A DNA stretch of 63,437 bases, counting the filler, from Sanchytrium tribonematis (taxonomy: Eukaryota), in NCBI GenBank assembly GCA_018985235.1. It is 13 parts of 13 records of this genome, joined end to end, with 100 filler letters (N's around TTAATTAATTAA, not from the genome) between each part and the next. Parts side by side here need not be neighbours in the genome. Positions count along the whole stretch, not along the records: positions 6,975 to 10,356 come from JADGIG010000870.1; positions 10,457 to 13,829 come from JADGIG010000871.1; positions 13,930 to 17,297 come from JADGIG010000872.1; positions 17,398 to 20,761 come from JADGIG010000873.1; positions 20,862 to 24,223 come from JADGIG010000874.1; positions 24,324 to 27,672 come from JADGIG010000875.1; positions 27,773 to 31,119 come from JADGIG010000876.1; positions 31,220 to 34,564 come from JADGIG010000877.1; 5 more parts are not named here. One strand, written 5' to 3'. Made by a program: the position numbers and the translations under genes. Shown one piece after another: positions 1 to 63,437 of the stretch. How positions within the stretch are numbered: the first letter of the stretch is position 1; the number at the start of each line of letters is the position of its first letter. Below the pieces are notes generated by a model. It was given only the letters and a program-made list of their open reading frames with translations. It made no database searches and had not been told where the DNA came from.

Positions 1-15
1 TAAATGATTTCAAAA

Positions 16-792
16 TTAAGGGTATTCGCAATTTTGATTCACTAACGAATTAACTTTTTCAACAATTTTGTTAATTTTTGCGGCATTCACATTAAAGTCT
101 TTGTAAGAAGAATCTTCAAAGTAGACTCTGTGGACTGGCAAAACCAATCTTGAAGTGGAAGATATCATGGCAAAGTCCCATTGATAAATTTGTGTTATTT
201 GAGGGAATTGGTATTCCACTGTAAAATTTTCGCATACAAGCTTTTGCACGGTACCAGGTAATATAACTTCTAATGGAGCAGTTTGTATTCCTTGATTAAT
301 TCCGACAAAGAAATTCGAGGAAAGTCCTTCATAACAATTTCCATTCATCACTAAAATGACTTCGTTAATTTCTTCACTTAGGTGTGACTCCATGACTTTT
401 CTTTGATTAACCCACTCCACGCTTTTCACATTTGGATTATCCCGATGGCCCTCGATCAGCTTAACTGCGACTGATTTTGGCGGTGCAATAACATTACTGA
501 AACTTGCTATTATTTCGGAATGACTCAATATAATTGTGATTCGATCGAAAATGGAAATGTTATCTCTAATTATATCTCTAAGTATTGCAAGTTCACTATC
601 TTTTAAGTCAAGACCCAAAGACTTGGATCCATTTTTCAACCTTTCAATGTGCTCACTGAATTTAAAAATTTTTTGGCCAAAAACTCTACAGGTAGTATAC
701 ACTCCATCTTGATTTCGCTCGAGTATATCAGATAAATTGTACGTATGCAAAGATGAGATTTTTTTCAATTCTCTTAGATATTTAACAAGCAT
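16..792 (-). CDS. Class IV PLP-dependent aminotransferase-like protein (D-amino-acid aminotransferase/ADC lyase fold)
   Basis: Motifs GVYTTCR, HIERL, RDNPNVK, EGLSSNFF, ILPGTV. Start placed at ATG 792 (MLVKYL) rather than 1002 because a CCC motif precedes it and a divergent gene occupies 821-1021. Confidence 0.75.
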   Translation of the reverse strand: MLVKYLRELKKISSLHTYNLSDILERNQDGVYTTCRVFGQKIFKFSEHIERLKNGSKSLGLDLKDSELAILRDIIRDNISIFDRITIILSHSEIIASFSNVIAPPKSVAVKLIEGHRDNPNVKSVEWVNQRKVMESHLSEEINEVILVMNGNCYEGLSSNFFVGINQGIQTAPLEVILPGTVQKLVCENFTVEYQFPQITQIYQWDFAMISSTSRLVLPVHRVYFEDSSYKDFNVNAAKINKIVEKVNSLVNQNCEYP

Positions 793-820
793 ATCAAAAA
801 TGGGAGAAATTTGTCGCACA
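793..820. promoter_or_regulatory. Putative 28-bp bidirectional promoter containing a single GGG/CCC element
   Basis: Lies between divergent ATGs at 792(-) and 821(+); contains TGGGAG. Confidence 0.4.
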
Positions 821-1021
821 ATGATTTTACAAACAATGAAGTCCTTCAATGCTGCTTGTCGTCGTTTGAACTTGAAAAGTAAATGGCACGAGAATATGAG
901 ATTTACAAAGCCCCATACAAAACGAAGAAATTCCGAGAGGCAAAATCGTGAAAATATATTTAAAGAGCAATATCGAGTTCGTATGGACGTTCTAGGTCGC
1001 ATTCAGGATCTGTATAAATAA
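821..1021 (+). CDS. Mitochondrial ribosomal protein bS21m-like
   Basis: Small basic protein with SFNAACRRL...RFTKPHTKRR, resembling the S21 pattern A.RRL...F.KP..KRR. Alternative start at 800. Confidence 0.5.
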   Translation: MILQTMKSFNAACRRLNLKSKWHENMRFTKPHTKRRNSERQNRENIFKEQYRVRMDVLGRIQDLYK

Positions 1022-1096
1022 ATTTTATTAATTGCAGAGCTTATTTTTTCCTTGATGCTTTGTAGAAACCTTTTGGCAGGAGTAAAACGTAAACGA

Positions 1097-2311
1097 ATGC
1101 CACCAAAAAAGAAAGGTTCGAGTGAAGAGAAACTGCTATTTGGAAGACCAAGCAATAATTTGAAAATTGGAATAGTAGGGCTTCCCAATGTTGGAAAATC
1201 GACTTTTTTCAATTGTATAACCAACTCAAGCATCCCCGCTGAAAATTATCCATTTTGTACAATTGATCCATCTGAAGGGCGAGTGAGTGTTCCGGACGAG
1301 AGATTCGACTGGCTTTGTACGCATCACAAACCAGGCTCGACTGTAAGAGCATATCTGACAGTCATTGATATAGCTGGTCTGGTTAAAGGGGCAGCTGAAG
1401 GAGCAGGTCTTGGTAATAATTTCTTGGCCAATATCAAAGCAGTAGACGGTATCTTTCATATGGTGAGATGTTTCGATGATGACGAAGTCGTTCATGTAGA
1501 AGGAGAAGTCAATCCTACTTTGGATTTGGACGCAATCAGAGAAGAACTGAGAAAAAAAGATATTGATTTTTTGGAAAAGCAGTCTGACGGAATAAAAAAA
1601 ACTGTTTTGCGATTGGGTGGCAACACTAGTTCTCCAGAACATAAGTTGAAAAAGGAAGAGTACGACTGTATGATTAAAGCTCTTGAGGTACTCAAGGACC
1701 AGAAAAAAGATATACGTCACGGAGATTGGACAAATCGAGAAATAGAAGTTTTAAATGGGCTGTATTTGTTAACTGCTAAGCCTGTCATATTTTTGTGTAA
1801 TTTAAGCGAGAAAGATTACGTTCGTAAAAAGAATAAGTACTTATTGAAAGTGAAGCAATGGATCGATTCCAATTCTCCAGGTGATCAGTTAATTCCTTTT
1901 TCTGCAGCTTTGGAGAGCCATCTGTCTGGAATGGGCACGGACCAGGAGAGGGACGATTACCTGAAGACCTTAGGTGAAGGAGTCACGAGTGCACTTCCAA
2001 AAATTACATTGGCTGGTTATTCAAATTTGAATTTGATTCATTTCTTTACAAGTGGTCCAACCGAAGTTAGAGCCTGGACAATAAGAAAAGGAAGCAAAGC
2101 TCCACAAGCTGCGGGTGTTATTCACACAGATTTTGAAAAAGGGTTTATTATGGCAGAAGTCATGAAATTTGAGGATCTCAAAGAATTAGGAAGTGAAACT
2201 GCAGTTAAGGGAAATGGGAAGTATTATCAAAGAGGTAGAGACTACGTTGTTGAGGATGGCGATGTTATATTTTTCAAATTTAATGTTACAAACCCAGGCA
2301 AAAAGAAATAA
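1097..2311 (+). CDS. OLA1: Obg-like ATPase OLA1/YchF
   Basis: MPPKK start, [40 protein letters not shown] domain [19 protein letters not shown]. Confidence 0.97.
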
Positions 2312-2370
2312 ATGAATAAAATTTGCTATACTTGAAAAAGGGGAGATCTTGGAAACACATAAATCCAATA

Positions 2371-2886
2371 ATGTACTTTTTGAAGGAATTAACCCATTCT
2401 TTAAAACTTCACCCTGCATTTTTTACCGCAAATCTTAAAGAGCATTTGAAAAAAAGACTTCTTGCTGAAATAGAAGGAAGTTGTTCGGGCCGTTTTGGTT
2501 ATATTGTATGCGTTTTGAAAATTACAAATATTGACAAAGGAGTTATTAATTTAGAAGGATATGCCGAATACCACATAAAGTATCTTTGTATTGTATTTAA
2601 ACCGTTCAAGGGAGAGGTCGTAGAGGGAATTGTCAGTTCCGTCAACAAAATGGGATTCTTCTGCGATGTTGGGCCTTTGAATGTCTTTATATCCACTCAT
2701 CTTATAGACAACACTTTTGAGTTTGACCCAAATGGAAATCCACCTTGTTTTGTCGATTCTAGACGAGAAACAAAGATTCAGAAAGGTACTACTATGCGAA
2801 TAAAGCTGGTGGGAATTAAAGCAGATGCTACTCAAATATTTGCAATCGGATCCATAAAGGAAGATTATCTTGGAATTGTAGGATAA
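2371..2886 (+). CDS. RPB7: RNA polymerase II subunit RPB7
   Basis: LHPAFF, EGSCSGRFGY, FKPFKGEVV, VNKMGFF, FAIGSIKEDYLG; start at MYFLKEL. Confidence 0.95.
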   Translation: MYFLKELTHSLKLHPAFFTANLKEHLKKRLLAEIEGSCSGRFGYIVCVLKITNIDKGVINLEGYAEYHIKYLCIVFKPFKGEVVEGIVSSVNKMGFFCDVGPLNVFISTHLIDNTFEFDPNGNPPCFVDSRRETKIQKGTTMRIKLVGIKADATQIFAIGSIKEDYLGIVG

Positions 2887-2895
2887 GCAGTAAAT

Positions 2896-3391
2896 TTATT
2901 TTTTCCCGAATACCCTTTTTGAATTGGGTACATTTGAAACATTCGTACTTGTGCTGTTGGTTGTTGGAGGTGACTTGGGTGGAGACCTAGCATTAAGCAA
3001 TGCCTCTTCCTCTGAAAATGGCAAATAGCCATTACCGGTTATACCGTTGTCTCTGCAATACCTTTCCAAGCTAACTATGTTATCTCGCAACACCATTTTT
3101 CCTTCTTCAATATCTAGCTCAGGTTCATATTGAAACAAAGCCATTATTTTGTCATACACTTTAAACAAGTTGAGTAAAACTAAAACAATTAATAGCAGAT
3201 TAATCCACTTATTGATTGAAGAAATAACGGAATCTCGGCCCATTATCTTAACAAAATCACTGCGTTCGTATTTCTCGGCATCTGTACAACCAGAATCAGA
3301 GCAAGTTGTCAGTGAAAATTCCACAAAATTATAAGCGATAGGGAACACAACACGAGTAGTGTAAACGGTACTGAAAAGTAACGCATACGAA
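2896..3391 (-). CDS. LMBR1-family membrane protein (LMBRD2-like), 3' fragment; 5' end cut by the contig edge
   Basis: FPIAYNF...FVKIMG...TM helix...LFKVYDKI...EEGK pattern typical of the LMBRD2 C-terminus. Confidence 0.6.
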
Positions 3392-3491
3392 NNNNNNNNN
3401 NNNNNNNNNNNNNNNNNNNNNNNNNNNNNNNNNNNTTAATTAATTAANNNNNNNNNNNNNNNNNNNNNNNNNNNNNNNNNNNNNNNNNNNN
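3392..3491. other. Artificial contig spacer
   Basis: N-run, TTAATTAATTAA, N-run; 100 nt; stops in all six frames. Confidence 0.99.
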
Positions 3492-3492
3492 G

Positions 3493-3834
3493 ATCTTAGA
3501 TCTAGTCGCCTTAGAATCCATTGATTATTTAGTTTATTTCACAAGTGCCGTGATTATTGACTCAAGACATAAAATAATTAGTTTTGGCGGCGAGCAAGAG
3601 ATTTTAAAGGAGCTCTCTGCTTTGAGGCACTTAGGAGAGGTTAATTTTAAGCACTGCTTAAAGCTGTGCCAAATTTCAAAAAATCTTAAATCCAAATATC
3701 CTTATGAAAAGCTGCGAAAGTATAACGAAAAAGATTTAGAAAAACTTGAAAAGTCTCAATTACCATACTACATTCTCGGGATCTTAATTCTGATAGTTTC
3801 TATACTGATGGTGTCATTTAATTTTTTAGAATAA
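3493..3834 (+). CDS. Hypothetical protein, 3' fragment with C-terminal TM helix
   Basis: Frame open from the contig start; hydrophobic tail YYILGILILIVSILMV; stop lies within AATAAA. Confidence 0.55.
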   Translation: MLDLVALESIDYLVYFTSAVIIDSRHKIISFGGEQEILKELSALRHLGEVNFKHCLKLCQISKNLKSKYPYEKLRKYNEKDLEKLEKSQLPYYILGILILIVSILMVSFNFLE

Positions 3835-3854
3835 ATACTCCGGGTTTTACTGTC

Positions 3855-4724
3855 ATGGAGCAAATTCTTAGATCTTTTCAAACTGCACTGGTACCATTAA
3901 TAGTCGTATCGGTTTACTCAATTTATTATTTTGTAAATAATTATTACTCAAGAAAAAGAATCGAGGGCATTTATAGAAGTATATATGGCCAGCTGAGTGA
4001 AAATTTTGATACTGTTTCCATGTGGCAAGAGAATGGTCCCAGTGAATATTTTATCGAGTGCAATTCTTCCAAGCTTTTACAAGGTGTGGTTATCAAATAC
4101 AATACAAATTACCCTGACTTGTTTAGTCTATTAACAAAACAGAGAGCTATTTCATTTTATGCTTTTTTGAGTAGAAAAGTTCCAACTTCATTTGCACTTT
4201 CAAAAAAGCCGCTTAAGCGTGATGATCTTATTTTCTGTAAGTCGTCAACTTTGGGCGATTGGAGTCTTCAAGTAGAATCCCGTCAACTTTTTGACCAATT
4301 GTCTAAGAATTATGTTGATTTTTTTAATATCATTAAAAAAAATCTTGTTAGTTTCGTAGTTAGTGACCTATCAAAGAATGCCTCTGAAGTTTCTGTGGCA
4401 GAAATCCCGCTAACCGTGGAGCTAATTGTTTTGGATGATCCTGAATTAAATTTGAATCTGGTCTTCAAAAAATTTATAGATTTTTCTAACGAGTTTGCCA
4501 AGACTCAAATTTCTGGCGAGGTCTTGAAAAAAGGAGAGAAGTCTAGGCAAGAGTTAAAGAAATCAGCGACTAATACCAAGAAAGTAGAAACAATAACCCC
4601 AAAGTTGAAAGGTAAAAAAGAGCAAGATGATAGAGTGAGATTAATGGGCTCTACCTCTTCAGCATTTGTAGGAGCAGCACCAGGAAAGAAAAAGAAATCA
4701 AACAAGTTTAAAGTAGTAAAATAA
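3855..4724 (+). CDS. CCDC47/PAT-complex-like ER membrane protein (DUF1682)
   Basis: N-terminal TM followed by N...RI....QLSENF..V, ENGPSEY; basic coiled C-terminus ending KKKKSNKFKVVK. Confidence 0.55.
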   Translation: MEQILRSFQTALVPLIVVSVYSIYYFVNNYYSRKRIEGIYRSIYGQLSENFDTVSMWQENGPSEYFIECNSSKLLQGVVIKYNTNYPDLFSLLTKQRAISFYAFLSRKVPTSFALSKKPLKRDDLIFCKSSTLGDWSLQVESRQLFDQLSKNYVDFFNIIKKNLVSFVVSDLSKNASEVSVAEIPLTVELIVLDDPELNLNLVFKKFIDFSNEFAKTQISGEVLKKGEKSRQELKKSATNTKKVETITPKLKGKKEQDDRVRLMGSTSSAFVGAAPGKKKKSNKFKVVK

Positions 4725-4734
4725 GATTGTAACT

Positions 4735-5910
4735 TTAATTTTTCACCAGCAACAAATTTAACAGTCTATTTTGTTGATCCATAAGATATGAATTTTCATC
4801 CAGAAAATTCAACTGTTCATATATTGATTTATAAAGCTCAAGCTGCTTGTTTTTAATGGACATATCAGGGTGGTATTCCTCAATTGTGGTAAATTTTAAA
4901 GACGATGAAGTGGAAGAATCTGAGCTATTGCTGATTATTTCAGATTCATCCACATGTTGAGCTTCGTTTTTAGACCCATTTACTTCTTTTTTAATTCTTT
5001 TCCTAGAACTTTCAAGATTGCTGACTAAAACCGCAACAAATACATTTAAAATTACAAAATTTTCAATAAATACAAATAGGGACAAAAAGTAACCAATAGA
5101 TGGTGCTTTTTCTTCGTTATTTTGCCACAAATCTGTCCATTGGTCCAACGAAATACATGCAAAGAGGGAGAAAATACAATCGGGAATTGTACCGAAATTA
5201 TCTGGATCCACATCCCCATACAATGTTTTTGCAACTACAGCAAAAACTATTAACACAAGCAAGGCAAGCTCAACAATACTAGATAATGCAGGAATCGACT
5301 TCAGCAGGGTAGCAACTATGATCTGCAAACTTTTCAGAAAAGATATTGTTCGTAGTACTCTCAAAGCCCGTATGGCGCGCAGAACTTTAAATACTTTAAA
5401 GGCTGTCAAAACTTTTAAATTTCCTTTGGCTGAAGTTGCAGACTCGGCAAACATTGGAACAACCACTGAAACTACACTTAAAATTACTATTACAAAGTCA
5501 AACACATTCCAACCATTTCGGAAATATTGTAAGTGGAACACTAAAATTTTAACACACAATTCCGTTAAGTAAAGTCCTAAGCAAATACTATCGAAAATAC
5601 TTAAATAATAGCGATAATCATTAGCGAAAGGCTTTGAGGATTGCAAAATCATATTCAAAGTATTGACCAATACTACAAACAACATAAAATTGTTAAATTT
5701 ATGTCCACCTACAATACTATACAACATAATTCTAAATTTTGAATCTGACAATCCAGTGACCCCAGATAATTTTGCTCTTTCAAATATGTTTATATTAGAA
5801 TTGCTTGTGAAAATTGAGACAGGATGTGCAGATTTTGGAGTGTCAGATCCAGATGCAAAACTAACAGCCTGAGATTGTCTTTGAGAAATATCGATAAATT
5901 CAGAGCTCAT
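4735..5910 (-). CDS. Single-domain voltage-gated cation channel, CatSper alpha-subunit-like
   Basis: Six TM segments, YFRNGWNVFDF, S4 KVFKVLRAIRALRVLR, pore SLDQW (CatSper TxDxW type), S6 ILNVFVAVLVSN. Confidence 0.75.
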   Translation of the reverse strand: MSSEFIDISQRQSQAVSFASGSDTPKSAHPVSIFTSNSNINIFERAKLSGVTGLSDSKFRIMLYSIVGGHKFNNFMLFVVLVNTLNMILQSSKPFANDYRYYLSIFDSICLGLYLTELCVKILVFHLQYFRNGWNVFDFVIVILSVVSVVVPMFAESATSAKGNLKVLTAFKVFKVLRAIRALRVLRTISFLKSLQIIVATLLKSIPALSSIVELALLVLIVFAVVAKTLYGDVDPDNFGTIPDCIFSLFACISLDQWTDLWQNNEEKAPSIGYFLSLFVFIENFVILNVFVAVLVSNLESSRKRIKKEVNGSKNEAQHVDESEIISNSSDSSTSSSLKFTTIEEYHPDMSIKNKQLELYKSIYEQLNFLDENSYLMDQQNRLLNLLLVKN

Positions 5911-6041
5911 GGTTTCACAACCTCATAACACTTACATTAAATTATTATGAAAACTGGAAAAGAGAGTGTTGGCAAATATTAAAGATAAGAGGAATGTAGC
6001 CTCGAAACTAAATTCGTTTTGACACTAACCCCTACTCTAAC

Positions 6042-6874
6042 ATGGCAAGAGATCGCTCGAATCAATTTCAACAGAGCCGCCCTATGTCCACACTTCCATC
6101 CCAAAATACACTGAATAATGAAGAGGAGTTGAATGAGGTGTATGCGATTGTCGAAGAGGTGACGCATGCGATTGACAAATTATTTGAATTTTTACCGTCT
6201 CTTGAACGGGTACATAAGCGTGCGCTGGATGCAGATGCGCAATCGAAGTCGCACAGGGAACTTGAGAAGCGGAGCAATAGTGCGCAGAAGCAAATAGCCA
6301 AGGTGAGGGGAGATATTAGTGAGTTGGACCAATACGTGAGAGAATTCAGTGGGAATCCAGGCCATCAGAGAATTGTCAAGACACAGCAACAGAAGCTGAG
6401 GCAGAAGTTTCTTGAGTTCATATCGCAATATCAGGACATGGAATTTGAGTATAGAGAGAAGTACAAGAAAAGAGTCGAGAGACAACTTAAAATTGTGCAT
6501 CCGAAAGCATCCGAGGCGGAGATTGCGGACATGGTTGAGAACCAAGAGAGCGACCAGCTTTTTGGAAAGCAAGTCTTACAGTCTCGTCGCTACGGTGAGA
6601 CAAAGGCTGCTTTGGATGAAGTTGAAATGAGACACCAAGATTTGATGAAGATTGAAAAGACGGTGATTGAGCTGCATCAACTTTTTACTGAAATGACCCA
6701 ACTTATACAACAACAGGGCGAAGTCTTGGATGACATAGAGACTCATGTTGCAAATACTGTAACGTATACGGAACAGGCTAATCAAGAAATAGACAAGGCG
6801 ATTGAACACAGGCGGAGCACCAGAAAAAAGCTTTGGTGTTGCTGTTTCTTGGGTATAATATTGATAATCGTGAT
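6042..6874 (+). CDS. Plasma-membrane syntaxin (Sso1/Sso2-like Qa-SNARE), 3' truncated within the TM anchor
   Basis: MARDR start, Habc helices, RQLKIVHP, SNARE motif RHQDLMKIEKTVIELHQLF...QQGEVLDDIE, RKK followed by TM. Confidence 0.92.
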
Positions 6875-6974
6875 NNNNNNNNNNNNNNNNNNNNNNNNNN
6901 NNNNNNNNNNNNNNNNNNTTAATTAATTAANNNNNNNNNNNNNNNNNNNNNNNNNNNNNNNNNNNNNNNNNNNN
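6875..6974. other. Artificial contig spacer
   Basis: N-TTAATTAATTAA-N. Confidence 0.99.
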
Positions 6975-7331
6975 GCACGGGACAGACAAACCAGTCCATT
7001 ACATCCATTTATATTGAGTGGATTGGTGTATGGATATTGTTTATTACCAGAGAGTTTATTAACTATTTTAGCAATGGGACAAATTCCATTATCTGTTTTA
7101 GCCAAAATCCCACAAATTATTAGCAATTATCAAATGAAATCTGCTGTATCTGTGAGTTTATTGACTAGTTTATGCTATTTAATGGGAAGTACTGCTAGAG
7201 TATTTACTAGTTTTAATCAAGTTGGGGATTATTTGGTGATTGCTACATTTATGGTGACTAGTTTATTAAATTTGATATTGGTGATTCAAATTGTATTTTA
7301 CAAGGATAATAAAGTGAAAAAGAAACAATAA
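6975..7331 (+). CDS. PQ-loop protein, MPDU1/Lec35-like, 3' fragment
   Basis: AKIPQIISNY, GSTARVFTS, LNLILVIQIVFY, C-terminal di-lysine tail. Confidence 0.8.
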   Translation, partial: ARDRQTSPLHPFILSGLVYGYCLLPESLLTILAMGQIPLSVLAKIPQIISNYQMKSAVSVSLLTSLCYLMGSTARVFTSFNQVGDYLVIATFMVTSLLNLILVIQIVFYKDNKVKKKQ

Positions 7332-7407
7332 ATGCATTCAAATTCAATTTTGCACCTAATTTGTCTGCGATTACAAAAGGCAGCGAAATAAATTTAAGAT
7401 TATTTTA

Positions 7408-7755
7408 TTAAACTTGTAAAATACTCACTAGTTGCCATATCCCTATAGTATTGATGGATGATGCTGCATTATCATAACTCGCAATAGGCTGTGGATGATT
7501 CTGTATTTGTGATATGGATCTACTAGGCATGACTGCACCAGCATTGGATATATTAGAACTATTTGTACTCACAGGTGGCTGACTTGTAGGTGCCGTGGAT
7601 TCTGCTGCATCAGTGGCAGTTATAGATGGATCCGGTGCATCATTATTTGGAGGATTTGATTCTTCTACAACTGGATCTGCTTGTTGATCAGGTGGATGAT
7701 TGCGTGGCTTCTTTGGTTTCTTTGCTAGTATTACCAATAGTAGCAAATAAATCAT
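7408..7755 (-). CDS. Small secreted, possibly GPI-anchored, low-complexity protein
   Basis: Short hydrophobic N-terminus MIYLLLLVILA, P/S/N-rich body, hydrophobic C-terminal tail; CCCC upstream. Confidence 0.6.
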   Translation of the reverse strand: MIYLLLLVILAKKPKKPRNHPPDQQADPVVEESNPPNNDAPDPSITATDAAESTAPTSQPPVSTNSSNISNAGAVMPSRSISQIQNHPQPIASYDNAASSINTIGIWQLVSILQV

Positions 7756-7840
7756 TTTTGAAATAGGGGTAAGAGTGACACGTCATTTTGCAGTCATTTT
7801 TCATCATTTTAGACTGATCTGTGAGTCATAACATCTGCAA

Positions 7841-9038
7841 TCATTTATTAAATCCATCCAACTCAAAAATACGCTGTGTTTCTAAGAATGATTTTACAAT
7901 CTCATCTGTCACTTGACTTCGCTTCTCTTGAAAATCACCAACAATCTGCTGCAATACTTTAATACACATTCCTTTTAATTCGCCGCTAGTAATTTCTCCT
8001 TTTCGATATCCATTTTCAATATTAGCCAATTCTACATCATCTTCTAAAAAGAATGTTAAATATTGATAAGCAGTATCTACATCTGGATTCCCACCATATT
8101 TTCGATGATCTTCTAATGTATCACGGCCACCACTAAACCCATGCTTGTTGATTTTCTTTTTAATTTGATTTGGCGTATCTGTCAAGAAAATGGCTGAATT
8201 TTCATCAGATGAACTCATTTTAGAATGTGGACCTTGTAAAGCAGGAAAGAATTTAGCAAGTAATAAAATGGGTTTAGGTGCTTTTAATTTATGGCACACA
8301 TCTCTTGTTAATCTAAATGAATTAAAATTACCTAAAATAGGGATCTTGATCAATGGCACATGGGATTAAACAGTGGTAATTACGCGTACCAAACATATGT
8401 GGGAATGAACTACTGAGTGCGGGTGCTGCTTGGATGCTCACAAAACTCAATTTGCCAATAGAATCAGAATCATTGAATCCAAAACATCCCTTGGATTGGT
8501 TGGTTGTGATGGATTTATTGATTCTGCAAATGTTTTTATAAAAGGATGGATTCATGTACTCTGAATTGATGAATATAAATGTCTTTTTCAAATCAAATCC
8601 ACATGCAATAATATCTTTTATATTTTCATATGCGAATTTGGTAGTTTGATCTAAATCTAGATTTTTAAAGTAAAATTTCTCATCATCTGTTAGTTGGATG
8701 ACAATTGGGACATTTAAAGTCTTCTGGAGCCATTGGCAGATGATAAATGGGACTAGATGGCCTACATGCATGGAATCTGATGAGGGACCACGACCAGTGT
8801 ATAAATAAAATGGTTTATCTATAATTTGATGTAGATCACGGTGACTAAAGAATACTTGACGGGTGATTAAATGGTGTAATTTGCCGCATTTTGATGTTAA
8901 TTTGGATAATAAATCATCTGTGATGGGTTGAGTGCCAAATTGTTGGATTAATTTGTTGTAATCTATTGCTTGATGTTGTCCATCGACTATGGCACCTTGC
9001 ACTTGCCATGGATCAATTTTTTGTTCATTTTGTGACAT
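7841..9038 (-). CDS. WRS1: Cytoplasmic tryptophanyl-tRNA synthetase; 2 exons (9038-8332, 8312-7841), 392 aa
   Basis: [37 protein letters not shown] joined to LTRD, KMSSSD, FSGG; one 19-nt intron restores the frame. Confidence 0.95.
8313..8331 (-). other. 19-nt spliceosomal intron GTAATTTTAATTCATTTAG
   Basis: Removal joins DQDPYFR to LTRDV, reproducing the conserved TrpRS motif with no residue gained or lost. Confidence 0.92.
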
Positions 9039-9239
9039 GGGGCAAAAATGGCAAATTGTTTGAAAAAATAAAATGGGATCTGTTGGAATCACAAGAATGG
9101 AAACAGGGTTCCTAGACGTCTAAGACAAGACAGGCGCTTAAGATATATCAGACATTGCTATTGAATAGTAGGGCTCATAATAGGGCTGAGAAGTCTTATT
9201 TATGCTATAAAAGGAGAAACAATTCAATAAATTATCAAG

Positions 9240-10126
9240 ATGATTTTCATTAATTCATTAATAGCTGCACCATTACCAACTGGTAGAGAAGGAATTCCAG
9301 ATGCAGAATTCTCACAAATTCGAAAGCAGTCAAGGCTGCCAAAAAATGAAGGCAAAACATTCCAACAGTTAGTGGCGGAACAGACTATTCCAAAAACTTA
9401 TGGGAGAAATTAATTGGATTTGAAAAAGTTTTTCATTCTTCATGGGTAATTGATGGAGTGCCACACCAAACTTTTGGCAAGAAATTAAAAGACAGACAAG
9501 AAGAATTTAAAGAGGCAAAAAAAAAATTAGGTATTCAAGAATATTTAATGACTCAAGCTTCTGATCCAAGCCAGGTTGCAAGCGAAATTGTAACGAAATA
9601 TCATACGTTATCAGCGAAATTGGAAAAAGAATTTAAAAAAGCAAATTTAGATTTGGCCGCATTAAAAGCTAAAGTCAAGAGCTCAAGGGAGCAGCTTAAC
9701 ATAGAGAGTCTTATTGAGGATTTTACAAGTCAAGGTGTCGAAGCTCTTGGATTGAAGGGTTATGAAAAGCCAAAACTAAGTAGCTCTGAAGTAGAAAAGA
9801 TACTGGAACAGCACCAGATTGATGCTGGTACTGCAAATGCGATTAACCAGAAGCTAAAAAATGTTCTTTTAAAAATAGATACAGAAAATCTCGACGCAAG
9901 AACAGAGTTAGACCGCACTCATCAAGATCTATTAGACTTTTTGAATGGTTCCAAAAATTTTAGATATACTCCTGGTGAATATACTGGAACAATAAAAAAT
10001 CCAAGCCGCCAAGATTACAGACGTGTTGTTGATCTTTCGCATCAAAACATCGCAATGACTAATAATCATCCGGTAGCTGAATTGGTACATCAAGCAATTG
10101 GGAAAGTCGTAGCAATTAATAAATAA
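9240..10126 (+). CDS. Putative secreted hypothetical protein, frame-disrupted (possible pseudogene or sequence error)
   Basis: ATG 9240 MIFINSLIAAPLP follows a TATAAAA box; this frame stops near 9413, while a second frame is open 9350-10126. No 19-nt GT-AG intron repairs it. Confidence 0.4.
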
Positions 10127-10173
10127 ACTTTAAGAATCATTTTATTTTCTTTGCAAATGTTCCCCTCTAACAA

Positions 10174-10356
10174 ATGCCATTAAATCTCTCTAAATCCTAT
10201 TACACACTAGGTGATTCCAATTTACGTGTATCCCCAATCTGCTTAGGTACAATGAATCTATCCATCAACAGTCAAACTCAAAATTGGTACAAAGATCAAC
10301 AAACATCTTATGCCATTTTAGATCAATATATTCACAAAGGTGGCAACTTCATTGAT
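10174..10356 (+). CDS. Aldo-keto reductase (aryl-alcohol dehydrogenase-like), 5' fragment
   Basis: YTLGDSNLRVSPICLGTM...ILDQY..KGGNFID. Confidence 0.85.
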
Positions 10357-10456
10357 NNNNNNNNNNNNNNNNNNNNNNNNNNNNNNNNNNNNNNNNNNNN
10401 TTAATTAATTAANNNNNNNNNNNNNNNNNNNNNNNNNNNNNNNNNNNNNNNNNNNN
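10357..10456. other. Artificial contig spacer
   Basis: N-TTAATTAATTAA-N. Confidence 0.99.
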
Positions 10457-11152
10457 TTGTGCTGCTCCGAGCGTGTTGCTCAAACAGGTCACTTTCCCGG
10501 TACTGGCAGCAGAGCAGTATTGATTGTTTTGCCATCCTCTGATAGCTATTTGTCCGTTGGCTGTGAATCCTTTGAGAACCGAGTATTTAAATAACGTCGT
10601 GTAGAATAAATTGATGTAAATCGTCATGTCCAAGAACCCATTGAGGTCGTATGGAGTCCAGTCAATCTCTTTCACAGTTCCCATATTGTTGCACGCTACA
10701 CCGACTTTTCCACAGCAGTCTACTGGCAATTGTTTGAGTATTTTCAATTTGTCTGTTGGCATATTCAATTTCTCAGCAAGCGTGGCCACTTTTCCACAAT
10801 CTAGTCGATGAAAGTCATCTTCTAAACCTACATAAATTCTACTGGATGGCTCTCCACCCGTTGAGAATATCTTTGTTGCGACTTGTGAGCACGTGAAGGA
10901 GACAGATGTTCCCAAAACAGTCATGGAGAGTGATGTTAGACCTGCGCACTGCATGTATTGGGTTTGCATCAGTGTGTCGCTAGTCAATGGGATTTGATTT
11001 ACAGTTGAGACTCCATTGCAGGTGCTGAAGATTTTCAAGTATTTGTTGAGATATTGATCATGGAATTGGGGAGTAATGAATATACCGTATCCAGGATCGC
11101 TTCCGATAACACCGTAATTGCAATTTAAAGCGAATACAACCTGAAACAACAT
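10457..11152 (-). CDS. Secreted Cys-containing protein with an LRR-cap-like segment and a probable fascin/beta-trefoil start; 3' truncated
   Basis: MLFQVVFA signal; DCCGKVGVAC...VKEIDW; GQIAIRGWQNNQYCSA. Confidence 0.5.
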
Positions 11153-11372
11153 TTGTAAATGAAATGGAACAGGCGCCTTTTAAACTTAGCAATTAATTTG
11201 CAAGATACCCGGATTGAATATTGTCCAGTAGCACTCTGATTAGCAAGTGCATTAATTGATTGTCAGATTAAATTTGGCTCCAATCAATGCAAAAATGAGA
11301 CTTGGGATCTCTTGGGAAACCTTGCAAAACGTGACCAATCCATTTATAAGGAGTCCGTTTCATTTTTAGCAA

Positions 11373-11555
11373 ATGAATCCACTATTGGCTTTGACGACTA
11401 CTGCTCTCAGCTATTCACAATGTTATTGGCTATGGCAATACAATTACACAATCACAGCCACTGTCTATGTTAACTATCAATGGGTCACATATACCTGCAC
11501 AAAATACACTTGTACTCCTACCTGGTATTTTACATTGTGTGAACTGTATAATTGA
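11373..11555 (+). CDS. Small secreted aromatic/Cys-rich peptide (60 aa)
   Basis: TTTATAAG about 30 nt upstream, AAAATG start, signal-like N-terminus, 4 Cys, AATAAA after the stop. Confidence 0.55.
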   Translation: MNPLLALTTTALSYSQCYWLWQYNYTITATVYVNYQWVTYTCTKYTCTPTWYFTLCELYN

Positions 11556-11726
11556 AATAAATGTATTGTAGATAAAATAAAAAGATTATTTTGCCCCTTT
11601 CAAACGTTAAAAAGTAGAGCATCGATCGAATGTATTCTAGTTTAGGAACATTGTATCTAGTTACTTTTAGAATGTGCCGTCTAATATCACTAAAATGAAC
11701 AAAACTCGATTCCATCCCAGAAACAA

Positions 11727-12263
11727 ATGGATCTTTCTAAATTACAACCAGGCTATCAATATTCAATCAAAGTAACAAAACAACCAATTGATAATTGCCA
11801 AAAGACAAATACGTCACAAAATACTCTAAAAACTTCGGAAAATGCAAAAAATGCAATGGACACGAGGAGTGAAGTCATGCAGCTTGATAGTGAATCAATC
11901 TCTCATTCACAGTCAGATCCACAAGCGAAGTCTCATTCGGATTCCTCGTCACGTCAAAATGAGCAAAATTACGAGAAACAACAAATTCTTTCAAATGATT
12001 TTCAAAGATATCCCCAGCAACAGCAATATCTTGAAAAGAATCAGCAATATTTTGGAGATTTACAACAGCATCAACAAAACCCACAATCTAGACAGCAACA
12101 GCAGTGTAATTCTACTCAAGATCAGCATCAGCAGCCCACTCCTTTGTTAAAAGACTATGGCAATGATTTTAAACATCATCAATCATCTCCACAATTGAGT
12201 AACCAAGATTATCAGTCTAATCCTCAAAAATTTGACAGATCTCCGAATCCTCAGAAATCTTAG
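11727..12263 (+). CDS. Gln/Asn/Ser-rich disordered protein; frame continues past TAG to TAA at 12422
   Basis: CCC upstream of ATG; strong Q bias; 52 more sense codons after TAG. Confidence 0.55.
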   Translation: MDLSKLQPGYQYSIKVTKQPIDNCQKTNTSQNTLKTSENAKNAMDTRSEVMQLDSESISHSQSDPQAKSHSDSSSRQNEQNYEKQQILSNDFQRYPQQQQYLEKNQQYFGDLQQHQQNPQSRQQQQCNSTQDQHQQPTPLLKDYGNDFKHHQSSPQLSNQDYQSNPQKFDRSPNPQKS

Positions 12264-12440
12264 CCTTTTTCAAAACAACCAGATTTGCCTCAAAGATCTA
12301 GCAATGATGATAATTTTTGTGCATATGCCAACCAAGAAGGTACTGCATCTCAAAGTAATGCAACAGGTGGAGCAGACAATAGACCTTTAAGAGAAAAGTT
12401 ATTAGATGGTCCAGCGTTTTAAATAAAATATTTTATTCAT

Positions 12441-13052
12441 TTATGCCTTTTTTGGCCCAATACGGTTTACGAAATCAGCAAATTGTTCTCCTTGCCACTC
12501 AGCAATTTCTAATTCTTTTGGCAAAACACCACGAGATCCATCTCCACCAGAAACATTTCCAGCACCATAAGGTCCGCCTCCAATCACTTCTTCAGTCTGT
12601 CCCAATAATGGGTGTCCATAACCAATTGGCACATATGGCATACCATGGTGAATTAATTGCGTAATAAATGTCAACACAGTGCTTTCTTGTCCTCCGTGTG
12701 CGGTGGCTGTTCCTACGAATACACCAGCTGGGATGTGTCTCCATGCTTGCTTTTGCCAAATACCACCAGATTTATCCCACCATTGTCTCCATTGCGCTGT
12801 TGCATTTCCATATCGAGTTGGGACACCAAAAATGATTCCATCTGCATCTTTGATATCTGTTGGCTCTAAAACGGGGATGGACTTGTCTTTAGGAGCAGCG
12901 TGCATCTTCTCAAGGACTTCTTGAGGTAAAGATTCTGCTACTTGGCCCATGACGACAGTCACGCCTTTACGTTCTAATCCTGTTTTGACTGCTTTAGCCA
13001 TTTGAGCTAAGTGGCCATGGATAGAGTGATAAATGACGTAAACTTTTGGCAT
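12441..13052 (-). CDS. WrbA-type flavodoxin-like NAD(P)H:quinone oxidoreductase (Pst2/Ycp4 family)
   Basis: KVYVIYHSIHGH, FGVPTRYG, TAHGGQES, GGGPYGAG, GDGSR; start MPKVY after CCCC. Confidence 0.93.
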   Translation of the reverse strand: MPKVYVIYHSIHGHLAQMAKAVKTGLERKGVTVVMGQVAESLPQEVLEKMHAAPKDKSIPVLEPTDIKDADGIIFGVPTRYGNATAQWRQWWDKSGGIWQKQAWRHIPAGVFVGTATAHGGQESTVLTFITQLIHHGMPYVPIGYGHPLLGQTEEVIGGGPYGAGNVSGGDGSRGVLPKELEIAEWQGEQFADFVNRIGPKKA

Positions 13053-13176
13053 CTTGCAAATGGGGATCATGTCGCATAAATAGTAAAAATATCAAATTGC
13101 ACCAATCAGAGAATGAAAAAATAGAATGAATGTCACGTGTTGGCAACATGAACGCGTTCTGGAAGATTCTGATTTA

Positions 13177-13829
13177 TTAAGACATGACTAAAGCGAGTAA
13201 AATCCACTGCATACCTCGCATCGTTATGGCATGATTGGATGATTTTTGATCTTCGACATTTAATTGAGGATCCCAAGCAATACTTTGACCATTTCCCAAA
13301 TTAAATGCGTAAAATGACTCACTCACTTGCACATTATCACTGTCACCATCATCACCAGATCCACTGACCATTGCGGATGCATCTACTGTGACTGAACTGG
13401 CAGATACGGACTTCAGATTGCCATCCACGACGACATTGGAGGACCATGAGAATGATCCACTGTCTGTATTGACTGTATTGGTGCCTTGCGTGACTGATTT
13501 CGACTTGACTGATTGTAATAAATACAAATCGCCACTCTTTTGAAATGGGAAATTGTCAATATAGATCGAATATTTAAATCTAAATGAAATACAAGTACCT
13601 GAGAGGTGTCAATGGTACAGATTGACCATTTTCAGATGCTGTAGCTTGTTGGTCACTTGTGGTTGCCTTGATAGTGATATTGCAGCTATTAATGACCAAG
13701 GAAGACGTAAATGAATAAATTGTGATTCCATCTACTACGACTGAAGATTGAGAAATAGCAGACCATTTACCAGTCTGACCCGTCAATTTAATAAAGTTGG
13801 TAGCCGTATTGATATTTTCATTAGAACTG
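13177..13829 (-). CDS. S/T/V-rich surface protein with C-terminal hydrophobic anchor; 3' fragment, 2 exons (intron 13580-13598)
   Basis: Two ORFs join in frame as PLR/FKYSIYIDNFPF after removal of a 19-nt intron; WDPQLNV followed by a hydrophobic tail. Confidence 0.7.
13580..13598 (-). other. 19-nt spliceosomal intron GTACTTGTATTTCATTTAG
   Basis: Joins ORFs 13580-13786 and 13177-13527 in frame; matches the consensus. Confidence 0.82.
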
Positions 13830-13929
13830 NNNNNNNNNNNNNNNNNNNNNNNNNNNNNNNNNNNNNNNNNNNNTTAATTAATTAANNNNNNNNNNNNNNN
13901 NNNNNNNNNNNNNNNNNNNNNNNNNNNNN
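13830..13929. other. Artificial contig spacer
   Basis: N-TTAATTAATTAA-N. Confidence 0.99.
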
Positions 13930-14429
13930 GTGGCAAAAGCATCGCTGCTTATGTCAAATGTTTGTAATTCAACTAATTGAAAAAATTGCTCCAAAAGCTG
14001 TTTGTTTTCTAAAATTAGAAAAGCAAGGCCATTGTATCGAATGCACTCTCTCAGAAGCATACCGCAATTTAATGCAATATCGGCGTTACTGTAATTCCCA
14101 ATCCAATAACTTAATAATTGAGTTTGTTTAGATTCTCGATCAACCATATAATCAACTAAAGTGTTTGCGTGCTTTCGCAACAAAACGCTGACCAAATAAA
14201 CTAAATCTTTTTTAGCCTCGAACTCATAATGTTGCATATGTAGTAATGTCAGATATAGGGTGTCACTAGCAATAAATTCCTGCAAAACTTGTAAAAGTTG
14301 CTCATCCTCGCTTACTTTTAACTGATTTATGATTCTGTTGGATTCGTCAAACTTGCTACTTGTAATCGAGTCTCTCAAAGACTTGACAAGCTCTTGGGGA
14401 GTTTTTGACTTGGTTTTAAAGAAATTCAT
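13930..14429 (-). CDS. HYM1: MO25/Hym1 (CAB39) kinase scaffold, 3' truncated
   Basis: KSKTPQELVK, EFEAKKD, IALNCGMLLRECIR, FDISSDAFA. Confidence 0.93.
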
Positions 14430-15654
14430 GTAAATGCAGTTGTTTCAAATCGCCCTTGAAATTGATCGTATCTCGAATTAAAAAACTCTTCGTCTTACTT
14501 TGCAAATCACATAATCAATAATGTTTGGATGTTGTGGCATCATCTAGTTTACAATCTGCTGTTGCTAAACTTAATTTTAAATTTAATATTTATTTTTAAC
14601 AAAATATTCTAGCTTCTTTTCATTAATTAAACGGTTACAAATGAATAGATACTAGGCGGTCCGTCGTTTTAGATCTAGCAACATCAATCATCCACAACAA
14701 TGTTAAATTTTCGAATATCATTGTGAAGAACACCACATCATTAATGCATTTATCAATATCCGCTGTGTTTTTGTCAATGGCTCTGGAACCACTTCACAAT
14801 ATTAAAACCATACAAAATAACCATGAAATTAAGCATGGGTAATAGGCCTTGGAGTTTTGATGTATTACCATAAATAGACACTTTCGATTCTTGCAGCAAA
14901 TTCTTGTTTTCACACATCTGAAGTTTTAAGAGCTAAAAGGCGGAACTGGTGATTTCTTTGTAAACCTGCATCTCCCTTCTGCGAGTTTTTTCAATGAAAA
15001 GTCCACAACTTCAAATTTGCAGAAGTCTTGGTATTTCAATTTGTATTTGCAAACTAAATGATCTTTGTTTTAATTGCAGCTGAATTGGGCGTTTGGTCAG
15101 AGTCAGTATTGTGATTGGCTTCCAAGCCCTGGATCTTGCATTTGAACTTTACCTTGTATTTAAAAGGGAAAAGAAAGTAATAATCAAAAGAATGCCATAT
15201 AATTGGGCGCCTTTGTTATATTAAAATTCCTTTATAAATAAGAAGCGAATCGTGTGTAAAAAGCTACACGGTTATCCGTAGAACAGGTTTCCGTTAAATA
15301 GACGAACCAAGTAAAGTCATAACTTGCCAAAACGCCGAATTAGAATTAGCTCAAACGCTGCGCCCTTTTTTAAATTACAAGATAAATAATTGCTTTCTTT
15401 CTCAGAGAGCACTCTATTAATGTATCTATCTTTAACTGAAATTTCCTCATATCCATTTGCTTTTCGGCAAAATTTGTGGCTCGAAAATAATGGGAACTCA
15501 GCAGCGACTACAATTTATTGTAATACTTTTCTAGTGAACGGATCAGGATCTGATAGAATAGAGTTTTTTACTACATCTGATATTTCTATTTTTAATCTTT
15601 TGCAAAGTCCAACAATGCAGACTCTCTGAACTGATTTTATATATTGATGATTTT

Positions 15655-16718
15655 CTAGACCTTGTTCAAGGCAAAATTTGTATTTATCGTGAATTCGTTT
15701 CGTTCGGGTTCATTGTTCATCACTTTAACATCCAAAATACAGCACAATCTAGGAATATTCTCTGGGTACTGCTTCCAAATATCATCAAGTACAATCGCAT
15801 CATAATCATCAATCTCAAGCAATAACCAATTTAAACAAAAATCACTATACATATCCCTATCCTTGGACGCTTTTTTAATTAATTCCAAATATCCATGTTG
15901 TTTGTTAATACTGGCTCGTCTTACAAGTTCTTCGGGAAATGTTCCTCCACTGATAAAAATGCTTTGAATAGAGTTGTTTAAAAACACACCAAGTCGTTTG
16001 TTGTGAAAATTTTGTAATACAGTGTCAGTAATATTGGATTGAATGTCTATTAATTCTTTAGATTTGTTAAACTCCAATTTGTATTGCCAGAATGTTTCTT
16101 GTAGTAATTTGTTGTAATAATTATCATGAGGACGCACAAAATGAATCTTGTCTAAATATCTTTTGTATCGAATAAGTGGTCTATCAGAGACAAGAGTCCT
16201 TTTAATTACTTCTACATCTAATAATCTTAAAAATAACTCGATTACATGATCCAATATTTCAAATCCAACTGGAATGCCATGGGAAAAATTTAATTTCAAC
16301 TGACAATCTCTAAATAATTTGTCCATTACATTGTAATAGGCAGCATGATTGTCTTTATTTGCCCGTGCTTCAGACTGTCCAACAAGTGCCCATGGAATTG
16401 AATCATTAGTAAATGTATCGTAAAAATTCAACACATCCTGAAATTCTGATGTGGTCAGAGACGTTACTGCTGAATAAGAAATCCAAATTTAGAGATGTAG
16501 TGTTTTTCATGTGATATCTTGGGATAGGTTCGTAGTACACATCAGAATGATCCAACAAATCGCCAATAATCTGTTTATATTTACTATACAGCCAAGGTCT
16601 TAATTCAAATATACCAAACACCTATGTCATTTGTTTGTAAGCTTGGAAAAACATCTGCTATGTTGTTTATGGTAATGCTTTCCTTAACAAAATGATTTAA
16701 ATATTTAATAGAAGCCAT
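15655..16718 (-). pseudogene. Hypothetical protein split over three frames (probable pseudogene)
   Basis: ORF 15655-16434 lacks an ATG; overlapping ORF 16406-16621 and an upstream MASIKYL segment (ATG near 16718) need two frame changes. Confidence 0.35.
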
Positions 16719-17297
16719 TTGCGGGTTTACCCTATTCCCCTTAGCGATTTTCTTTATTCGTGAAAAGATTTATACATCTTCTATTGTATATTATATTTTT
16801 ATCTCAAAGTTATTTGTTTTCATAATAAAAGCACCAATGCATTTTCAAATAAATTAAAGTAAAAAATCCAGCTTGCAAGGCGCAATTGAAGTGAAGTCAC
16901 TCTGGTCTAGTTTTAACAGAGTAAAGGTCTTTTAAATGTATATATGGATACACCGGGCTTTTTTGACAGGAGTAAACTTGCAGATTTTGTCTTATGATAA
17001 GACGGGTATTTATTTATTCAAAACATTTGACCAGACTCGAATTTACAGAGCGTGTCCCATTTTTAATGTTCGAAGCGAAATTTGCATCACCAATTACAAA
17101 TGATAATATTTACTACAAAATGACCATGGCGTCGATCCGAAAAGAACCTTGATCGAGTGCTATGTAGCTCTGGATTCCGAGTTAACCTTAAAATTTAAAT
17201 TGTTTCGTGTTTCGAATGTCGTCATTTTAGACTTAGCTGGGGTTGAGACGGAGGGCTAAAACGGACTAAAAACTATAAAAAGGTATGAAGACCCCGC

Positions 17298-17397
17298 NNN
17301 NNNNNNNNNNNNNNNNNNNNNNNNNNNNNNNNNNNNNNNNNTTAATTAATTAANNNNNNNNNNNNNNNNNNNNNNNNNNNNNNNNNNNNNNNNNNNN
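17298..17397. other. Artificial contig spacer
   Basis: N-TTAATTAATTAA-N. Confidence 0.99.
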
Positions 17398-17398
17398 A

Positions 17399-20300
17399 TA
17401 CAAAGATAGCACGGGGAATAAGTGGCTAGATGATCATTTATTCACATTGTTAAATAGAGCCTATCTCGGATTACGAAGAACCGGCAAAGACCAGTCTATT
17501 ATCTTGAATGGCCAGGATGTTCAAGGGAAACAATTGGTCTTAGAACACTCCCTAGATTATTTATGTCAATTAGGCGCACCTCTACAAGCAACGAAGAGAG
17601 ATGAGAAGGTGCACTCTAAATTACAAGCATCATTGACCATTTTCAAAGCATTTACAACCAAATCTGCTCCAAATAGTGGATTACTCTTCAATGTGAAGTA
17701 TAATGAGAAGGGACGTGTTGTAGGTGGTCAAATCACTGATATTCTACTCCCATTGATCCAATTCGAGCAACGATCTGTCACCATTCTCCACGCATTGATT
17801 CAAGGTGCAGATCATTCCCTCAAGAAACAATTCAAGTTGAATACCTCATTTTTCAACTCCAATCACATCAGTAGTGATAAATACGTGTTCCATGATGTTC
17901 ATGAAGCATTCCAAACCCTCCAATTTAGTGATAAAACCATTTCCCACATTTATCAACTATTGAGTGCCATTTTACATTTGAGCACCATTGAGTTTGAGCA
18001 ACATCAGAGTGAAGATAGAGCTTCTATCAAGTTGGCAGATATTGAATATGTGTCCTCATTACTCGGAATCTCCCCTAAATCCCTAGAAACCGCATTAACA
18101 GTCAAAACTACTAAAATTGGAAATGAATATTGCAGTGTCTTTATGAGTGTGAAAGATGCCAGTGATCACAAATATCATTTAATGCAATCCATCTACCACG
18201 CATTACTGGTATGGCTATTAGATTGTCTCAACAAGAAAATGAAATCCTCAAAAGCCGTCAATTCCATTTTATTGGTGGATCCCATTCAACCCATCAAGAA
18301 ACAAAATAGCCAATTGACTGACTTGTTAAGTAATGAATTCAATGAAGTGCTCCACTCTGGATACATTGCATCTCTCTTTAAAGACCAATTAGACCATTAT
18401 CAACAAGATGGTTTAATTTTTAAGAGAATTGAATTCAAGAATAATGACAATCAAATCCAATTACTCCTCAATGAAGACCATGGTGTCAATGTCCTATTGC
18501 AACAACAACAAGAGAATGCATCCAATTCTGTATTAAGTAGCATCCAAGCAGAACATGCAGATAATCCCGCATTTATCGAATGTTCTCACTCCCAATTCAC
18601 TATGAATCACTATTTTGGAAATACGACGTACTCCCAATTCCAATTAGATGCCCACATGTCCAATGACACTACTCAATTATTCATGGGCAGTGCAGAATTC
18701 ACAGCATCTAATAATCCATTATTACTCAAATTATTCGGATCTAAAAACATCCAATCTATCCAATCTCATCATTTCCTTACTTCTAATATCATGACTAGCT
18801 ACCAATCTCATTTATTAAGCATCATGAGTCAATTAAAGCAAGCTCAGCCATGGTTCATCATTTGCATTGATTTAAACATGCAAAACACCAAAGTAGATTC
18901 CAAATTACTCAAATCTCAAGTCAAACAGTATTTATTAAGTGAATTGGCATTACAACGATTAGAAATGCATGATTATGCGCATTATATGAGTTATAGAAAT
19001 ATGATTGACAGATATCGAGATGTATTGCGTAGTTTCAACATTGATGAGTCATTAACACCCAAACAACAGATAAGTCAGTTGATGGAGTGTATGACCGAGT
19101 ACACACGCGAGAATAGACCTTTAAAAGACACAGATAGTGCCATTTCCAATAAATCCAAAAGACGTGGGAGTGAATTAAGCATGCAGAGTGTAGGCGTGGC
19201 TGGTGGGTCCTTTTTAGGCAAGAATACATTATTTATGACCCATCAATGCTACCAGCAAATAGAATTCATGTCTCGTAAATTACAGCACACCATCAAGACA
19301 AAAGGCGATTTAAATGAATCACAACTTTATGCAGCTAGAATTGACAATATTAGCACGTATAGTGACACCTATAGTGAAATGGATGATTCTATTTATGATT
19401 CTGAAGCATCTTCTTTAAATGAGACACTTCAAAGTAGTATTCCTGAGAGCGGAGTGTTTAGAAATGCAGATGGGGATATTATTGGCAAAGATTATGAATT
19501 AATGGAAGAATCTACATCTAAAATGCGTCGTAAATGGGTGTGTTGCACGTGGTGTTTGACTTGGTGGATTCCCACATTCTGTATTAAATGGTGTGGGATG
19601 AATAGACCAGATGTCCAAATGGCATGGCGTGAAAAAGTGGCATTGTGTTTGATTATTATGGGCATGTGCGCATTAATGCTGTTTTTTATTGCTGGTCTAG
19701 GTCCATTAATCTGTCCAAAACAAGAAATCTTGTCTCTTTATGAATTACAATTCAAAAATACAGAAGATGAGCCATTTGCGAGCGCATATGGTAAAATATT
19801 GAGTATGAATGATTTGATTAAAATATCACCTGCGCAACACAATTTAGACCAATTAAGAGAATCGTATGGTGGATTAGATGTCACACCTGGTTTTCCTAGA
19901 ACCCCTGCCACATATTGCACATTTGTGAGTGATAAATCATTGAAATTGGATATAGATGCCAAAGATATCTCAAAAGTGAATGGAACTGCTATTTTTAGTA
20001 GCCATGCGTCTCTTTATCAAGCCACATCCACAGATGGTGATCCACGATCAGTAGGAGAACAACGAATGGATGCTTTTTTTAATAACAAGAAATATCTCAA
20101 ATTCATGTTGGGATGGGATCCAGATATCGTCAAGGGATTAGTCTCTGATAAATTTCTACCGCGTCAAATGGTGATTGTGAATGATCAAGTGTATGATTTG
20201 ACAGTTTATTTATCTAAAATTGGAGATGCAAAATACAGATTTTTAGGAGATGGAATCACAGAATTCTTGAATAACAATGCTGGCAATGATATTTCATCCA

Positions 20301-20761
20301 ATTCTAATTTCATGTCACAATGGAATTCTAGATCTGATTTACGAGATTGTTTTAATAATTTATTCATGGTGGGCGTATTGGATAAACGTAGATCTTTTAG
20401 ATGTCAATTCTCTAATTATTTGTTATTGGCTGCGTCTATCGTGCTTGTGAGCATTATTGGATTTAAATTCTTGGCTGCATTGCAATTAGGCAGCAGAAGA
20501 GAACCCGAAGAACATGATAAATTTGTGATTTTACAAATGCCATGTTACACAGAAGGAGAAGAGAATTTAAAAAGGACGATTGAATCCCTAGCTGCCTTGA
20601 GATATGACGATAAACGTAAATTGTTATTTCTCATGTGTGATGGTATGATTGTGGGTAGCGGCAATGACAGACCCACCCCGCGAATTGTTTTGGATATTTT
20701 AGGTGTAGATCCCAATTTGGATCCAGAACCCCTTTCTTTTCAAAGTATTGGTGAAGGCATG
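17399..20761 (+). CDS. Chitin synthase with myosin motor-like domain (class V/VII); internal fragment truncated at both ends
   Basis: Degenerate myosin head (DQSIILNG, LLSAILHL), LTWWIP, AWREKVALC, cytochrome b5-like VYDLT, PCYTEGE, YDDKRKLL, CDGMIVGSGNDRPTPRIVLDILG. Confidence 0.95.
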
Positions 20762-20861
20762 NNNNNNNNNNNNNNNNNNNNNNNNNNNNNNNNNNNNNNN
20801 NNNNNTTAATTAATTAANNNNNNNNNNNNNNNNNNNNNNNNNNNNNNNNNNNNNNNNNNNN
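20762..20861. other. Artificial contig spacer
   Basis: N-TTAATTAATTAA-N. Confidence 0.99.
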
Positions 20862-21049
20862 ATAAGCATGTCATCCTTAGTAACTGTTATCAACTCACCC
20901 CAAATTTTCTCAATTTGCAATGTTAGGGTATCATTGAGGGTATGTGTCTCCTGGTTTAGCGTAATTTTGACATTTTCGGAGCATTTAAAGACTACCTGCA
21001 TTTTTATGTCTTCAAACGACCAAAACATTAATTTGGTGCAATTTTGCAT
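20862..21049 (-). CDS. Hypothetical protein, 5' fragment
   Basis: ATG-initiated ORF running off the contig end, divergent from Prp3. Confidence 0.4.
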
Positions 21050-21169
21050 TAATCCGTTGCAAGTCTGTCGGCAATTTCACTCATTTTCAAATCATAAAAT
21101 TAGAGTGTCATTTATGAAAACGAAAAGATTATTCCAAAAGATGAGATCTCCTGATTTTCACTCTTGAAA

Positions 21170-22369
21170 ATGTCAAATCCATATCTTGCTCATAGAGAGA
21201 AGAAAGACAAAGAGAAATTGAAAGAAGATGTTTTTGATGCTGACCTAATCCATAGAAAAAGATCCAGAATTAAATTTAGAATGAATGAGCCCGGAAAGTA
21301 CGAAAAAAAAGCGAAGATAGAAAAGTTAGAAAAGAGAATTGAGCAACGCAAAGAAGCAGCCTTATTGAAGAAAAATGAAGAGCGAGAGAAAGAAAAGCAG
21401 CACTGGTCTCGGGTTCCAATACCAGATGTGGAGTGGTGGGATTCTTGTTTAGTTTACCCCCAATCGCAATACAGTGAGGTTGATCCGAATTTTAAATTTG
21501 ATATTCCTGTTCCACAACTAGCTACAATAGAAGAACCTAAGGGCACAATACCAGTAACTCATTTGATTCTTCATCCTTTACCACCACGAGAGGAGGGAAA
21601 ACCTTTTAAAATTCCTACGTATTTGACTAAACCCGAAATCAAACGGATGAGACGTTTGAGAAGACTGAATGAGCAACAAGAGAAGAGAGATAAGATACTA
21701 CTGGGTGAAATTGTTGAAGAGCCAAAGTTAACTCTTAAAAACTTTTCGAAAGTCTTACAATCAGAAGTGCTTGTGGATCCAACCAAGGCAGAGCAAATGG
21801 TTCTAGACCAAATTGAAAACCGAAAACTAAAGCATGAAGAGCACAACGAGTCTTTCCGTTTGACAAAAGAGGAAAAAAGAGAGAAAAACATCAAAAAGTG
21901 GCACAAAGACCGTAAGAAAAACCTTCAGAGAGTTGTTTACAAAATTTATAAAATGAATCATAAAATTAAGAATAAAATTGATATGAATGCAACCCAAATG
22001 CAAATGACTGGTGTCTTGATTTGGTATAAACAGGACGATGATCAATTTGCATTGTTAGTTGCAGAGGGAGGAAGAATAGCAACAAATAGAATTCAAAATT
22101 TATTAAATAGACGAATTGACTGGAAAAACATGGAGCAAAATAATGATGAAATGGATATTGATTCAAACTCAGATGATATGATCGACGATGATAAGGAAAC
22201 GGAACATACTGAATTGTTATGGAAAGGAAACGTTGATAATTCCATTTTTGAGAATAAAATTGGACAATTTCGCGTCAAGCTATGCAACAAGGAAAGCATT
22301 ATTCCTTATGTTGATCATATTGGTGAAGAAATGAAATCTTACTGGAATATGACTCACAATAAATCATAA
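21170..22369 (+). CDS. PRP3: U4/U6 snRNP protein Prp3
   Basis: NPYL, IPDVEWWD, YLTKPEIKRMRR, DPTKAE, HEEHNE..RLTKEEKREK, MNATQMQMTG, VAEGG, RRIDW, LLWKG. Confidence 0.9.
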   Translation: MSNPYLAHREKKDKEKLKEDVFDADLIHRKRSRIKFRMNEPGKYEKKAKIEKLEKRIEQRKEAALLKKNEEREKEKQHWSRVPIPDVEWWDSCLVYPQSQYSEVDPNFKFDIPVPQLATIEEPKGTIPVTHLILHPLPPREEGKPFKIPTYLTKPEIKRMRRLRRLNEQQEKRDKILLGEIVEEPKLTLKNFSKVLQSEVLVDPTKAEQMVLDQIENRKLKHEEHNESFRLTKEEKREKNIKKWHKDRKKNLQRVVYKIYKMNHKIKNKIDMNATQMQMTGVLIWYKQDDDQFALLVAEGGRIATNRIQNLLNRRIDWKNMEQNNDEMDIDSNSDDMIDDDKETEHTELLWKGNVDNSIFENKIGQFRVKLCNKESIIPYVDHIGEEMKSYWNMTHNKS

Positions 22370-23089
22370 ATCTACTTTCACTTGTTCATTATCAATAGGC
22401 GTTTTAGCCGCCACATTGAGCATTATCAACATTTCATCGTACAGAGGATCTAATTCCTTTACTTTTAATTCATTGCAGATACTAATGCAAAATTGAATAA
22501 CATTTGTTGATGCGTCGAAATAATCTATAAAAAATCCCAAAATGCTGACCTGTTTTGCTCGTATGGAAGCCTCGAAAAACATATTGTCATGTGGAGATAT
22601 AACAAGTCGTTTTAAAAGCAACTTCACCAAATCCAAATTACCATATTTAATAGCATCAATAATATGTCCCGGAAATGCAGGACTTCCTCTTTCAAACATT
22701 ACTTTGAGCCATTCAATAGCGTTAGATTTTTTTAAACACCATTTCGGTACCTGCATTTTATAGTGAAGTTTAATTTGGTCCTTTTGTGTTCCTCGTCCAA
22801 AACCTTGATGCGAACACAAGCACTCAAGTGGGATGTTCATTTCATTATGATATTCTACTTTATCTTGAAAGCATTTATCAAATCTTTTTAATAGATTAAT
22901 CGTGATGCCATCGTAATGCATGGCATCGTATAAAGACGTGGTCGGACAGTGATTATTCTTGTTCATATAGAAATCGTACAATTGATCTTTTGGAATATCA
23001 TCCAATGACAAATTATACAACTTTAAATAAGCTATTGATCCAGAGTACACAGCAATTAAAACTTTGATTTCTCTTGGTATTTTGTTCAT
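22364..23089 (-). CDS. Hypothetical protein with F-box-like start and degenerate ankyrin-like repeats
   Basis: MNKIPREIKVLI; AIKYGNLDLVKLLL. Stop overlaps the Prp3 stop region by 6 nt. Confidence 0.5.
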   Translation of the reverse strand: MNKIPREIKVLIAVYSGSIAYLKLYNLSLDDIPKDQLYDFYMNKNNHCPTTSLYDAMHYDGITINLLKRFDKCFQDKVEYHNEMNIPLECLCSHQGFGRGTQKDQIKLHYKMQVPKWCLKKSNAIEWLKVMFERGSPAFPGHIIDAIKYGNLDLVKLLLKRLVISPHDNMFFEASIRAKQVSILGFFIDYFDASTNVIQFCISICNELKVKELDPLYDEMLIMLNVAAKTPIDNEQVKVDL

Positions 23090-23124
23090 CTTCAATATGT
23101 TTCAAAAGATACAAAAGCCCCTTT

Positions 23125-24111
23125 ATGTACGGCAAGGTATTGATTTCTGGCGGATATCTAGTATTAGACCCACGCTACTCTGGTATTGTTCTGCAAACCG
23201 ATTTAAAAATATCTTGCAAAGTAGAGCCTTCTCTTAAGGACTCTTTAGTATCTCGAGTGGACACAAATATTTCTAGTAATAAGTATGTCCAGTCTTGTTT
23301 ATCGATTGTCAATCATTATATCGGGAAAATGGGTAGAAAACCAAGCCATTTTAAAATCATGGTCGATGCTGATTCCCAATTTTATGAAAATGGTAAAATT
23401 GGACTTGGAAGTTCTTCTGCCTTATGCACTAGCTTAGTCCTCGAGCTTTTAAAGGTTTACACAATTGAATATGACAATAATTTATTATTTAAATTGGCAG
23501 CAATAGCGCACTTTGAAGCTCAAGGTAAAATTGGAAGCGCATTTGATATCGCAGCTGCAGTGTATGGGAGTTGTCGATACCGAATGCCTACTATGACCAG
23601 CGAGAATTCCCAAGATATTTCAAACTTGCTTGAAATATCATGGGATCCCAAAATTGAACTACTAAGCTGGCCAAAAGACTGGAAATTGTTGATATTAAAA
23701 TTTTCAAGCGGAGAATCAAGCATAATAAGCTCGACTAAATATTTGAAATGGTACAAGAGTCTAGATTATAATCGCCAATGCTTGAGCGAACTAGATGCCA
23801 TAGAAAACCTTACTCAGCAGCTTCAGACTGCAATTCAAGGAGAGATGGCCCAGCTATTAAAAATAACATTTAAGGAGCTTATAGAGAAATACAAATGGCT
23901 CGGGCAACAATGCGGAATCGATATCATTCCAGAAGAATGTCAAAAACTCTTTATAAATGTTTTGCAGCAAGATGATTGTATTGGGGGCATGTGTCCGGGA
24001 GCAGGAGGCAGAGATGCAGTCTTTTTAGTTTGTAAAGGGAATTGTGAAAATGTAATTTCTATAGCTAAAAATCAAGGTTTTACACTTGTGAATGTATCAG
24101 TTAAAAAGTGA
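23125..24111 (+). CDS. ERG8: Phosphomevalonate kinase (GHMP kinase)
   Basis: GKVLISGGYLVL, KIGLGSSSA, AHFEAQGKIGSAFDIAAAVYG, PGAGGRDA. Confidence 0.92.
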   Translation: MYGKVLISGGYLVLDPRYSGIVLQTDLKISCKVEPSLKDSLVSRVDTNISSNKYVQSCLSIVNHYIGKMGRKPSHFKIMVDADSQFYENGKIGLGSSSALCTSLVLELLKVYTIEYDNNLLFKLAAIAHFEAQGKIGSAFDIAAAVYGSCRYRMPTMTSENSQDISNLLEISWDPKIELLSWPKDWKLLILKFSSGESSIISSTKYLKWYKSLDYNRQCLSELDAIENLTQQLQTAIQGEMAQLLKITFKELIEKYKWLGQQCGIDIIPEECQKLFINVLQQDDCIGGMCPGAGGRDAVFLVCKGNCENVISIAKNQGFTLVNVSVKK

Positions 24112-24118
24112 AAGTACA

Positions 24119-24223
24119 TCATTTCTTTTGTTTGAAAAAATCAAGCATGGTTTTTTGTTTTTTTGGAGATTCTTTTTTTTCTATCAATTCTGGAAAGTCA
24201 TTCTTAATACTACCAACTCTTTT
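24119..24223 (-). CDS. C-terminal fragment with a PCNA-interacting (PIP) box, possibly SRAP/HMCES
   Basis: Reads KRVGSIKNDFPELIEKKESPKKQKTMLDFFKQKK*; QKTMLDFF is a canonical PIP box; V...KND.PELIE resembles the SRAP domain end. Confidence 0.5.
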   Translation of the reverse strand, partial: KRVGSIKNDFPELIEKKESPKKQKTMLDFFKQKK

Positions 24224-24323
24224 NNNNNNNNNNNNNNNNNNNNNNNNNNNNNNNNNNNNNNNNNNNNTTAATTAATTAANNNNNNNNNNNNNNNNNNNNN
24301 NNNNNNNNNNNNNNNNNNNNNNN
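24224..24323. other. Artificial contig spacer
   Basis: N-TTAATTAATTAA-N. Confidence 0.99.
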
Positions 24324-24600
24324 AGTTCCCACATCCATCCAAATTGCAGTTTCATCTGCAAATACAATCTGATCACTTGAATAAATAGATAATTTGCTTT
24401 TAACTTGTAGAATATGCTTTGCTACTGATTCAATCAAGTATTGATCATCTTTTTTAACTAATTGTGTTGCTGCTCTAGGTACGAGATTATTTCTTTTTAA
24501 CACTCCCCCCCGGGGGGAGTTGAGCTGCCAAAGACTTTATTCGCACTATTGCTGCTATTTCAACTACAATTGGTGATTTCTTTCATTCAACTTTTTATTT
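24324..24600 (-). mobile_element. Degenerate pogo/Tc1-mariner transposase remnant
   Basis: LKRNNLVPRAATQ (end of CENP-B HTH region) and QIVFADETAIWMD (first Asp of DDE); the upstream frame is broken. Confidence 0.65.
24502..24520. repeat. GC-rich palindrome ACTCCCCCC-C-GGGGGGAGT
   Basis: Perfect 9-bp inverted repeat with a 1-nt centre in AT-rich context. Confidence 0.9.
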
Positions 24601-24910
24601 TGGAAATGAAACCACAAATAAGGTTAAAACTGTATCCGTAGAGCCGCATTATTGGAAGGCAAACTCACTTCAAGTGGAATGGACCTATTTCAAAGTATTT
24701 AAACTGTTCGTCAATTCAATTGTAATCATATATGTGTGTATCAAAACACCTTTTAAAAACTTGATGAGAGTAAAAGTCAATGGCTCAAAAATGACTTGGA
24801 ATAGTTAATTAACACTCTAATAAATTCACTTGCTTAGAATCCAATCAGATGCGCAGCACATGGCTCAAGAATTCTAAAACTTTCTAGGCCTAAAATAAAA
24901 TTATTTCAAA

Positions 24911-27287
24911 ATGTTCCCCGACTTGAAATCCATTTTATTCATTTATTTAACAATGATCACGCGTCTATATAGTATATCTGCAGATTGCCCAGCAGTCATG
25001 AGCTTCTTACAGGGTTTAAATCTACATATAACTGATCCAGTTTTATATCAAAGTATCCCTGCAGATTGCTGCACGACACACATCAACAATGCACTAGGAT
25101 TCTTAAGCATCTCATGTATCAGTACAAGTCCATTTCATGTCAATTCAATTTACCTTGAAAATGTCAAAATTAATGGAACCATTAAAAGTCAATTTATAGT
25201 TCCCTCTCTCGGATATCTATTGATAAAGTACACGACTCTGAATACAACAATACCTAGTGATTTACCAAATACCCTAATAGGTCTCTATTTAGATTATAGT
25301 AACATTTATGGATCTATTCCGGATACGCTTCCATCTCAATTACAATTATTTTCTGCTGTTTATAATCAATTAACTGGACTACCATCTTCATTCCCAGTAC
25401 TCATTCAAGGTATTTATTTATCAGGTAATAAATTAACTCGACTACCAGCCGTTTTTCCACCAGATACCACCAGTGTTTCTATGGATAATAATCAAATTTA
25501 TGACCAATTATCCCCTTCTATGCCTGGAAAAATGAAACATTTTCACGTATTTAACAATTATATTTACGGAACTATTCCCAGCACCTTGCCAGATACAATT
25601 ACAGAATTATGGATTCAAATGAATAATATTCAAGGAGCTATTCCTGCCACACTTCCAAGCCAACTATCAGATTTTAGAGCATCTCATAATAGACTGGATA
25701 CTTTCTATTCGGTGTCCCAAATAATGCCAACTATGGATTTCAGTTACAACTTATTTACTAAAATGATGCCAATGCCATTAAATTTTGCCACATTAGATGT
25801 TTCACACAATTTAATCTATCAAAATTTAACCCAAATTGACATTAAAAATTATGTTTATTTATATATAAATGACAATATGATTTACGGAACAATTCCTAAT
25901 TTTCCAAATAATCAAAATCATTACCGCTTTGGAAATAATCAATTACAGGGATCACTTCCCGATCTACCAGATCAAATGCGTGAACTGGATGTATCTGGTA
26001 ATAATCTAACAGGTCCAATTCCGATTTTGCCTTCTTATTTAAACGTTTTGAATTTGAACAATAATTCATTCACTGGCAATTTGCCAAAGATTCCTGCTGC
26101 TCTCGATAGTTTTAAAGCTAGTCATAATTTACTAAGTGGTAATTTCTCTAATTTAAATACCAGCATCAGATTGAGTGAATTGGATTTATCTTGGAATAAA
26201 TTTAATGGAAGTTTGGTGGGAATCAAATTTCAATTATATACCTTGGTGGATTTGTCTCATAATCAATTATCTGGTGATATTGATTTAGGATCTTCTACAA
26301 TTAATGATTTAAGATTGAGTTTCAACCAATTTGATTATTTTCCAAAATCATTGCCACAAGCACTAAAAACACTTAATTTGGACAATAATAAGATGCAAGG
26401 CAACATTACATATGATTTACCATCAACCTTGAAAACAGTCGACTTATCAAACAATAATTTGACTGGAAATGTTCCAAAATGGCCAACTCTTGCAAATCGC
26501 ATTTATTATAATATTTCCAACAATTCATTCACTGGTAGCATCCCCCAATCACTACAATATATGGTGACATTGGATATATCTCATAATTACTTGAGTGGGT
26601 GCTTTAATTATCAATTTAATGGCTCCAATTTCTATTTTAATGATAATTATTTGGGTGGGAAAATGAGCTTTTTGGCTCCAAAACAAGTATTTCTTCAAAA
26701 TAATAATATTTTGGATATTGATGTTACTGATTCAACAGCTATGAATCAAAATTGTAGTTTGGCAAATAATCCAATGGCACCTGGAGTGTTTGGTAAAACT
26801 TTCAAAAATCAATGTAATTTGAATGGGATATTTGCAGCTAATGTAAGCTTCTGCAAAATTTCATTAATTGATGAAATCAGAGATGCTATGGGATCACGTT
26901 TATCAAATAATACGATTGTGGCTCCATTTGATTCTAATGCTACAAGTTCCAATCCGAGTCAAACAGAAGCAAATGAAGTGATTATTCGTACTTTTCTATC
27001 ATGTAGGTCGTCTACGCTCTTTCGGAACCATGACAAATGCCCTAACATCCTTCAACAGCCCATATAATAGCAATAATGTTGTTAACAGCGGCGCTACTTC
27101 AACTGAAACTGTATCTCTTAAGCCGTATCACTGGAAATTGCAGCCTCTTCAAGTAGAATGGTCGTATGTAAAATTTGTCAAATTATGCCTCAATGCAATC
27201 ATCATGACAGTAGTATGCATCAAAACACCATTTAGATATCTTTTTAGAAAGCACGTCACTAGTTCCAAAATGACATGGATCAGTTAA
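24911..27287 (+). CDS. Extracellular leucine-rich repeat receptor-like protein; 2 exons (intron 26988-27006), about 785 aa
   Basis: Cys cap (ADCP..DCC..C), many LxxLDLSxNxLxGxIP plant-type LRRs; exon 2 adds a hydrophobic helix and basic tail. Alternative start 24953. Confidence 0.85.
26988..27006 (+). other. 19-nt spliceosomal intron GTACTTTTCTATCATGTAG
   Basis: Joins the LRR ORF in frame to ORF 27030-27287 (VIIR/RLRSFGTMTN); matches the consensus. Confidence 0.8.
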
Positions 27288-27431
27288 TAAATCAAGTATT
27301 TTTGGCGTCATTTCCCCGTGTTGTTGAATGGATTCCATTTGCCTCTCTCTCAAAATAGATCCAATGGCACTCGATGTGACATCAACACGTGAAATTACAA
27401 TCACTATTTAAGCAATAATATTCTATTTTAA

Positions 27432-27672
27432 ATGATGTTGTTGATTTCTCAGATATTTTCATGGGGTTCTTCGGGCCATTTTGCAATCGGCAATTTGACC
27501 CAAGCACTGTTAAATGCCAATACTAGCACATATATCAATGAACTGCTGCAGAATGACCCATCCCATGGCTCTTTAGGATCCGCTAGTAAATGGCCAGACA
27601 CCATCAAACATCAGAAACAATATAGATGGACATCTATCCTCCATTATCAACAGATACTCCATAGACACGCGT
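27432..27672 (+). CDS. S1/P1 nuclease, secreted, 3' truncated
   Basis: WGSSGH (mature N-terminal Trp), ASKWPDTIK, WTSILHY. Confidence 0.88.
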
Positions 27673-27772
27673 NNNNNNNNNNNNNNNNNNNNNNNNNNNN
27701 NNNNNNNNNNNNNNNNTTAATTAATTAANNNNNNNNNNNNNNNNNNNNNNNNNNNNNNNNNNNNNNNNNNNN
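27673..27772. other. Artificial contig spacer
   Basis: N-TTAATTAATTAA-N. Confidence 0.99.
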
Positions 27773-28101
27773 TCAAAGAGACGCTGGCATTTCAAAAGTA
27801 TGGGCAATGATAATGAGTCCTTAATTTTATTCCAAACCTCGACCAAATTCTCAACACACCAATTTTGATAAGCGCTTGATTTTCTTCTGCTTACCTGGAT
27901 AAGATCATTAAGGACATACAGCAACAGAAGCTGCTGCTCTACAGTGCTTTCTAAGATGTAATCTTTCCATATCTCCATTATTTGATCCGAATACCTGCTA
28001 TGAAAATTTAGATAATTACTTATTGCCGAAATCGAATCTTGAGATGCATTGAGTCTTCCAAAATGATATCTTATCTTTTCTGGACTTAGATAGTCGGTCA
28101 T
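27773..28101 (-). CDS. CTD-interacting domain protein (Rtt103/RPRD1-like), 3' truncated
   Basis: LNASQDSISAIS..L.FH, LLLLYVLNDLIQVSRRK. Confidence 0.85.
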
Positions 28102-28152
28102 GAATTTATTTTCAAAACTGTGGAGAAAATAGAAATAGGATCAAACTCGTAA

Positions 28153-30312
28153 ATGTTTAAAAATTTCGGATTGTCCGACGAACTCCTGAAAGGCGTTGTG
28201 AAGTCAAACTATAAACAACCAACTCCCATACAAAGAAAAGCAATTCCGGTCTTGATGAATCGAACAAATGTTATTGTACAAAGTAGGACTGGAAGTGGAA
28301 AATCTGCTGCGTTTCTAATTCCTTTAATTAACCATTTAAAATCGCACTCAAATGCGTTTGGATGCCGAGCTTTGGTGCTTTCACCCACAAGAGAATTAGC
28401 ATTGCAACTTTATTCTCATTACAAATTACTTGCAACCTATACAAATTTGAGGTCTATACTTTTGGTTGGTGGTGATAATTTAGATGATCAGTTTTCAGCC
28501 TTTTCTTCGAATCCGGACGTGATTTTTGCTACTCCTGGTAGACTCTTACACGTACTTGTGGAAATGGATAGAAAATTGCCTGTTGAGTTTTTAATTTATG
28601 ATGAAGTTGATCGATTGTTTGAGCAAGGTTTTGCTGTCCAGCTGCATGAAATTCTGGAACGTTTACCATCAGGTTCAAAACGAATTACCGGATTCTTTAG
28701 TGCAACGTTACCACCTAATGTTTTGGAATTTACTCAATCGGTCTGTACCGACCCAGTTTTGATCAAATTGGATGCAGATCAAAAGCTTTCTGAAAATTTG
28801 TCTTTGGAATTTTTTTATTGCATTCCAGAGTATAAAAATGCGGCTTTACTTTATATTATTCAAAATTTAATTGGAGTTCCCAAAGGTCAACAGGAATTAG
28901 AAAAAGTGTCACAATTTGCTGGAGAAAAGCAAACAATCGTATTTTGCGCCACTAAACATCATGTGGAGTACTTAACTGCCTTACTGGAATCGCAGGGATT
29001 TGCAGTTGCCTATCTATACGGTACTTTGGACCAAGGTGTTCGTAATATGCAAGTTAGTAGATTCAGAGCTGCTCAGTGTCCCATTTTAATAACTACCGAT
29101 ATTGCTGCAAGAGGTATTGACATTCCTATTTTAAAATTTGTCATAAACTACGAACTCACTCTTCCGAAAATTTTTGTACATAGAGTTGGAAGAGTTGCTC
29201 GTGCTGGGCGTGACGGTACAGCATATTCCCTATGTTGTAGGGACGATCTGCCGTATTTCTTTGATATCAACTCTACAATTGGTAATGACATAGTTTACGG
29301 TGAAAATGCAAAAATCCACTTAAATGATATGAGAATTGGTTGCTTTCCAAAGTTTTGTTTAGATCCTGTGATAGAAACCTTACAAAGACTATTAGATCCT
29401 AACTTGTCAATATTGAAGTCTTCCGCTGATAATAGTCAAAAGAAATATTTTAAGTCTATTACAAAAGCCACCTCGGACGGATATTCGTTTGCAAAAGAAA
29501 TACTGAATAGTGGCAACTTGGACAAAGTACAGAAACTATTAACAAATGAAAAGGGCTATTCCCGACCTCAACAGGAAATGCTTACAAATATTTATCAATA
29601 CAGACCGAGAGAAACTATATTTGAAGTGGGTTTTCGAAAATCCAAATCTCAATCCGATGAGGTAATAAAAAAGGCTAAAAACTCAATTCAAATGAGGAAG
29701 CACGTGAAACTTTCAAAATTGAAAATGGCCACTTTCAAACCTGCCCAAAAGCCTGTCCAATCATTTGAATCACATATTAACGACTACAAGGACACTTCGT
29801 TTTACTTAGAGTTTAAAGATCCATCTCAAAATGATAGCACTTCGTTTCCTGTAATTAGAAATTCCAATGACATCGAAGATGTGTCTTTGGCCCTACCCGA
29901 TGACGTCAAGATGAAGTCAGGTATCAACAAAAAACTCGGAAAAATGTCCTGGGACACCAAGCAAAGGAAGTTTGTAAAATTGGCTCTTGGCAAAGATAAT
30001 AGAAAGCTTATAAAAACAGAAAGCGGAACTGTTCTTCCTGCATCTTACAAATCTGATAGATATGACAAGTGGAAAAAGAAAACAAATATATCAATACCAC
30101 GAGACCGTGATGGCGAGCTGTCAGAGAGTAACACGCTAGCTGACGGGAACAAGTTTCTCGGTAAAAATGCAAAATTTAAGCGTATTCATGGAAAAACAAA
30201 TTCTGGTAGTCATAAAAACAAAGCAGGTATTAAGCATTCCTCTACAATCGCAAAAGATAGAAATGTTAAAGAAAAATTGCGAAGAAGAAATGGAAGACAC
30301 AAGAAAAAATAA
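28153..30312 (+). CDS. DBP10: DEAD-box RNA helicase DBP10/DDX54
   Basis: PTPIQRKAIP, RTGSGKS, DEVDRLFE, SAT, TKHHVEY, HRVGRVARAG, and DBP10 C-terminal WDTKQRKFV / IKTESG..LPASY. Confidence 0.93.
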   Translation: MFKNFGLSDELLKGVVKSNYKQPTPIQRKAIPVLMNRTNVIVQSRTGSGKSAAFLIPLINHLKSHSNAFGCRALVLSPTRELALQLYSHYKLLATYTNLRSILLVGGDNLDDQFSAFSSNPDVIFATPGRLLHVLVEMDRKLPVEFLIYDEVDRLFEQGFAVQLHEILERLPSGSKRITGFFSATLPPNVLEFTQSVCTDPVLIKLDADQKLSENLSLEFFYCIPEYKNAALLYIIQNLIGVPKGQQELEKVSQFAGEKQTIVFCATKHHVEYLTALLESQGFAVAYLYGTLDQGVRNMQVSRFRAAQCPILITTDIAARGIDIPILKFVINYELTLPKIFVHRVGRVARAGRDGTAYSLCCRDDLPYFFDINSTIGNDIVYGENAKIHLNDMRIGCFPKFCLDPVIETLQRLLDPNLSILKSSADNSQKKYFKSITKATSDGYSFAKEILNSGNLDKVQKLLTNEKGYSRPQQEMLTNIYQYRPRETIFEVGFRKSKSQSDEVIKKAKNSIQMRKHVKLSKLKMATFKPAQKPVQSFESHINDYKDTSFYLEFKDPSQNDSTSFPVIRNSNDIEDVSLALPDDVKMKSGINKKLGKMSWDTKQRKFVKLALGKDNRKLIKTESGTVLPASYKSDRYDKWKKKTNISIPRDRDGELSESNTLADGNKFLGKNAKFKRIHGKTNSGSHKNKAGIKHSSTIAKDRNVKEKLRRRNGRHKKK

Positions 30313-30341
30313 ATTACTCCCCTTTAATCGTTATTAAATTT

Positions 30342-31119
30342 ATGCAACTTTCTAGAGAGATTCAAATAAAACAGCTTAGAAGAAAATTTCAAGATTTAAT
30401 TGAGTTTGACTTAGACCAAGAAAATTGCACGCTTCTAAATTTTGTAATTCAATGCTCAGATCCTGATTATCCAGAAGAATCTCTTCAAATCGCATTCAAG
30501 GTACCATTTGATTTCCCTGAGAATGGAAATCAATTTGAAATGAGGGTTGTTGACAACAATCTTGGCATGGTGGCAAAATCTACTTTGGAAGAAGATTTTA
30601 AACAATCATCTACGAATTTGACACTTTTAAGATCCACTCAATGGATTGATAGACAGATGCCGAAACTATTTAAAAAAAAGATTAAGTTCATTGTTCCCAT
30701 TAAAAAAGATAACGCCCAAGAGCCTGTGAAAAAATTGATTGATTTGGAAGAAAAATTCGTAAAACTTGATAAAAATATGAATCTAGATTCATCAAGCGAT
30801 ACAGAGTCCCAGCTTGATTATGAAGTGGATTCTATCGATTTGACTCCTGAAAACGAACATAAAGGTCTAATGCTCTCGTTTCCAGATTTAGAACTAAAAA
30901 ATGTATCCCTATTAGATGTTACAAATTTATCCATCGTAGGAAAATGCACGAAGTGTAAGTCGTCTATAAAGTTTGATAATATTTTGCCAAAATTTGCTAT
31001 GATACCAGCAACCCCATCTGCAAATAAGAAAAGCCAAGGATGCGTGATATGCGGTCAAATAGCACAGGTAGTATTCCGACCATCCTTCTCAATCCGTGGA
31101 CAAGGCAAAATTGGATATT
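30342..31119 (+). CDS. Conserved fungal protein with RWD-like N-terminus and CxxC zinc motifs (CHY-finger family-like), 3' truncated
   Basis: SDPDYP..L...VP.DFP; CTKC, CVIC. Confidence 0.5.
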
Positions 31120-31219
31120 NNNNNNNNNNNNNNNNNNNNNNNNNNNNNNNNNNNNNNNNNNNNTTAATTAATTAANNNNNNNNNNNNNNNNNNNNNNNNN
31201 NNNNNNNNNNNNNNNNNNN
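31120..31219. other. Artificial contig spacer
   Basis: N-TTAATTAATTAA-N. Confidence 0.99.
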
Positions 31220-31605
31220 TAAATGGATTTTTTGGCAAGGAGGGGATATCCGATTTTAAAGACACATACAATGAGAAGCAATTACAAGAACAAAGAAAAG
31301 CATTAGAGACTAAAAACAAAAGTCTTGGGGAGAAAAAGAAAAAAGCATTGAAAACAATGCGTACTGAAAGATGGGAAAATATAAAAAAAGCGGTAAAAGA
31401 CTTTAAAAACTCATTTAAATTACCCACATATGACCCAGTAAGACATGATTTTGATCCATATACTGACGAAATACGAGATGGTGGGTATAAACCCTCTTGG
31501 ACTGGAAGAGCCAGTAAAGCTTTTTCAGGATTCGTTGATTATTTCAAAAGACCCAAGGCTGAATCACTTACGCACCTTGATCCAACAAACCGGGCAATGG
31601 TATAA
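31220..31605 (+). CDS. Hypothetical Lys-rich protein, 3' fragment
   Basis: Purine-rich open frame ending in TAAATA. Confidence 0.45.
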
Positions 31606-31612
31606 ATACAAT

Positions 31613-31789
31613 TCATTTATCTTTTTTACTATAATTTTCATTTTTAGGTTTCTTAAAGGGTGTATGCTTTCTTGTTTTTATCTTTTTACAACAATAAACA
31701 TTATTGGCATATACCCGTGACTGTTTCGTACTTGTAAATGCATCAAATCCCATTAATTTGATCAAATCTGCATTTGAAATCTGTTTCAT
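31613..31789 (-). CDS. Minimal U4/U6.U5 27K (SNRNP27/DUF1777)-like protein, 58 aa; absent from the ORF track
   Basis: MKQISNADLIKLMGFDAFTSTKQSRVYANNVYCCKKIKTRKHTPFKKPKNENYSKKDK; matches the 27K motif M.KLMGF..F.STK.K.V..N......K.RK. Confidence 0.68.
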   Translation of the reverse strand: MKQISNADLIKLMGFDAFTSTKQSRVYANNVYCCKKIKTRKHTPFKKPKNENYSKKDK

Positions 31790-31832
31790 GGAGTATTTGC
31801 AATAAAATGTAAATCATTTATTGTGAATCATG

Positions 31833-33227
31833 CTATACATCATGCTGTGCATCTCTAGGCCATTTGTATTCATTATCGTCAAATGTATATTCACTCGTAT
31901 TCATTGAAATATTGGCATTTTTAAACATAATCACAAATATCGTAATATCATCTCTATATCTTCTAGAATGATCACTGGGAATACTCAATAACAATGCTAA
32001 TTTCTGTGCATCATTGTGTTCTTTTATATTCAATGGTTCAACAAATGCTTGTCGCATTAAATAAGTAGACGGATCTTTATCCATTTCACTCAATTTTCCA
32101 TTTTTATACGCATGAATCCATTTCCCAACTATATTCACGACTTGTTGGTTATTTAATCTCTCCCATAATCCATCTGTTGCAATGACCATAAATTGATCTT
32201 TCTCAGAAATATCATGTGATAAAATCTCAGGCTCAGCAGTCACATATGGGGGTGTTTGATAATGATTTGGAATAAATCGATACATGACAGATCTATCTTT
32301 CTTTAAATGAAAGAAATCAATGATTTTAGTGAGAAATGTCTTGTTGTACTTGTAATTATTGTCTCCAAAAGATCTAGATGGCATTAATCCACCTAGTACT
32401 CTACCACGACTGGCTACATTGGGTTCATTCGGATGTTCTTTTTGTAGTCTATTTAATTCATGTGGGGCATCTGGTGTTTGATCATGTGACATTTCTTTAA
32501 ATTGCCATTTCTCAGTATCACTAGTTTCACTAGACTGACCAGTAGACTGTCCACTAGACTGTCCAATAATGGCTCTAGCATCTCCAATATTAGCTACATG
32601 TACTTGATTATCCGTAAAATATGCAGAAATAGAACATGCGCCACTTAATGCAACAGTAGCTGCTTGCATGAATTGCTTCACAATAGGTGTAGAATCATTT
32701 GGATGTGCATTTTTAGGCAATTCATTGTATAAATCAATAGGCGCATTGGTAATATCCCCATCTAATTCCAAATAAGCATGTTTTAATGCATTTGGGATAT
32801 TTTCAGTATTTAAAGTGGCATTTCTAATATAACTACCCAATACTTGAGATGCTACAGAAGCACATTCATATCCAGCATGTCCATCAAATACACTAAATAT
32901 CAAATCATTTCCATTTTTGTATATTTTATGATTATCTTCAATGGGGTCATTGCTGGCACATTTATTAATTGAAATCCAATCTAATTGAGGATGTTGAATG
33001 GCATATGATTTGGCATATTTAATTAATTCTGATTCAGATTGTTGTACGGTTAAAAAATCACTTCTAGATCGATCTTTCATTGGATGAATGACTGAATCGG
33101 GTTTAACAGTGATAAATGGTCGTTGTTGGTAATATTGACTAGAGATACCTACTAGTCCAATAGCCATACTGCGTGAATAATGATTTAACCTGAAATAAAT
33201 GAAATGACGACGTGTGAAGAGGGACAT
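31833..33227 (-). CDS. PP2C-family mitochondrial pyruvate dehydrogenase phosphatase (Ptc5-like)
   Basis: SNDPIED, VFDGHAG, VANIGDARA, GRVLGGLMPSRSFGD, TPPYVTAEP, ATDGLW, RRYRDDIT; Arg-rich N-terminal presequence. Confidence 0.92.
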   Translation of the reverse strand: MSLFTRRHFIYFRLNHYSRSMAIGLVGISSQYYQQRPFITVKPDSVIHPMKDRSRSDFLTVQQSESELIKYAKSYAIQHPQLDWISINKCASNDPIEDNHKIYKNGNDLIFSVFDGHAGYECASVASQVLGSYIRNATLNTENIPNALKHAYLELDGDITNAPIDLYNELPKNAHPNDSTPIVKQFMQAATVALSGACSISAYFTDNQVHVANIGDARAIIGQSSGQSTGQSSETSDTEKWQFKEMSHDQTPDAPHELNRLQKEHPNEPNVASRGRVLGGLMPSRSFGDNNYKYNKTFLTKIIDFFHLKKDRSVMYRFIPNHYQTPPYVTAEPEILSHDISEKDQFMVIATDGLWERLNNQQVVNIVGKWIHAYKNGKLSEMDKDPSTYLMRQAFVEPLNIKEHNDAQKLALLLSIPSDHSRRYRDDITIFVIMFKNANISMNTSEYTFDDNEYKWPRDAQHDV

Positions 33228-33255
33228 GTTTGAAAAATGATTTGCAATTTATTTA

Positions 33256-34212
33256 TTAAACAATTTTAATAGACTGTATCCATCGATGATTTATTGCATC
33301 TGTGGGATAAATTCTCTCATCTTTATCTGAATGAGTCATTTGTCGTATAAAATCCAAAAATGTATCCATTTTGGGATATTCTTTGATATAATCTGCAATA
33401 GAGTATTTAGGATCACTTAAATACTTTAAATTATCGATCATAACTTTATAAATAGCCAGTCTTGGATATTGTGTATATTTAATCCACTTTAATACGATTT
33501 CTAGAATTGTGACCCCCAATTCATACATATCCACCAATGCGGGATAATAAAAGGCATTTAGATTGGGATTCCATTGATGTCGTTTAATTTTAATGAGCAT
33601 TTCTGGGGGTAAATAGTCCAATGTGCCAACATATCCCTGTTTTTCTCTCAAACTATTAGTAATGAATTCCAAATCAATGAGAATGAACTCGGATGGGATG
33701 CCCTCTTCTGAATATGCTGCAATCATGATATTATCTGGTTTAACATCTAAATGTGCATATTGGTTTCTATTTAAATAATACAAAGCACTCAATATTTGAA
33801 TGGCTAATTTCTCAATAAATTGGAATAGTTGATGAATATTTAATTGAATAAATGATTTGGATCCTAAATAATCATAAATATTTTCTTTATAATATGGCAT
33901 TTGGAAAGTATAACAAAATGAATCTTCTTGATACACAATTTGACCATTTGAATCAAAAACAGTGGGATATTCATAAGTATTAGTTGCTTCAGTGCCTCGG
34001 ATAATATTTTGATGCTTTAATATGTTGTTTGTTGTGTAAAAGATTTCATTTTTTGCACGATTAATTTTATCTGGTCTATTACGTGGAACACAGGTTATTT
34101 TACGGACTCTGTTTGAATCACGCTCTAATATGACAACTTTACTTTTAGATTCATTGATTGTGATTGCTAGAGGGGTCCATTCCGCATACAACAACAAACT
34201 AAAAAAATGCAT
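33256..34212 (-). CDS. Divergent Ser/Thr protein kinase with short N-terminal signal peptide
   Basis: HLDVKPDNI, LIDLE (DFG variant), VGTLDYLPPE, DMYELG, ERI...AINHRW; N-terminus MHFFSLLLYA; CCCC upstream. Confidence 0.8.
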   Translation of the reverse strand: MHFFSLLLYAEWTPLAITINESKSKVVILERDSNRVRKITCVPRNRPDKINRAKNEIFYTTNNILKHQNIIRGTEATNTYEYPTVFDSNGQIVYQEDSFCYTFQMPYYKENIYDYLGSKSFIQLNIHQLFQFIEKLAIQILSALYYLNRNQYAHLDVKPDNIMIAAYSEEGIPSEFILIDLEFITNSLREKQGYVGTLDYLPPEMLIKIKRHQWNPNLNAFYYPALVDMYELGVTILEIVLKWIKYTQYPRLAIYKVMIDNLKYLSDPKYSIADYIKEYPKMDTFLDFIRQMTHSDKDERIYPTDAINHRWIQSIKIV

Positions 34213-34564
34213 CAAGGGGATTCTCCTTCATTTATTGAATGGAACAGCATGCACGAGAGGATTGGACAATTGATTGAATCCAAGGGTGTCGTAGAGCGTT
34301 TGCAGGATTCAATCTTTTACCAAGATTTGCATCAGTCATTTTTAAATCAACTCTTATGGTTGAATTTTCTCCACGTTATCTTTATTGTAATATTTAAGAT
34401 TATGGTACCCAAATATAAATAGTAAAACATTTTATTTATTCTTCTTTACGTCGTGGTGAATCCAATAATGAATATTCATTAATTTCCATTTCTGTCAATA
34501 TTTTCTGCATTGGAAATACTTTCTTGACATTATATTCTTCCATTACCAATTCATACAATATCTG

Positions 34565-34664
34565 NNNNNNNNNNNNNNNNNNNNNNNNNNNNNNNNNNNN
34601 NNNNNNNNTTAATTAATTAANNNNNNNNNNNNNNNNNNNNNNNNNNNNNNNNNNNNNNNNNNNN
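34565..34664. other. Artificial contig spacer
   Basis: N-TTAATTAATTAA-N. Confidence 0.99.
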
Positions 34665-35340
34665 AAATGGTCCATTCTCCATTGGATTCATAAAATGGCA
34701 ATAATCCAAAATCACTTACTGGGATACGCGCATAATAACCACTTGGAGATGTATCATAAATACTAGAGGCTTCTACTTGATCTGATTTGTAATAATGCTT
34801 TTTAGCAGCTGTAATCAATGGATCTTCTTCAATCGTCAATGCGCGTTTCAATGGAATATCGGATTTGTCACTCACAAGATATTCTGTGGCAGAATATGAC
34901 TGACATTGTTTAATTTGAGTTTGATTTGTGAGTGGTGGACAATAATACCCGCCATAACAAATAGATGGATCCCAAATCTCACAATATTCAAATCGAGTCA
35001 AAATGACTTCAAAAACATCTGGTGATTGCACTCCACTCGTCTCTACATCAAATAAAAATCCAAATACTTGACCCTCTGTAAAATTCACAAAGATTCCTTG
35101 ATGTAACAATTCACGCGTCATATTCATATTAGACACTGGAAATAAACCTTGATCTGATCCATAATATCCAGTAATCTCATTTTTTAATGGTTTTTCACTC
35201 GTGTAGTCTAAATACAAAGTATACGTACGATTTTCTGATTCACTAACAGCTGCAAATAACAACAAGGATGTACTATTGGTGTCTGTGATGTATGTTAATG
35301 GTTGATTACCAGGAAAACAAGTAGACGTAACGTGTCCCAT
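34665..35340 (-). CDS. Hypothetical Cys-containing extracellular-type protein; 3' truncated, 5' end uncertain
   Basis: Long ORF to the contig edge; upstream in-frame sequence contains stops. Confidence 0.45.
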
Positions 35341-35662
35341 TTAGTATTTGAGCCACGTTAATTTGTTTTCAGAGACACAATGGAAATGTGTTGTAAAAGC
35401 CACTACAATGTGGATTGTTGAAAGATATCCAATGACAAACAACTTGACTGGTATCCAAATTCATGTCAAAGCATATAATATAGAATACAATCAACAGAAG
35501 TAAAAGATTACAAGTCTATTCATTTAATTGGAACAGATCTGAAAGAGCGCATTGTGGACTATCAATAGAAATAAAAAGGTGATCTGTGCGTATCTCGCTA
35601 AAATGTTTAGCCTCCTTTCCCCTTTTTTGTACAAAAAGACGATTCGAGATCTTCCCCCTGAA

Positions 35663-36685
35663 ATGTTACTGACAACGCTATTCGGATTCTCTTTAATTTG
35701 CGACCGCCAGAAGATTGAATTGAATGGAAATGAATTGACACCCATTGGATTTGGACAATCTATTTCGAGAGTTGGAGATCGACTTGATTTGTATGAATGT
35801 CATGCTACTCATTGCGATGGACACGAACCAACTGCATCAGTCGAATTTGTGGATATGTTTGGACACTACTCTTTCCGTATGGATTCTGTAGAACCACACA
35901 TCGAAGTTGATTACAGACAATTCACTTTTAAAGGAATCAAATGCGGATTTCCAACTAAAGAGTTGAATGACGAAATGTCAAATGTGGTTACTATTTGTTC
36001 ACTTAGGAACAGAGAGAATCGAAACACAGAATTGACTAAATTTGAGTATCAGATATTTGGAGGTCAATTCGATACATTTGCTGGAGGACAGGTAAATTGG
36101 GCCAAGTCTCGTACTGCAGTTGAATTCTCAATGCAGTTCCTTGATGCTTTTAAAAAATCAATTGAATTGAATTCTAATTCTGACTATTACTTGTATAATT
36201 ACAAATATGGTAATTTTGTGGTATCATGTCATTTATTTGTAAATTCTGAAGGAATACAAGGTCTATCTGAAACTGTTAAGAGAGATCAATTACAAAGTAC
36301 ATTGAATGTTGTTCTTGCAGAGAGTCTTCTATACAATCAGGAAAGACGCGAAGTGAATTTATATTCCGCTAATGATATTTATGAAATAACATTCTTAAGT
36401 GGAGTATACGCATTTGTTGGTGCTGAATTCAAAAGTAATGGTATAGTTGGTAATGCACTCTATATTGTGACTGGTGTCAATGAATATTATGTGATTCCTG
36501 AGAAGTATTGGGGATTTGAGGTTCAAATCGATGGTATTCCTATAGTATTGACTTCAAAAAAACACAAGTACAAATATGGTCATTATGTATTCAAGAAAGT
36601 AGATACAAATTATGTCATTGAAGGAGAAAATTTAAAAGAGAAGCTTAAAAAGTATGCAGAAACCCTCCAAATCATCTACCAATAA
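35663..36685 (+). CDS. Secreted hypothetical beta-rich protein
   Basis: CCCCC-TGAA-ATG start, MLLTTLFG signal, stop followed by AATAAA. Confidence 0.65.
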   Translation: MLLTTLFGFSLICDRQKIELNGNELTPIGFGQSISRVGDRLDLYECHATHCDGHEPTASVEFVDMFGHYSFRMDSVEPHIEVDYRQFTFKGIKCGFPTKELNDEMSNVVTICSLRNRENRNTELTKFEYQIFGGQFDTFAGGQVNWAKSRTAVEFSMQFLDAFKKSIELNSNSDYYLYNYKYGNFVVSCHLFVNSEGIQGLSETVKRDQLQSTLNVVLAESLLYNQERREVNLYSANDIYEITFLSGVYAFVGAEFKSNGIVGNALYIVTGVNEYYVIPEKYWGFEVQIDGIPIVLTSKKHKYKYGHYVFKKVDTNYVIEGENLKEKLKKYAETLQIIYQ

Positions 36686-36695
36686 AATAAATTAT

Positions 36696-37505
36696 TTACT
36701 CCCACTTCATTTTATCTCTAGTCCAATTCAATACACCCTGTGCCTTGTCTACACTACTCTGTAATAACTCACGCACTTGATCTAAATGCGTAATCATGCC
36801 ATTTCCTTTATTCATCAAATCCACGCATTCTCTGTAAATGGAATCATTTTCATTTCCAGTGCTTTCAGGGTCATTGGTACGCCATACATTGACTAATTTA
36901 ATCACTTGTTCTCTTAAAATACCCCGATATGGGACAATACCACCATATTGATTTAATAAATCAATCATCATTCGCAATAACCGGATAAAATCACTTTTAA
37001 TCTCTTGTAATGCGTAATTGAAACCTACTAGAGCGTGTTGATGGTGATATTGTTGCAATTGGGTGGTCAAATATTGCACATGTGTGGTCATTTTATGAAT
37101 GGCATAATTGACCCAATCTAGCAAGTAAGAAATGGTGTATTTGACTTGATCACTCAATACCATGGCACTACTCGTCGTTGTGGTGATGATGAGATTGCTA
37201 ATTTGACCGAGAAATGAGTTGCTTGTGGTTAATTTGGATTCTTCATGGATTGTTTCATTATTGGGTGTACTTGTGGTGGTATTGGTGAGAGTGGAATCAT
37301 CTTTGATACTTGTTAGTAGTTCCTGGATAGGAGGGAGGGCATTTAAATCTAATTTGCTGTCCATTTTATCCATTTTGGTGTCTAGATCCATTGGATGATC
37401 TGGATGGTCTGTACTATCCATATTAGAGATAGGTTGATCAGTCATTGTCATTTCTGGTGATTCTAGAGTCTCTAAAGAGTCTTGCATCTCAGTAGTGGAC
37501 ATCAT
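36696..37505 (-). CDS. Opi1-like transcriptional repressor
   Basis: AMVLSDQVKYTISYLLDWVNYA, IKSDFIRLLRMMIDLLNQYGG.VP resemble the conserved Opi1 blocks. Confidence 0.6.
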   Translation of the reverse strand: MMSTTEMQDSLETLESPEMTMTDQPISNMDSTDHPDHPMDLDTKMDKMDSKLDLNALPPIQELLTSIKDDSTLTNTTTSTPNNETIHEESKLTTSNSFLGQISNLIITTTTSSAMVLSDQVKYTISYLLDWVNYAIHKMTTHVQYLTTQLQQYHHQHALVGFNYALQEIKSDFIRLLRMMIDLLNQYGGIVPYRGILREQVIKLVNVWRTNDPESTGNENDSIYRECVDLMNKGNGMITHLDQVRELLQSSVDKAQGVLNWTRDKMKWE

Positions 37506-37732
37506 TTTTTGTTGTTTGAGGGAGGAAAAAGAAGCGTATGATTGGTGTCATTTCAGGTGCAAATGTGGGGTCCAACTCTAAAATGAATGGCATGAGTAGC
37601 ATGAGAAATGAAAAAGGATGATGGTGGGTGATTTGGAAATGTAACTATTTTGGTGATTTGGCTGTTAGATGTCACAAGTCTAATGAAATATGGACGGGCG
37701 ATTTTGAAACCTCCTCTTTATTTCAAAATTGA

Positions 37733-38014
37733 ATGACGATTCCAATAGAATTACTGCTAGTAGATGGATCTAGGAAAGGATTTGATTTTGAATCTAATAA
37801 AAGCGTAGGGGATATCTGTAAAGATCTATATAGCTCATGGCCGAGTGAATTTAAAGAAATGCCCCCAAATGCAGATAATATTCAATTACTTCATCAAGGA
37901 AAGTTTTTAGATAAAAGTAAAGCATTGCCATTCACAGAAAAGACAGTCGTACATCTCGTTATACGTGCACCGGAAGAGAAGAAATCAGAACAAAAATGTT
38001 GTGTGATTTTATAA
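37733..38014 (+). CDS. Membrane-anchored ubiquitin-fold protein (UBL3/MUB)
   Basis: WPSE, LLHQGKFL, TVVHLV, C-terminal CaaX CCVIL. Confidence 0.88.
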   Translation: MTIPIELLLVDGSRKGFDFESNKSVGDICKDLYSSWPSEFKEMPPNADNIQLLHQGKFLDKSKALPFTEKTVVHLVIRAPEEKKSEQKCCVIL

Positions 38015-38020
38015 TAAATT

Positions 38021-38545
38021 TTATTCGGATTTTTTATTACTTGGCTGTGTATACCAATTTAATACAGCTGATTCTATTCTGTGTAGATAAGAGTCACTAT
38101 GAGCTGATTGTGATTCAAATTGGGGTTGCGTATTGATGTGATTCCATCCATGATTCTCTATTCTTGGTTCTACACTCATCGTCCTTGTTAATTGAGGTTT
38201 ATTAGTGATTGGCAATGCAATAGGAGGTGGTTCTGGTGGATTTGGATAAATGACAGTCCCTATAGATGCTTCTAAATGTATATTTTGTGGTACTTTGGGT
38301 ATTAATACATATTTACGTGTAAATAACATAATTTCATTTGATAATTTATTCACCCGCTTTAATAATGGTATATTGACATGATAAAATAAAGCAATACCCG
38401 CTATAGTATCTGTTTTTGATAAAAAATGGACGAAATATTTGCTTGTTATATCTGGAGTTAAATAATCTGCATCTGGTAGTGAGTCGTCTGTCAATGGATG
38501 CGTAGAATCTGATATATCAATGGATGATTTTTGAGAAAATTGCAT
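38021..38545 (-). CDS. Intracellular LysM-domain protein
   Basis: HFLSKTDTIAGIALFYHVNIPLLKRVNKL...VLIP. Confidence 0.8.
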   Translation of the reverse strand: MQFSQKSSIDISDSTHPLTDDSLPDADYLTPDITSKYFVHFLSKTDTIAGIALFYHVNIPLLKRVNKLSNEIMLFTRKYVLIPKVPQNIHLEASIGTVIYPNPPEPPPIALPITNKPQLTRTMSVEPRIENHGWNHINTQPQFESQSAHSDSYLHRIESAVLNWYTQPSNKKSE

Positions 38546-38754
38546 CAGAAATTAAAAATGGGTTATAAAAATTTCAAAATTTTACTCCTTTTGAATCACT
38601 TGATTTTATTTGATTGGCGTCAAAGGCAATCATTGACAATTTCATAAACATTAGTAACCTTTAAATAAAATTGGAAGTATTTCAAGTATATATTTTAATT
38701 CTGTGCTTTTCGACAGCATCCACACCAAAGGCAAATCTCCTTTCTCCTTGCTAC

Positions 38755-39219
38755 ATGTACATTTACGTACTACAATTGAATCATTCCAAATATTACATTG
38801 GCAAATCTACCAATCCACTCAATCGCATCACTACCCACATAGAAGACACCAGAAATCTATTTATCAAACGTCATAAACCCATAAATATTATTTCATGCTT
38901 CCAATCCACATCCGATTTTGATGAAGACAATACTGTCAAAGAATACATGCAGAAATATGGTATTGAAAATGTTCGTGGCGGTAGTTATTCAAACTATAAA
39001 TTATCCAGTGCACAAATTGAATTCTTGAGTCGAGAAATGCAATCTAGTACGAATGCCTGTTTTAAATGTGGTCAAAATGGTCATTTTGCAAACAAATGTA
39101 GAGTGAAATTGATTAAACGTAAGCAAATGAAACCAAATACATGTTATCGATGTGGCAGATCAACTCATTTTGCAAAAAATTGTTTTGCGAGTAGACATTT
39201 GAATGGCTCTTTAATTTAA
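38755..39219 (+). CDS. GIY-YIG-superfamily nuclease with two CCHC zinc knuckles
   Basis: YIYVLQL...KYYIGKS...R...H; EDNTVKEYMQKYGIENVRGGSY; CFKCGQNGHFANKC; CYRCGRSTHFAKNC. Confidence 0.85.
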   Translation: MYIYVLQLNHSKYYIGKSTNPLNRITTHIEDTRNLFIKRHKPINIISCFQSTSDFDEDNTVKEYMQKYGIENVRGGSYSNYKLSSAQIEFLSREMQSSTNACFKCGQNGHFANKCRVKLIKRKQMKPNTCYRCGRSTHFAKNCFASRHLNGSLI

Positions 39220-39291
39220 ATAAATAGTCAATTTAATCAACTCACTTATTTCTGCTGATGCACACAGTCATTTGCAACAAGGATAAAACAA

Positions 39292-39816
39292 ATGATCCTC
39301 CTGTTCCTTTCAATCGTCACCTCTCTAAAATGTCCTAAATTTATCCCTATATCCCAACTACCATCACACACATGGCAACCCATCATTAAAATTCAACAAC
39401 AATTAATCAAACCATATCGAGAATGGCAAATAGGAAGAACCATCAAAAATTTGAAACTCAGTTCAACTATGCAGCGATTTGTTTATAAAACTAGAGAAGA
39501 AAATAAGCAAACTGGAGCAACCCAACCAGATCCATCTTCTGATCCATTGCCAGTCGCTGTTGAAATAATCCGACGTGAATCTCAATGCAAAAACAGCCCA
39601 TCAAATCATTCTCCAACTGATAAATCATCCAATGTTCTATCAAATGTATCAATTACCAACATCTATCAAGTGAATACATCCACCATCATACTATATTTAA
39701 TGGCATTTCTGACAATTTATAATAATAATCAAAATTGGCAAGATGCATTAGAATATTGTGGAATGGGCATGATGGTGCAATTATTTGCAAATTGTTTTAT
39801 AAATGGAGACTATTGA
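39292..39816 (+). CDS. Hypothetical secreted/membrane protein
   Basis: MILLFLSIVTS signal; hydrophobic C-terminal helices. Confidence 0.5.
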   Translation: MILLFLSIVTSLKCPKFIPISQLPSHTWQPIIKIQQQLIKPYREWQIGRTIKNLKLSSTMQRFVYKTREENKQTGATQPDPSSDPLPVAVEIIRRESQCKNSPSNHSPTDKSSNVLSNVSITNIYQVNTSTIILYLMAFLTIYNNNQNWQDALEYCGMGMMVQLFANCFINGDY

Positions 39817-39935
39817 TGTCATTTTTAATCATAATTTGACTACCGTGCCACAGCACTGTGTCATTTATGAATTGGTCTTTGATTGGGTTAAATGTCTGAA
39901 TTTACATTTAAAAAACACCGGGTCTATTCAGATCA

Positions 39936-40409
39936 ATGAACCTGATTATTTTTGCCATTATATTTGCAGCTATAGCAGAAAAAGCATCAGTAAGAAAAGA
40001 TACACAAATTAAAGTGGATGAAAATACAGGAAGTAGCTTCAGCAATTTCTTTGATGGTAAATTTCCAACTTATCATTTTGGTATGCCTAAAATTGACATT
40101 TCAGGATTAAAGACAAGATTTGGTGAAAGTGGTCAAGCCATTAGAGATCAAATGGCAAAATTGAATAGTTATATCAAAACAAGATTTGAAAAGAGGAAAA
40201 TTCAACGCGATAAGAATATAAAGGATTTAAAGGAAATAATCAAACAAGATAGAGAAAGAGCTGCAGGTGTAGGTCCAATTAAAAAATTTGGTCCTATTCC
40301 AATGGTCATCTTTACAATTGTGGCAATCATGGCGGCTATTATTGTAATCATGGGCACGATAGATGTTGGTCATTTTGCTACTACTGGGACTGGATTCTTT
40401 ACAAAATAA
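39936..40409 (+). CDS. Hypothetical type I membrane protein
   Basis: Signal MNLIIFAIIFA, basic helical body, C-terminal TM. Confidence 0.6.
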   Translation: MNLIIFAIIFAAIAEKASVRKDTQIKVDENTGSSFSNFFDGKFPTYHFGMPKIDISGLKTRFGESGQAIRDQMAKLNSYIKTRFEKRKIQRDKNIKDLKEIIKQDRERAAGVGPIKKFGPIPMVIFTIVAIMAAIIVIMGTIDVGHFATTGTGFFTK

Positions 40410-40419
40410 ATTTTTATTA

Positions 40420-41508
40420 TTATGCGACAATTGCTTCTTGTTGAAATGGATCATCATTTAATGCATCTACTTCCATACTGGATGATTGATCTTCAATTTC
40501 ATCTTTTATTTTTGGTGCTGGTTTTAAAACATCTTTGCTGACTTTACGCAATTGCAAAAATCTCTTTTCTAATTTAGTCAATATTTTAGCAATATGCAAT
40601 TCTTTACTCAAATCTAATTGAATCTCATTTAAATGTCTCATTAAATTAGACATGGTTTCATGAGGCTCAGAACATTCTACAATTTCCATATTTTGATTAA
40701 ATAAGGCATATAATTCCATCATATTCTTATTGGCTTCTCTTAATACGATTTTACAGTTATTATTACATGATTTCTCTAATAATTTAACCCATTTTTGTGC
40801 TTGTTTGGCAATTCTTTGTAATCTGTCTTTTAATTTGGATTCTACTCTGTCAATGGCTTGTTTGGGTTGATTTAATAGATAGTTTTGATGTAGAATGTTT
40901 AATTGCTCTACTAAATACTTTGTAAAATCTCTTTTATGTTGGCAAATAAACGCCACAGATTGCATCACTTGTGGCTTCAATTTGTAATCATATTTTTTAC
41001 TCGAATTGGCTTTGAGCCATTTGCCACAATAGGCAATTGCCATCCATTTATAATGTTTGTGCTGACATTCTTTCACAATTTGTTGTTTGTCAAATGGACG
41101 GTGTTTGTGTAGTCTGTTCTCATCTACTGGATAATCTTTAGTTTTCGTGATGAATTCTTGAATTTGCTGTGCTGTAAATGCTTTGTGCGTCCATACCTGC
41201 TCATAAACAACTACATCTTTGGATGAAAATGCAAATTCTTCATGTTCTAAGAACCAATCATACCATTCCCATGGTAATAACTTGCATTCTTTGAATAAAG
41301 ATTGTATTGTGACTGATTTAGTGGCCATTTTCAAACTAATGAGGTTTTTGCCAATTTGGAGAATATCATTGGGTACTTTGAAGAATATTTTGAGATTTTC
41401 ATTGGATAATATAGGTTTGAAGTCATTTAGATTGTACTTTTTAGTTGTATTAGCGTGTCTAACATGGTAAATATCTTTGTAAAATGCGCAAAAATAAATT
41501 TTATCCAT
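40420..41508 (-). CDS. Hypothetical protein with C-terminal coiled coil
   Basis: 362-aa ATG ORF filling the space between neighbours; no family recognised. Confidence 0.65.
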   Translation of the reverse strand: MDKIYFCAFYKDIYHVRHANTTKKYNLNDFKPILSNENLKIFFKVPNDILQIGKNLISLKMATKSVTIQSLFKECKLLPWEWYDWFLEHEEFAFSSKDVVVYEQVWTHKAFTAQQIQEFITKTKDYPVDENRLHKHRPFDKQQIVKECQHKHYKWMAIAYCGKWLKANSSKKYDYKLKPQVMQSVAFICQHKRDFTKYLVEQLNILHQNYLLNQPKQAIDRVESKLKDRLQRIAKQAQKWVKLLEKSCNNNCKIVLREANKNMMELYALFNQNMEIVECSEPHETMSNLMRHLNEIQLDLSKELHIAKILTKLEKRFLQLRKVSKDVLKPAPKIKDEIEDQSSSMEVDALNDDPFQQEAIVA

Positions 41509-41619
41509 GTTTGATCCTCATTTCTGCGTGCAACAAAGAAGACAAATATTGAAAATGACTTTATTATTAACGAGCATAGATATTCATTCAACAAAAGCAC
41601 GGTAAATAATTCTGATTTA

Positions 41620-44235
41620 TTAAATGACCACTGGTTTATTCACCATTTTAATTTGTTTCACTTTACGATTTGGCACACTCACAAATGGCTTATACAGAAA
41701 TGGTACAGGTAATTGCTCATCATCATTTGGAATATATGCATTGGGTCTCAATAGTCCAGATGGTAAATCAGGCAAGGAACTTGGTTTTAAAACAGTTGGC
41801 TCAAAATGTTCTAATTTGTATTGCAATTCATCAATTTGCAATTTTAATTTCTGATTCAATTCAACAAACATTTCATATTCTGCTACTGCTGATTTATAAG
41901 CCACTTGTTGCTCATATTGTGTTTTATATTGTCTATTTTTAGGAATTAATTGCGAAATTAAATCTTGTCGTCGCGTAAAATAGTCAATTTCCAATCCTAA
42001 TAAATAGTTTTGAGACTGTTCAATTTGTTCATGGTGATGAATGACTTGATCGTGTAATTTATTGCATATTTTTACCAATTCATGGTATTTTGACAAAGCT
42101 TCTTGCTCAGAAATATCTTTTCCAACCACTTGAATCAATATTTGACTAGATTCTATTTTGAAGTTGCATATTTTATCTTGTAATATTAAATAATTGCGTT
42201 TTAATTGCTCTAATTGTGCAGTTGTTTCATAATATTGTGATTCACAATCACCGTATTTCTTAAAATAGGATTCTAATGGATCTGTTTTGAGCTTCATTAT
42301 CTTAATTTGTCTCTCATAATCCTTGTATAGCTTGTCCTGGTCATTGATCTTGTCTTTTAAAGAGGCGATGACTTTTCTTTTTTCAAGCACACTCTTTTTA
42401 ATTTGGATTAGAAACAACTCAGAATCACGTTTCTCTTTATCAGCTTCATGTAGCAATTTAGTATTTGAATTTAATTCTGCTTTTAAATCGAAAATCAAGT
42501 CATTTTCATTTGCTACTTTGGATTTCTCCATTTCTAGGTTATCTTTTAATTTAAATATATTATCTGTCACAGAATCGCTATTATGTTGCAATTTAGATTT
42601 GACAATCTTTAACACATCACATGTTTTGACAGTTTTAAGAAATTCATCTCCCATTTGTTGATTTTCAAGCTGTAGTTTATTTAATAAATCAGACTTCTTT
42701 TTCAAATCTTGCTCTTTCTTGGTTTTTGCAAACATCTTTTGTTTAATCTCTAATATTTGTCGTTTGGCCAAATTTGAGTAAAAATTCTTATTTTGTAATT
42801 CTTTGGATAATAAATCACCAGATATCTTATTATGTAATTTGGATATCTTTAGTAAGTTATCTTTTTCTTCAATGTCTAATTGGATTTGATGCAACTTGTT
42901 GATGTCGGTTTCTTTGGATTTTATTAATTTTTGCAATTTGGAGTCTTCCGATTTAATCTTTATATTCGAATCATTCAGCTCATTGAGATGTTGTTTTATC
43001 TCATTTGTGTATTTAAGATGCTCTTCTGCTAGTTCTTTATGCTCATTGCTCACTTTTAAAAGTTTTAAATTGATTTCGACGCATTTCTTTAAAAATAAAT
43101 TCTTTTGATGCTCCATCACATGCTGCTCATTCTGTAATTCATCTTTATCTAATTTAATTGATCTCATCTCGAATTTTAAAGCGTCATTCTCTTTAGTCTT
43201 TGCTTCTACTACATCCAACAAATGCGAAATTTTGATTTTTCTCCGTGCCAACTCTTTTTTGAATGCGTCGTGCTTCTTTTCCTCTAAAAAGAGTCGTTTG
43301 ATGGCATCTTTATTAGATTCCTCAGTCTTTTTCTGGTTAATTTTACACTCAGCTAATCTCTCATCCAACTCATTCAATTCTTTATCCGCTTTACTCAATT
43401 CTGTCACCAACTCTGATTCCATGGCATCACATTCATTCAAATTATCCATGCACTCTTTTATTTCTACACTAGTCTTTTTCTTTTCAAATTCCAATTTGGA
43501 TTTTGTAGCTTGTATTTGTTGATATTGCAAACTCAACTCATAAATTACTTGTTCCTGCTTATTCACTTCAGTCGTACTCGATCTCAATGCCACCATAGTG
43601 TTATCATATTGAATATCCACCTTTTGAATCTCTTTTAAAGTCGATTCCCTCGTCTCACTCAATTTCTCATATTTTACCTCAAATTCACTAATATTCGAAT
43701 TCATTTCCTCAATCTCTTTACAACTCATCTCCAATTCCACTAATTTACTATTAATCTCCTGTTCTTTATCCCTAATATCCGTCAAATACTCCCTCAATTG
43801 TGATTTTAATAATGGCTCCAACAATTCCCGTTGCTGTCTCTTAATCTCCACAATACTCTCTTGTTCCTGCAACCACACTTCCAACAACTTCAAATTCTCA
43901 ATTTCCATTTCAAATTGATTAGAATATCTCATATCCACTTGTCTCTGCAATTCACTCACTTCTTTAATCATCTCTGCAAATCGGGGTGATGCCAATAATT
44001 TAATCTCCAATATATCCAAATCACTTTGATGTTGATTCATTTCCATTTGCAATGATTTATAGTCCATATCCATTGATTTTTGTTGATTTAATTGAAATGT
44101 AATTAAATTCATTTTTTCCAAATATTCATTTTCTATTTGTAATGCTTGATGTTCAGAATATGTAGAATCTAATTTGAGTTTCTCTATTAATCCTGATGTG
44201 GTTTGAATATAAAATGGAGCATCAAAATCAATCAT
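41620..44235 (-). CDS. Coiled-coil flagellar protein, CCDC146/MBO2-like
   Basis: About 800 aa of coiled coil ending in RPNAYIP.D..LPVP..YKPF......IK...KPVVI, the CCDC146 C-terminal signature. Confidence 0.7.
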   Translation of the reverse strand: MIDFDAPFYIQTTSGLIEKLKLDSTYSEHQALQIENEYLEKMNLITFQLNQQKSMDMDYKSLQMEMNQHQSDLDILEIKLLASPRFAEMIKEVSELQRQVDMRYSNQFEMEIENLKLLEVWLQEQESIVEIKRQQRELLEPLLKSQLREYLTDIRDKEQEINSKLVELEMSCKEIEEMNSNISEFEVKYEKLSETRESTLKEIQKVDIQYDNTMVALRSSTTEVNKQEQVIYELSLQYQQIQATKSKLEFEKKKTSVEIKECMDNLNECDAMESELVTELSKADKELNELDERLAECKINQKKTEESNKDAIKRLFLEEKKHDAFKKELARRKIKISHLLDVVEAKTKENDALKFEMRSIKLDKDELQNEQHVMEHQKNLFLKKCVEINLKLLKVSNEHKELAEEHLKYTNEIKQHLNELNDSNIKIKSEDSKLQKLIKSKETDINKLHQIQLDIEEKDNLLKISKLHNKISGDLLSKELQNKNFYSNLAKRQILEIKQKMFAKTKKEQDLKKKSDLLNKLQLENQQMGDEFLKTVKTCDVLKIVKSKLQHNSDSVTDNIFKLKDNLEMEKSKVANENDLIFDLKAELNSNTKLLHEADKEKRDSELFLIQIKKSVLEKRKVIASLKDKINDQDKLYKDYERQIKIMKLKTDPLESYFKKYGDCESQYYETTAQLEQLKRNYLILQDKICNFKIESSQILIQVVGKDISEQEALSKYHELVKICNKLHDQVIHHHEQIEQSQNYLLGLEIDYFTRRQDLISQLIPKNRQYKTQYEQQVAYKSAVAEYEMFVELNQKLKLQIDELQYKLEHFEPTVLKPSSLPDLPSGLLRPNAYIPNDDEQLPVPFLYKPFVSVPNRKVKQIKMVNKPVVI

Positions 44236-44287
44236 GATTTTCTGTTGACCTTTTTGAAATTATTTTAATTCTAAATATTTATTATTT

Positions 44288-45418
44288 TTATCCACCACTT
44301 TTTGGTGGAGATTCTCGGGATTTACTTGGAGTCCCTCCAAAAACTGTCCCTGCTAATGGCCCACTAATTCTAGGTCTTCTCACTCTATTGAGCTTAGTAG
44401 GCACCTCTTTAGCAACATCATCAGCCTCAACAACTTCTTCATCGTCAGTAGTCATTACAGTGACTGGTGCGTAAAGACCATCCACTTGACTGCCCTTAGC
44501 AGCAAGTCGCAAATCAGCTTCTGCTTTCTGGTGTTCTCTTAATGCATATTGTAATCCTTTGTATTTGTCAAATGGAAAGAAATTCCGCTTATTATATTCC
44601 TCTCTAGTCTTTCCCAATCTCATCATAATGATGCTATTTGCTACCACATTAACAATACCTTTCTCCATTTCACTAAATTCAAGTGTTTTTGCCAATGTTT
44701 CCCATTTTGGATTTGATCTCTTTCCAATCTCACGAAATGCAATTAGCAATGACATAGCCAATACAGATGCTTTGTCAGAATAATATAGTAAAATGTCTAC
44801 AAAATACTTTTCAAAAAGTCTAGTCGCTCCTATCGCAATCCTCGTTTTTCGACCCTCAACTATAGTTTCAAAATGATTTACAAATTGGTAAATAACTTGA
44901 GTAGGATGCGGGTCTGAAAATTCCAATTGTTTGAACCACAGTAAAAGGCCGAATTGAACAAACATTGTCTTGCCCTGATAGCCTGGTACTTGTTTTGCAA
45001 TATTAATCCAAAACGATTCTTCAGGTTGATCTGCTTGATTTTCATGATATTTAACGGCCAATTGCAAAGAAATCAATGCAATTAAATATTGACCGACTGA
45101 TTGATCAATTTCTTTTTTAAAATATAATTCCAAGTAGTAATCTAATCTTTTTAAAAAGGCGAAGAATGTTTGTGGCATAATTTTCAATGCGCCGTATTGT
45201 TCTTCGTTTTGTTTCCACGGGACTTGTAAATTCACTGCATCAATAGTGGCTAATACCAATTCATCTCTATTCTCTTTTGAGAAATATTCTGAAATGTATT
45301 CTGGAGTTATTTCTAATCCTCTATTTTCATTAATTAAATCGAGCAACCTTTTCTCCGAGCTAGTTCTATGCGAACTTCTACTCAACGACCCAAATAGCAA
45401 TGCAATGACAAACAACAT
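44288..45418 (-). CDS. Signal-peptide-bearing cyclin-fold protein 1
   Basis: MLFVIALLFG; PQTFFAFLKRLDYYL, ISLQLAVKYHE, LEFSDPHP, YYSDKASVLAMSLLIA. Confidence 0.72.
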   Translation of the reverse strand: MLFVIALLFGSLSRSSHRTSSEKRLLDLINENRGLEITPEYISEYFSKENRDELVLATIDAVNLQVPWKQNEEQYGALKIMPQTFFAFLKRLDYYLELYFKKEIDQSVGQYLIALISLQLAVKYHENQADQPEESFWINIAKQVPGYQGKTMFVQFGLLLWFKQLEFSDPHPTQVIYQFVNHFETIVEGRKTRIAIGATRLFEKYFVDILLYYSDKASVLAMSLLIAFREIGKRSNPKWETLAKTLEFSEMEKGIVNVVANSIIMMRLGKTREEYNKRNFFPFDKYKGLQYALREHQKAEADLRLAAKGSQVDGLYAPVTVMTTDDEEVVEADDVAKEVPTKLNRVRRPRISGPLAGTVFGGTPSKSRESPPKSGG

Positions 45419-45568
45419 CAAAATAATCTATGTTTCACCCTCTGGTACAGTTTCAATCGAGTTGTACTTTTTGTACTCAAAAGGGGACCAATATCCTGAT
45501 AATTGAAACAAATAAATGACACGAGCCAATGAAATACATGGGAATAGAACACAAGGCAATGCTGACAT

Positions 45569-46435
45569 TTATTGCGAATATGCAGATGAAAGAGCAGTAG
45601 GAGCATCATTTTGTTGTAAATATATAATATAATCGACTAAACGCGAGACTTCACTTGATTCTTCATCAGTTATTGGCACCATTGCGTACAAAAAATTCGA
45701 ATTTGGACCAATATGTAAAATTTGATGATGCGCTACCAAGACACCTAATGCAATCACAAATGCATTATGAGGAAAATAATTTAAAATGTTCCACAAATTA
45801 AAATTATATAAACCAGTGACATTTTCAAGTACTATTTTCGCTTTATCTTTTCTGATTTTTCGTTGATGCTCTGATTCATTCTTCTCTCTGATGGATTCCG
45901 AGTAATATTTTGAGATTTGAAGGAAATACATTTCAGGAGTTGGATAAGAGTAGGCAAAAGGATCTGATAAAAATACAATAGATTCTAAATCACTAAATGA
46001 TTTCTTTGAGATTTTAGGTGAAATCTTTCGTGCCAAATTATACCAAAATGCAGGATTTAATTCTTCACTAGTTCTATCTTCCAACTTAAAAGCGACGTGA
46101 ATTGTTTTCAAAGCCAATAATCGGATATATTGAAGTCTAGGCTTCGACGTGCTTACTTGTCTGATTCCAGTGACACTTTCATGAGCTTCCATTACAATAA
46201 TTTTCCAACGTCCTTCGATCTTGACAGGGTCTATTTCTAATCGATCAAATCGTTTCAACGCTTTAAAGATGGCTTTTGAGCTTAATTTATCATCAATCAA
46301 CTGAAAAAGATTTAACATTACCTTGTTCTTAGTGGAAGAGTATTCTGACTGGGTGTGTGGCACTATTTCTCTTGATTTGTACTCTTTTATCAACTCCAAT
46401 GTCGTCAATCCAAATATCAGTAGCGTCAACAACAT
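45569..46435 (-). CDS. Signal-peptide-bearing cyclin-fold protein 2
   Basis: MLLTLLIFG; AIFKALKRFDRL, LLALKTIHVAFKLED, YPTPEMYF, YFPHNAFVIALGVLVA. Confidence 0.68.
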   Translation of the reverse strand: MLLTLLIFGLTTLELIKEYKSREIVPHTQSEYSSTKNKVMLNLFQLIDDKLSSKAIFKALKRFDRLEIDPVKIEGRWKIIVMEAHESVTGIRQVSTSKPRLQYIRLLALKTIHVAFKLEDRTSEELNPAFWYNLARKISPKISKKSFSDLESIVFLSDPFAYSYPTPEMYFLQISKYYSESIREKNESEHQRKIRKDKAKIVLENVTGLYNFNLWNILNYFPHNAFVIALGVLVAHHQILHIGPNSNFLYAMVPITDEESSEVSRLVDYIIYLQQNDAPTALSSAYSQ

Positions 46436-46593
46436 TTGCTTTGATCCCTGTTGCACATCTTGCTACAAATTGCAGCACATTATTTGTTGTACAAAGGGAT
46501 TTGTGTCATTTTGTATCAAACAAACTATTGCACAAGTATTTGTTGCGATTCACCAATTAGAATTCAATATATCAATGTTTATTATTTGTATAT

Positions 46594-47379
46594 CTATTTT
46601 CTGTTCAGTGGGAACTTTAAACGATCTGGTTGAAATGATTTCCCTTTCAAATACATGATATATCGAATAACTCGATGTGCAGAAGTACAATCATTACTAG
46701 TAAACTTAAATTTTTGAATCATTGATTCCCAAATCGGAAATTCTAAATTTTCATCTTCTGAGTTTCTAATTTCTCGATATGCAATTAATAATGACAACGC
46801 AATGACAGATGCTTTATCGGAATAATACAACGATAAGTCATATGCCTGATTTTCAAATAATTTAATGGCTCCATCTCTATTTTCAATGACTTTTTCACTA
46901 TTACTTTGTGATAAAACAGACAACTCCAAATAGTAATTTGCGAATATTTTCATAAAAAATAAAGGACTGGCTTGAATTAAACTTGATGAAGTAATATTGA
47001 TAATCTCAAATGACATTTTTTTGAATGCCTCTAGACTAATCGCATTTTTAGAATTACTTACTGCAAATTGATGCCATTCCGGCAAAGATGCTTCATCATT
47101 CAAATTATCACATTTAGAAGCCAAATACATACTCACCATAGCAATCATTGGCGAATCTCCGTATTTATCATCAAGCTTATTAAAAATACATTCATCGAAA
47201 GTCTTGACCCAAATAAAATATGAATTTACATTAAATTTTAAAGACTCTTTTTGACTGTATTTATCATAAAGATCTTTGACATAGTTCATGATTGTATTTC
47301 TAGATTCAAGTTGTTCAATAGATATATTTGAAAATATTTCACTGGATCCAAATAAAAGTAAAGAAAAGAGATGCAACAT
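46594..47379 (-). CDS. Signal-peptide-bearing cyclin-fold protein 3
   Basis: MLHLFSLLLFG; RNTIMNYV, MIAMVSMYLASKCD, ASPLFFM, YYSDKASVIALSLLIA. Confidence 0.7.
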   Translation of the reverse strand: MLHLFSLLLFGSSEIFSNISIEQLESRNTIMNYVKDLYDKYSQKESLKFNVNSYFIWVKTFDECIFNKLDDKYGDSPMIAMVSMYLASKCDNLNDEASLPEWHQFAVSNSKNAISLEAFKKMSFEIINITSSSLIQASPLFFMKIFANYYLELSVLSQSNSEKVIENRDGAIKLFENQAYDLSLYYSDKASVIALSLLIAYREIRNSEDENLEFPIWESMIQKFKFTSNDCTSAHRVIRYIMYLKGKSFQPDRLKFPLNRK

Positions 47380-47480
47380 CAAATAACTCCCTGTAGTACA
47401 TGCAATTTATTTTGAATGACAAAGGAGGTTGTGTCAAACACAAAGCAAACACAAATAATTCAATTAAAATTTTCCCAATA

Positions 47481-48257
47481 TCATGTAAAATGGACTTGAT
47501 TCAGATTCAAATATATTCCTTCTAAACTAAATAAATATCTCACAACTCGCTCCACATTTATTCTATCCATTACAGATAAATTCAACTCATTTTCCAATAA
47601 TTCCCACTTTGCATCATTCAATTTCTGTATAATTCGAGATGCAATGAGTGCAGATAATACAATAACAGATGCTTTATCAGAATAATATAATAGTATTTGA
47701 GAAAGATGCTTATTTAATAAATAATTGACTCTATTGGAATAAAATTTGATTGTTTCATTGGGCAAATTGAACTGTATTAAGCAATATTTGAGATAATTTT
47801 GAGGACTCTCATGATTATTTGATGAGATGGAGATGGAATTGTAATAACGAATCGCTGTCATCAACTGCTGCGTGCTGATATGTGGAATGTATACGGTTGC
47901 CGCTCTTTTTATTATTGAGATGGAATAACACTTGATTGCATTATGAATATAGATGATAGCCAATACTTTGATAAAATGTGGATCCAATTTGCTAATATTC
48001 TTTGATTTCAATTTATCATAAATTAACCAATTAAAGATATTTTCATTTCCCAAATTGATTGTCAAGTTTTCAAATCTCTTTAATGCAACAAATAGGGCAT
48101 CGTGAGTTGCTTTGAGTATGTGATTGACTGTCTCAAATACTGACAACATGATATGATGTAATTCCATCTCGCTAAAATGAATATCATTGCTGGATAATTG
48201 TATTCTATTGTTAAATGGCACGAGTGATGTAAATAGTGATAAAATGAGTAGCAACAT
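47481..48257 (-). CDS. Signal-peptide-bearing cyclin-fold protein 4
   Basis: MLLLILSLFTS; ALFVALKRFE, VLAIIYIHNAIKC, ESPQNYL, YYSDKASVIVLSALIA. Confidence 0.65.
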   Translation of the reverse strand: MLLLILSLFTSLVPFNNRIQLSSNDIHFSEMELHHIMLSVFETVNHILKATHDALFVALKRFENLTINLGNENIFNWLIYDKLKSKNISKLDPHFIKVLAIIYIHNAIKCYSISIIKRAATVYIPHISTQQLMTAIRYYNSISISSNNHESPQNYLKYCLIQFNLPNETIKFYSNRVNYLLNKHLSQILLYYSDKASVIVLSALIASRIIQKLNDAKWELLENELNLSVMDRINVERVVRYLFSLEGIYLNLNQVHFT

Positions 48258-48445
48258 CCTCAAATATCCGTAGTTTAGAGGAGAAGATTCACTCGATTGT
48301 GTCAATTGATCACTTAAAAATGCAATCCAATGTTCACCGATTCCCAAATTGATCATTTCAGACAGTAATATACTTGCTCACTGAATTGATTGGTGCAAGA
48401 ATCTATGTGATTGATTCAAATATTCAGATTTCCCAATCTTGCAAA

Positions 48446-48730
48446 ATGATTTACATGGGATTATTATTAATGGCAACGAATGCTACAAATCCATCCAATA
48501 ACACACTCGATAGAACCAACAATGTAGCATTTAATAGAGCCAATAATAGAATGAATAAAACAGCCAATTTAATGGCAAATGGAACCAATAATGCAACAAC
48601 GAATACAACAAATTACTCAAAATCAAAAATATCTAGAGATTCATTAAAAGTAGACAGTATGCAAATGGCACAAACATCCGCATCCCAAATACACTCCAAT
48701 ATACTTTTTATATTATATTTATTCATTTAA
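48446..48730 (+). CDS. Small Asn/Thr-rich secreted, possibly GPI-anchored protein
   Basis: CCC..AAAATG start MIYMGLLLMA; many N-x-T/S sequons; hydrophobic tail; stop shares TTAA with the convergent gene. Confidence 0.55.
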   Translation: MIYMGLLLMATNATNPSNNTLDRTNNVAFNRANNRMNKTANLMANGTNNATTNTTNYSKSKISRDSLKVDSMQMAQTSASQIHSNILFILYLFI

Positions 48731-50208
48731 ACCTTGTATTCCCTCAAATATTGTGCCAAATCATCCATATTGCCAATTTCTGATTGTTTCAATTTAGAAT
48801 CACGTTTTGATTTTGAATCTCTATTTGATTCTTGTTCATCGAATTCAGAATCTAACCAATCTACGCGTAAATGTCGATTGGAATTTGATCGTTCTAATCT
48901 TTCTAAAATGGGTGAATCAGATGCTGCATTTGAATTCTCTTTAGGGACTATAGATTGCTTCATCAGCATCAATACGGCACATAAAATAGATACAATATAC
49001 ACACCTAACACACAGAAGCCATAAATTGTTTCTCCTTTGATATTTAGAGTGAGAGAACTGCCAATTAATAAAATCGCATAAAATATCATACGCATTAAAC
49101 TATAAATGGTAGGGACCAAATAATTACATACACTTGATTTGTATTCTTCTGAAGAGGTGGTTGTGCATCTAGAAGTGGATTCAGAGTGTCTGCGCTTTAG
49201 AAATGATTGCAGCAACATGAAACATCCTTCTAATCCAATAATAACGGCATATTTGACAATATTGGGACTTAAAATGAGTGCACCAGATAGTGCTAATAAA
49301 ACAATTAATGCCATGTTGGTGATACTCGCATATTGATGAAACGAGTGGATTAAAAGAGGGAAATAATATTTGATTTGATACGACTGGATTTGTAATGTAT
49401 ATTTCCGTTTATGATATAGATAACACAAGAGAATAAATGGTAAAATCAAATAAAGAAATAAAAACACCAAAATGCCAGATTCTTTAAATTGTAGAAAAAT
49501 AGCGATTAAAATAGAAATTGGCAAGATAGAACAGATGTAGAATGCACCAAATAGTAGAAATACAATATTCATAGTGTATTTGACCAGATATCTGGCATTA
49601 AAACCCTGTTTAATAATGGGAAATAAAGAATGAGACCAAAAAAGAATGATTGACAAAACAGTGATTATGGCAATCAAAATGAGGATGGAATAGACCATAT
49701 TATACGCATAATTAATAATAAATGTATGATAATAATAGTCATCTAGTCGGTTGATCATTTTAGGCAATTTATCCCATGGAAATGCAAATCCAAAAAATGC
49801 AAATACATTTGATTTTAAGAGTGGATTTTCATTATCAAATAGTAGAAACAATGGTAATTGATGATATATGATTAAATACATGATAATCTGGCTATAAGCA
49901 GGTATTTTACGGACTATAAACAGAATAATTGGGATTAATAATGAAACAATGGATAATGCCATTAAAACATAATAGAAATCAGTAGTAGATATCTTTAATT
50001 CGCATAATAATCTATCATCTATATTTAATTTGATATTAGTGAGTTGCCGTAGATTAATGGTCTGATTTGTGCATCCAGAACAACTTTGAGTCAAATGGTA
50101 ATATTCCAAGAAATCAGATACATCTGCTTTTAATATACCGAATTGAGGTGGAAATATGAATGTGAGTTGATTATTCGTCAATTGAAATGGACAATTGGAC
50201 GATTGCAT
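48727..50208 (-). CDS. Multi-pass membrane protein (possibly TRP/FLC-like)
   Basis: About 8-9 hydrophobic helices, Cys-containing N-terminal domain, charged C-terminal tail. Confidence 0.55.
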   Translation of the reverse strand: MQSSNCPFQLTNNQLTFIFPPQFGILKADVSDFLEYYHLTQSCSGCTNQTINLRQLTNIKLNIDDRLLCELKISTTDFYYVLMALSIVSLLIPIILFIVRKIPAYSQIIMYLIIYHQLPLFLLFDNENPLLKSNVFAFFGFAFPWDKLPKMINRLDDYYYHTFIINYAYNMVYSILILIAIITVLSIILFWSHSLFPIIKQGFNARYLVKYTMNIVFLLFGAFYICSILPISILIAIFLQFKESGILVFLFLYLILPFILLCYLYHKRKYTLQIQSYQIKYYFPLLIHSFHQYASITNMALIVLLALSGALILSPNIVKYAVIIGLEGCFMLLQSFLKRRHSESTSRCTTTSSEEYKSSVCNYLVPTIYSLMRMIFYAILLIGSSLTLNIKGETIYGFCVLGVYIVSILCAVLMLMKQSIVPKENSNAASDSPILERLERSNSNRHLRVDWLDSEFDEQESNRDSKSKRDSKLKQSEIGNMDDLAQYLREYKV

Positions 50209-50244
50209 CTGTTTAAAAGGGGAACTCCTTTCAAATTATTTATT

Positions 50245-53200
50245 TTAAAAATTTAGATTCTTTTTTAGAGTCGCTTCTTTCTTAATCGTACCATCTTTTT
50301 TAATAGTAGCTGATTTCACAGATTTCGCACCATCACTTTGGATACTCTTTCTCTTTTCATTTTCTACTATTTTCCTGCTTAATGTTTTAGTGCCTCTTCT
50401 TAAATCCTTTCCTACAAATATAATAGCTGCTAGCACACACAAACAAGTAATTCCAATGGTAATCACTGACAATGTCTCTGCAAATGACCCTGTTTTGGTA
50501 TTATTTGTAAAAAACAAAATCCCACAACTTAGCGTCAAAACACTACAAATCTGACAAAATACATCTGCCAATGTGTGATCACGCTCCACATATGGCTTAA
50601 AATGAATTAAGAATCCAATATATGCAAACACGGTTAATTGGATAATCATGGCTTGCGAAACAATTGAAGAATAAAACAAATTCTGCACCAATAATATAAT
50701 CAATTTCATATATAATTGAGCAGCCACGATAAACTGGGTAGTTGGTTTGAATATCGTGTTATCTGTAATCAACAATCTCGTCAAATTGGATTTCACAGAT
50801 GTTGCAAAACCCCCTTTAAATTTATTTTGATAAAGCCCAATGTGCATTGAAGTGAAATATAATGGAATTCCAACCACATAAATAATCGTAGCCGTTAAAA
50901 AGAATGGGAAATTGTCCTTGTGTGCCCCTGTATAACACTCATATGCTGGTGATTTCAATAAAACCAGTGTTTTATCTTGCCCTGCTCCAAAATCCACGCA
51001 ATTGAAATATCCCAATGCCCAACTGGTTAAACTCACAAATATGAATTGTAACAGTAAATTAAATCCCCTAATTACCAAGAATACATTGGATTTATAAGCT
51101 TCTTTTGTGATGGGTGGTAATTGGATTTTAGTATTTCTCTTTAAAATCAAGTTTTTCAAGTATAAATATGGATAATTTAGAGGGGGTGCAAATACAAATG
51201 CCATAATCAACATAAATACAAGCAGAATAGGTGGCACTATGAACATAAATTCACCTTTTGTAAAGAAATTAATATTTGGATTTAAGCATTCTGGTTTGGC
51301 CAATTCCAAATTAAATGAAAAGAAACTCACTAAACTAAACATTTTCTGTACATTATCACTCCATTTCAAGATAATAGACTTGAAAATATATAAAATCTAC
51401 ATGAAATGAAATTACTTGGAAATAATTGACTGCAATTGAAATGGCTGCAAAATATCTACCAATTTTGATGAATATAAAGATAATCAACACAAATGCGACT
51501 AGAATTCCCACTATAGTCAATATCAACACCGTATTATCCGTTTCAGGGCATTTTAAACAAATAAATCCATCTCTGTAATATTTATCAGAACACACCCCAC
51601 ACCGATCTCCTAATTGTTTGCCATATCCCGCATTACACATGGCAGATCCATTACAAGCTTCTTCTGGATTACAGGCTGCAAACCAATAAGCCCCATTTGC
51701 ATATATTTCATAATATCCCTTTAATCCAGTGGGTAATGAACTACCATCTGCAGAACAAATACCCCCACTTGGACAATCTGCACAAATTGGTACTGTTGCA
51801 TTAGATTCTTTAACACCAAATACATTGGGTACTTTCCCCGTGTTACATGTCAAGCTGGCAACTACTGCAAAACTAGCACTGCTACTTGGATTTCTATAAT
51901 CTGTCAATGCCATGGCTACTTTTAATGGGAAATCACCCACTTGCAACAATTTATTATTCTTATTATCATATTTCCATGTAATATTCGTATTCGCAAATAA
52001 AACAGATTCTGTCACATTACTCGTAAATACCCCAATATTCACTATTTGTAAATTATTTAGTGATTGAACATGATCTGCATTGGTACTACCCACGACTGCA
52101 TCACTAGATACTCTAAATATCCCATCTATAGAATAACTTGGATTGATAAAATGGGATTCCGTGTAATATGATTTAAAATCTACTGAATAGGGCGCATATT
52201 GATTGGTAATCGATGGACAATCCACTAGACTATATTTCATAATATCACGAATCACCATTGAAAATAAATAATTGCCATTTTCATCCGTATAAATATTAGG
52301 TGTCAAATTTTGACCACTTAATGTGGGTGTTCTTTTAATATCAATGATAATGACACCTGGTATAATGGAATTAATTGTGAAATAAATGACTAGATTGGTG
52401 GCTGTTTTATCTTTATCCAAATCCAAAATAATCAAATCTGACAAAGTGCCATTTAAATTCAATGGTAATACATCATTTTTAGCATCTATTTGCCATGTAT
52501 CAGTCGCATTTAACCCATTTTGATCTAATAATAGCTCATAATGTTGTTTATTGTTCTTCAATTCTGCATTCATGTATGATTTAATACGATAAATGGGTTT
52601 AATGACAGATTGCCATGATGAAACATAGTTTCCAATTTGAATTTGAATGCGAGTCACATCCCATTCTGATTTAATCACTATTTTATGATTATTCCAACTT
52701 AAGATAGTCCCATTCTGCACTATCCCAATATCCAAATCACTAAATGCACTAAATTTCATATAAATAGATCTTTGACGATGACACCCTGATAAATCACCAA
52801 AATGATCCCCAATAATCTCAATTTGATTGAATTTATAGTAAGCATACTGTACAACAGGATCCTGAATCACTTTAAATTGATATTGACTGGTAAATGAACA
52901 ATCTTCACTAATCACAGTTGTTTTTAATTGATAATCCCCTGAATTACCATAATATGAACTAGGCACATTAAAACTGAATAAATTAATGGCATTTGTACTT
53001 GGACATTGATCTACAGACAATGTGGATGTGATTTGATAATTTAATCCTTTAAATTCATTCAATTTACGCATAAAATCAATATTTGTTAATTGAAGCGTAT
53101 TTTGAGTAAATTGGACATCTAATTCGTCAAATGTCAATTGTGACAAGGTTGGATCCACACTCGTCTTGGTTCCTGCAGTAAATACACTCTTCATTTGTAT

Positions 53201-56185
53201 TTGACACACATCTGCTGTCCCATTCATTTTAAATTGATATGCCGTGTAAGTATCTTGAAATTGTGGTTTTAAAGTGTATTGCAATGTCATATTTTTAATA
53301 AATTGACTCGTGGTGAACTTGGTACCACAACTAGACCCATTTAATTGCGTATCAAATGATAAATTGGTAAATTTGAATAAATTGATAAATTGAGATTGAA
53401 ATGGCAATACAATTAATGTATTCTCATATTTAATACGATCTAATGCCAATTGATCTGTAAATGTGTAAATGCCATTCCCATATGTGGTGATATTCTCAAA
53501 TTGCATTTTATGGCATTTTGGACCAGATAATTCTAATTGCAATAAAATCATTCTTTTACACGGTGTATATTGTAATAAATCACTCCCTAATGGAATATAT
53601 CCACTAAATCCCAAATTATTCGCATTTTTACTAAAATCTACAGTATTGGTCAAATTGGTAATTGGCCATGATAATCCACTTGTTTTTAATTGTAAAGTGA
53701 ATCCACGTGTGAAATAATCTGTTAATTGAGTATAGATCGTGTTATTTTGGAATAAATTCAATTGTAATTGATTCGATTGTACTACCAATTGATTAAAATC
53801 AATATATTTCAAAATGGGATCTGTGTAATTCTTTCCATTTACAATCACAGTGAGTGGCTGTAATTGAAATTGACAAATGCTACTTCCACTCAAACTCGTA
53901 CTCATTTCAAATCGAGTATTGTTGAATGCACTGGGTACATTTAAATCAATAAATCCATTATAAATTGCACCTGAATTTGAAACAGTAATGGATGTATCGG
54001 ATGGACAACCCTGAAATCCAATAGACCCACTCATACTAAATGAACTAGACATGATATTGTTGAAATACGGAGTCGTGATTAATCTCAATTTCCCATTTTT
54101 ATACGTGGTTGTATTCAACCAATTATTCACTAAATATTTATTGGATCCAGCTGTAAATGAAGTAGAAGTGGATAATTGACATTGACCATTATTCATAGAA
54201 TTATCTACTTTGATATCTAATGCATAACTGGTTAAAATATCAAATGCATTAGAATCTACAGTAATTTTAATTACATTATTAGAATAATCTAAAATAGTAG
54301 CATCTGATGTAATAGATGGCATTGGGGTGCATCCAGAAGGTGTTAGGATGAATTGGATATTATATTGTTGATTATTATAATATTGGAGTGAATTCATGGT
54401 ATTTTGATTTAATGGGATTTTAATTTGATTATTTGCAAATGTGATGGATTGTGTTGATATGGAGAGTGAATTGAGATATGGATCAATAAATATAGTTGAT
54501 TTAGGGATAATTGCAGATGTAGAGGGTCCAGTAGGTGGTGGTAAAAAGCCTCCAGTCGGGGGAAGAGTCACTTGTTTGTTAAATGACATGCTACAGACAC
54601 CAGATACTTCATTAATACTCCCACTTAGTGTGAATTTACTAGATGCAGCAGCCGTGTAATAATAATAATCAAGGGGGAAGGAATATGAATTGGGGTGATT
54701 TGAATCTAAATTGCCATTAATCGTCTCAGTTTTACAATCATTGCTCACTACAAGGACTGGTTGTACTACATTGATATTCCCATATCCACCCATTTGAAAA
54801 TTACTTAAAATCATGGTCAAGTCCGGACTCACATCCAAATTGGTATATTGGTTTAAATACGCATCAAATGAATTGGTTGGAGAGACTTGGTTGGTAAATA
54901 TGAATTCATTCGGGAATTGGATGATAATAGAAGGATCTGATGCATTCATGAATCCAATGACATTATTATTGATATTGGTTGCAAATTTGTAAATGGGTTG
55001 TGGATTAATACCATTTTGAGATTGTAGGGTGAATGTGGTATTAATAGAGTAGTAATTACAATATAAATCAATGGAAAATTGGGGTGATTTGTTGTTCATG
55101 ATGAAATTATGATTGAATTCATTTGGATTTGGGGTACCTTTGTTGATTGTAAATGCATCCAATCCAATTGGAATAACATGTTGGTTGCTAGAGACATTGT
55201 ACATGCTGATCCTTAATGAATTAGAGCCATTCGCACTAAAATAATACGCAGTTGGGGCAGTCGAAGCGAGTTTCACATCCTCCGTAGAAATATCAACCAA
55301 TGAATCTTTGACATATAATCTGTTTTGTGAAGAAATGGCTAGATTTATAATAGAGATATTTTGCACCATATATCTAAAATCATACAAAAATGCATTGGAA
55401 TTATATGCAAATGTGAATGTAAGAGACGCCAAATCACTGCTTGATGCAAAATCAAACATTGGGAATCCTAATGGATCAATACTAGATCCAGAAAGGGGAT
55501 ATTGACTATTCAGATCTGTAAATGTAGTAGTGACAGGTGCACCAGACACAAGAGATAAGGCAGATGCACTTTTGAGATAACACAAGCCAGTACCCGTATT
55601 TTGAGTCAAGTACACGAATTTGTTACTTGCTGTAACAGTGCCAAATTTAACTGTAGCGAGATTCGTTGACGCGGGTAACCATGAGCATTTCACTGTACTT
55701 GATGAACTATAAACAATCATAGTACTAAGAGGGGAATTAGTAGTCAATATTTCAATATGCAGGTCATTTCCCAATTTACTCCCCTTGACACTCGTGGAAA
55801 TAGCCTGCGTTTTACCCAATGTAAGAACACCTATTTGAAAAAGATCCAGGCAAGAATTGGTGATTTGATACTTAAAAATGACATCATTATTCGAACTTGA
55901 TCCTGGAAAATAGACCAATTTCGTAACCGAATTATCAATTTGTGAATAAACATAACTCACGGATGATTTAGCGGTGTTCAAATCACAATCCACCCACTGA
56001 TTCGATTTCGTATCAAAATAAAACATGGTGCTTTGATCTCGAGTCACTGCATAGTAGGTTGATGAAATATCATAAATGGCGCCTCTATCAAATCTAGTAT
56101 CAATTGGTAGAAAAGTAGAGGATGGTCCGAATCTACTTTGTAATCTACTAATATAGATGGCTCCATAGATCAAAGTTAAAAACAT
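50245..56185 (-). CDS. Giant cell-surface receptor-like protein, about 1973 aa, 2 exons (intron 51397-51415): large beta-rich ectodomain, Cys-rich EGF/GCC-like region, multi-TM C-terminus
   Basis: MFLTLIYG signal; CADCPSGGIC, CNAGY...CGVC...YY...C.KCP; spliced VNYFQ/ILYIFK..LKW; PEC; KPY. Confidence 0.8.
51397..51415 (-). other. 19-nt spliceosomal intron GTAATTTCATTTCATGTAG
   Basis: Phase-0 intron fusing the 1609-aa and 374-aa ORFs in frame; matches the consensus. Confidence 0.87.
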
Positions 56186-56263
56186 GGATGGCCTAATAAA
56201 AGACGTGCTTCTTTTTTAAATTGAAACATTTAATGACCTAGTTTGTTTGAGAATTGGAAGAAT

Positions 56264-56557
56264 TTATTGAACTCCCAAATTAGCATACAACATAGATTTG
56301 ACTTCCTTGTTAATCGCATCATATACTTTATAGTCTTTGGTAGATTTATGAGCTATTTGGGCTTGTCTCCTTAAAACACCATTAATATTGATTTCAAATG
56401 GACTTCCCAACTCAATATATGCTAAATACATCTCATCTGCATGTTTGGTGAGTAAATCTACATCTTTCATTTGATGTAACAACTCATAATCTTCTCTAAA
56501 CATGACTAATTCTAAACAGAATCTTTCTGCTGCTTTTTTACGTAAATCATTGATTTC
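56264..56557 (-). CDS. RGS domain protein, 3' fragment
   Basis: ERFCLELVMF.EDY...A.EMY..YIELGSPFEINI. Confidence 0.8.
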   Translation of the reverse strand, partial: EINDLRKKAAERFCLELVMFREDYELLHQMKDVDLLTKHADEMYLAYIELGSPFEININGVLRRQAQIAHKSTKDYKVYDAINKEVKSMLYANLGVQ

Positions 56558-56657
56558 NNNNNNNNNNNNNNNNNNNNNNNNNNNNNNNNNNNNNNNNNNN
56601 NTTAATTAATTAANNNNNNNNNNNNNNNNNNNNNNNNNNNNNNNNNNNNNNNNNNNN
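56558..56657. other. Artificial contig spacer
   Basis: N-TTAATTAATTAA-N. Confidence 0.99.
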
Positions 56658-57106
56658 TGTTAATTGCGTCATTGTTAAAGCGTTGACAACTGAAATCATT
56701 TGTTGCTTTCTGGGGGAAGATGCGTATTTTAACTTGATTTCATTCGTGAGAATTGTCTGCTTGACATTTGATTGGATATCAAATTCTTTGCAATAAACTC
56801 TGGCTGATTCGGACAAAAGATATGAAGTGAAAAATAAGTACTCGCACTCATTGTATTTTCCAAATATCACCCATTTGGTCATTGTTAGCTCATTTTTAAA
56901 AAACATTACAATTACAGATTTCCTTACCAAGTTGAAATCTCTTGAAATACTTGAAATTTGGAATCAGCTGACTGATTTACATAATTCAAATTACATATTG
57001 AATGCGACTCCGATATCGATACTACTTTAAATGAAGATTTCGAATCTATTGAGCCACTGAAACACATTACATTCCTTGTTGGATTTCAAATAAATCATTT
57101 ATTTAA

Positions 57107-58117
57107 TTAATGACCAGTACAAGTCTTGCAGGCACACTCAAATCGATACATTTCATAATTATATCTCGATTTATCTTCACTTTGATTATAACTAATCGTA
57201 ATTTCCTCATTTTTAGAAATATCTTTGATGGCTATAATTTCAACATTGGCACATGATAAATCACTTTCATCTAAATGAGTGAACATGACTTGTGAATTTG
57301 GATCACAATCATGATTAATTGCAGCATGGGTCTCATAAATAGCAGATCCTTCAGAATGAGTCATTTCTGAATATTCATTTAATAATTGCTCTGCAAATTC
57401 ATCGAGTAATGTATCTTGATAATCTGAACAGATACGTAGTGCATCTAATGGGGATGTGCCTACGCCTTGACCATTGAGCGCAATTAAAAGTAAAATGGAT
57501 TGAAACACGGGAAATGGCAAATTGATTTTGATGCCATGTAATTGATAAGTGCCTTGATGGAATGCTAATTCTAATTTATGATAATATTCATTGACATTGA
57601 CTGTATTCAACAGTAGAATGTGTTGGGCATCTTGTGGGTCTAAAGTGTGGATAAATTGGAAATATTTTGAATTTTCAAAAGCTATTTGTAAATCATGGTT
57701 GATAATTGACAAGTCAAAAAGGATACGTAATGGTAGTTCTGGAGTAGACCATTCTGGCATATCGTGGACATTGGACCACCATTGCATCAAATCATTAAAA
57801 TTAGAATTATTGCAAAATGCCTTGTGTAAATGGTCCCGTTGAAGATGTTCTGGGGTGCAATATTGCAATTGGCATTCGGGACATGATTCTACATTAAATG
57901 ATTGTTCATATTCAGTGGTGATGTTCAGCATTTTCTTTAAATATTTGTTGACATGTAAAATTGGAGCTAAACAGATAGGACATGCAGGGAAATGCTGTCT
58001 ATTTTGATGATACTGTGCTAATATGAGTGGTGCCTCATTCAATATGATTGTATCTTGTGGAATATCTTCAGTAGCGAATAATCCTTTTCCTTTTGGAGTC
58101 TTTCTGATGGCAAACAT
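57107..58117 (-). CDS. SET-MYND lysine methyltransferase (SMYD5-like)
   Basis: KGKGLFATEDI, CPIC/CPEC..YC...H..FC, NGQGVGTSP, INHDCDPN, EEITISY, YRFECACKTC. Confidence 0.85.
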   Translation of the reverse strand: MFAIRKTPKGKGLFATEDIPQDTIILNEAPLILAQYHQNRQHFPACPICLAPILHVNKYLKKMLNITTEYEQSFNVESCPECQLQYCTPEHLQRDHLHKAFCNNSNFNDLMQWWSNVHDMPEWSTPELPLRILFDLSIINHDLQIAFENSKYFQFIHTLDPQDAQHILLLNTVNVNEYYHKLELAFHQGTYQLHGIKINLPFPVFQSILLLIALNGQGVGTSPLDALRICSDYQDTLLDEFAEQLLNEYSEMTHSEGSAIYETHAAINHDCDPNSQVMFTHLDESDLSCANVEIIAIKDISKNEEITISYNQSEDKSRYNYEMYRFECACKTCTGH

Positions 58118-58204
58118 CCGTGTTTGGACCTTGATTTGTTAGTCGCACAAGCTATTTAGAATCAAAATGACCTAATAGTGCTATTAGTAAATGTTTTCAT
58201 AAAT

Positions 58205-58468
58205 CTAATTTATTAAATATCTGTTAAAATCTTTTAGTACCAAATTTGTGGTTGTTTTGCCATTATTTACCAATTTATCAAGATAATTGTGTAGATCGCG
58301 CTTCTTTGCACCCGTAAAAGCCACGCAATGTACTGGATAATACTTGATCAGATGTTCTTTGCATAAAATAACAGCCAACTGCTTTCGTAGTGGCGCATCC
58401 TTCAATGCTTCATCTTTTGCAAAAGTGGTTTTTATGAGTCTATTTGGATTTGAGTTCAAATGTAGCAT
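58205..58468 (-). CDS. Small hypothetical protein
   Basis: ATG ORF (MLHLNSN...) in gene-dense context; no homology recognised. Confidence 0.3.
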   Translation of the reverse strand: MLHLNSNPNRLIKTTFAKDEALKDAPLRKQLAVILCKEHLIKYYPVHCVAFTGAKKRDLHNYLDKLVNNGKTTTNLVLKDFNRYLIN

Positions 58469-58756
58469 TGTTTTCTTCTCTTTTGCCATTTGCAAAGGAC
58501 GCGTTTTGATTTAAATACACAGAAATCGATTTTCTGATCTTTGATTGGCTAAAAGACCAGCGCAAAGATCACCCACAGATCACTTTCTGATCCCTCTCAA
58601 CTTTAGAGGTGATATTTGTTAATTTAAAATGTCCTTTTTCAAGCTGATTTATTTTTTAAAACCCTCCAAAATTCAATCTAAATTTTAAAACCCAATGAAG
58701 CACCACCCACGTGCTAATCAACGGTATTAAAATAATGACCGCCCTCATTCATCAAC

Positions 58757-59122
58757 ATGCTGTCTCATGCGATATTACATGAATATAAATCGAATGAATT
58801 AGAAATTGCTAGAAATCAAATGCAAGATTACAAAACACGCATTTCCAAGATATATTTGAAATTAAAAGAAGCTTTAGATTATAAATGCGAGTATAAATGG
58901 TACCACACTTATAAACATAAGGAATTAATGGATGCCCAAATGCGAGATCGTCAAATTTACATTAATTATTGCGTCAAAAAATTATTGATTTATATGGCCA
59001 AAACCCGTGAAATTGAAGATTTAATAAATCTACATCAATTGTATGTACATTATTTATTGTCGTGGTCGTGGAAAAGGTGGCACAAATCCCTGTGGCTGCT
59101 GATAATTATTTGTTGTCGGTGA
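58757..59122 (+). CDS. Hypothetical helical protein; 3' end overlaps the convergent gene
   Basis: GCCC motif upstream of ATG; 121 aa. Confidence 0.4.
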   Translation: MLSHAILHEYKSNELEIARNQMQDYKTRISKIYLKLKEALDYKCEYKWYHTYKHKELMDAQMRDRQIYINYCVKKLLIYMAKTREIEDLINLHQLYVHYLLSWSWKRWHKSLWLLIIICCR

Positions 59123-59999
59123 AACATATCCCTGATAATTTTGATACGGCGGCATTTGTTGCGTATTTTGAGGTTGTATGCCCGAGTAATATTGATTCTG
59201 TGGCATGCCTTGTGGTACATTTTGTGGCATATTCTGATATGGCATGGGTTGATACGGCATTTGAGAATATCCCATTTGTTGATTCATTTGTGGCTGATGT
59301 GAAGGATGTTGAGGATGTGGCATCGTCTGATACGGTACTTGTGCCACATATTGTGGAGAATGATTAGGAGATGTCATTTGTGGCATTTGTTGCGACATTG
59401 GAGGATTAGATTGTTGAGAATATTGTGATGACATTGTGGGATATTGCATTTGCTGAGGGATTGGTTGATTCATTGGCTGATGACTGGGATGATTTGGGTG
59501 TGGGAGAGATGGATAGGGCATTGCATTCATTTGAGATTGCATTTGATTTTGATTTGAAGTGGGAATCATGTTAGAGGGGTAATTTGTGACAGGGTGATTG
59601 GGTTGATGCGTGGCCTGAATATGGGATAGAGAAGGATACTGTGGCTGGATTGGCTGTTGCACTGGTTGCATGGGCTGCTGGACTGGTTTCTGTACTGGTT
59701 GCTGAACTGGTGACTGAGTAGATTGCGTTGGTTGTTGCACGGGAGATGGATTTGATTTGACTGGTGATTGCAATTTATAACAATCTGGTACTTCTAATCC
59801 AAGTCCATCCATTAATAACTGGCCATTCACTATCCCTGTTTCTGTGTGAGTGCCATGAATCATTTGAGACATTGGCACAATTTCATTCATAAATAAAAAT
59901 CCCTCTAATTGACTAATCACTTGATTATTCTTGTAAATTGGAATTGAAAATGATTTCAATTTAGATTGATGATGGTACCATTCTTTTAATGGTAAAGAA
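59054..59999 (-). CDS. Pro/Gln-rich low-complexity protein, 3' fragment
   Basis: Frame open from the contig edge; QPVQ and YPS repeats. Confidence 0.7.
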
Positions 60000-60099
60000 N
60001 NNNNNNNNNNNNNNNNNNNNNNNNNNNNNNNNNNNNNNNNNNNTTAATTAATTAANNNNNNNNNNNNNNNNNNNNNNNNNNNNNNNNNNNNNNNNNNNN
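60000..60099. other. Artificial contig spacer
   Basis: N-TTAATTAATTAA-N. Confidence 0.99.
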
Positions 60100-60117
60100 T
60101 TTCTAAAAGAAAACGAC

Positions 60118-60435
60118 CTAGAAATTTAAATAAGAGGTTGGATATTCGGCCAAATGTTTCTGTGACTTCAGCAACTTATATTTCGCACGTATTCGGGACA
60201 TCAGAACTTTGTAATCTTCATGAAGGTTGTTCTCAATTGGAAATGTTTGAACCAATTCCGATAATTTTTTAGATACGGTGTTTTCACTTACCAAAGACAG
60301 TTGAAATTTATAGAAACCTAATTCTTTACCCATTTCTAAACTAGCTGCATGACCCAATTCGTAACCAGAATTGTAGCTAGATTTTTTGATATCTTCCACT
60401 GGGGTCGGAATATCTTCAAAGTCAATGGTATTCAT
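60118..60435 (-). CDS. Lto1/ORAOV1 (Yae1_N family) Fe-S assembly adaptor-like
   Basis: GX3 repeats SYNSGYELG..MGKELGFY; FP.EN; RIRAKYKLL. Confidence 0.65.
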   Translation of the reverse strand: MNTIDFEDIPTPVEDIKKSSYNSGYELGHAASLEMGKELGFYKFQLSLVSENTVSKKLSELVQTFPIENNLHEDYKVLMSRIRAKYKLLKSQKHLAEYPTSYLNF

Positions 60436-60457
60436 AAAATCTGGCTGACACAGGGGA
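60436..60457. promoter_or_regulatory. Putative 22-bp bidirectional promoter with a single GGGG/CCCC
   Basis: Between divergent ATGs at 60435(-) and 60458(+): AAAATCTGGCTGACACAGGGGA. Confidence 0.45.
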
Positions 60458-62738
60458 ATGGAAAATCTTGAAGTCCTTGTTCAAAATGTACTGGGCAAGA
60501 TTCAGATAGAAGATGAATTGCAGTTGTGCACTAAGCTATTAAATTCAACTTTTAAATCCAATATAACTTTGTCAAGTGTGGACCATTTAATCAGAAAAAA
60601 ACTTGCAAAATCAAATTATGCTTTAGAATACATTAATGCTTTTAATTTATTAAGCCAACATAATGTTTCGAAATTAGCAGAAATTTTGCAATTTTTGTAC
60701 ATACTATCTGGACAGCAAAATATTTCAAAACCGGTTATTCCCTCAATCGACTTTATGGAACAAGGATTTATGGCTCAAATTCCTAAAAGTACGCAAATAG
60801 AGATGGATGTGGATGAAAAAGATCTTCCGGTAGTTTCTGATCAAGAAAAAGCTTTAGTGAAAGACCTGTTTTTTGTTTTACAAGGAATTAGTGGAAATTT
60901 AATTGATTTATCTGAAGATAAATTAAAATGCAAAATTAGTTTCAAGGACAATCGTCAACCATGTTTAGATCTTCTTATGATTCTAGCAGAAGTGGCACTG
61001 AATTTTCGGAAATTTATCAGCACCTCCACAAACAGTTTCCTAATTCGCTCGATACAAATTGGAGTTGAAAATGAACTACGCAAAATGCAGGAATTGTCAA
61101 TAAGCGCAGAGGGAGTTTCTCTTAGTGTACTGCACGTTTATGCTCATGTATTTCCTTATATTTATCGCTACCATTTTATCTATAATATATTTAAAAATAT
61201 AGATATATTTAATATAACAATTCAATCGAGTGACCAGATACTGTCATATTTGACCGCAGGCTATCACAGTGGGGATGAGTTGAAAGTGGAAATTTGTGAG
61301 TCTTTTCTTGCTTTAATTTCGAAGCCTTATGTAGAACAAATTTTTAATTGGATGGTGTACGGAGAACTCAACGACCCATTCAATGAGTTTTTTATTGTTA
61401 AAAATGATGAAAATTTAGACTTTCCGAATGAACATTTTTGGACAAAAGCCTTTTACTCAAGATCTTCTACAATACCTTTTCTGAATGATATAGAACAACG
61501 AAAATGTATTTTGGAAGTTGGGAAATCTTCACGACTGCTTTCATTATCAGATAACAGCTCACTATGGGTGATCGAAAATTCCAAACTATTTTCGAAAAAT
61601 GATCTAAACTTAAGGGACCGCGAGACAACACTAAGATTTATCAAGAAACTAAAATTGCATATTGATAATCGGCTCATGGTTGTATTCAAAGATAAATTTG
61701 GCCTCAGGGAATGTCTCAAATTTATGAGAGATGTGTTTTTTACCAGAAGGGGCGATTTGTTGCTCGAGATTTTTTATCAATTAAAAGACTATCTGGAAAT
61801 GCCTGCAAAGACGATTATTTACGAAGTTTCCGCTGTTGTTGATATTTGCTTTCGACAAAATTATACCAATTCTCCTTTATTTAATATCAAACTTTCCACT
61901 TTAAATTTTAAAGAAAACAGCCTCTTGTGGTCATGCTTGTGCTTCAGACCCGAGTTCCCATTTCCGATGAATAATTTTTTTGATTCAAAAATAATTAAAA
62001 GATACCAAGGGATGTTTGGCTTTTTCAATTCTCTCAAGTATGTTTACTTTAGATTAAACTATTTGTGGAAAAATTTAAAATCAATTTCTATACCAATAAG
62101 AACTAATGTTCCACAATTTAAGATGTTTTTAAGAAAAACCGCTGTTTGGAATCAACAATATGTGTCTATTATTTCTCAAATATTATTTTATAGTTTGTAT
62201 GAAGTAGTAGAAAACGATCTTAAGTCCTTAGACAACTATGCAATGAAAGAGGGCATTGGATTTCAAGAACTTATTGAAATGCATAACAATGTTGTGAAAA
62301 ATCTCAGAAGTTCGACAAGTTTAGAATCCGATCCGCAAAATCCAAATTTTAGCCTAATTTGGGAACTGCTTCAGGAGCTGCATAAATACACTCTTCAAGA
62401 AGTAATCATTGTTTATTTAGAGTGAAATTTTTAGCAATTTGGAACGACTTATTTTGTTTAAACAAAAGCTAGAATTACAATATGCGGGGCAAGTTCCATG
62501 GGATGATACAGGTATTTATGCAGAAGTCGAGACTATTGAAAAAAAATGTCAAATATTTGAATCTAGTAACATATTTTTAAAATCAAGAGCAAACTCATTT
62601 GTGTCAAATATTGCGAATTCTAAAGAGCCTAGCTTTCGCAAACTCGCGCAGAGAATTAATTTTAATGCCTATTATCAATTTGACGTAGCTAATAGCGCCA
62701 CAGCCACCAGTCTGTTCGCTTCACCATTGAGAATGTAA
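60458..62738 (+). CDS. Gamma-tubulin complex component (GCP3/Spc98-like); 2 exons (intron 62402-62420), 753 aa
   Basis: LVKDLFFVLQGISG, WMVYGELNDPFNEFFI, FW...IPFL, ILEVGKS, RGDL, and exon 2 ending LAQRINFNAYY. Confidence 0.85.
62402..62420 (+). other. 19-nt spliceosomal intron GTAATCATTGTTTATTTAG
   Basis: Phase-0 removal attaches the conserved GCP C-terminal L..R.NFN.YY block in frame. Confidence 0.88.
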
Positions 62739-62744
62739 ATAAAT

Positions 62745-63038
62745 TTATTTTTTAAGTTTTTTAAAATTCAAGTGAGTCTTTACCACATTTTCAATTGCTT
62801 GAACTGAAAGCTCTTTCTTTTGAACTTCTTTTTGTTCATAAACAGACTTGAGCCTATTTAATTGCTTTTGGATTGGGTGTGAATTTGTGTCAATATTATT
62901 CATTTTCAAATAAGCATAAAAAAGTCCTGTCAAAGTGTAGGCAGCATCAAAAGGTGACTTTTCAACATCAAGCATTTTAACTTCACTGTCAATATCGTTT
63001 AATAGATTGTTCAGATGTTGAAGAGATTCATTGTTCAT
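62745..63038 (-). CDS. C1D/Rrp47 (Sas10/Utp3/C1D family) exosome cofactor
   Basis: AYTLTGLFYAYLK..ID..SHPIQKQLNRLK. Confidence 0.75.
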   Translation of the reverse strand: MNNESLQHLNNLLNDIDSEVKMLDVEKSPFDAAYTLTGLFYAYLKMNNIDTNSHPIQKQLNRLKSVYEQKEVQKKELSVQAIENVVKTHLNFKKLKK

Positions 63039-63086
63039 TGTACAATGTGTTTCGTGGTACTCCTACAAAAATTCTTAAATTTTATT

Positions 63087-63437
63087 TTATTTCTTTTTCC
63101 CGTCAAGAGATGCTCGAACCTCCTTTTCTTCTGCCTCGATCTTCCTTTTTTCTTCATCAAGTTCAGCCTGAAGTTTTTTGGCTAATGCAGACAACTTTTC
63201 TTCTTTTTCCTTTAATTCGGCTTCCTTTTGTCTTACCTTAGTCATGAAATTTGCTCTCATCCTTTCTTCGCGCTCTTGCATCTCACGAGAAAGCTCCTCT
63301 TTTGCAGAAGTTGCTTGGTTAGCTATGTCCCCATCCACTCTCTGCTGCATAAAGCCGGCTCTATATTGAGCAAAATGGCGGACATGAGTAGATTCAATCA
63401 AATCTGCCATATTGTCACTTATTAAAAGTCTCCTAAG
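63087..63437 (-). CDS. Septin, C-terminal fragment
   Basis: MADLIESTH..HF..YR followed by coiled coil E..MR..F..KV..KEAELKEKE. Confidence 0.8.
   Translation of the reverse strand, partial: LRRLLISDNMADLIESTHVRHFAQYRAGFMQQRVDGDIANQATSAKEELSREMQEREERMRANFMTKVRQKEAELKEKEEKLSALAKKLQAELDEEKRKIEAEEKEVRASLDGKKK

Follow-up and report, generated by a model that had tools for sequence, protein, structure and literature searches.

The window considered here, the whole stretch of 63,437 nucleotides that was analysed, consists of 13 contigs of Sanchytrium tribonematis joined with N-spacers and holds about 60 genes, five of which, on contigs 3, 4, 8, 11 and 13, are each broken by a segment of 19 nt that begins with GTA, ends with TAG and has the GT..AG boundaries of U2-type introns (5/5, read directly from the window DNA). 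A preliminary description of this DNA had reported five such segments and held that their removal repairs the frame, and both statements are borne out: every segment lies where it had been placed, and each removal lengthens the open reading frame (ORF), counted in codons from stop to stop, from 263 to 419 for a cytosolic TrpRS, from 82 to 210 for an orphan gene, from 722 to 789 for an LRR membrane-protein gene, from 1619 to 1983 for a giant multi-pass membrane-protein gene and from 658 to 756 for GCP3. Since 28-54 other GT/GC..AG removals per site also repair the frame, frame repair alone leaves the length open; the exact 19-nt junction is set by uninterrupted homologues for TrpRS and the giant gene, the support for GCP3 is indirect, and the basis of the orphan and LRR junctions is frame and motif, not homologue alignment. 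With 5 introns over 54 kb of coding sequence, their density is about 0.09 per kb. The assembly is fragmented, with at least one fold-back-like junction.

The TrpRS gene (7841..9038, minus strand; exons 9038-8332 and 8312-7841; 392 aa joined) carries a phase 2 intron at 8313..8331 (-), GTAATTTTAATTCATTTAG. Both of its pieces match Pfam tRNA-synt_1b, and the joined protein aligns without any indel to six of six full-length homologues, which set the junction and confirm the earlier view that 19 nt is forced at this site. A direct repeat of 5 nt borders the intron on both sides; the other four sites show no repeat beyond AG. The intron is missing from Amoeboradix gromovi and from two environmental relatives (3/3). 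A contig of sequencing run X1 matches across the site without any difference or gap; X1 is possibly the window's own source, and this contig is not independent support. A scan of JGI metagenomes with the TrpRS alignment yielded 80 loci, which reach at most 66% identity and include nothing sanchytrid-like; no split match among them was broken at the window's TrpRS site. As such a scan is biased to intron-poor matches, it has little bearing on intron ancestry.

The giant membrane-protein gene (50245..56185, minus strand; exons 56185-51416 and 51396-50245; 1973 aa joined) carries a phase 0 intron at 51397..51415 (-), GTAATTTCATTTCATGTAG. Its junction is gap-free against 15 of 15 aligned homologues, all of which lack the intron; the full-length ones, of 1942-1967 aa, include P0131 of S. 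tribonematis and P0132 of A. gromovi. Two environmental ORFs of the same family in ENA, P0281 and P0135, begin out of frame, and a 19-nt removal fits both at a site different from that of the window's intron. For P0281 the scores are 97 for this removal and 31 for the next-best GT..AG option, or 99 and 54 when the splice constraint is lifted; for P0135 they are 38 and 4, with a tie between 19 and 7 nt when the constraint is lifted. The introns thus inferred match GTAMT..TNAYNTAG. The tree of this family was a quick version only.

In GCP3 (60458..62738, plus strand; exons 60458-62401 and 62421-62738; 753 aa joined) the intron, in phase 0, lies at 62402..62420 (+), GTAATCATTGTTTATTTAG, a site common to relatives. 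The gene has Pfam GCP domains, and its best PDB match is GCP3, covered up to residue 775 of 907; exon 2 alone gives neither a Pfam GCP match nor a PDB match, aligns weakly with the GCP3 C-terminus (pairwise E 0.036) and has its first Met at residue 104 of its 105. In all four sanchytrid-like clusters found, the GCP3 ORF stops 4-7 residues past the same junction, and the read-through tails all begin with Val, as a GT donor requires. Under GTA..TnAYnYAG, back-translation of the A. gromovi tail fits 19 nt only, against a background of 73 fitting among 4034 Val-starting 7-mers. The tail of the environmental P0125/P0129 excludes both 19 and 20 nt; its intron would be 21 nt, with the 3' motif retained, if the stop codon is TAG, and longer otherwise. 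A search of the JGI metagenomes based on the GCP3 alignment returned 183 pattern-matching stretches and 0 confirmed relatives.

The LRR gene (24911..27287, plus strand; exons 24911-26987 and 27007-27287; 785 aa joined; Pfam LRR_1) has a phase 1 intron at 26988..27006 (+), GTACTTTTCTATCATGTAG, whose removal adds a C-terminal hydrophobic helix that a nearby paralogue fragment also has (51% identity, E 1e-15); among 18 candidates for a longer homologue of this tail, none matched. X1 contains, across the intron, one contig identical to that of the window and a second from a paralogue, which has 0 gaps and 21 differences over 287 nt, the overlap extending only 25 letters 5' of the intron, below the bridging threshold, and none of the X1 matches listed contains a joint that skips the 19 nt. 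The orphan gene (13177..13828, minus strand) runs off its contig at the 5' end, has a hydrophobic C-terminal tail and matches no Pfam family at the cut-off; its phase 2 intron at 13580..13598 (-), GTACTTGTATTTCATTTAG, is placed by motif and frame without a homologue, and taking out 13 nt up to the same acceptor repairs the frame as well.

The five segments agree in 11 of 19 columns, including T12, A14 and T15, are identical in pairs at 11-16 of 19 positions, and share the consensus GTA[A/C]T...TnAT[T/G]TAG. All five have a branch-like A at position 14, six bases from the end (-6), in a TnAT context. The +5 base is T in every case, so that the canonical fungal donor, which carries G at +5, is absent. 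U12-type introns have an RTATCCTT donor and a TCCTTAAC branch; by inspection, neither signal is present in any of the five. A strict motif, drawn post hoc from the five themselves, occurs five times at 19 nt and three times over the other 47 lengths between 13 and 60 nt, and a looser motif occurs eight times at 19 nt against a mean of 1.7 (p ~0.02 after 48 lengths). When each intron is left out in turn and ranked among the 318 GT..AG stretches of 19 nt in the window, four of the five rank first and that of GCP3 fourth. Three high-scoring candidates, at 41373-41430, 54036-54068 and 16310-16329, were discarded as antisense, without a clear insertion relative to homologues, or frame-breaking inside an ORF. 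Unique insertions of at least 4 residues in three homologue sets provided no in-frame candidate of 15-24 nt; the same sets contain one 30-nt intron-compatible insertion, in P0131.

Our results qualify the claim that the length is strictly fixed at 19 nt. Leaving out the GCP3 tail of P0124, nine cases are determinable, of which eight are 19 nt (five from DNA, three from peptides) and one, again from peptides, is 21 nt; an A at -6 is compatible with all nine. This pattern indicates that, as far as these nine sequences reach, the length is a narrow range with fixed 3' geometry and not a strict ruler, and that the feature which looks fixed is the spacing from branch A to AG. A spliceosome that excises introns of 19 nt exclusively is an unlikely reading for the lineage, even if it may hold within one species: it would account for the five introns of the window, for the three homology-anchored cases that fit 19 nt (A. 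gromovi, P0281 and P0135) and for the lack of any 18-, 21- or 24-nt in-frame, motif-bearing candidate in 61 ORF pieces (54 kb) read along their coding strand; however, the intron of P0125/P0129 at the shared GCP3 site cannot be 19 or 20 nt, and the tiny-intron systems described in PMC10245619 show at least two lengths. The opposite possibility, that these are real tiny introns forming one peak of a wider distribution with longer introns elsewhere in the genome, we regard as rather improbable. Numbers are small, since five of five in one window of about 60 genes sets the share of 19-nt introns at no less than ~55% (one-sided 95%) and eight of nine cases at ~57%, and microsporidia have kept some long introns alongside their short ones (PMC6349667); yet the absence of longer introns noted earlier persists in our scan of 169 ORF-join clusters, which gave no further credible intron, although long in-frame or UTR introns may exist, and long genes run uninterrupted, among them those for myosin-chitin synthase, with 1121 codons on its contig, and for the Dbp10 helicase, with 719.

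The five inserts are, with high probability, U2-type spliceosomal introns of a sanchytrid fungus that have shrunk close to a lineage-specific minimum, a conclusion drawn from sequence comparison and in line with the earlier proposal of tiny spliceosomal-type introns in a fungal genome, which junctions, ends and motif support. Assembly or amplification indels, or pseudogenising insertions, are very implausible mimics of such introns: the fragmented assembly with its fold-back-like junction and a sole run that may be the source of this DNA speak for an artefact, but a 1-nt error would leave a six-residue insertion, absent from homologues, in a conserved TrpRS motif and likewise in the giant protein, 11 invariant bases are not expected to be common to errors, the same GCP3 break recurs in three other sequence clusters of other sources, and TrpRS and GCP3 are normally essential genes. 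Hardly more credible is that the 19 nt are removed without a spliceosome, by Ire1/HAC1-type or tRNA-endonuclease-type cleavage, or bypassed by the ribosome. Fungal HAC1 introns, which Ire1 cuts, are of similar size (~19-26 nt), but they have paired stem-loops with CNG-CNG cleavage sites, an arrangement not found in the five introns, which share no boundary hairpin pair and adopt five different folds (-1.3 to -8.4 kcal/mol); the GT..AG ends, the branch-like motif and the spliceosome proteins encoded in the window and listed for A. gromovi argue in the same direction.

With respect to age, it is possible, if somewhat doubtful, that many of these introns are recent gains of a small mobile or self-copying unit rather than shrunken ancestral introns. 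The absence of the TrpRS intron from all three relatives and of the giant-gene intron from all 15 homologues, with P0281 and P0135 having one elsewhere, the pairwise likeness of the introns and the direct repeat around that of TrpRS are what recent gain would predict; conversely, the GCP3 site is common to all four clusters, AT richness and fixed signals account for a large share of the likeness, no such repeat beyond AG is present at the other four sites, and patchiness also fits differential loss.

TrpRS exon 1 is 82% identical to that of A. gromovi and at most 64% to any other named match, window GCP3 is 58% identical to its A. gromovi counterpart, and four sanchytrid-like rows group at 100/100 in the TrpRS tree, which itself does not place them inside Fungi. 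By these comparisons the window organism is a sanchytrid, a tiny fungus that parasitises algae, forming a clade with A. gromovi, its nearest named relative, and the tiny-intron trait is likely older than their split. The window encodes one spliceosome component, the U4/U6 snRNP protein Prp3 (21170..22369, plus strand; Pfam PRP3 E 4e-37, Prp3_C E 1e-17), and an Rfam search of the window gave 0 matches and no snRNA gene; the A. gromovi annotation table in PMC8371127 lists Prp8, Brr2, the U2AF small subunit and Snu13.

If the five are indeed spliceosomal introns, A14 in its TnAY context would be the branch point, the acceptor would be chosen by a fixed branch-to-AG spacing without a pyrimidine tract, and the donor would be a short GUA(A/C)U in which U replaces the usual +5 G. 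The two long helices of the human B complex, U6/5' splice site and U2/branch, need ~52 nt (PMC6692369); as donor and branch here are just 14 nt apart, both could not form together, and either shorter helices or their successive formation would be required. Deletion bias may have driven the length to this floor, leaving a peak at 19 nt and a short tail, to which the 21 nt inferred in one relative would belong. We advance more tentatively, at slightly below even likelihood, a picture for Sanchytriomycota as a whole: introns that are nearly all 19-21 nt long and the shortest in Fungi, handled by a remodelled spliceosome with a GUA(A/C)U donor and a -6 branch A, a Stentor-like geometry reached by convergence, and new introns of exactly such size still being gained.

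The shortest fungal introns that we found in print measure 22 nt, and the five introns described here are likely the shortest spliceosomal introns seen so far in fungi, judging by their DNA; no published account of sanchytrid introns was found, a part of the PMC8371127 supplement lying outside the search. The nucleomorphs and heterotrichs cited as known cases in the preliminary description are apt, but it missed the closest one, the rhizarian Mikrocytos mackini/Paramikrocytos, with 224 RNA-verified introns of 16-17 nt (PMC10245619). Mikrocytos is likewise a parasite with few, very short introns of nearly one length and conserved sequence; it belongs to an unrelated lineage, whereas the fungal introns are of 19 nt (21 inferred in one relative) and known from DNA and peptides. 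The heterotrich ciliate Stentor has its branch A at position 10 in 15-nt and at position 11 in 16-nt introns (PMC9505925), six from the end as here, and shares a U-rich interior and the start of its commonest intron, GUAAU (3/5 here), with U at +5 (5/5 here); it differs in being free-living, with thousands of introns of 15-16 nt and a donor-to-branch span of 10-11 nt instead of 14. Nucleomorph introns of Bigelowiella natans, termed 19-nt introns in PMC2483917, are similar in length and ends (18-21 nt, GT..AG; PMC6009652, PMC2483917), but number ~3 per gene and have no discernible branch A, unlike those of the intron-poor sanchytrid with its invariant branch-like motif. The microsporidian Encephalitozoon cuniculi, a Holomycotan parasite with few introns and strict donor and branch motifs, has introns of 22-76 nt that are often poorly spliced (PMC3629993), whereas those of the sanchytrid are 19 nt and lie in the mid or 3' part of genes, two of them normally essential. 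Yarrowia, Trichomonas and Giardia, intron-poor as well, set their branch site at a given distance from AG without a pyrimidine tract (PMC2483917), but use a strong CTRAY-type branch, with rather long introns in Yarrowia, as against a weaker TnAY at minimal length.

The earlier idea that these introns arose independently of those in ciliates and nucleomorphs is supported, and the sanchytrid introns would add a further independent origin of near-minimal introns beside those of heterotrichs, Mikrocytos and chlorarachniophyte nucleomorphs, in true fungi, where splicing in yeast and Cryptococcus provides a close comparison. The branch position at -6 in both Stentor and the sanchytrid suggests a structural floor on the 3' side common to the two, and, the 14-nt donor-to-branch span being far below the ~52 nt of the human B complex, sanchytrid snRNAs and proteins would be a direct handle on minimal intron length. 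The published sanchytrid proteomes are TransDecoder calls on DNA contigs (PMC8371127), so that intron-bearing genes would be truncated or split in them, which could inflate gene-loss counts for sanchytrids; the splitting by gene predictors that had been anticipated is visible in EukProt, where TrpRS is entered as two pieces of 236 and 125 aa and GCP3 ends in intron read-through.

All five 19-nt GT..AG segments reported in the preliminary description are present, and the removal of each lengthens the open reading frame (ORF) concerned: 8313-8331 (-) in the TrpRS gene, 13580-13598 (-) in an orphan gene, 26988-27006 (+) in an LRR gene, 51397-51415 (-) in the gene of a giant membrane protein and 62402-62420 (+) in that of GCP3. 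The length of 19 nt needs support beyond the frame, since between 28 and 54 alternative GT/GC..AG removals per site restore the frame too. For TrpRS the 19 nt is borne out by a spliced product colinear with all six full-length homologues, and the junction in the giant protein is gap-free in 15 of 15 aligned homologues (chosen from the top 19 of 150 matches listed); S. tribonematis, Amoeboradix gromovi and ENA contribute full-length sequences (1942-1967 aa) to this set. In the LRR gene, removal of 19 nt appends a C-terminal hydrophobic helix that is also present in an adjacent paralogue fragment, while motif and frame are the sole basis for the orphan-gene intron. A contig of X1, a sequencing run that may itself be the source of the window, carries the TrpRS site in identical form. 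Judged from sequence, the five inserts are very probably real introns.

The five introns share ten invariant columns (G1, T2, A3, T5, T12, A14, T15, T17, A18 and G19), columns 6 and 13 being alike in four of five and T11 or C13 occurring in most. The corresponding strict motif is found in the window five times at 19 nt versus three times across 47 other lengths; because it was taken from the five introns themselves, leave-one-out is the fairer test, and here four of the five come first when compared with 19-nt GT..AG stretches and second when compared with the 12,888 of lengths 14-60, the GCP3 intron coming fourth and sixtieth, respectively. No further credible intron emerged among the window's 169 ORF-join clusters, nor any in-frame candidate of 18, 21 or 24 nt on the coding strand across 54 kb. 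Intron density in the window is about 0.09 per kb, against 1.3 per kb in Allomyces (PMC8476143). A sixth 19-nt GTA..TAG stretch (59030-59048, -), showing T at -8 and A at -6, directly follows the stop of the ORF at 59057-59998 and is either a 3' UTR intron or a chance occurrence.

ORF callers working on DNA read through into introns and leave a trace of them in the peptide. The GCP3 ORFs of all four sanchytrid-like clusters stop 4-7 residues past the same junction, every tail beginning with Val, and exon 1 covers the solved GCP3 (907 aa) only up to residue 775. Under the pattern GTA..TnAYnYAG, which at 19 nt is matched by 73 of 4034 Val-starting 7-mers from the window's six frames, the A. gromovi tail is compatible with 19 nt only and those of the environmental P0125 and its twin P0129 with 21 nt only, 19 and 20 being excluded, which speaks against a strictly fixed 19-nt length; the P0124 tail fixes no length. 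Two environmental giant-family ORFs, P0281 and P0135, begin in the wrong frame, some 70 residues upstream of the giant-gene site in the window; under splice constraint, their likeness to the S. tribonematis protein P0131 is best restored by removing 19 nt from either (97 vs 31 and 38 vs 4), and without it 19 nt leads in P0281 (99 vs 54) and ties with 7 nt in P0135. When P0125/P0129 are counted once and the environmental GCP3 P0124 is left out, 19 nt holds in eight of nine cases and an A at -6 fits all nine, four of them inferred from peptides rather than read from DNA. The five 19-nt segments are confirmed as described, and a genome-wide mode of 19 nt with a narrow range is likely; one strict length across the lineage is unlikely, given the 21-nt relative. 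The GCP3 site is common to the relatives and positions are otherwise patchy, the TrpRS and giant-gene sites being absent in all homologues examined, a pattern that fits recent gain and differential loss alike.

U2-type splicing is suggested by the GT..AG ends, a branch-like TnAY and the occurrence of spliceosomal genes. The element constant across cases is the 3' geometry, and the 21-nt case would carry its two additional bases between donor and branch; this favours a model in which branch-to-AG spacing is fixed and a minimum donor-to-branch span applies, with deletion bias possibly keeping length close to that minimum, as in the lower-limit model discussed in PMC10245619. In the human B complex, donor and branch must lie about 52 nt apart (PMC6692369), so that a span of 14 nt would imply altered spliceosome assembly.

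Known tiny introns measure 15-16 nt in heterotrichs, 16-17 in Mikrocytos and 18-21 in nucleomorphs (PMC10245619), the Stentor branch A being position 10 of 15 (PMC9505925); myxozoan medians are 22-27 nt (PMC13644364) and E. cuniculi introns 22-76 nt (PMC3629993). In the searched literature, which also included PMC2483917, PMC6009652, PMC6349667, PMC5381614, PMC8476143 and bioRxiv 10.64898/2026.07.09.736142, we found neither a fungal intron below 22 nt nor any treatment of sanchytrid introns, subscription journals and some supplements lying outside the search, such that an earlier mention is possible. The word "intron" occurs in PMC8371127 and PMC10459994 in a reference title only, with one unrelated use in the searchable supplements of the former. 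Sanchytrid tiny introns are apparently an independent instance and the shortest among Fungi.

The 13 contigs, linked by N-spacers, are AT-rich (GC 32-39%; 34.6% for the S. tribonematis genome, PMC8371127), with tightly packed eukaryotic genes, nearly all uninterrupted, including Prp3 and a myosin-motor chitin synthase (17399-20761, +; 1121 codons without interruption). TrpRS exon 1 shares 82% identity with A. gromovi; two ENA proteins follow at 80-81%, and no other named match among the 120 listed exceeds 64%. A. gromovi, the two ENA proteins and the window form a clade with support 100/100 in a tree that alone does not place it within Fungi. GCP3 identity to A. gromovi is 58%, and the window genes' products occur in truncated form in EukProt, where S. 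tribonematis is the other sanchytrid encountered. The source is thus a sanchytrid, probably Sanchytrium. In TrpRS alignment A1, a 5-residue deletion (columns 96-100), common to the window and three close relatives just before a motif of 10 protein letters, is a possible clade marker.

Upstream of TrpRS, a short dispersed repeat (9044-9272) matches several further X1 contigs, and the adjoining ORF behind this repeat (9350-10123) contains no Met until codon 66. At 24324-24530, a junction where X1 contigs turn back and beyond which an LRR-tail paralogue begins abruptly, there are a C7-G6 run and repeated sequence, which may reflect an amplification chimera or the border of a repeat. The stretch 14444-17297 has few genes and a broken ORF (16409-16621 and 15658-16488, -), repairable by no consensus intron and probably a decayed paralogue or repeat. 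Amid 3.3-kb contigs, 34665-56557 is a single contig of 21.9 kb. It is rich in orphan ORFs beginning with a hydrophobic leader and also has, at 38665-39216, an ORF that combines GIY-YIG with a CCHC zinc knuckle. For the giant protein (50245-56185, -), no Pfam family reached the cut-off. It is one of an expanded group of related receptors, 1100-2000 aa long, that have a cysteine-rich stalk and a multi-pass C-terminus; several members bear N-terminal LRRs. ENA assemblies contain at least two more sanchytrid-like lineages on contigs of several kb (P0002, P0004, P0124, P0125, P0133-P0135, P0281), a resource for a phylum of two species.

Follow-up and report, generated by a model that had tools for sequence, protein, structure and literature searches.

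A probable 58-aa SNRNP27-like gene that lacks the RS domain and the M141 loop, in a Sanchytrium tribonematis window with candidate 19-nt introns

The window, as we call the whole stretch of 63,437 nucleotides analyzed here, joins 13 segments of the Sanchytrium tribonematis genome (eleven of about 3.35 kb, one of 21.9 kb, and a last one of 3.3 kb) through N-TTAATTAATTAA-N linkers. Since it is a concatenation, the order of segments across linkers is not gene order. The GC content is 30-37%, and three of the five window proteins that we looked up are present in EukProt. The window holds a myosin-head chitin synthase fusion (17399-20761, plus strand), which is cut by segment edges and which we take to be a fungal marker. 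It also encodes PRP3 of the U4/U6 snRNP, which fits both of its Pfam domains into some 400 aa (21173-22366, plus strand) and is a further compact spliceosome protein suited to comparison, and a small protein with a GIY-YIG nuclease domain and CCHC zinc knuckles (38665-39216, plus strand). Three ORFs of 270-298 codons, arranged in tandem at 45572-48377 on the minus strand, match no Pfam family and perhaps form a lineage-specific family. Rfam gave no match on the whole window at E-values up to 0.5, and hence no snRNA, and we identified no known partner of 27K in the window.

The segment at positions 31220-34564 contains the element studied here, a 58-aa ORF whose coordinates are given with those of the other features in Table 1. 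Its translation is identical to the one quoted in an earlier sequence-only reading of this DNA and ends in HTPFKKPKNENYSKKDK. The ORF occupies a 227-nt gap between two genes. Upstream lies a phosphatase with a match to Pfam PF00481 (E = 7.9e-41) and a match in EukProt, for which we claim no functional link; on the other side, the stop codon of the convergent ORF is 7 nt away. An ATG ORF of at least 58 aa was present in 26 of 5000 shuffles of this gap, which speaks against chance. Gaps of at least 227 nt account for 9 of the 38 in the window (counted between ORFs of at least 100 aa, with a median of 80 nt), so that the filling of the gap is by itself weak evidence. The codon score of the ORF is 0.148 per codon, to be compared with a median of 0.164 in 155 in-frame gene windows and with a 95th percentile of 0.146 in 715 off-frame open windows. 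A competing ORF that overlaps it on the plus strand (31445-31720) was discarded, having no Pfam match and a codon score of -0.03.

Table 1. Positions in the window of the SNRNP27-like ORF, its surroundings, and the 19-nt introns.
Feature	Positions	Strand	Remarks
SNRNP27-like ORF	31613..31789	-	ATG to TGA, 58 aa
Conserved core, residues 10-41	31667..31762	-	KLMGF..F.STK and QxRVYANNxYC; corresponds to human 27K about 104-136
Lys-rich tail, residues 42-58	31616..31666	-	replaces the conserved M141 loop
Spacer from the SNRNP27-like ORF to the upstream PP2C stop codon	31790..31832	-	43 nt
PP2C-family phosphatase, upstream neighbour	31833..33227	-	
Convergent neighbour, unassigned, 3' end	31222..31605	+	cut by segment edge; codon score 0.18, coding-like
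FRQYMD string	31454..31471	-	in the frame of the ORF, 195 nt past Lys41; probably chance
19-nt intron GTAATTTTAATTCATTTAG, tryptophanyl-tRNA synthetase	8313..8331	-	confirmed by homology
19-nt intron candidate GTACTTGTATTTCATTTAG	13580..13598	-	frame join, gain of 66 codons
19-nt intron candidate GTACTTTTCTATCATGTAG, LRR gene	26988..27006	+	frame join, gain of 66 codons
19-nt intron candidate GTAATTTCATTTCATGTAG	51397..51415	-	joins frames of 1600 and 383 codons
19-nt intron candidate GTAATCATTGTTTATTTAG, gamma-tubulin complex gene	62402..62420	+	gain of 98 codons

The exact 58-aa sequence is absent from a collection of 15 billion proteins, in which three of the four other window proteins queried are present, and was not found in the Atlas either. 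Its absence from the collection may reflect a small gene that was missed, or one without a product. At the nucleotide level, the stretch occurs in a single sequencing run (X1, as DNA contigs), which is not fully independent since it is possibly the source material. One 513-nt contig of X1 covers the ORF at both 80% and 90% likeness, with the frame intact, no indels, and a single synonymous change at Glu51 (GAA>GAG), which is very weak evidence of selection; for comparison, four of the five changes in the phosphatase gene are synonymous. We hold the ORF to be probably a real gene, and presume that it is expressed. The neighbours also vary in X1. The convergent ORF has a second haplotype at 31280-31390, in which all five changes are non-synonymous; it is a fast-evolving gene, in contrast to the phosphatase gene next door. 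Near the 3' end of a kinase in the same segment, the region 33263-33334 has 8 changes and a 1-base insertion, and inside the kinase there are 12 changes in 155 nt at 33810-33964; a 54-nt skip lies at 34350-34405. From these dense clusters of variants, the kinase would seem to exist as diverged haplotypes or paralogues.

The assignment of the ORF to the SNRNP27 family, proposed in the sequence-only reading, is borne out by Pfam. The match to Pfam PF08648 scores 29.8 bits for a gathering cut-off of 23.1 (E = 6.3e-7), and aligns residues 6-41 of the ORF with positions 3-38 of the 56 in the model. Among the 177,635 sequences of the PDB, the only match is human 27K (6qw6_X), at E = 0.27 for the single-sequence query and at E = 2.5e-4 for a two-sequence profile combining the ORF with P0005, a metagenomic relative described below; the profile gave no other match in the PDB at E-values up to 10. 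A short motif of the MGF type is also found in other proteins, namely SNU23/ZMAT2 and WDR70. Both identities were rejected, since Pfam gives SNRNP27 alone and there is no zinc-finger or WD40 domain. The Atlas ranked SNRNP27 first (0.87) and a WDR70 cluster second (0.84), both of which are just leads, and the AlphaFold model of the protein is uninformative (pLDDT 65, pTM 0.24). The 58-aa gene is homologous to SNRNP27 and is probably its orthologue.

The protein is colinear with human SNRNP27 and C. elegans SNRP-27 (PF08648, DUF1777; 6QW6 chain X) over human residues 101-136 approximately, a stretch that includes KLMGF..F.STK and the next strand. The N-terminal half of the domain, from KLMGF..F.STK to the basic patch, thus has its parts in the same order as in human 27K. 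Arg25, Tyr32, and Lys41 align with K119, Y127, and K136, and further on Phe45 and Lys46 align with Y140 and M141. The differences lie at both ends: the protein has 58 aa where the human one has 155, it has no RS domain, and the last 20 residues are replaced. Both losses had been claimed before, and both hold. There is a single RS/SR dipeptide, an in-frame stop lies just upstream, and the closeness of the upstream gene leaves no room for an exon encoding an RS domain. As for the C-terminal motif YRQYMN/GGFNRPL, the Pfam match extends no further than position 38 of the 56 in the model, a Lys stands at M141, and the terminal 20 or so conserved residues that include M141 are missing from the ORF; neither GGFN nor GF.RPL occurs in the six frames of the whole window. 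We file the protein as a variant and not as a canonical member of the family, because it lacks two defining features, the RS domain and the M141 loop.

A HMMER search of 1.84 billion representative proteins gave two matches. One of them, P0004, is a repeat protein without the motif and was considered spurious. The other, P0005, is a 54-aa ENA metagenome protein with 48% identity (E = 2.7e-5) and a Pfam SNRNP27 match of its own, at 27.4 bits, above the cut-off of 23.1. It has the same design as the 58-aa ORF, with a short N-terminus, no RS domain, no YRQYMN/GGFNRPL, and the signature QxRVYANNxYC, at which human 27K differs; at M141 it has a Leu, whereas the ORF has a Lys. Ungapped identity between the two is 1/9 at the start, 19/32 over residues 10-41, and 2/10 over residues 42-51, and the two tails, although both Lys/Arg-rich, compare at a BLOSUM score of -3, both identities being Lys. 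Given this difference between core and tail, the core looks selected and the tail unconstrained. P0005 is our best argument for a short form that is maintained and for a tail that varies freely instead of being re-adapted, and it speaks against the earlier description of the C-terminus as remodelled into a new functional tail. One should note that P0005 is a single gene call on one 2322-nt ENA contig, known from its protein sequence alone, and that its tail may be intron read-through. Word-based searches for homologues returned nothing with the ORF as single query and P0005 alone with the profile, and a weak search through 46 longer candidates gave none that scored. In viral and prokaryote collections, none of the 150 and 75 pattern matches, respectively, was confirmed, and locus L001 was rejected as a chance off-frame match within a 745-aa bacterial gene. 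An Atlas search with P0005 was uninformative (best score 0.79).

The window had also been said to contain 19-nt introns starting with GTA(A/C)T, and we find five candidates. The one in the tryptophanyl-tRNA synthetase gene is confirmed by homology: on one and the same homologous chain, the alignment of the left half runs up to residue 224 and that of the right half begins with residue 226, an Arg being encoded by the split codon. Taking as U2-type an intron for which GT-AG removal restores a conserved protein, homology places one of the five in this class, and the other four are identified by frame joining alone, a method that would overlook introns close to gene ends. In the gamma-tubulin complex gene, the Pfam GCP_C match stops at position 235 of 309 in the model, at the donor, but the second exon searched by itself gave no GCP_C match. 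Among the 43 GT-AG candidates of 15-30 nt that join frames, the modal length is 19 nt (8 cases), which is also the length of 6 among the 10 candidates that start with GTAnT. The sixth of these, a GTAAT 19-mer at +12661, was rejected, as it is antisense to a 209-aa ORF and the 3' signature is missing. When candidates were conditioned on their 3' end, using a motif that was derived from the same five introns, 5 of 136 gained at least 66 codons, and all five are 19 nt long and start with GTA(A/C)T. A 19-nt GT..AAG inside the SNRNP27-like ORF (31689) was also discarded, since it is A-rich and its splicing yields an immediate stop. Two similar short frames flank the LRR gene (24524-24805 and 26982-27284, plus strand; VSVEPHYWK / VSLKPYHWK ... 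CIKTPF) and appear to be a local duplication, the second of which joins the LRR frame via its 19-nt intron.

The five introns are uniform in more than length. All have an A at -6, presumably the branch point, and end in TAG. Their donors have +3A and +5T in all cases, +4A in three, +4C in two, and -2A in four, with neither +4U nor +5G in any. The introns of Stentor coeruleus are reported to be 15-16 nt long, with GUAAU as the commonest start (PMC9505925), and their branch A, the 10th of 15 nt, is also at -6 (PMC9505925). Stentor differs in being a ciliate, with thousands of introns that are shorter than the 19 nt found here (PMC9505925); in the part of its protein table covered here, 27K does not appear. 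Earlier exceptions below 30 nt are described from ciliates, microsporidia, and dicyemids (PMC13644364). In the literature that we searched, with incomplete coverage, we found no account of a fungus outside the microsporidia with uniform 19-nt introns, and in PMC8371127 the word "intron" occurs in the references only. Uniform introns with this Stentor-like architecture may be of greater interest than the 27K gene. At 19 nt, in a fungus bearing a chitin synthase, they come near the lower limit of known intron length.

The function of 27K is understood through its final 20 residues, and through M141 in particular. They are described as the most conserved part of the protein, and certain changes of M141 cause lethality in worms (PMC6140464). 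At the U4/U6 quasi-pseudoknot, M141 is reported to pack against SNU66 and PRP8 (PMC11098459); it probably has a stabilising effect on U6 m6A43 at +4 (PMC11732430). The protein is placed by the ACAGA box (PMC11143319). It binds PRP8-En and SNU66, and has to leave PRP8-En before BRR2 docking. Human pre-B models cover residues 126-151 only (PMC11208138), and upstream of these a single cross-link, with 2 spectra, joins K119 to SmD2 (PMC11208138). The half that precedes the last residues is conserved, but cryo-EM models leave most of it out, and the literature that we examined assigns it no role. When the human residues are mapped on the 58-aa protein and the pre-B models taken into account, the fungal protein is seen to keep this mostly unmodelled half and one modelled strand, and to have lost the M141 loop. 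That a natural protein keeps this half alone, in two diverged lineages, suggests that it does something by itself. We found no description of a 27K without RS domain and loop in an incomplete coverage of the literature, in which the alignment of 158 orthologues in PMC10581693 may include truncations; the passages of PMC10158995 that we covered never mention 27K.

These observations are likely explained by a working but stripped subunit of the tri-snRNP, which would have kept its docking and lost the chaperoning of U6 at +4 by M141. The gene would retain the first two-thirds of the SNRNP27 domain, without RS arm and M141 loop, and the protein would remain able to dock in the vicinity of the U4 Sm core, SNU66, and PRP8. 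The loss of the loop would abolish the chaperoning of U6 ACAGAGA pairing at position +4 of the 5' splice site. The half that is kept would act as a docking or timing element, as suggested by the cross-link of K119 (Arg25 here) to SmD2, by the presence of residues 126-136 in the pre-B models, and by the departure of 27K from PRP8-En before BRR2 docks. As for the loop, it may have become dispensable because few introns, of fixed length and nearly invariant, leave no competing 5' sites. Under such relaxation there would be little 5' choice to police, and the loop would have decayed while the docking half was retained.

The donors give a mixed picture in this respect. In worms carrying M141T, +4A and +3G sites are reported as sensitive, whereas -2A, +3A, +4U, and +5G are protective (bioRxiv 10.1101/2023.09.16.558044), and a reanalysis gives //GURAG as the sensitive motif (bioRxiv 10.1101/2023.09.16.558044). 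The sequence-only reading had 27K acting on +4A sites that lack +5G. The sensitivity of +4A and the protection by +5G agree with it; the motif //GURAG, and the protection that -2A and +3A also give, do not. For a stripped 27K we count +3A in five of five donors and -2A in four of five, both protective against worm M141T, and against it +4A in three of five, together with no +4U and no +5G in any of the five, features that should need M141. The donors thus combine protective +3A and mostly -2A with +4A and a lack of +5G. In Saccharomycotina, 27K loss or deviation at M141 is reported to go with +4U (PMC10581693). These yeasts likewise show erosion of M141 in intron-poor fungi, by substitution or loss (PMC10581693), but they switch from +4A to +4U (PMC10581693), whereas here +4A/C occurs with +5T and the entire loop is gone.

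Other explanations have to be weighed. A canonical full-length 27K may lie elsewhere in the genome, in which case the short copy would be a diverged, secondary paralogue, possibly with another role. The window comprises 13 joined segments of the genome, and human 27K has other residues where the two short proteins share QxRVYANNxYC; yet X1 shows a single copy at nucleotide identities of 80% and above (a search blind to an old paralogue), the weak search among 46 candidates brought up no longer relative, and the genome is very compact, with its median gap of 80 nt. We regard this duplicate as rather unlikely. It is a little less probable still that the remainder of the gene is a functionless relic, en route to complete loss of the budding-yeast type. 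This is suggested by the nature of the lost stretch, in which conservation is highest and whose function is both essential and proven, by the loss of 27K in several intron-poor yeasts (PMC10581693), and by the absence of the protein from the collection of 15 billion. A decaying gene is at odds with the open frame, the similar start and length, and the core identity of 19/32 to a relative that is 48% identical overall, and also with a coding-like codon score and an intact frame in X1.

Along the lines of the sequence-only reading, the remodelling may instead be adaptive: a new basic tail would have taken the place of the M141 loop and be adjusted to GTA(A/C)T donors, together perhaps with a modified U6 box. 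The donors, all with +5T and none with +5G, fit this view, as do Phe45 at the position of human Y140 and the Lys/Arg-rich composition of both tails, and C. merolae provides a known example of a changed U6 box (PMC10581693, PMC10158995). On the other side, the tails share two positions in ten, both Lys, a residue favoured by an AT-rich genome, and the yeast study reports an invariant U6 box throughout its 240 species (PMC10581693). With five introns in one genome, the claimed co-evolution with 19-nt introns cannot be demonstrated, and the lack of +4U in all five runs partly against the published +4U trend. Such a tuned tail seems to us improbable. Finally, it is very improbable that the core is spliced to the downstream FRQYMD as a hidden second exon, or that FRQYMD is the displaced old C-terminus, with an equivalent of M141 kept: of the 85,969 positions in the six frames of the window, a single one matches YRQYMN better than this string, and the proximity of the string has a rough chance of 0.002-0.007 (computed post hoc, the string having already been seen), but it is antisense within the coding-like convergent ORF, no AG precedes it, three stops (TGA, TAA, TGA) lie between, GGFNRPL does not follow, the SNRNP27-like ORF has no GTA(A/C)T donor, and the GT/GC-AG joins that reach it span 174-219 nt, do not show the GTA(A/C)T start or the A(-6)...TAG end, and would bring in 7 or more extra residues.

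A wider reading of the stripped, docking-only 27K, which we offer tentatively as a possibility, is that a fungal lineage converged on Stentor-like 19-nt introns, dropped the checkpoint formed by 27K M141 and U6 at +4, and kept a docking peptide. Genes such as this one, below 60 aa, are missed by surveys of presence and absence of spliceosome components. If the reading is true, the gene would be a natural separation-of-function allele, in which +4A donors are handled without M141. It would also break the rule that ties M141 loss to +4U, and would point to a changed U6 box or to a fixing of the 5' splice site that is based on intron length.
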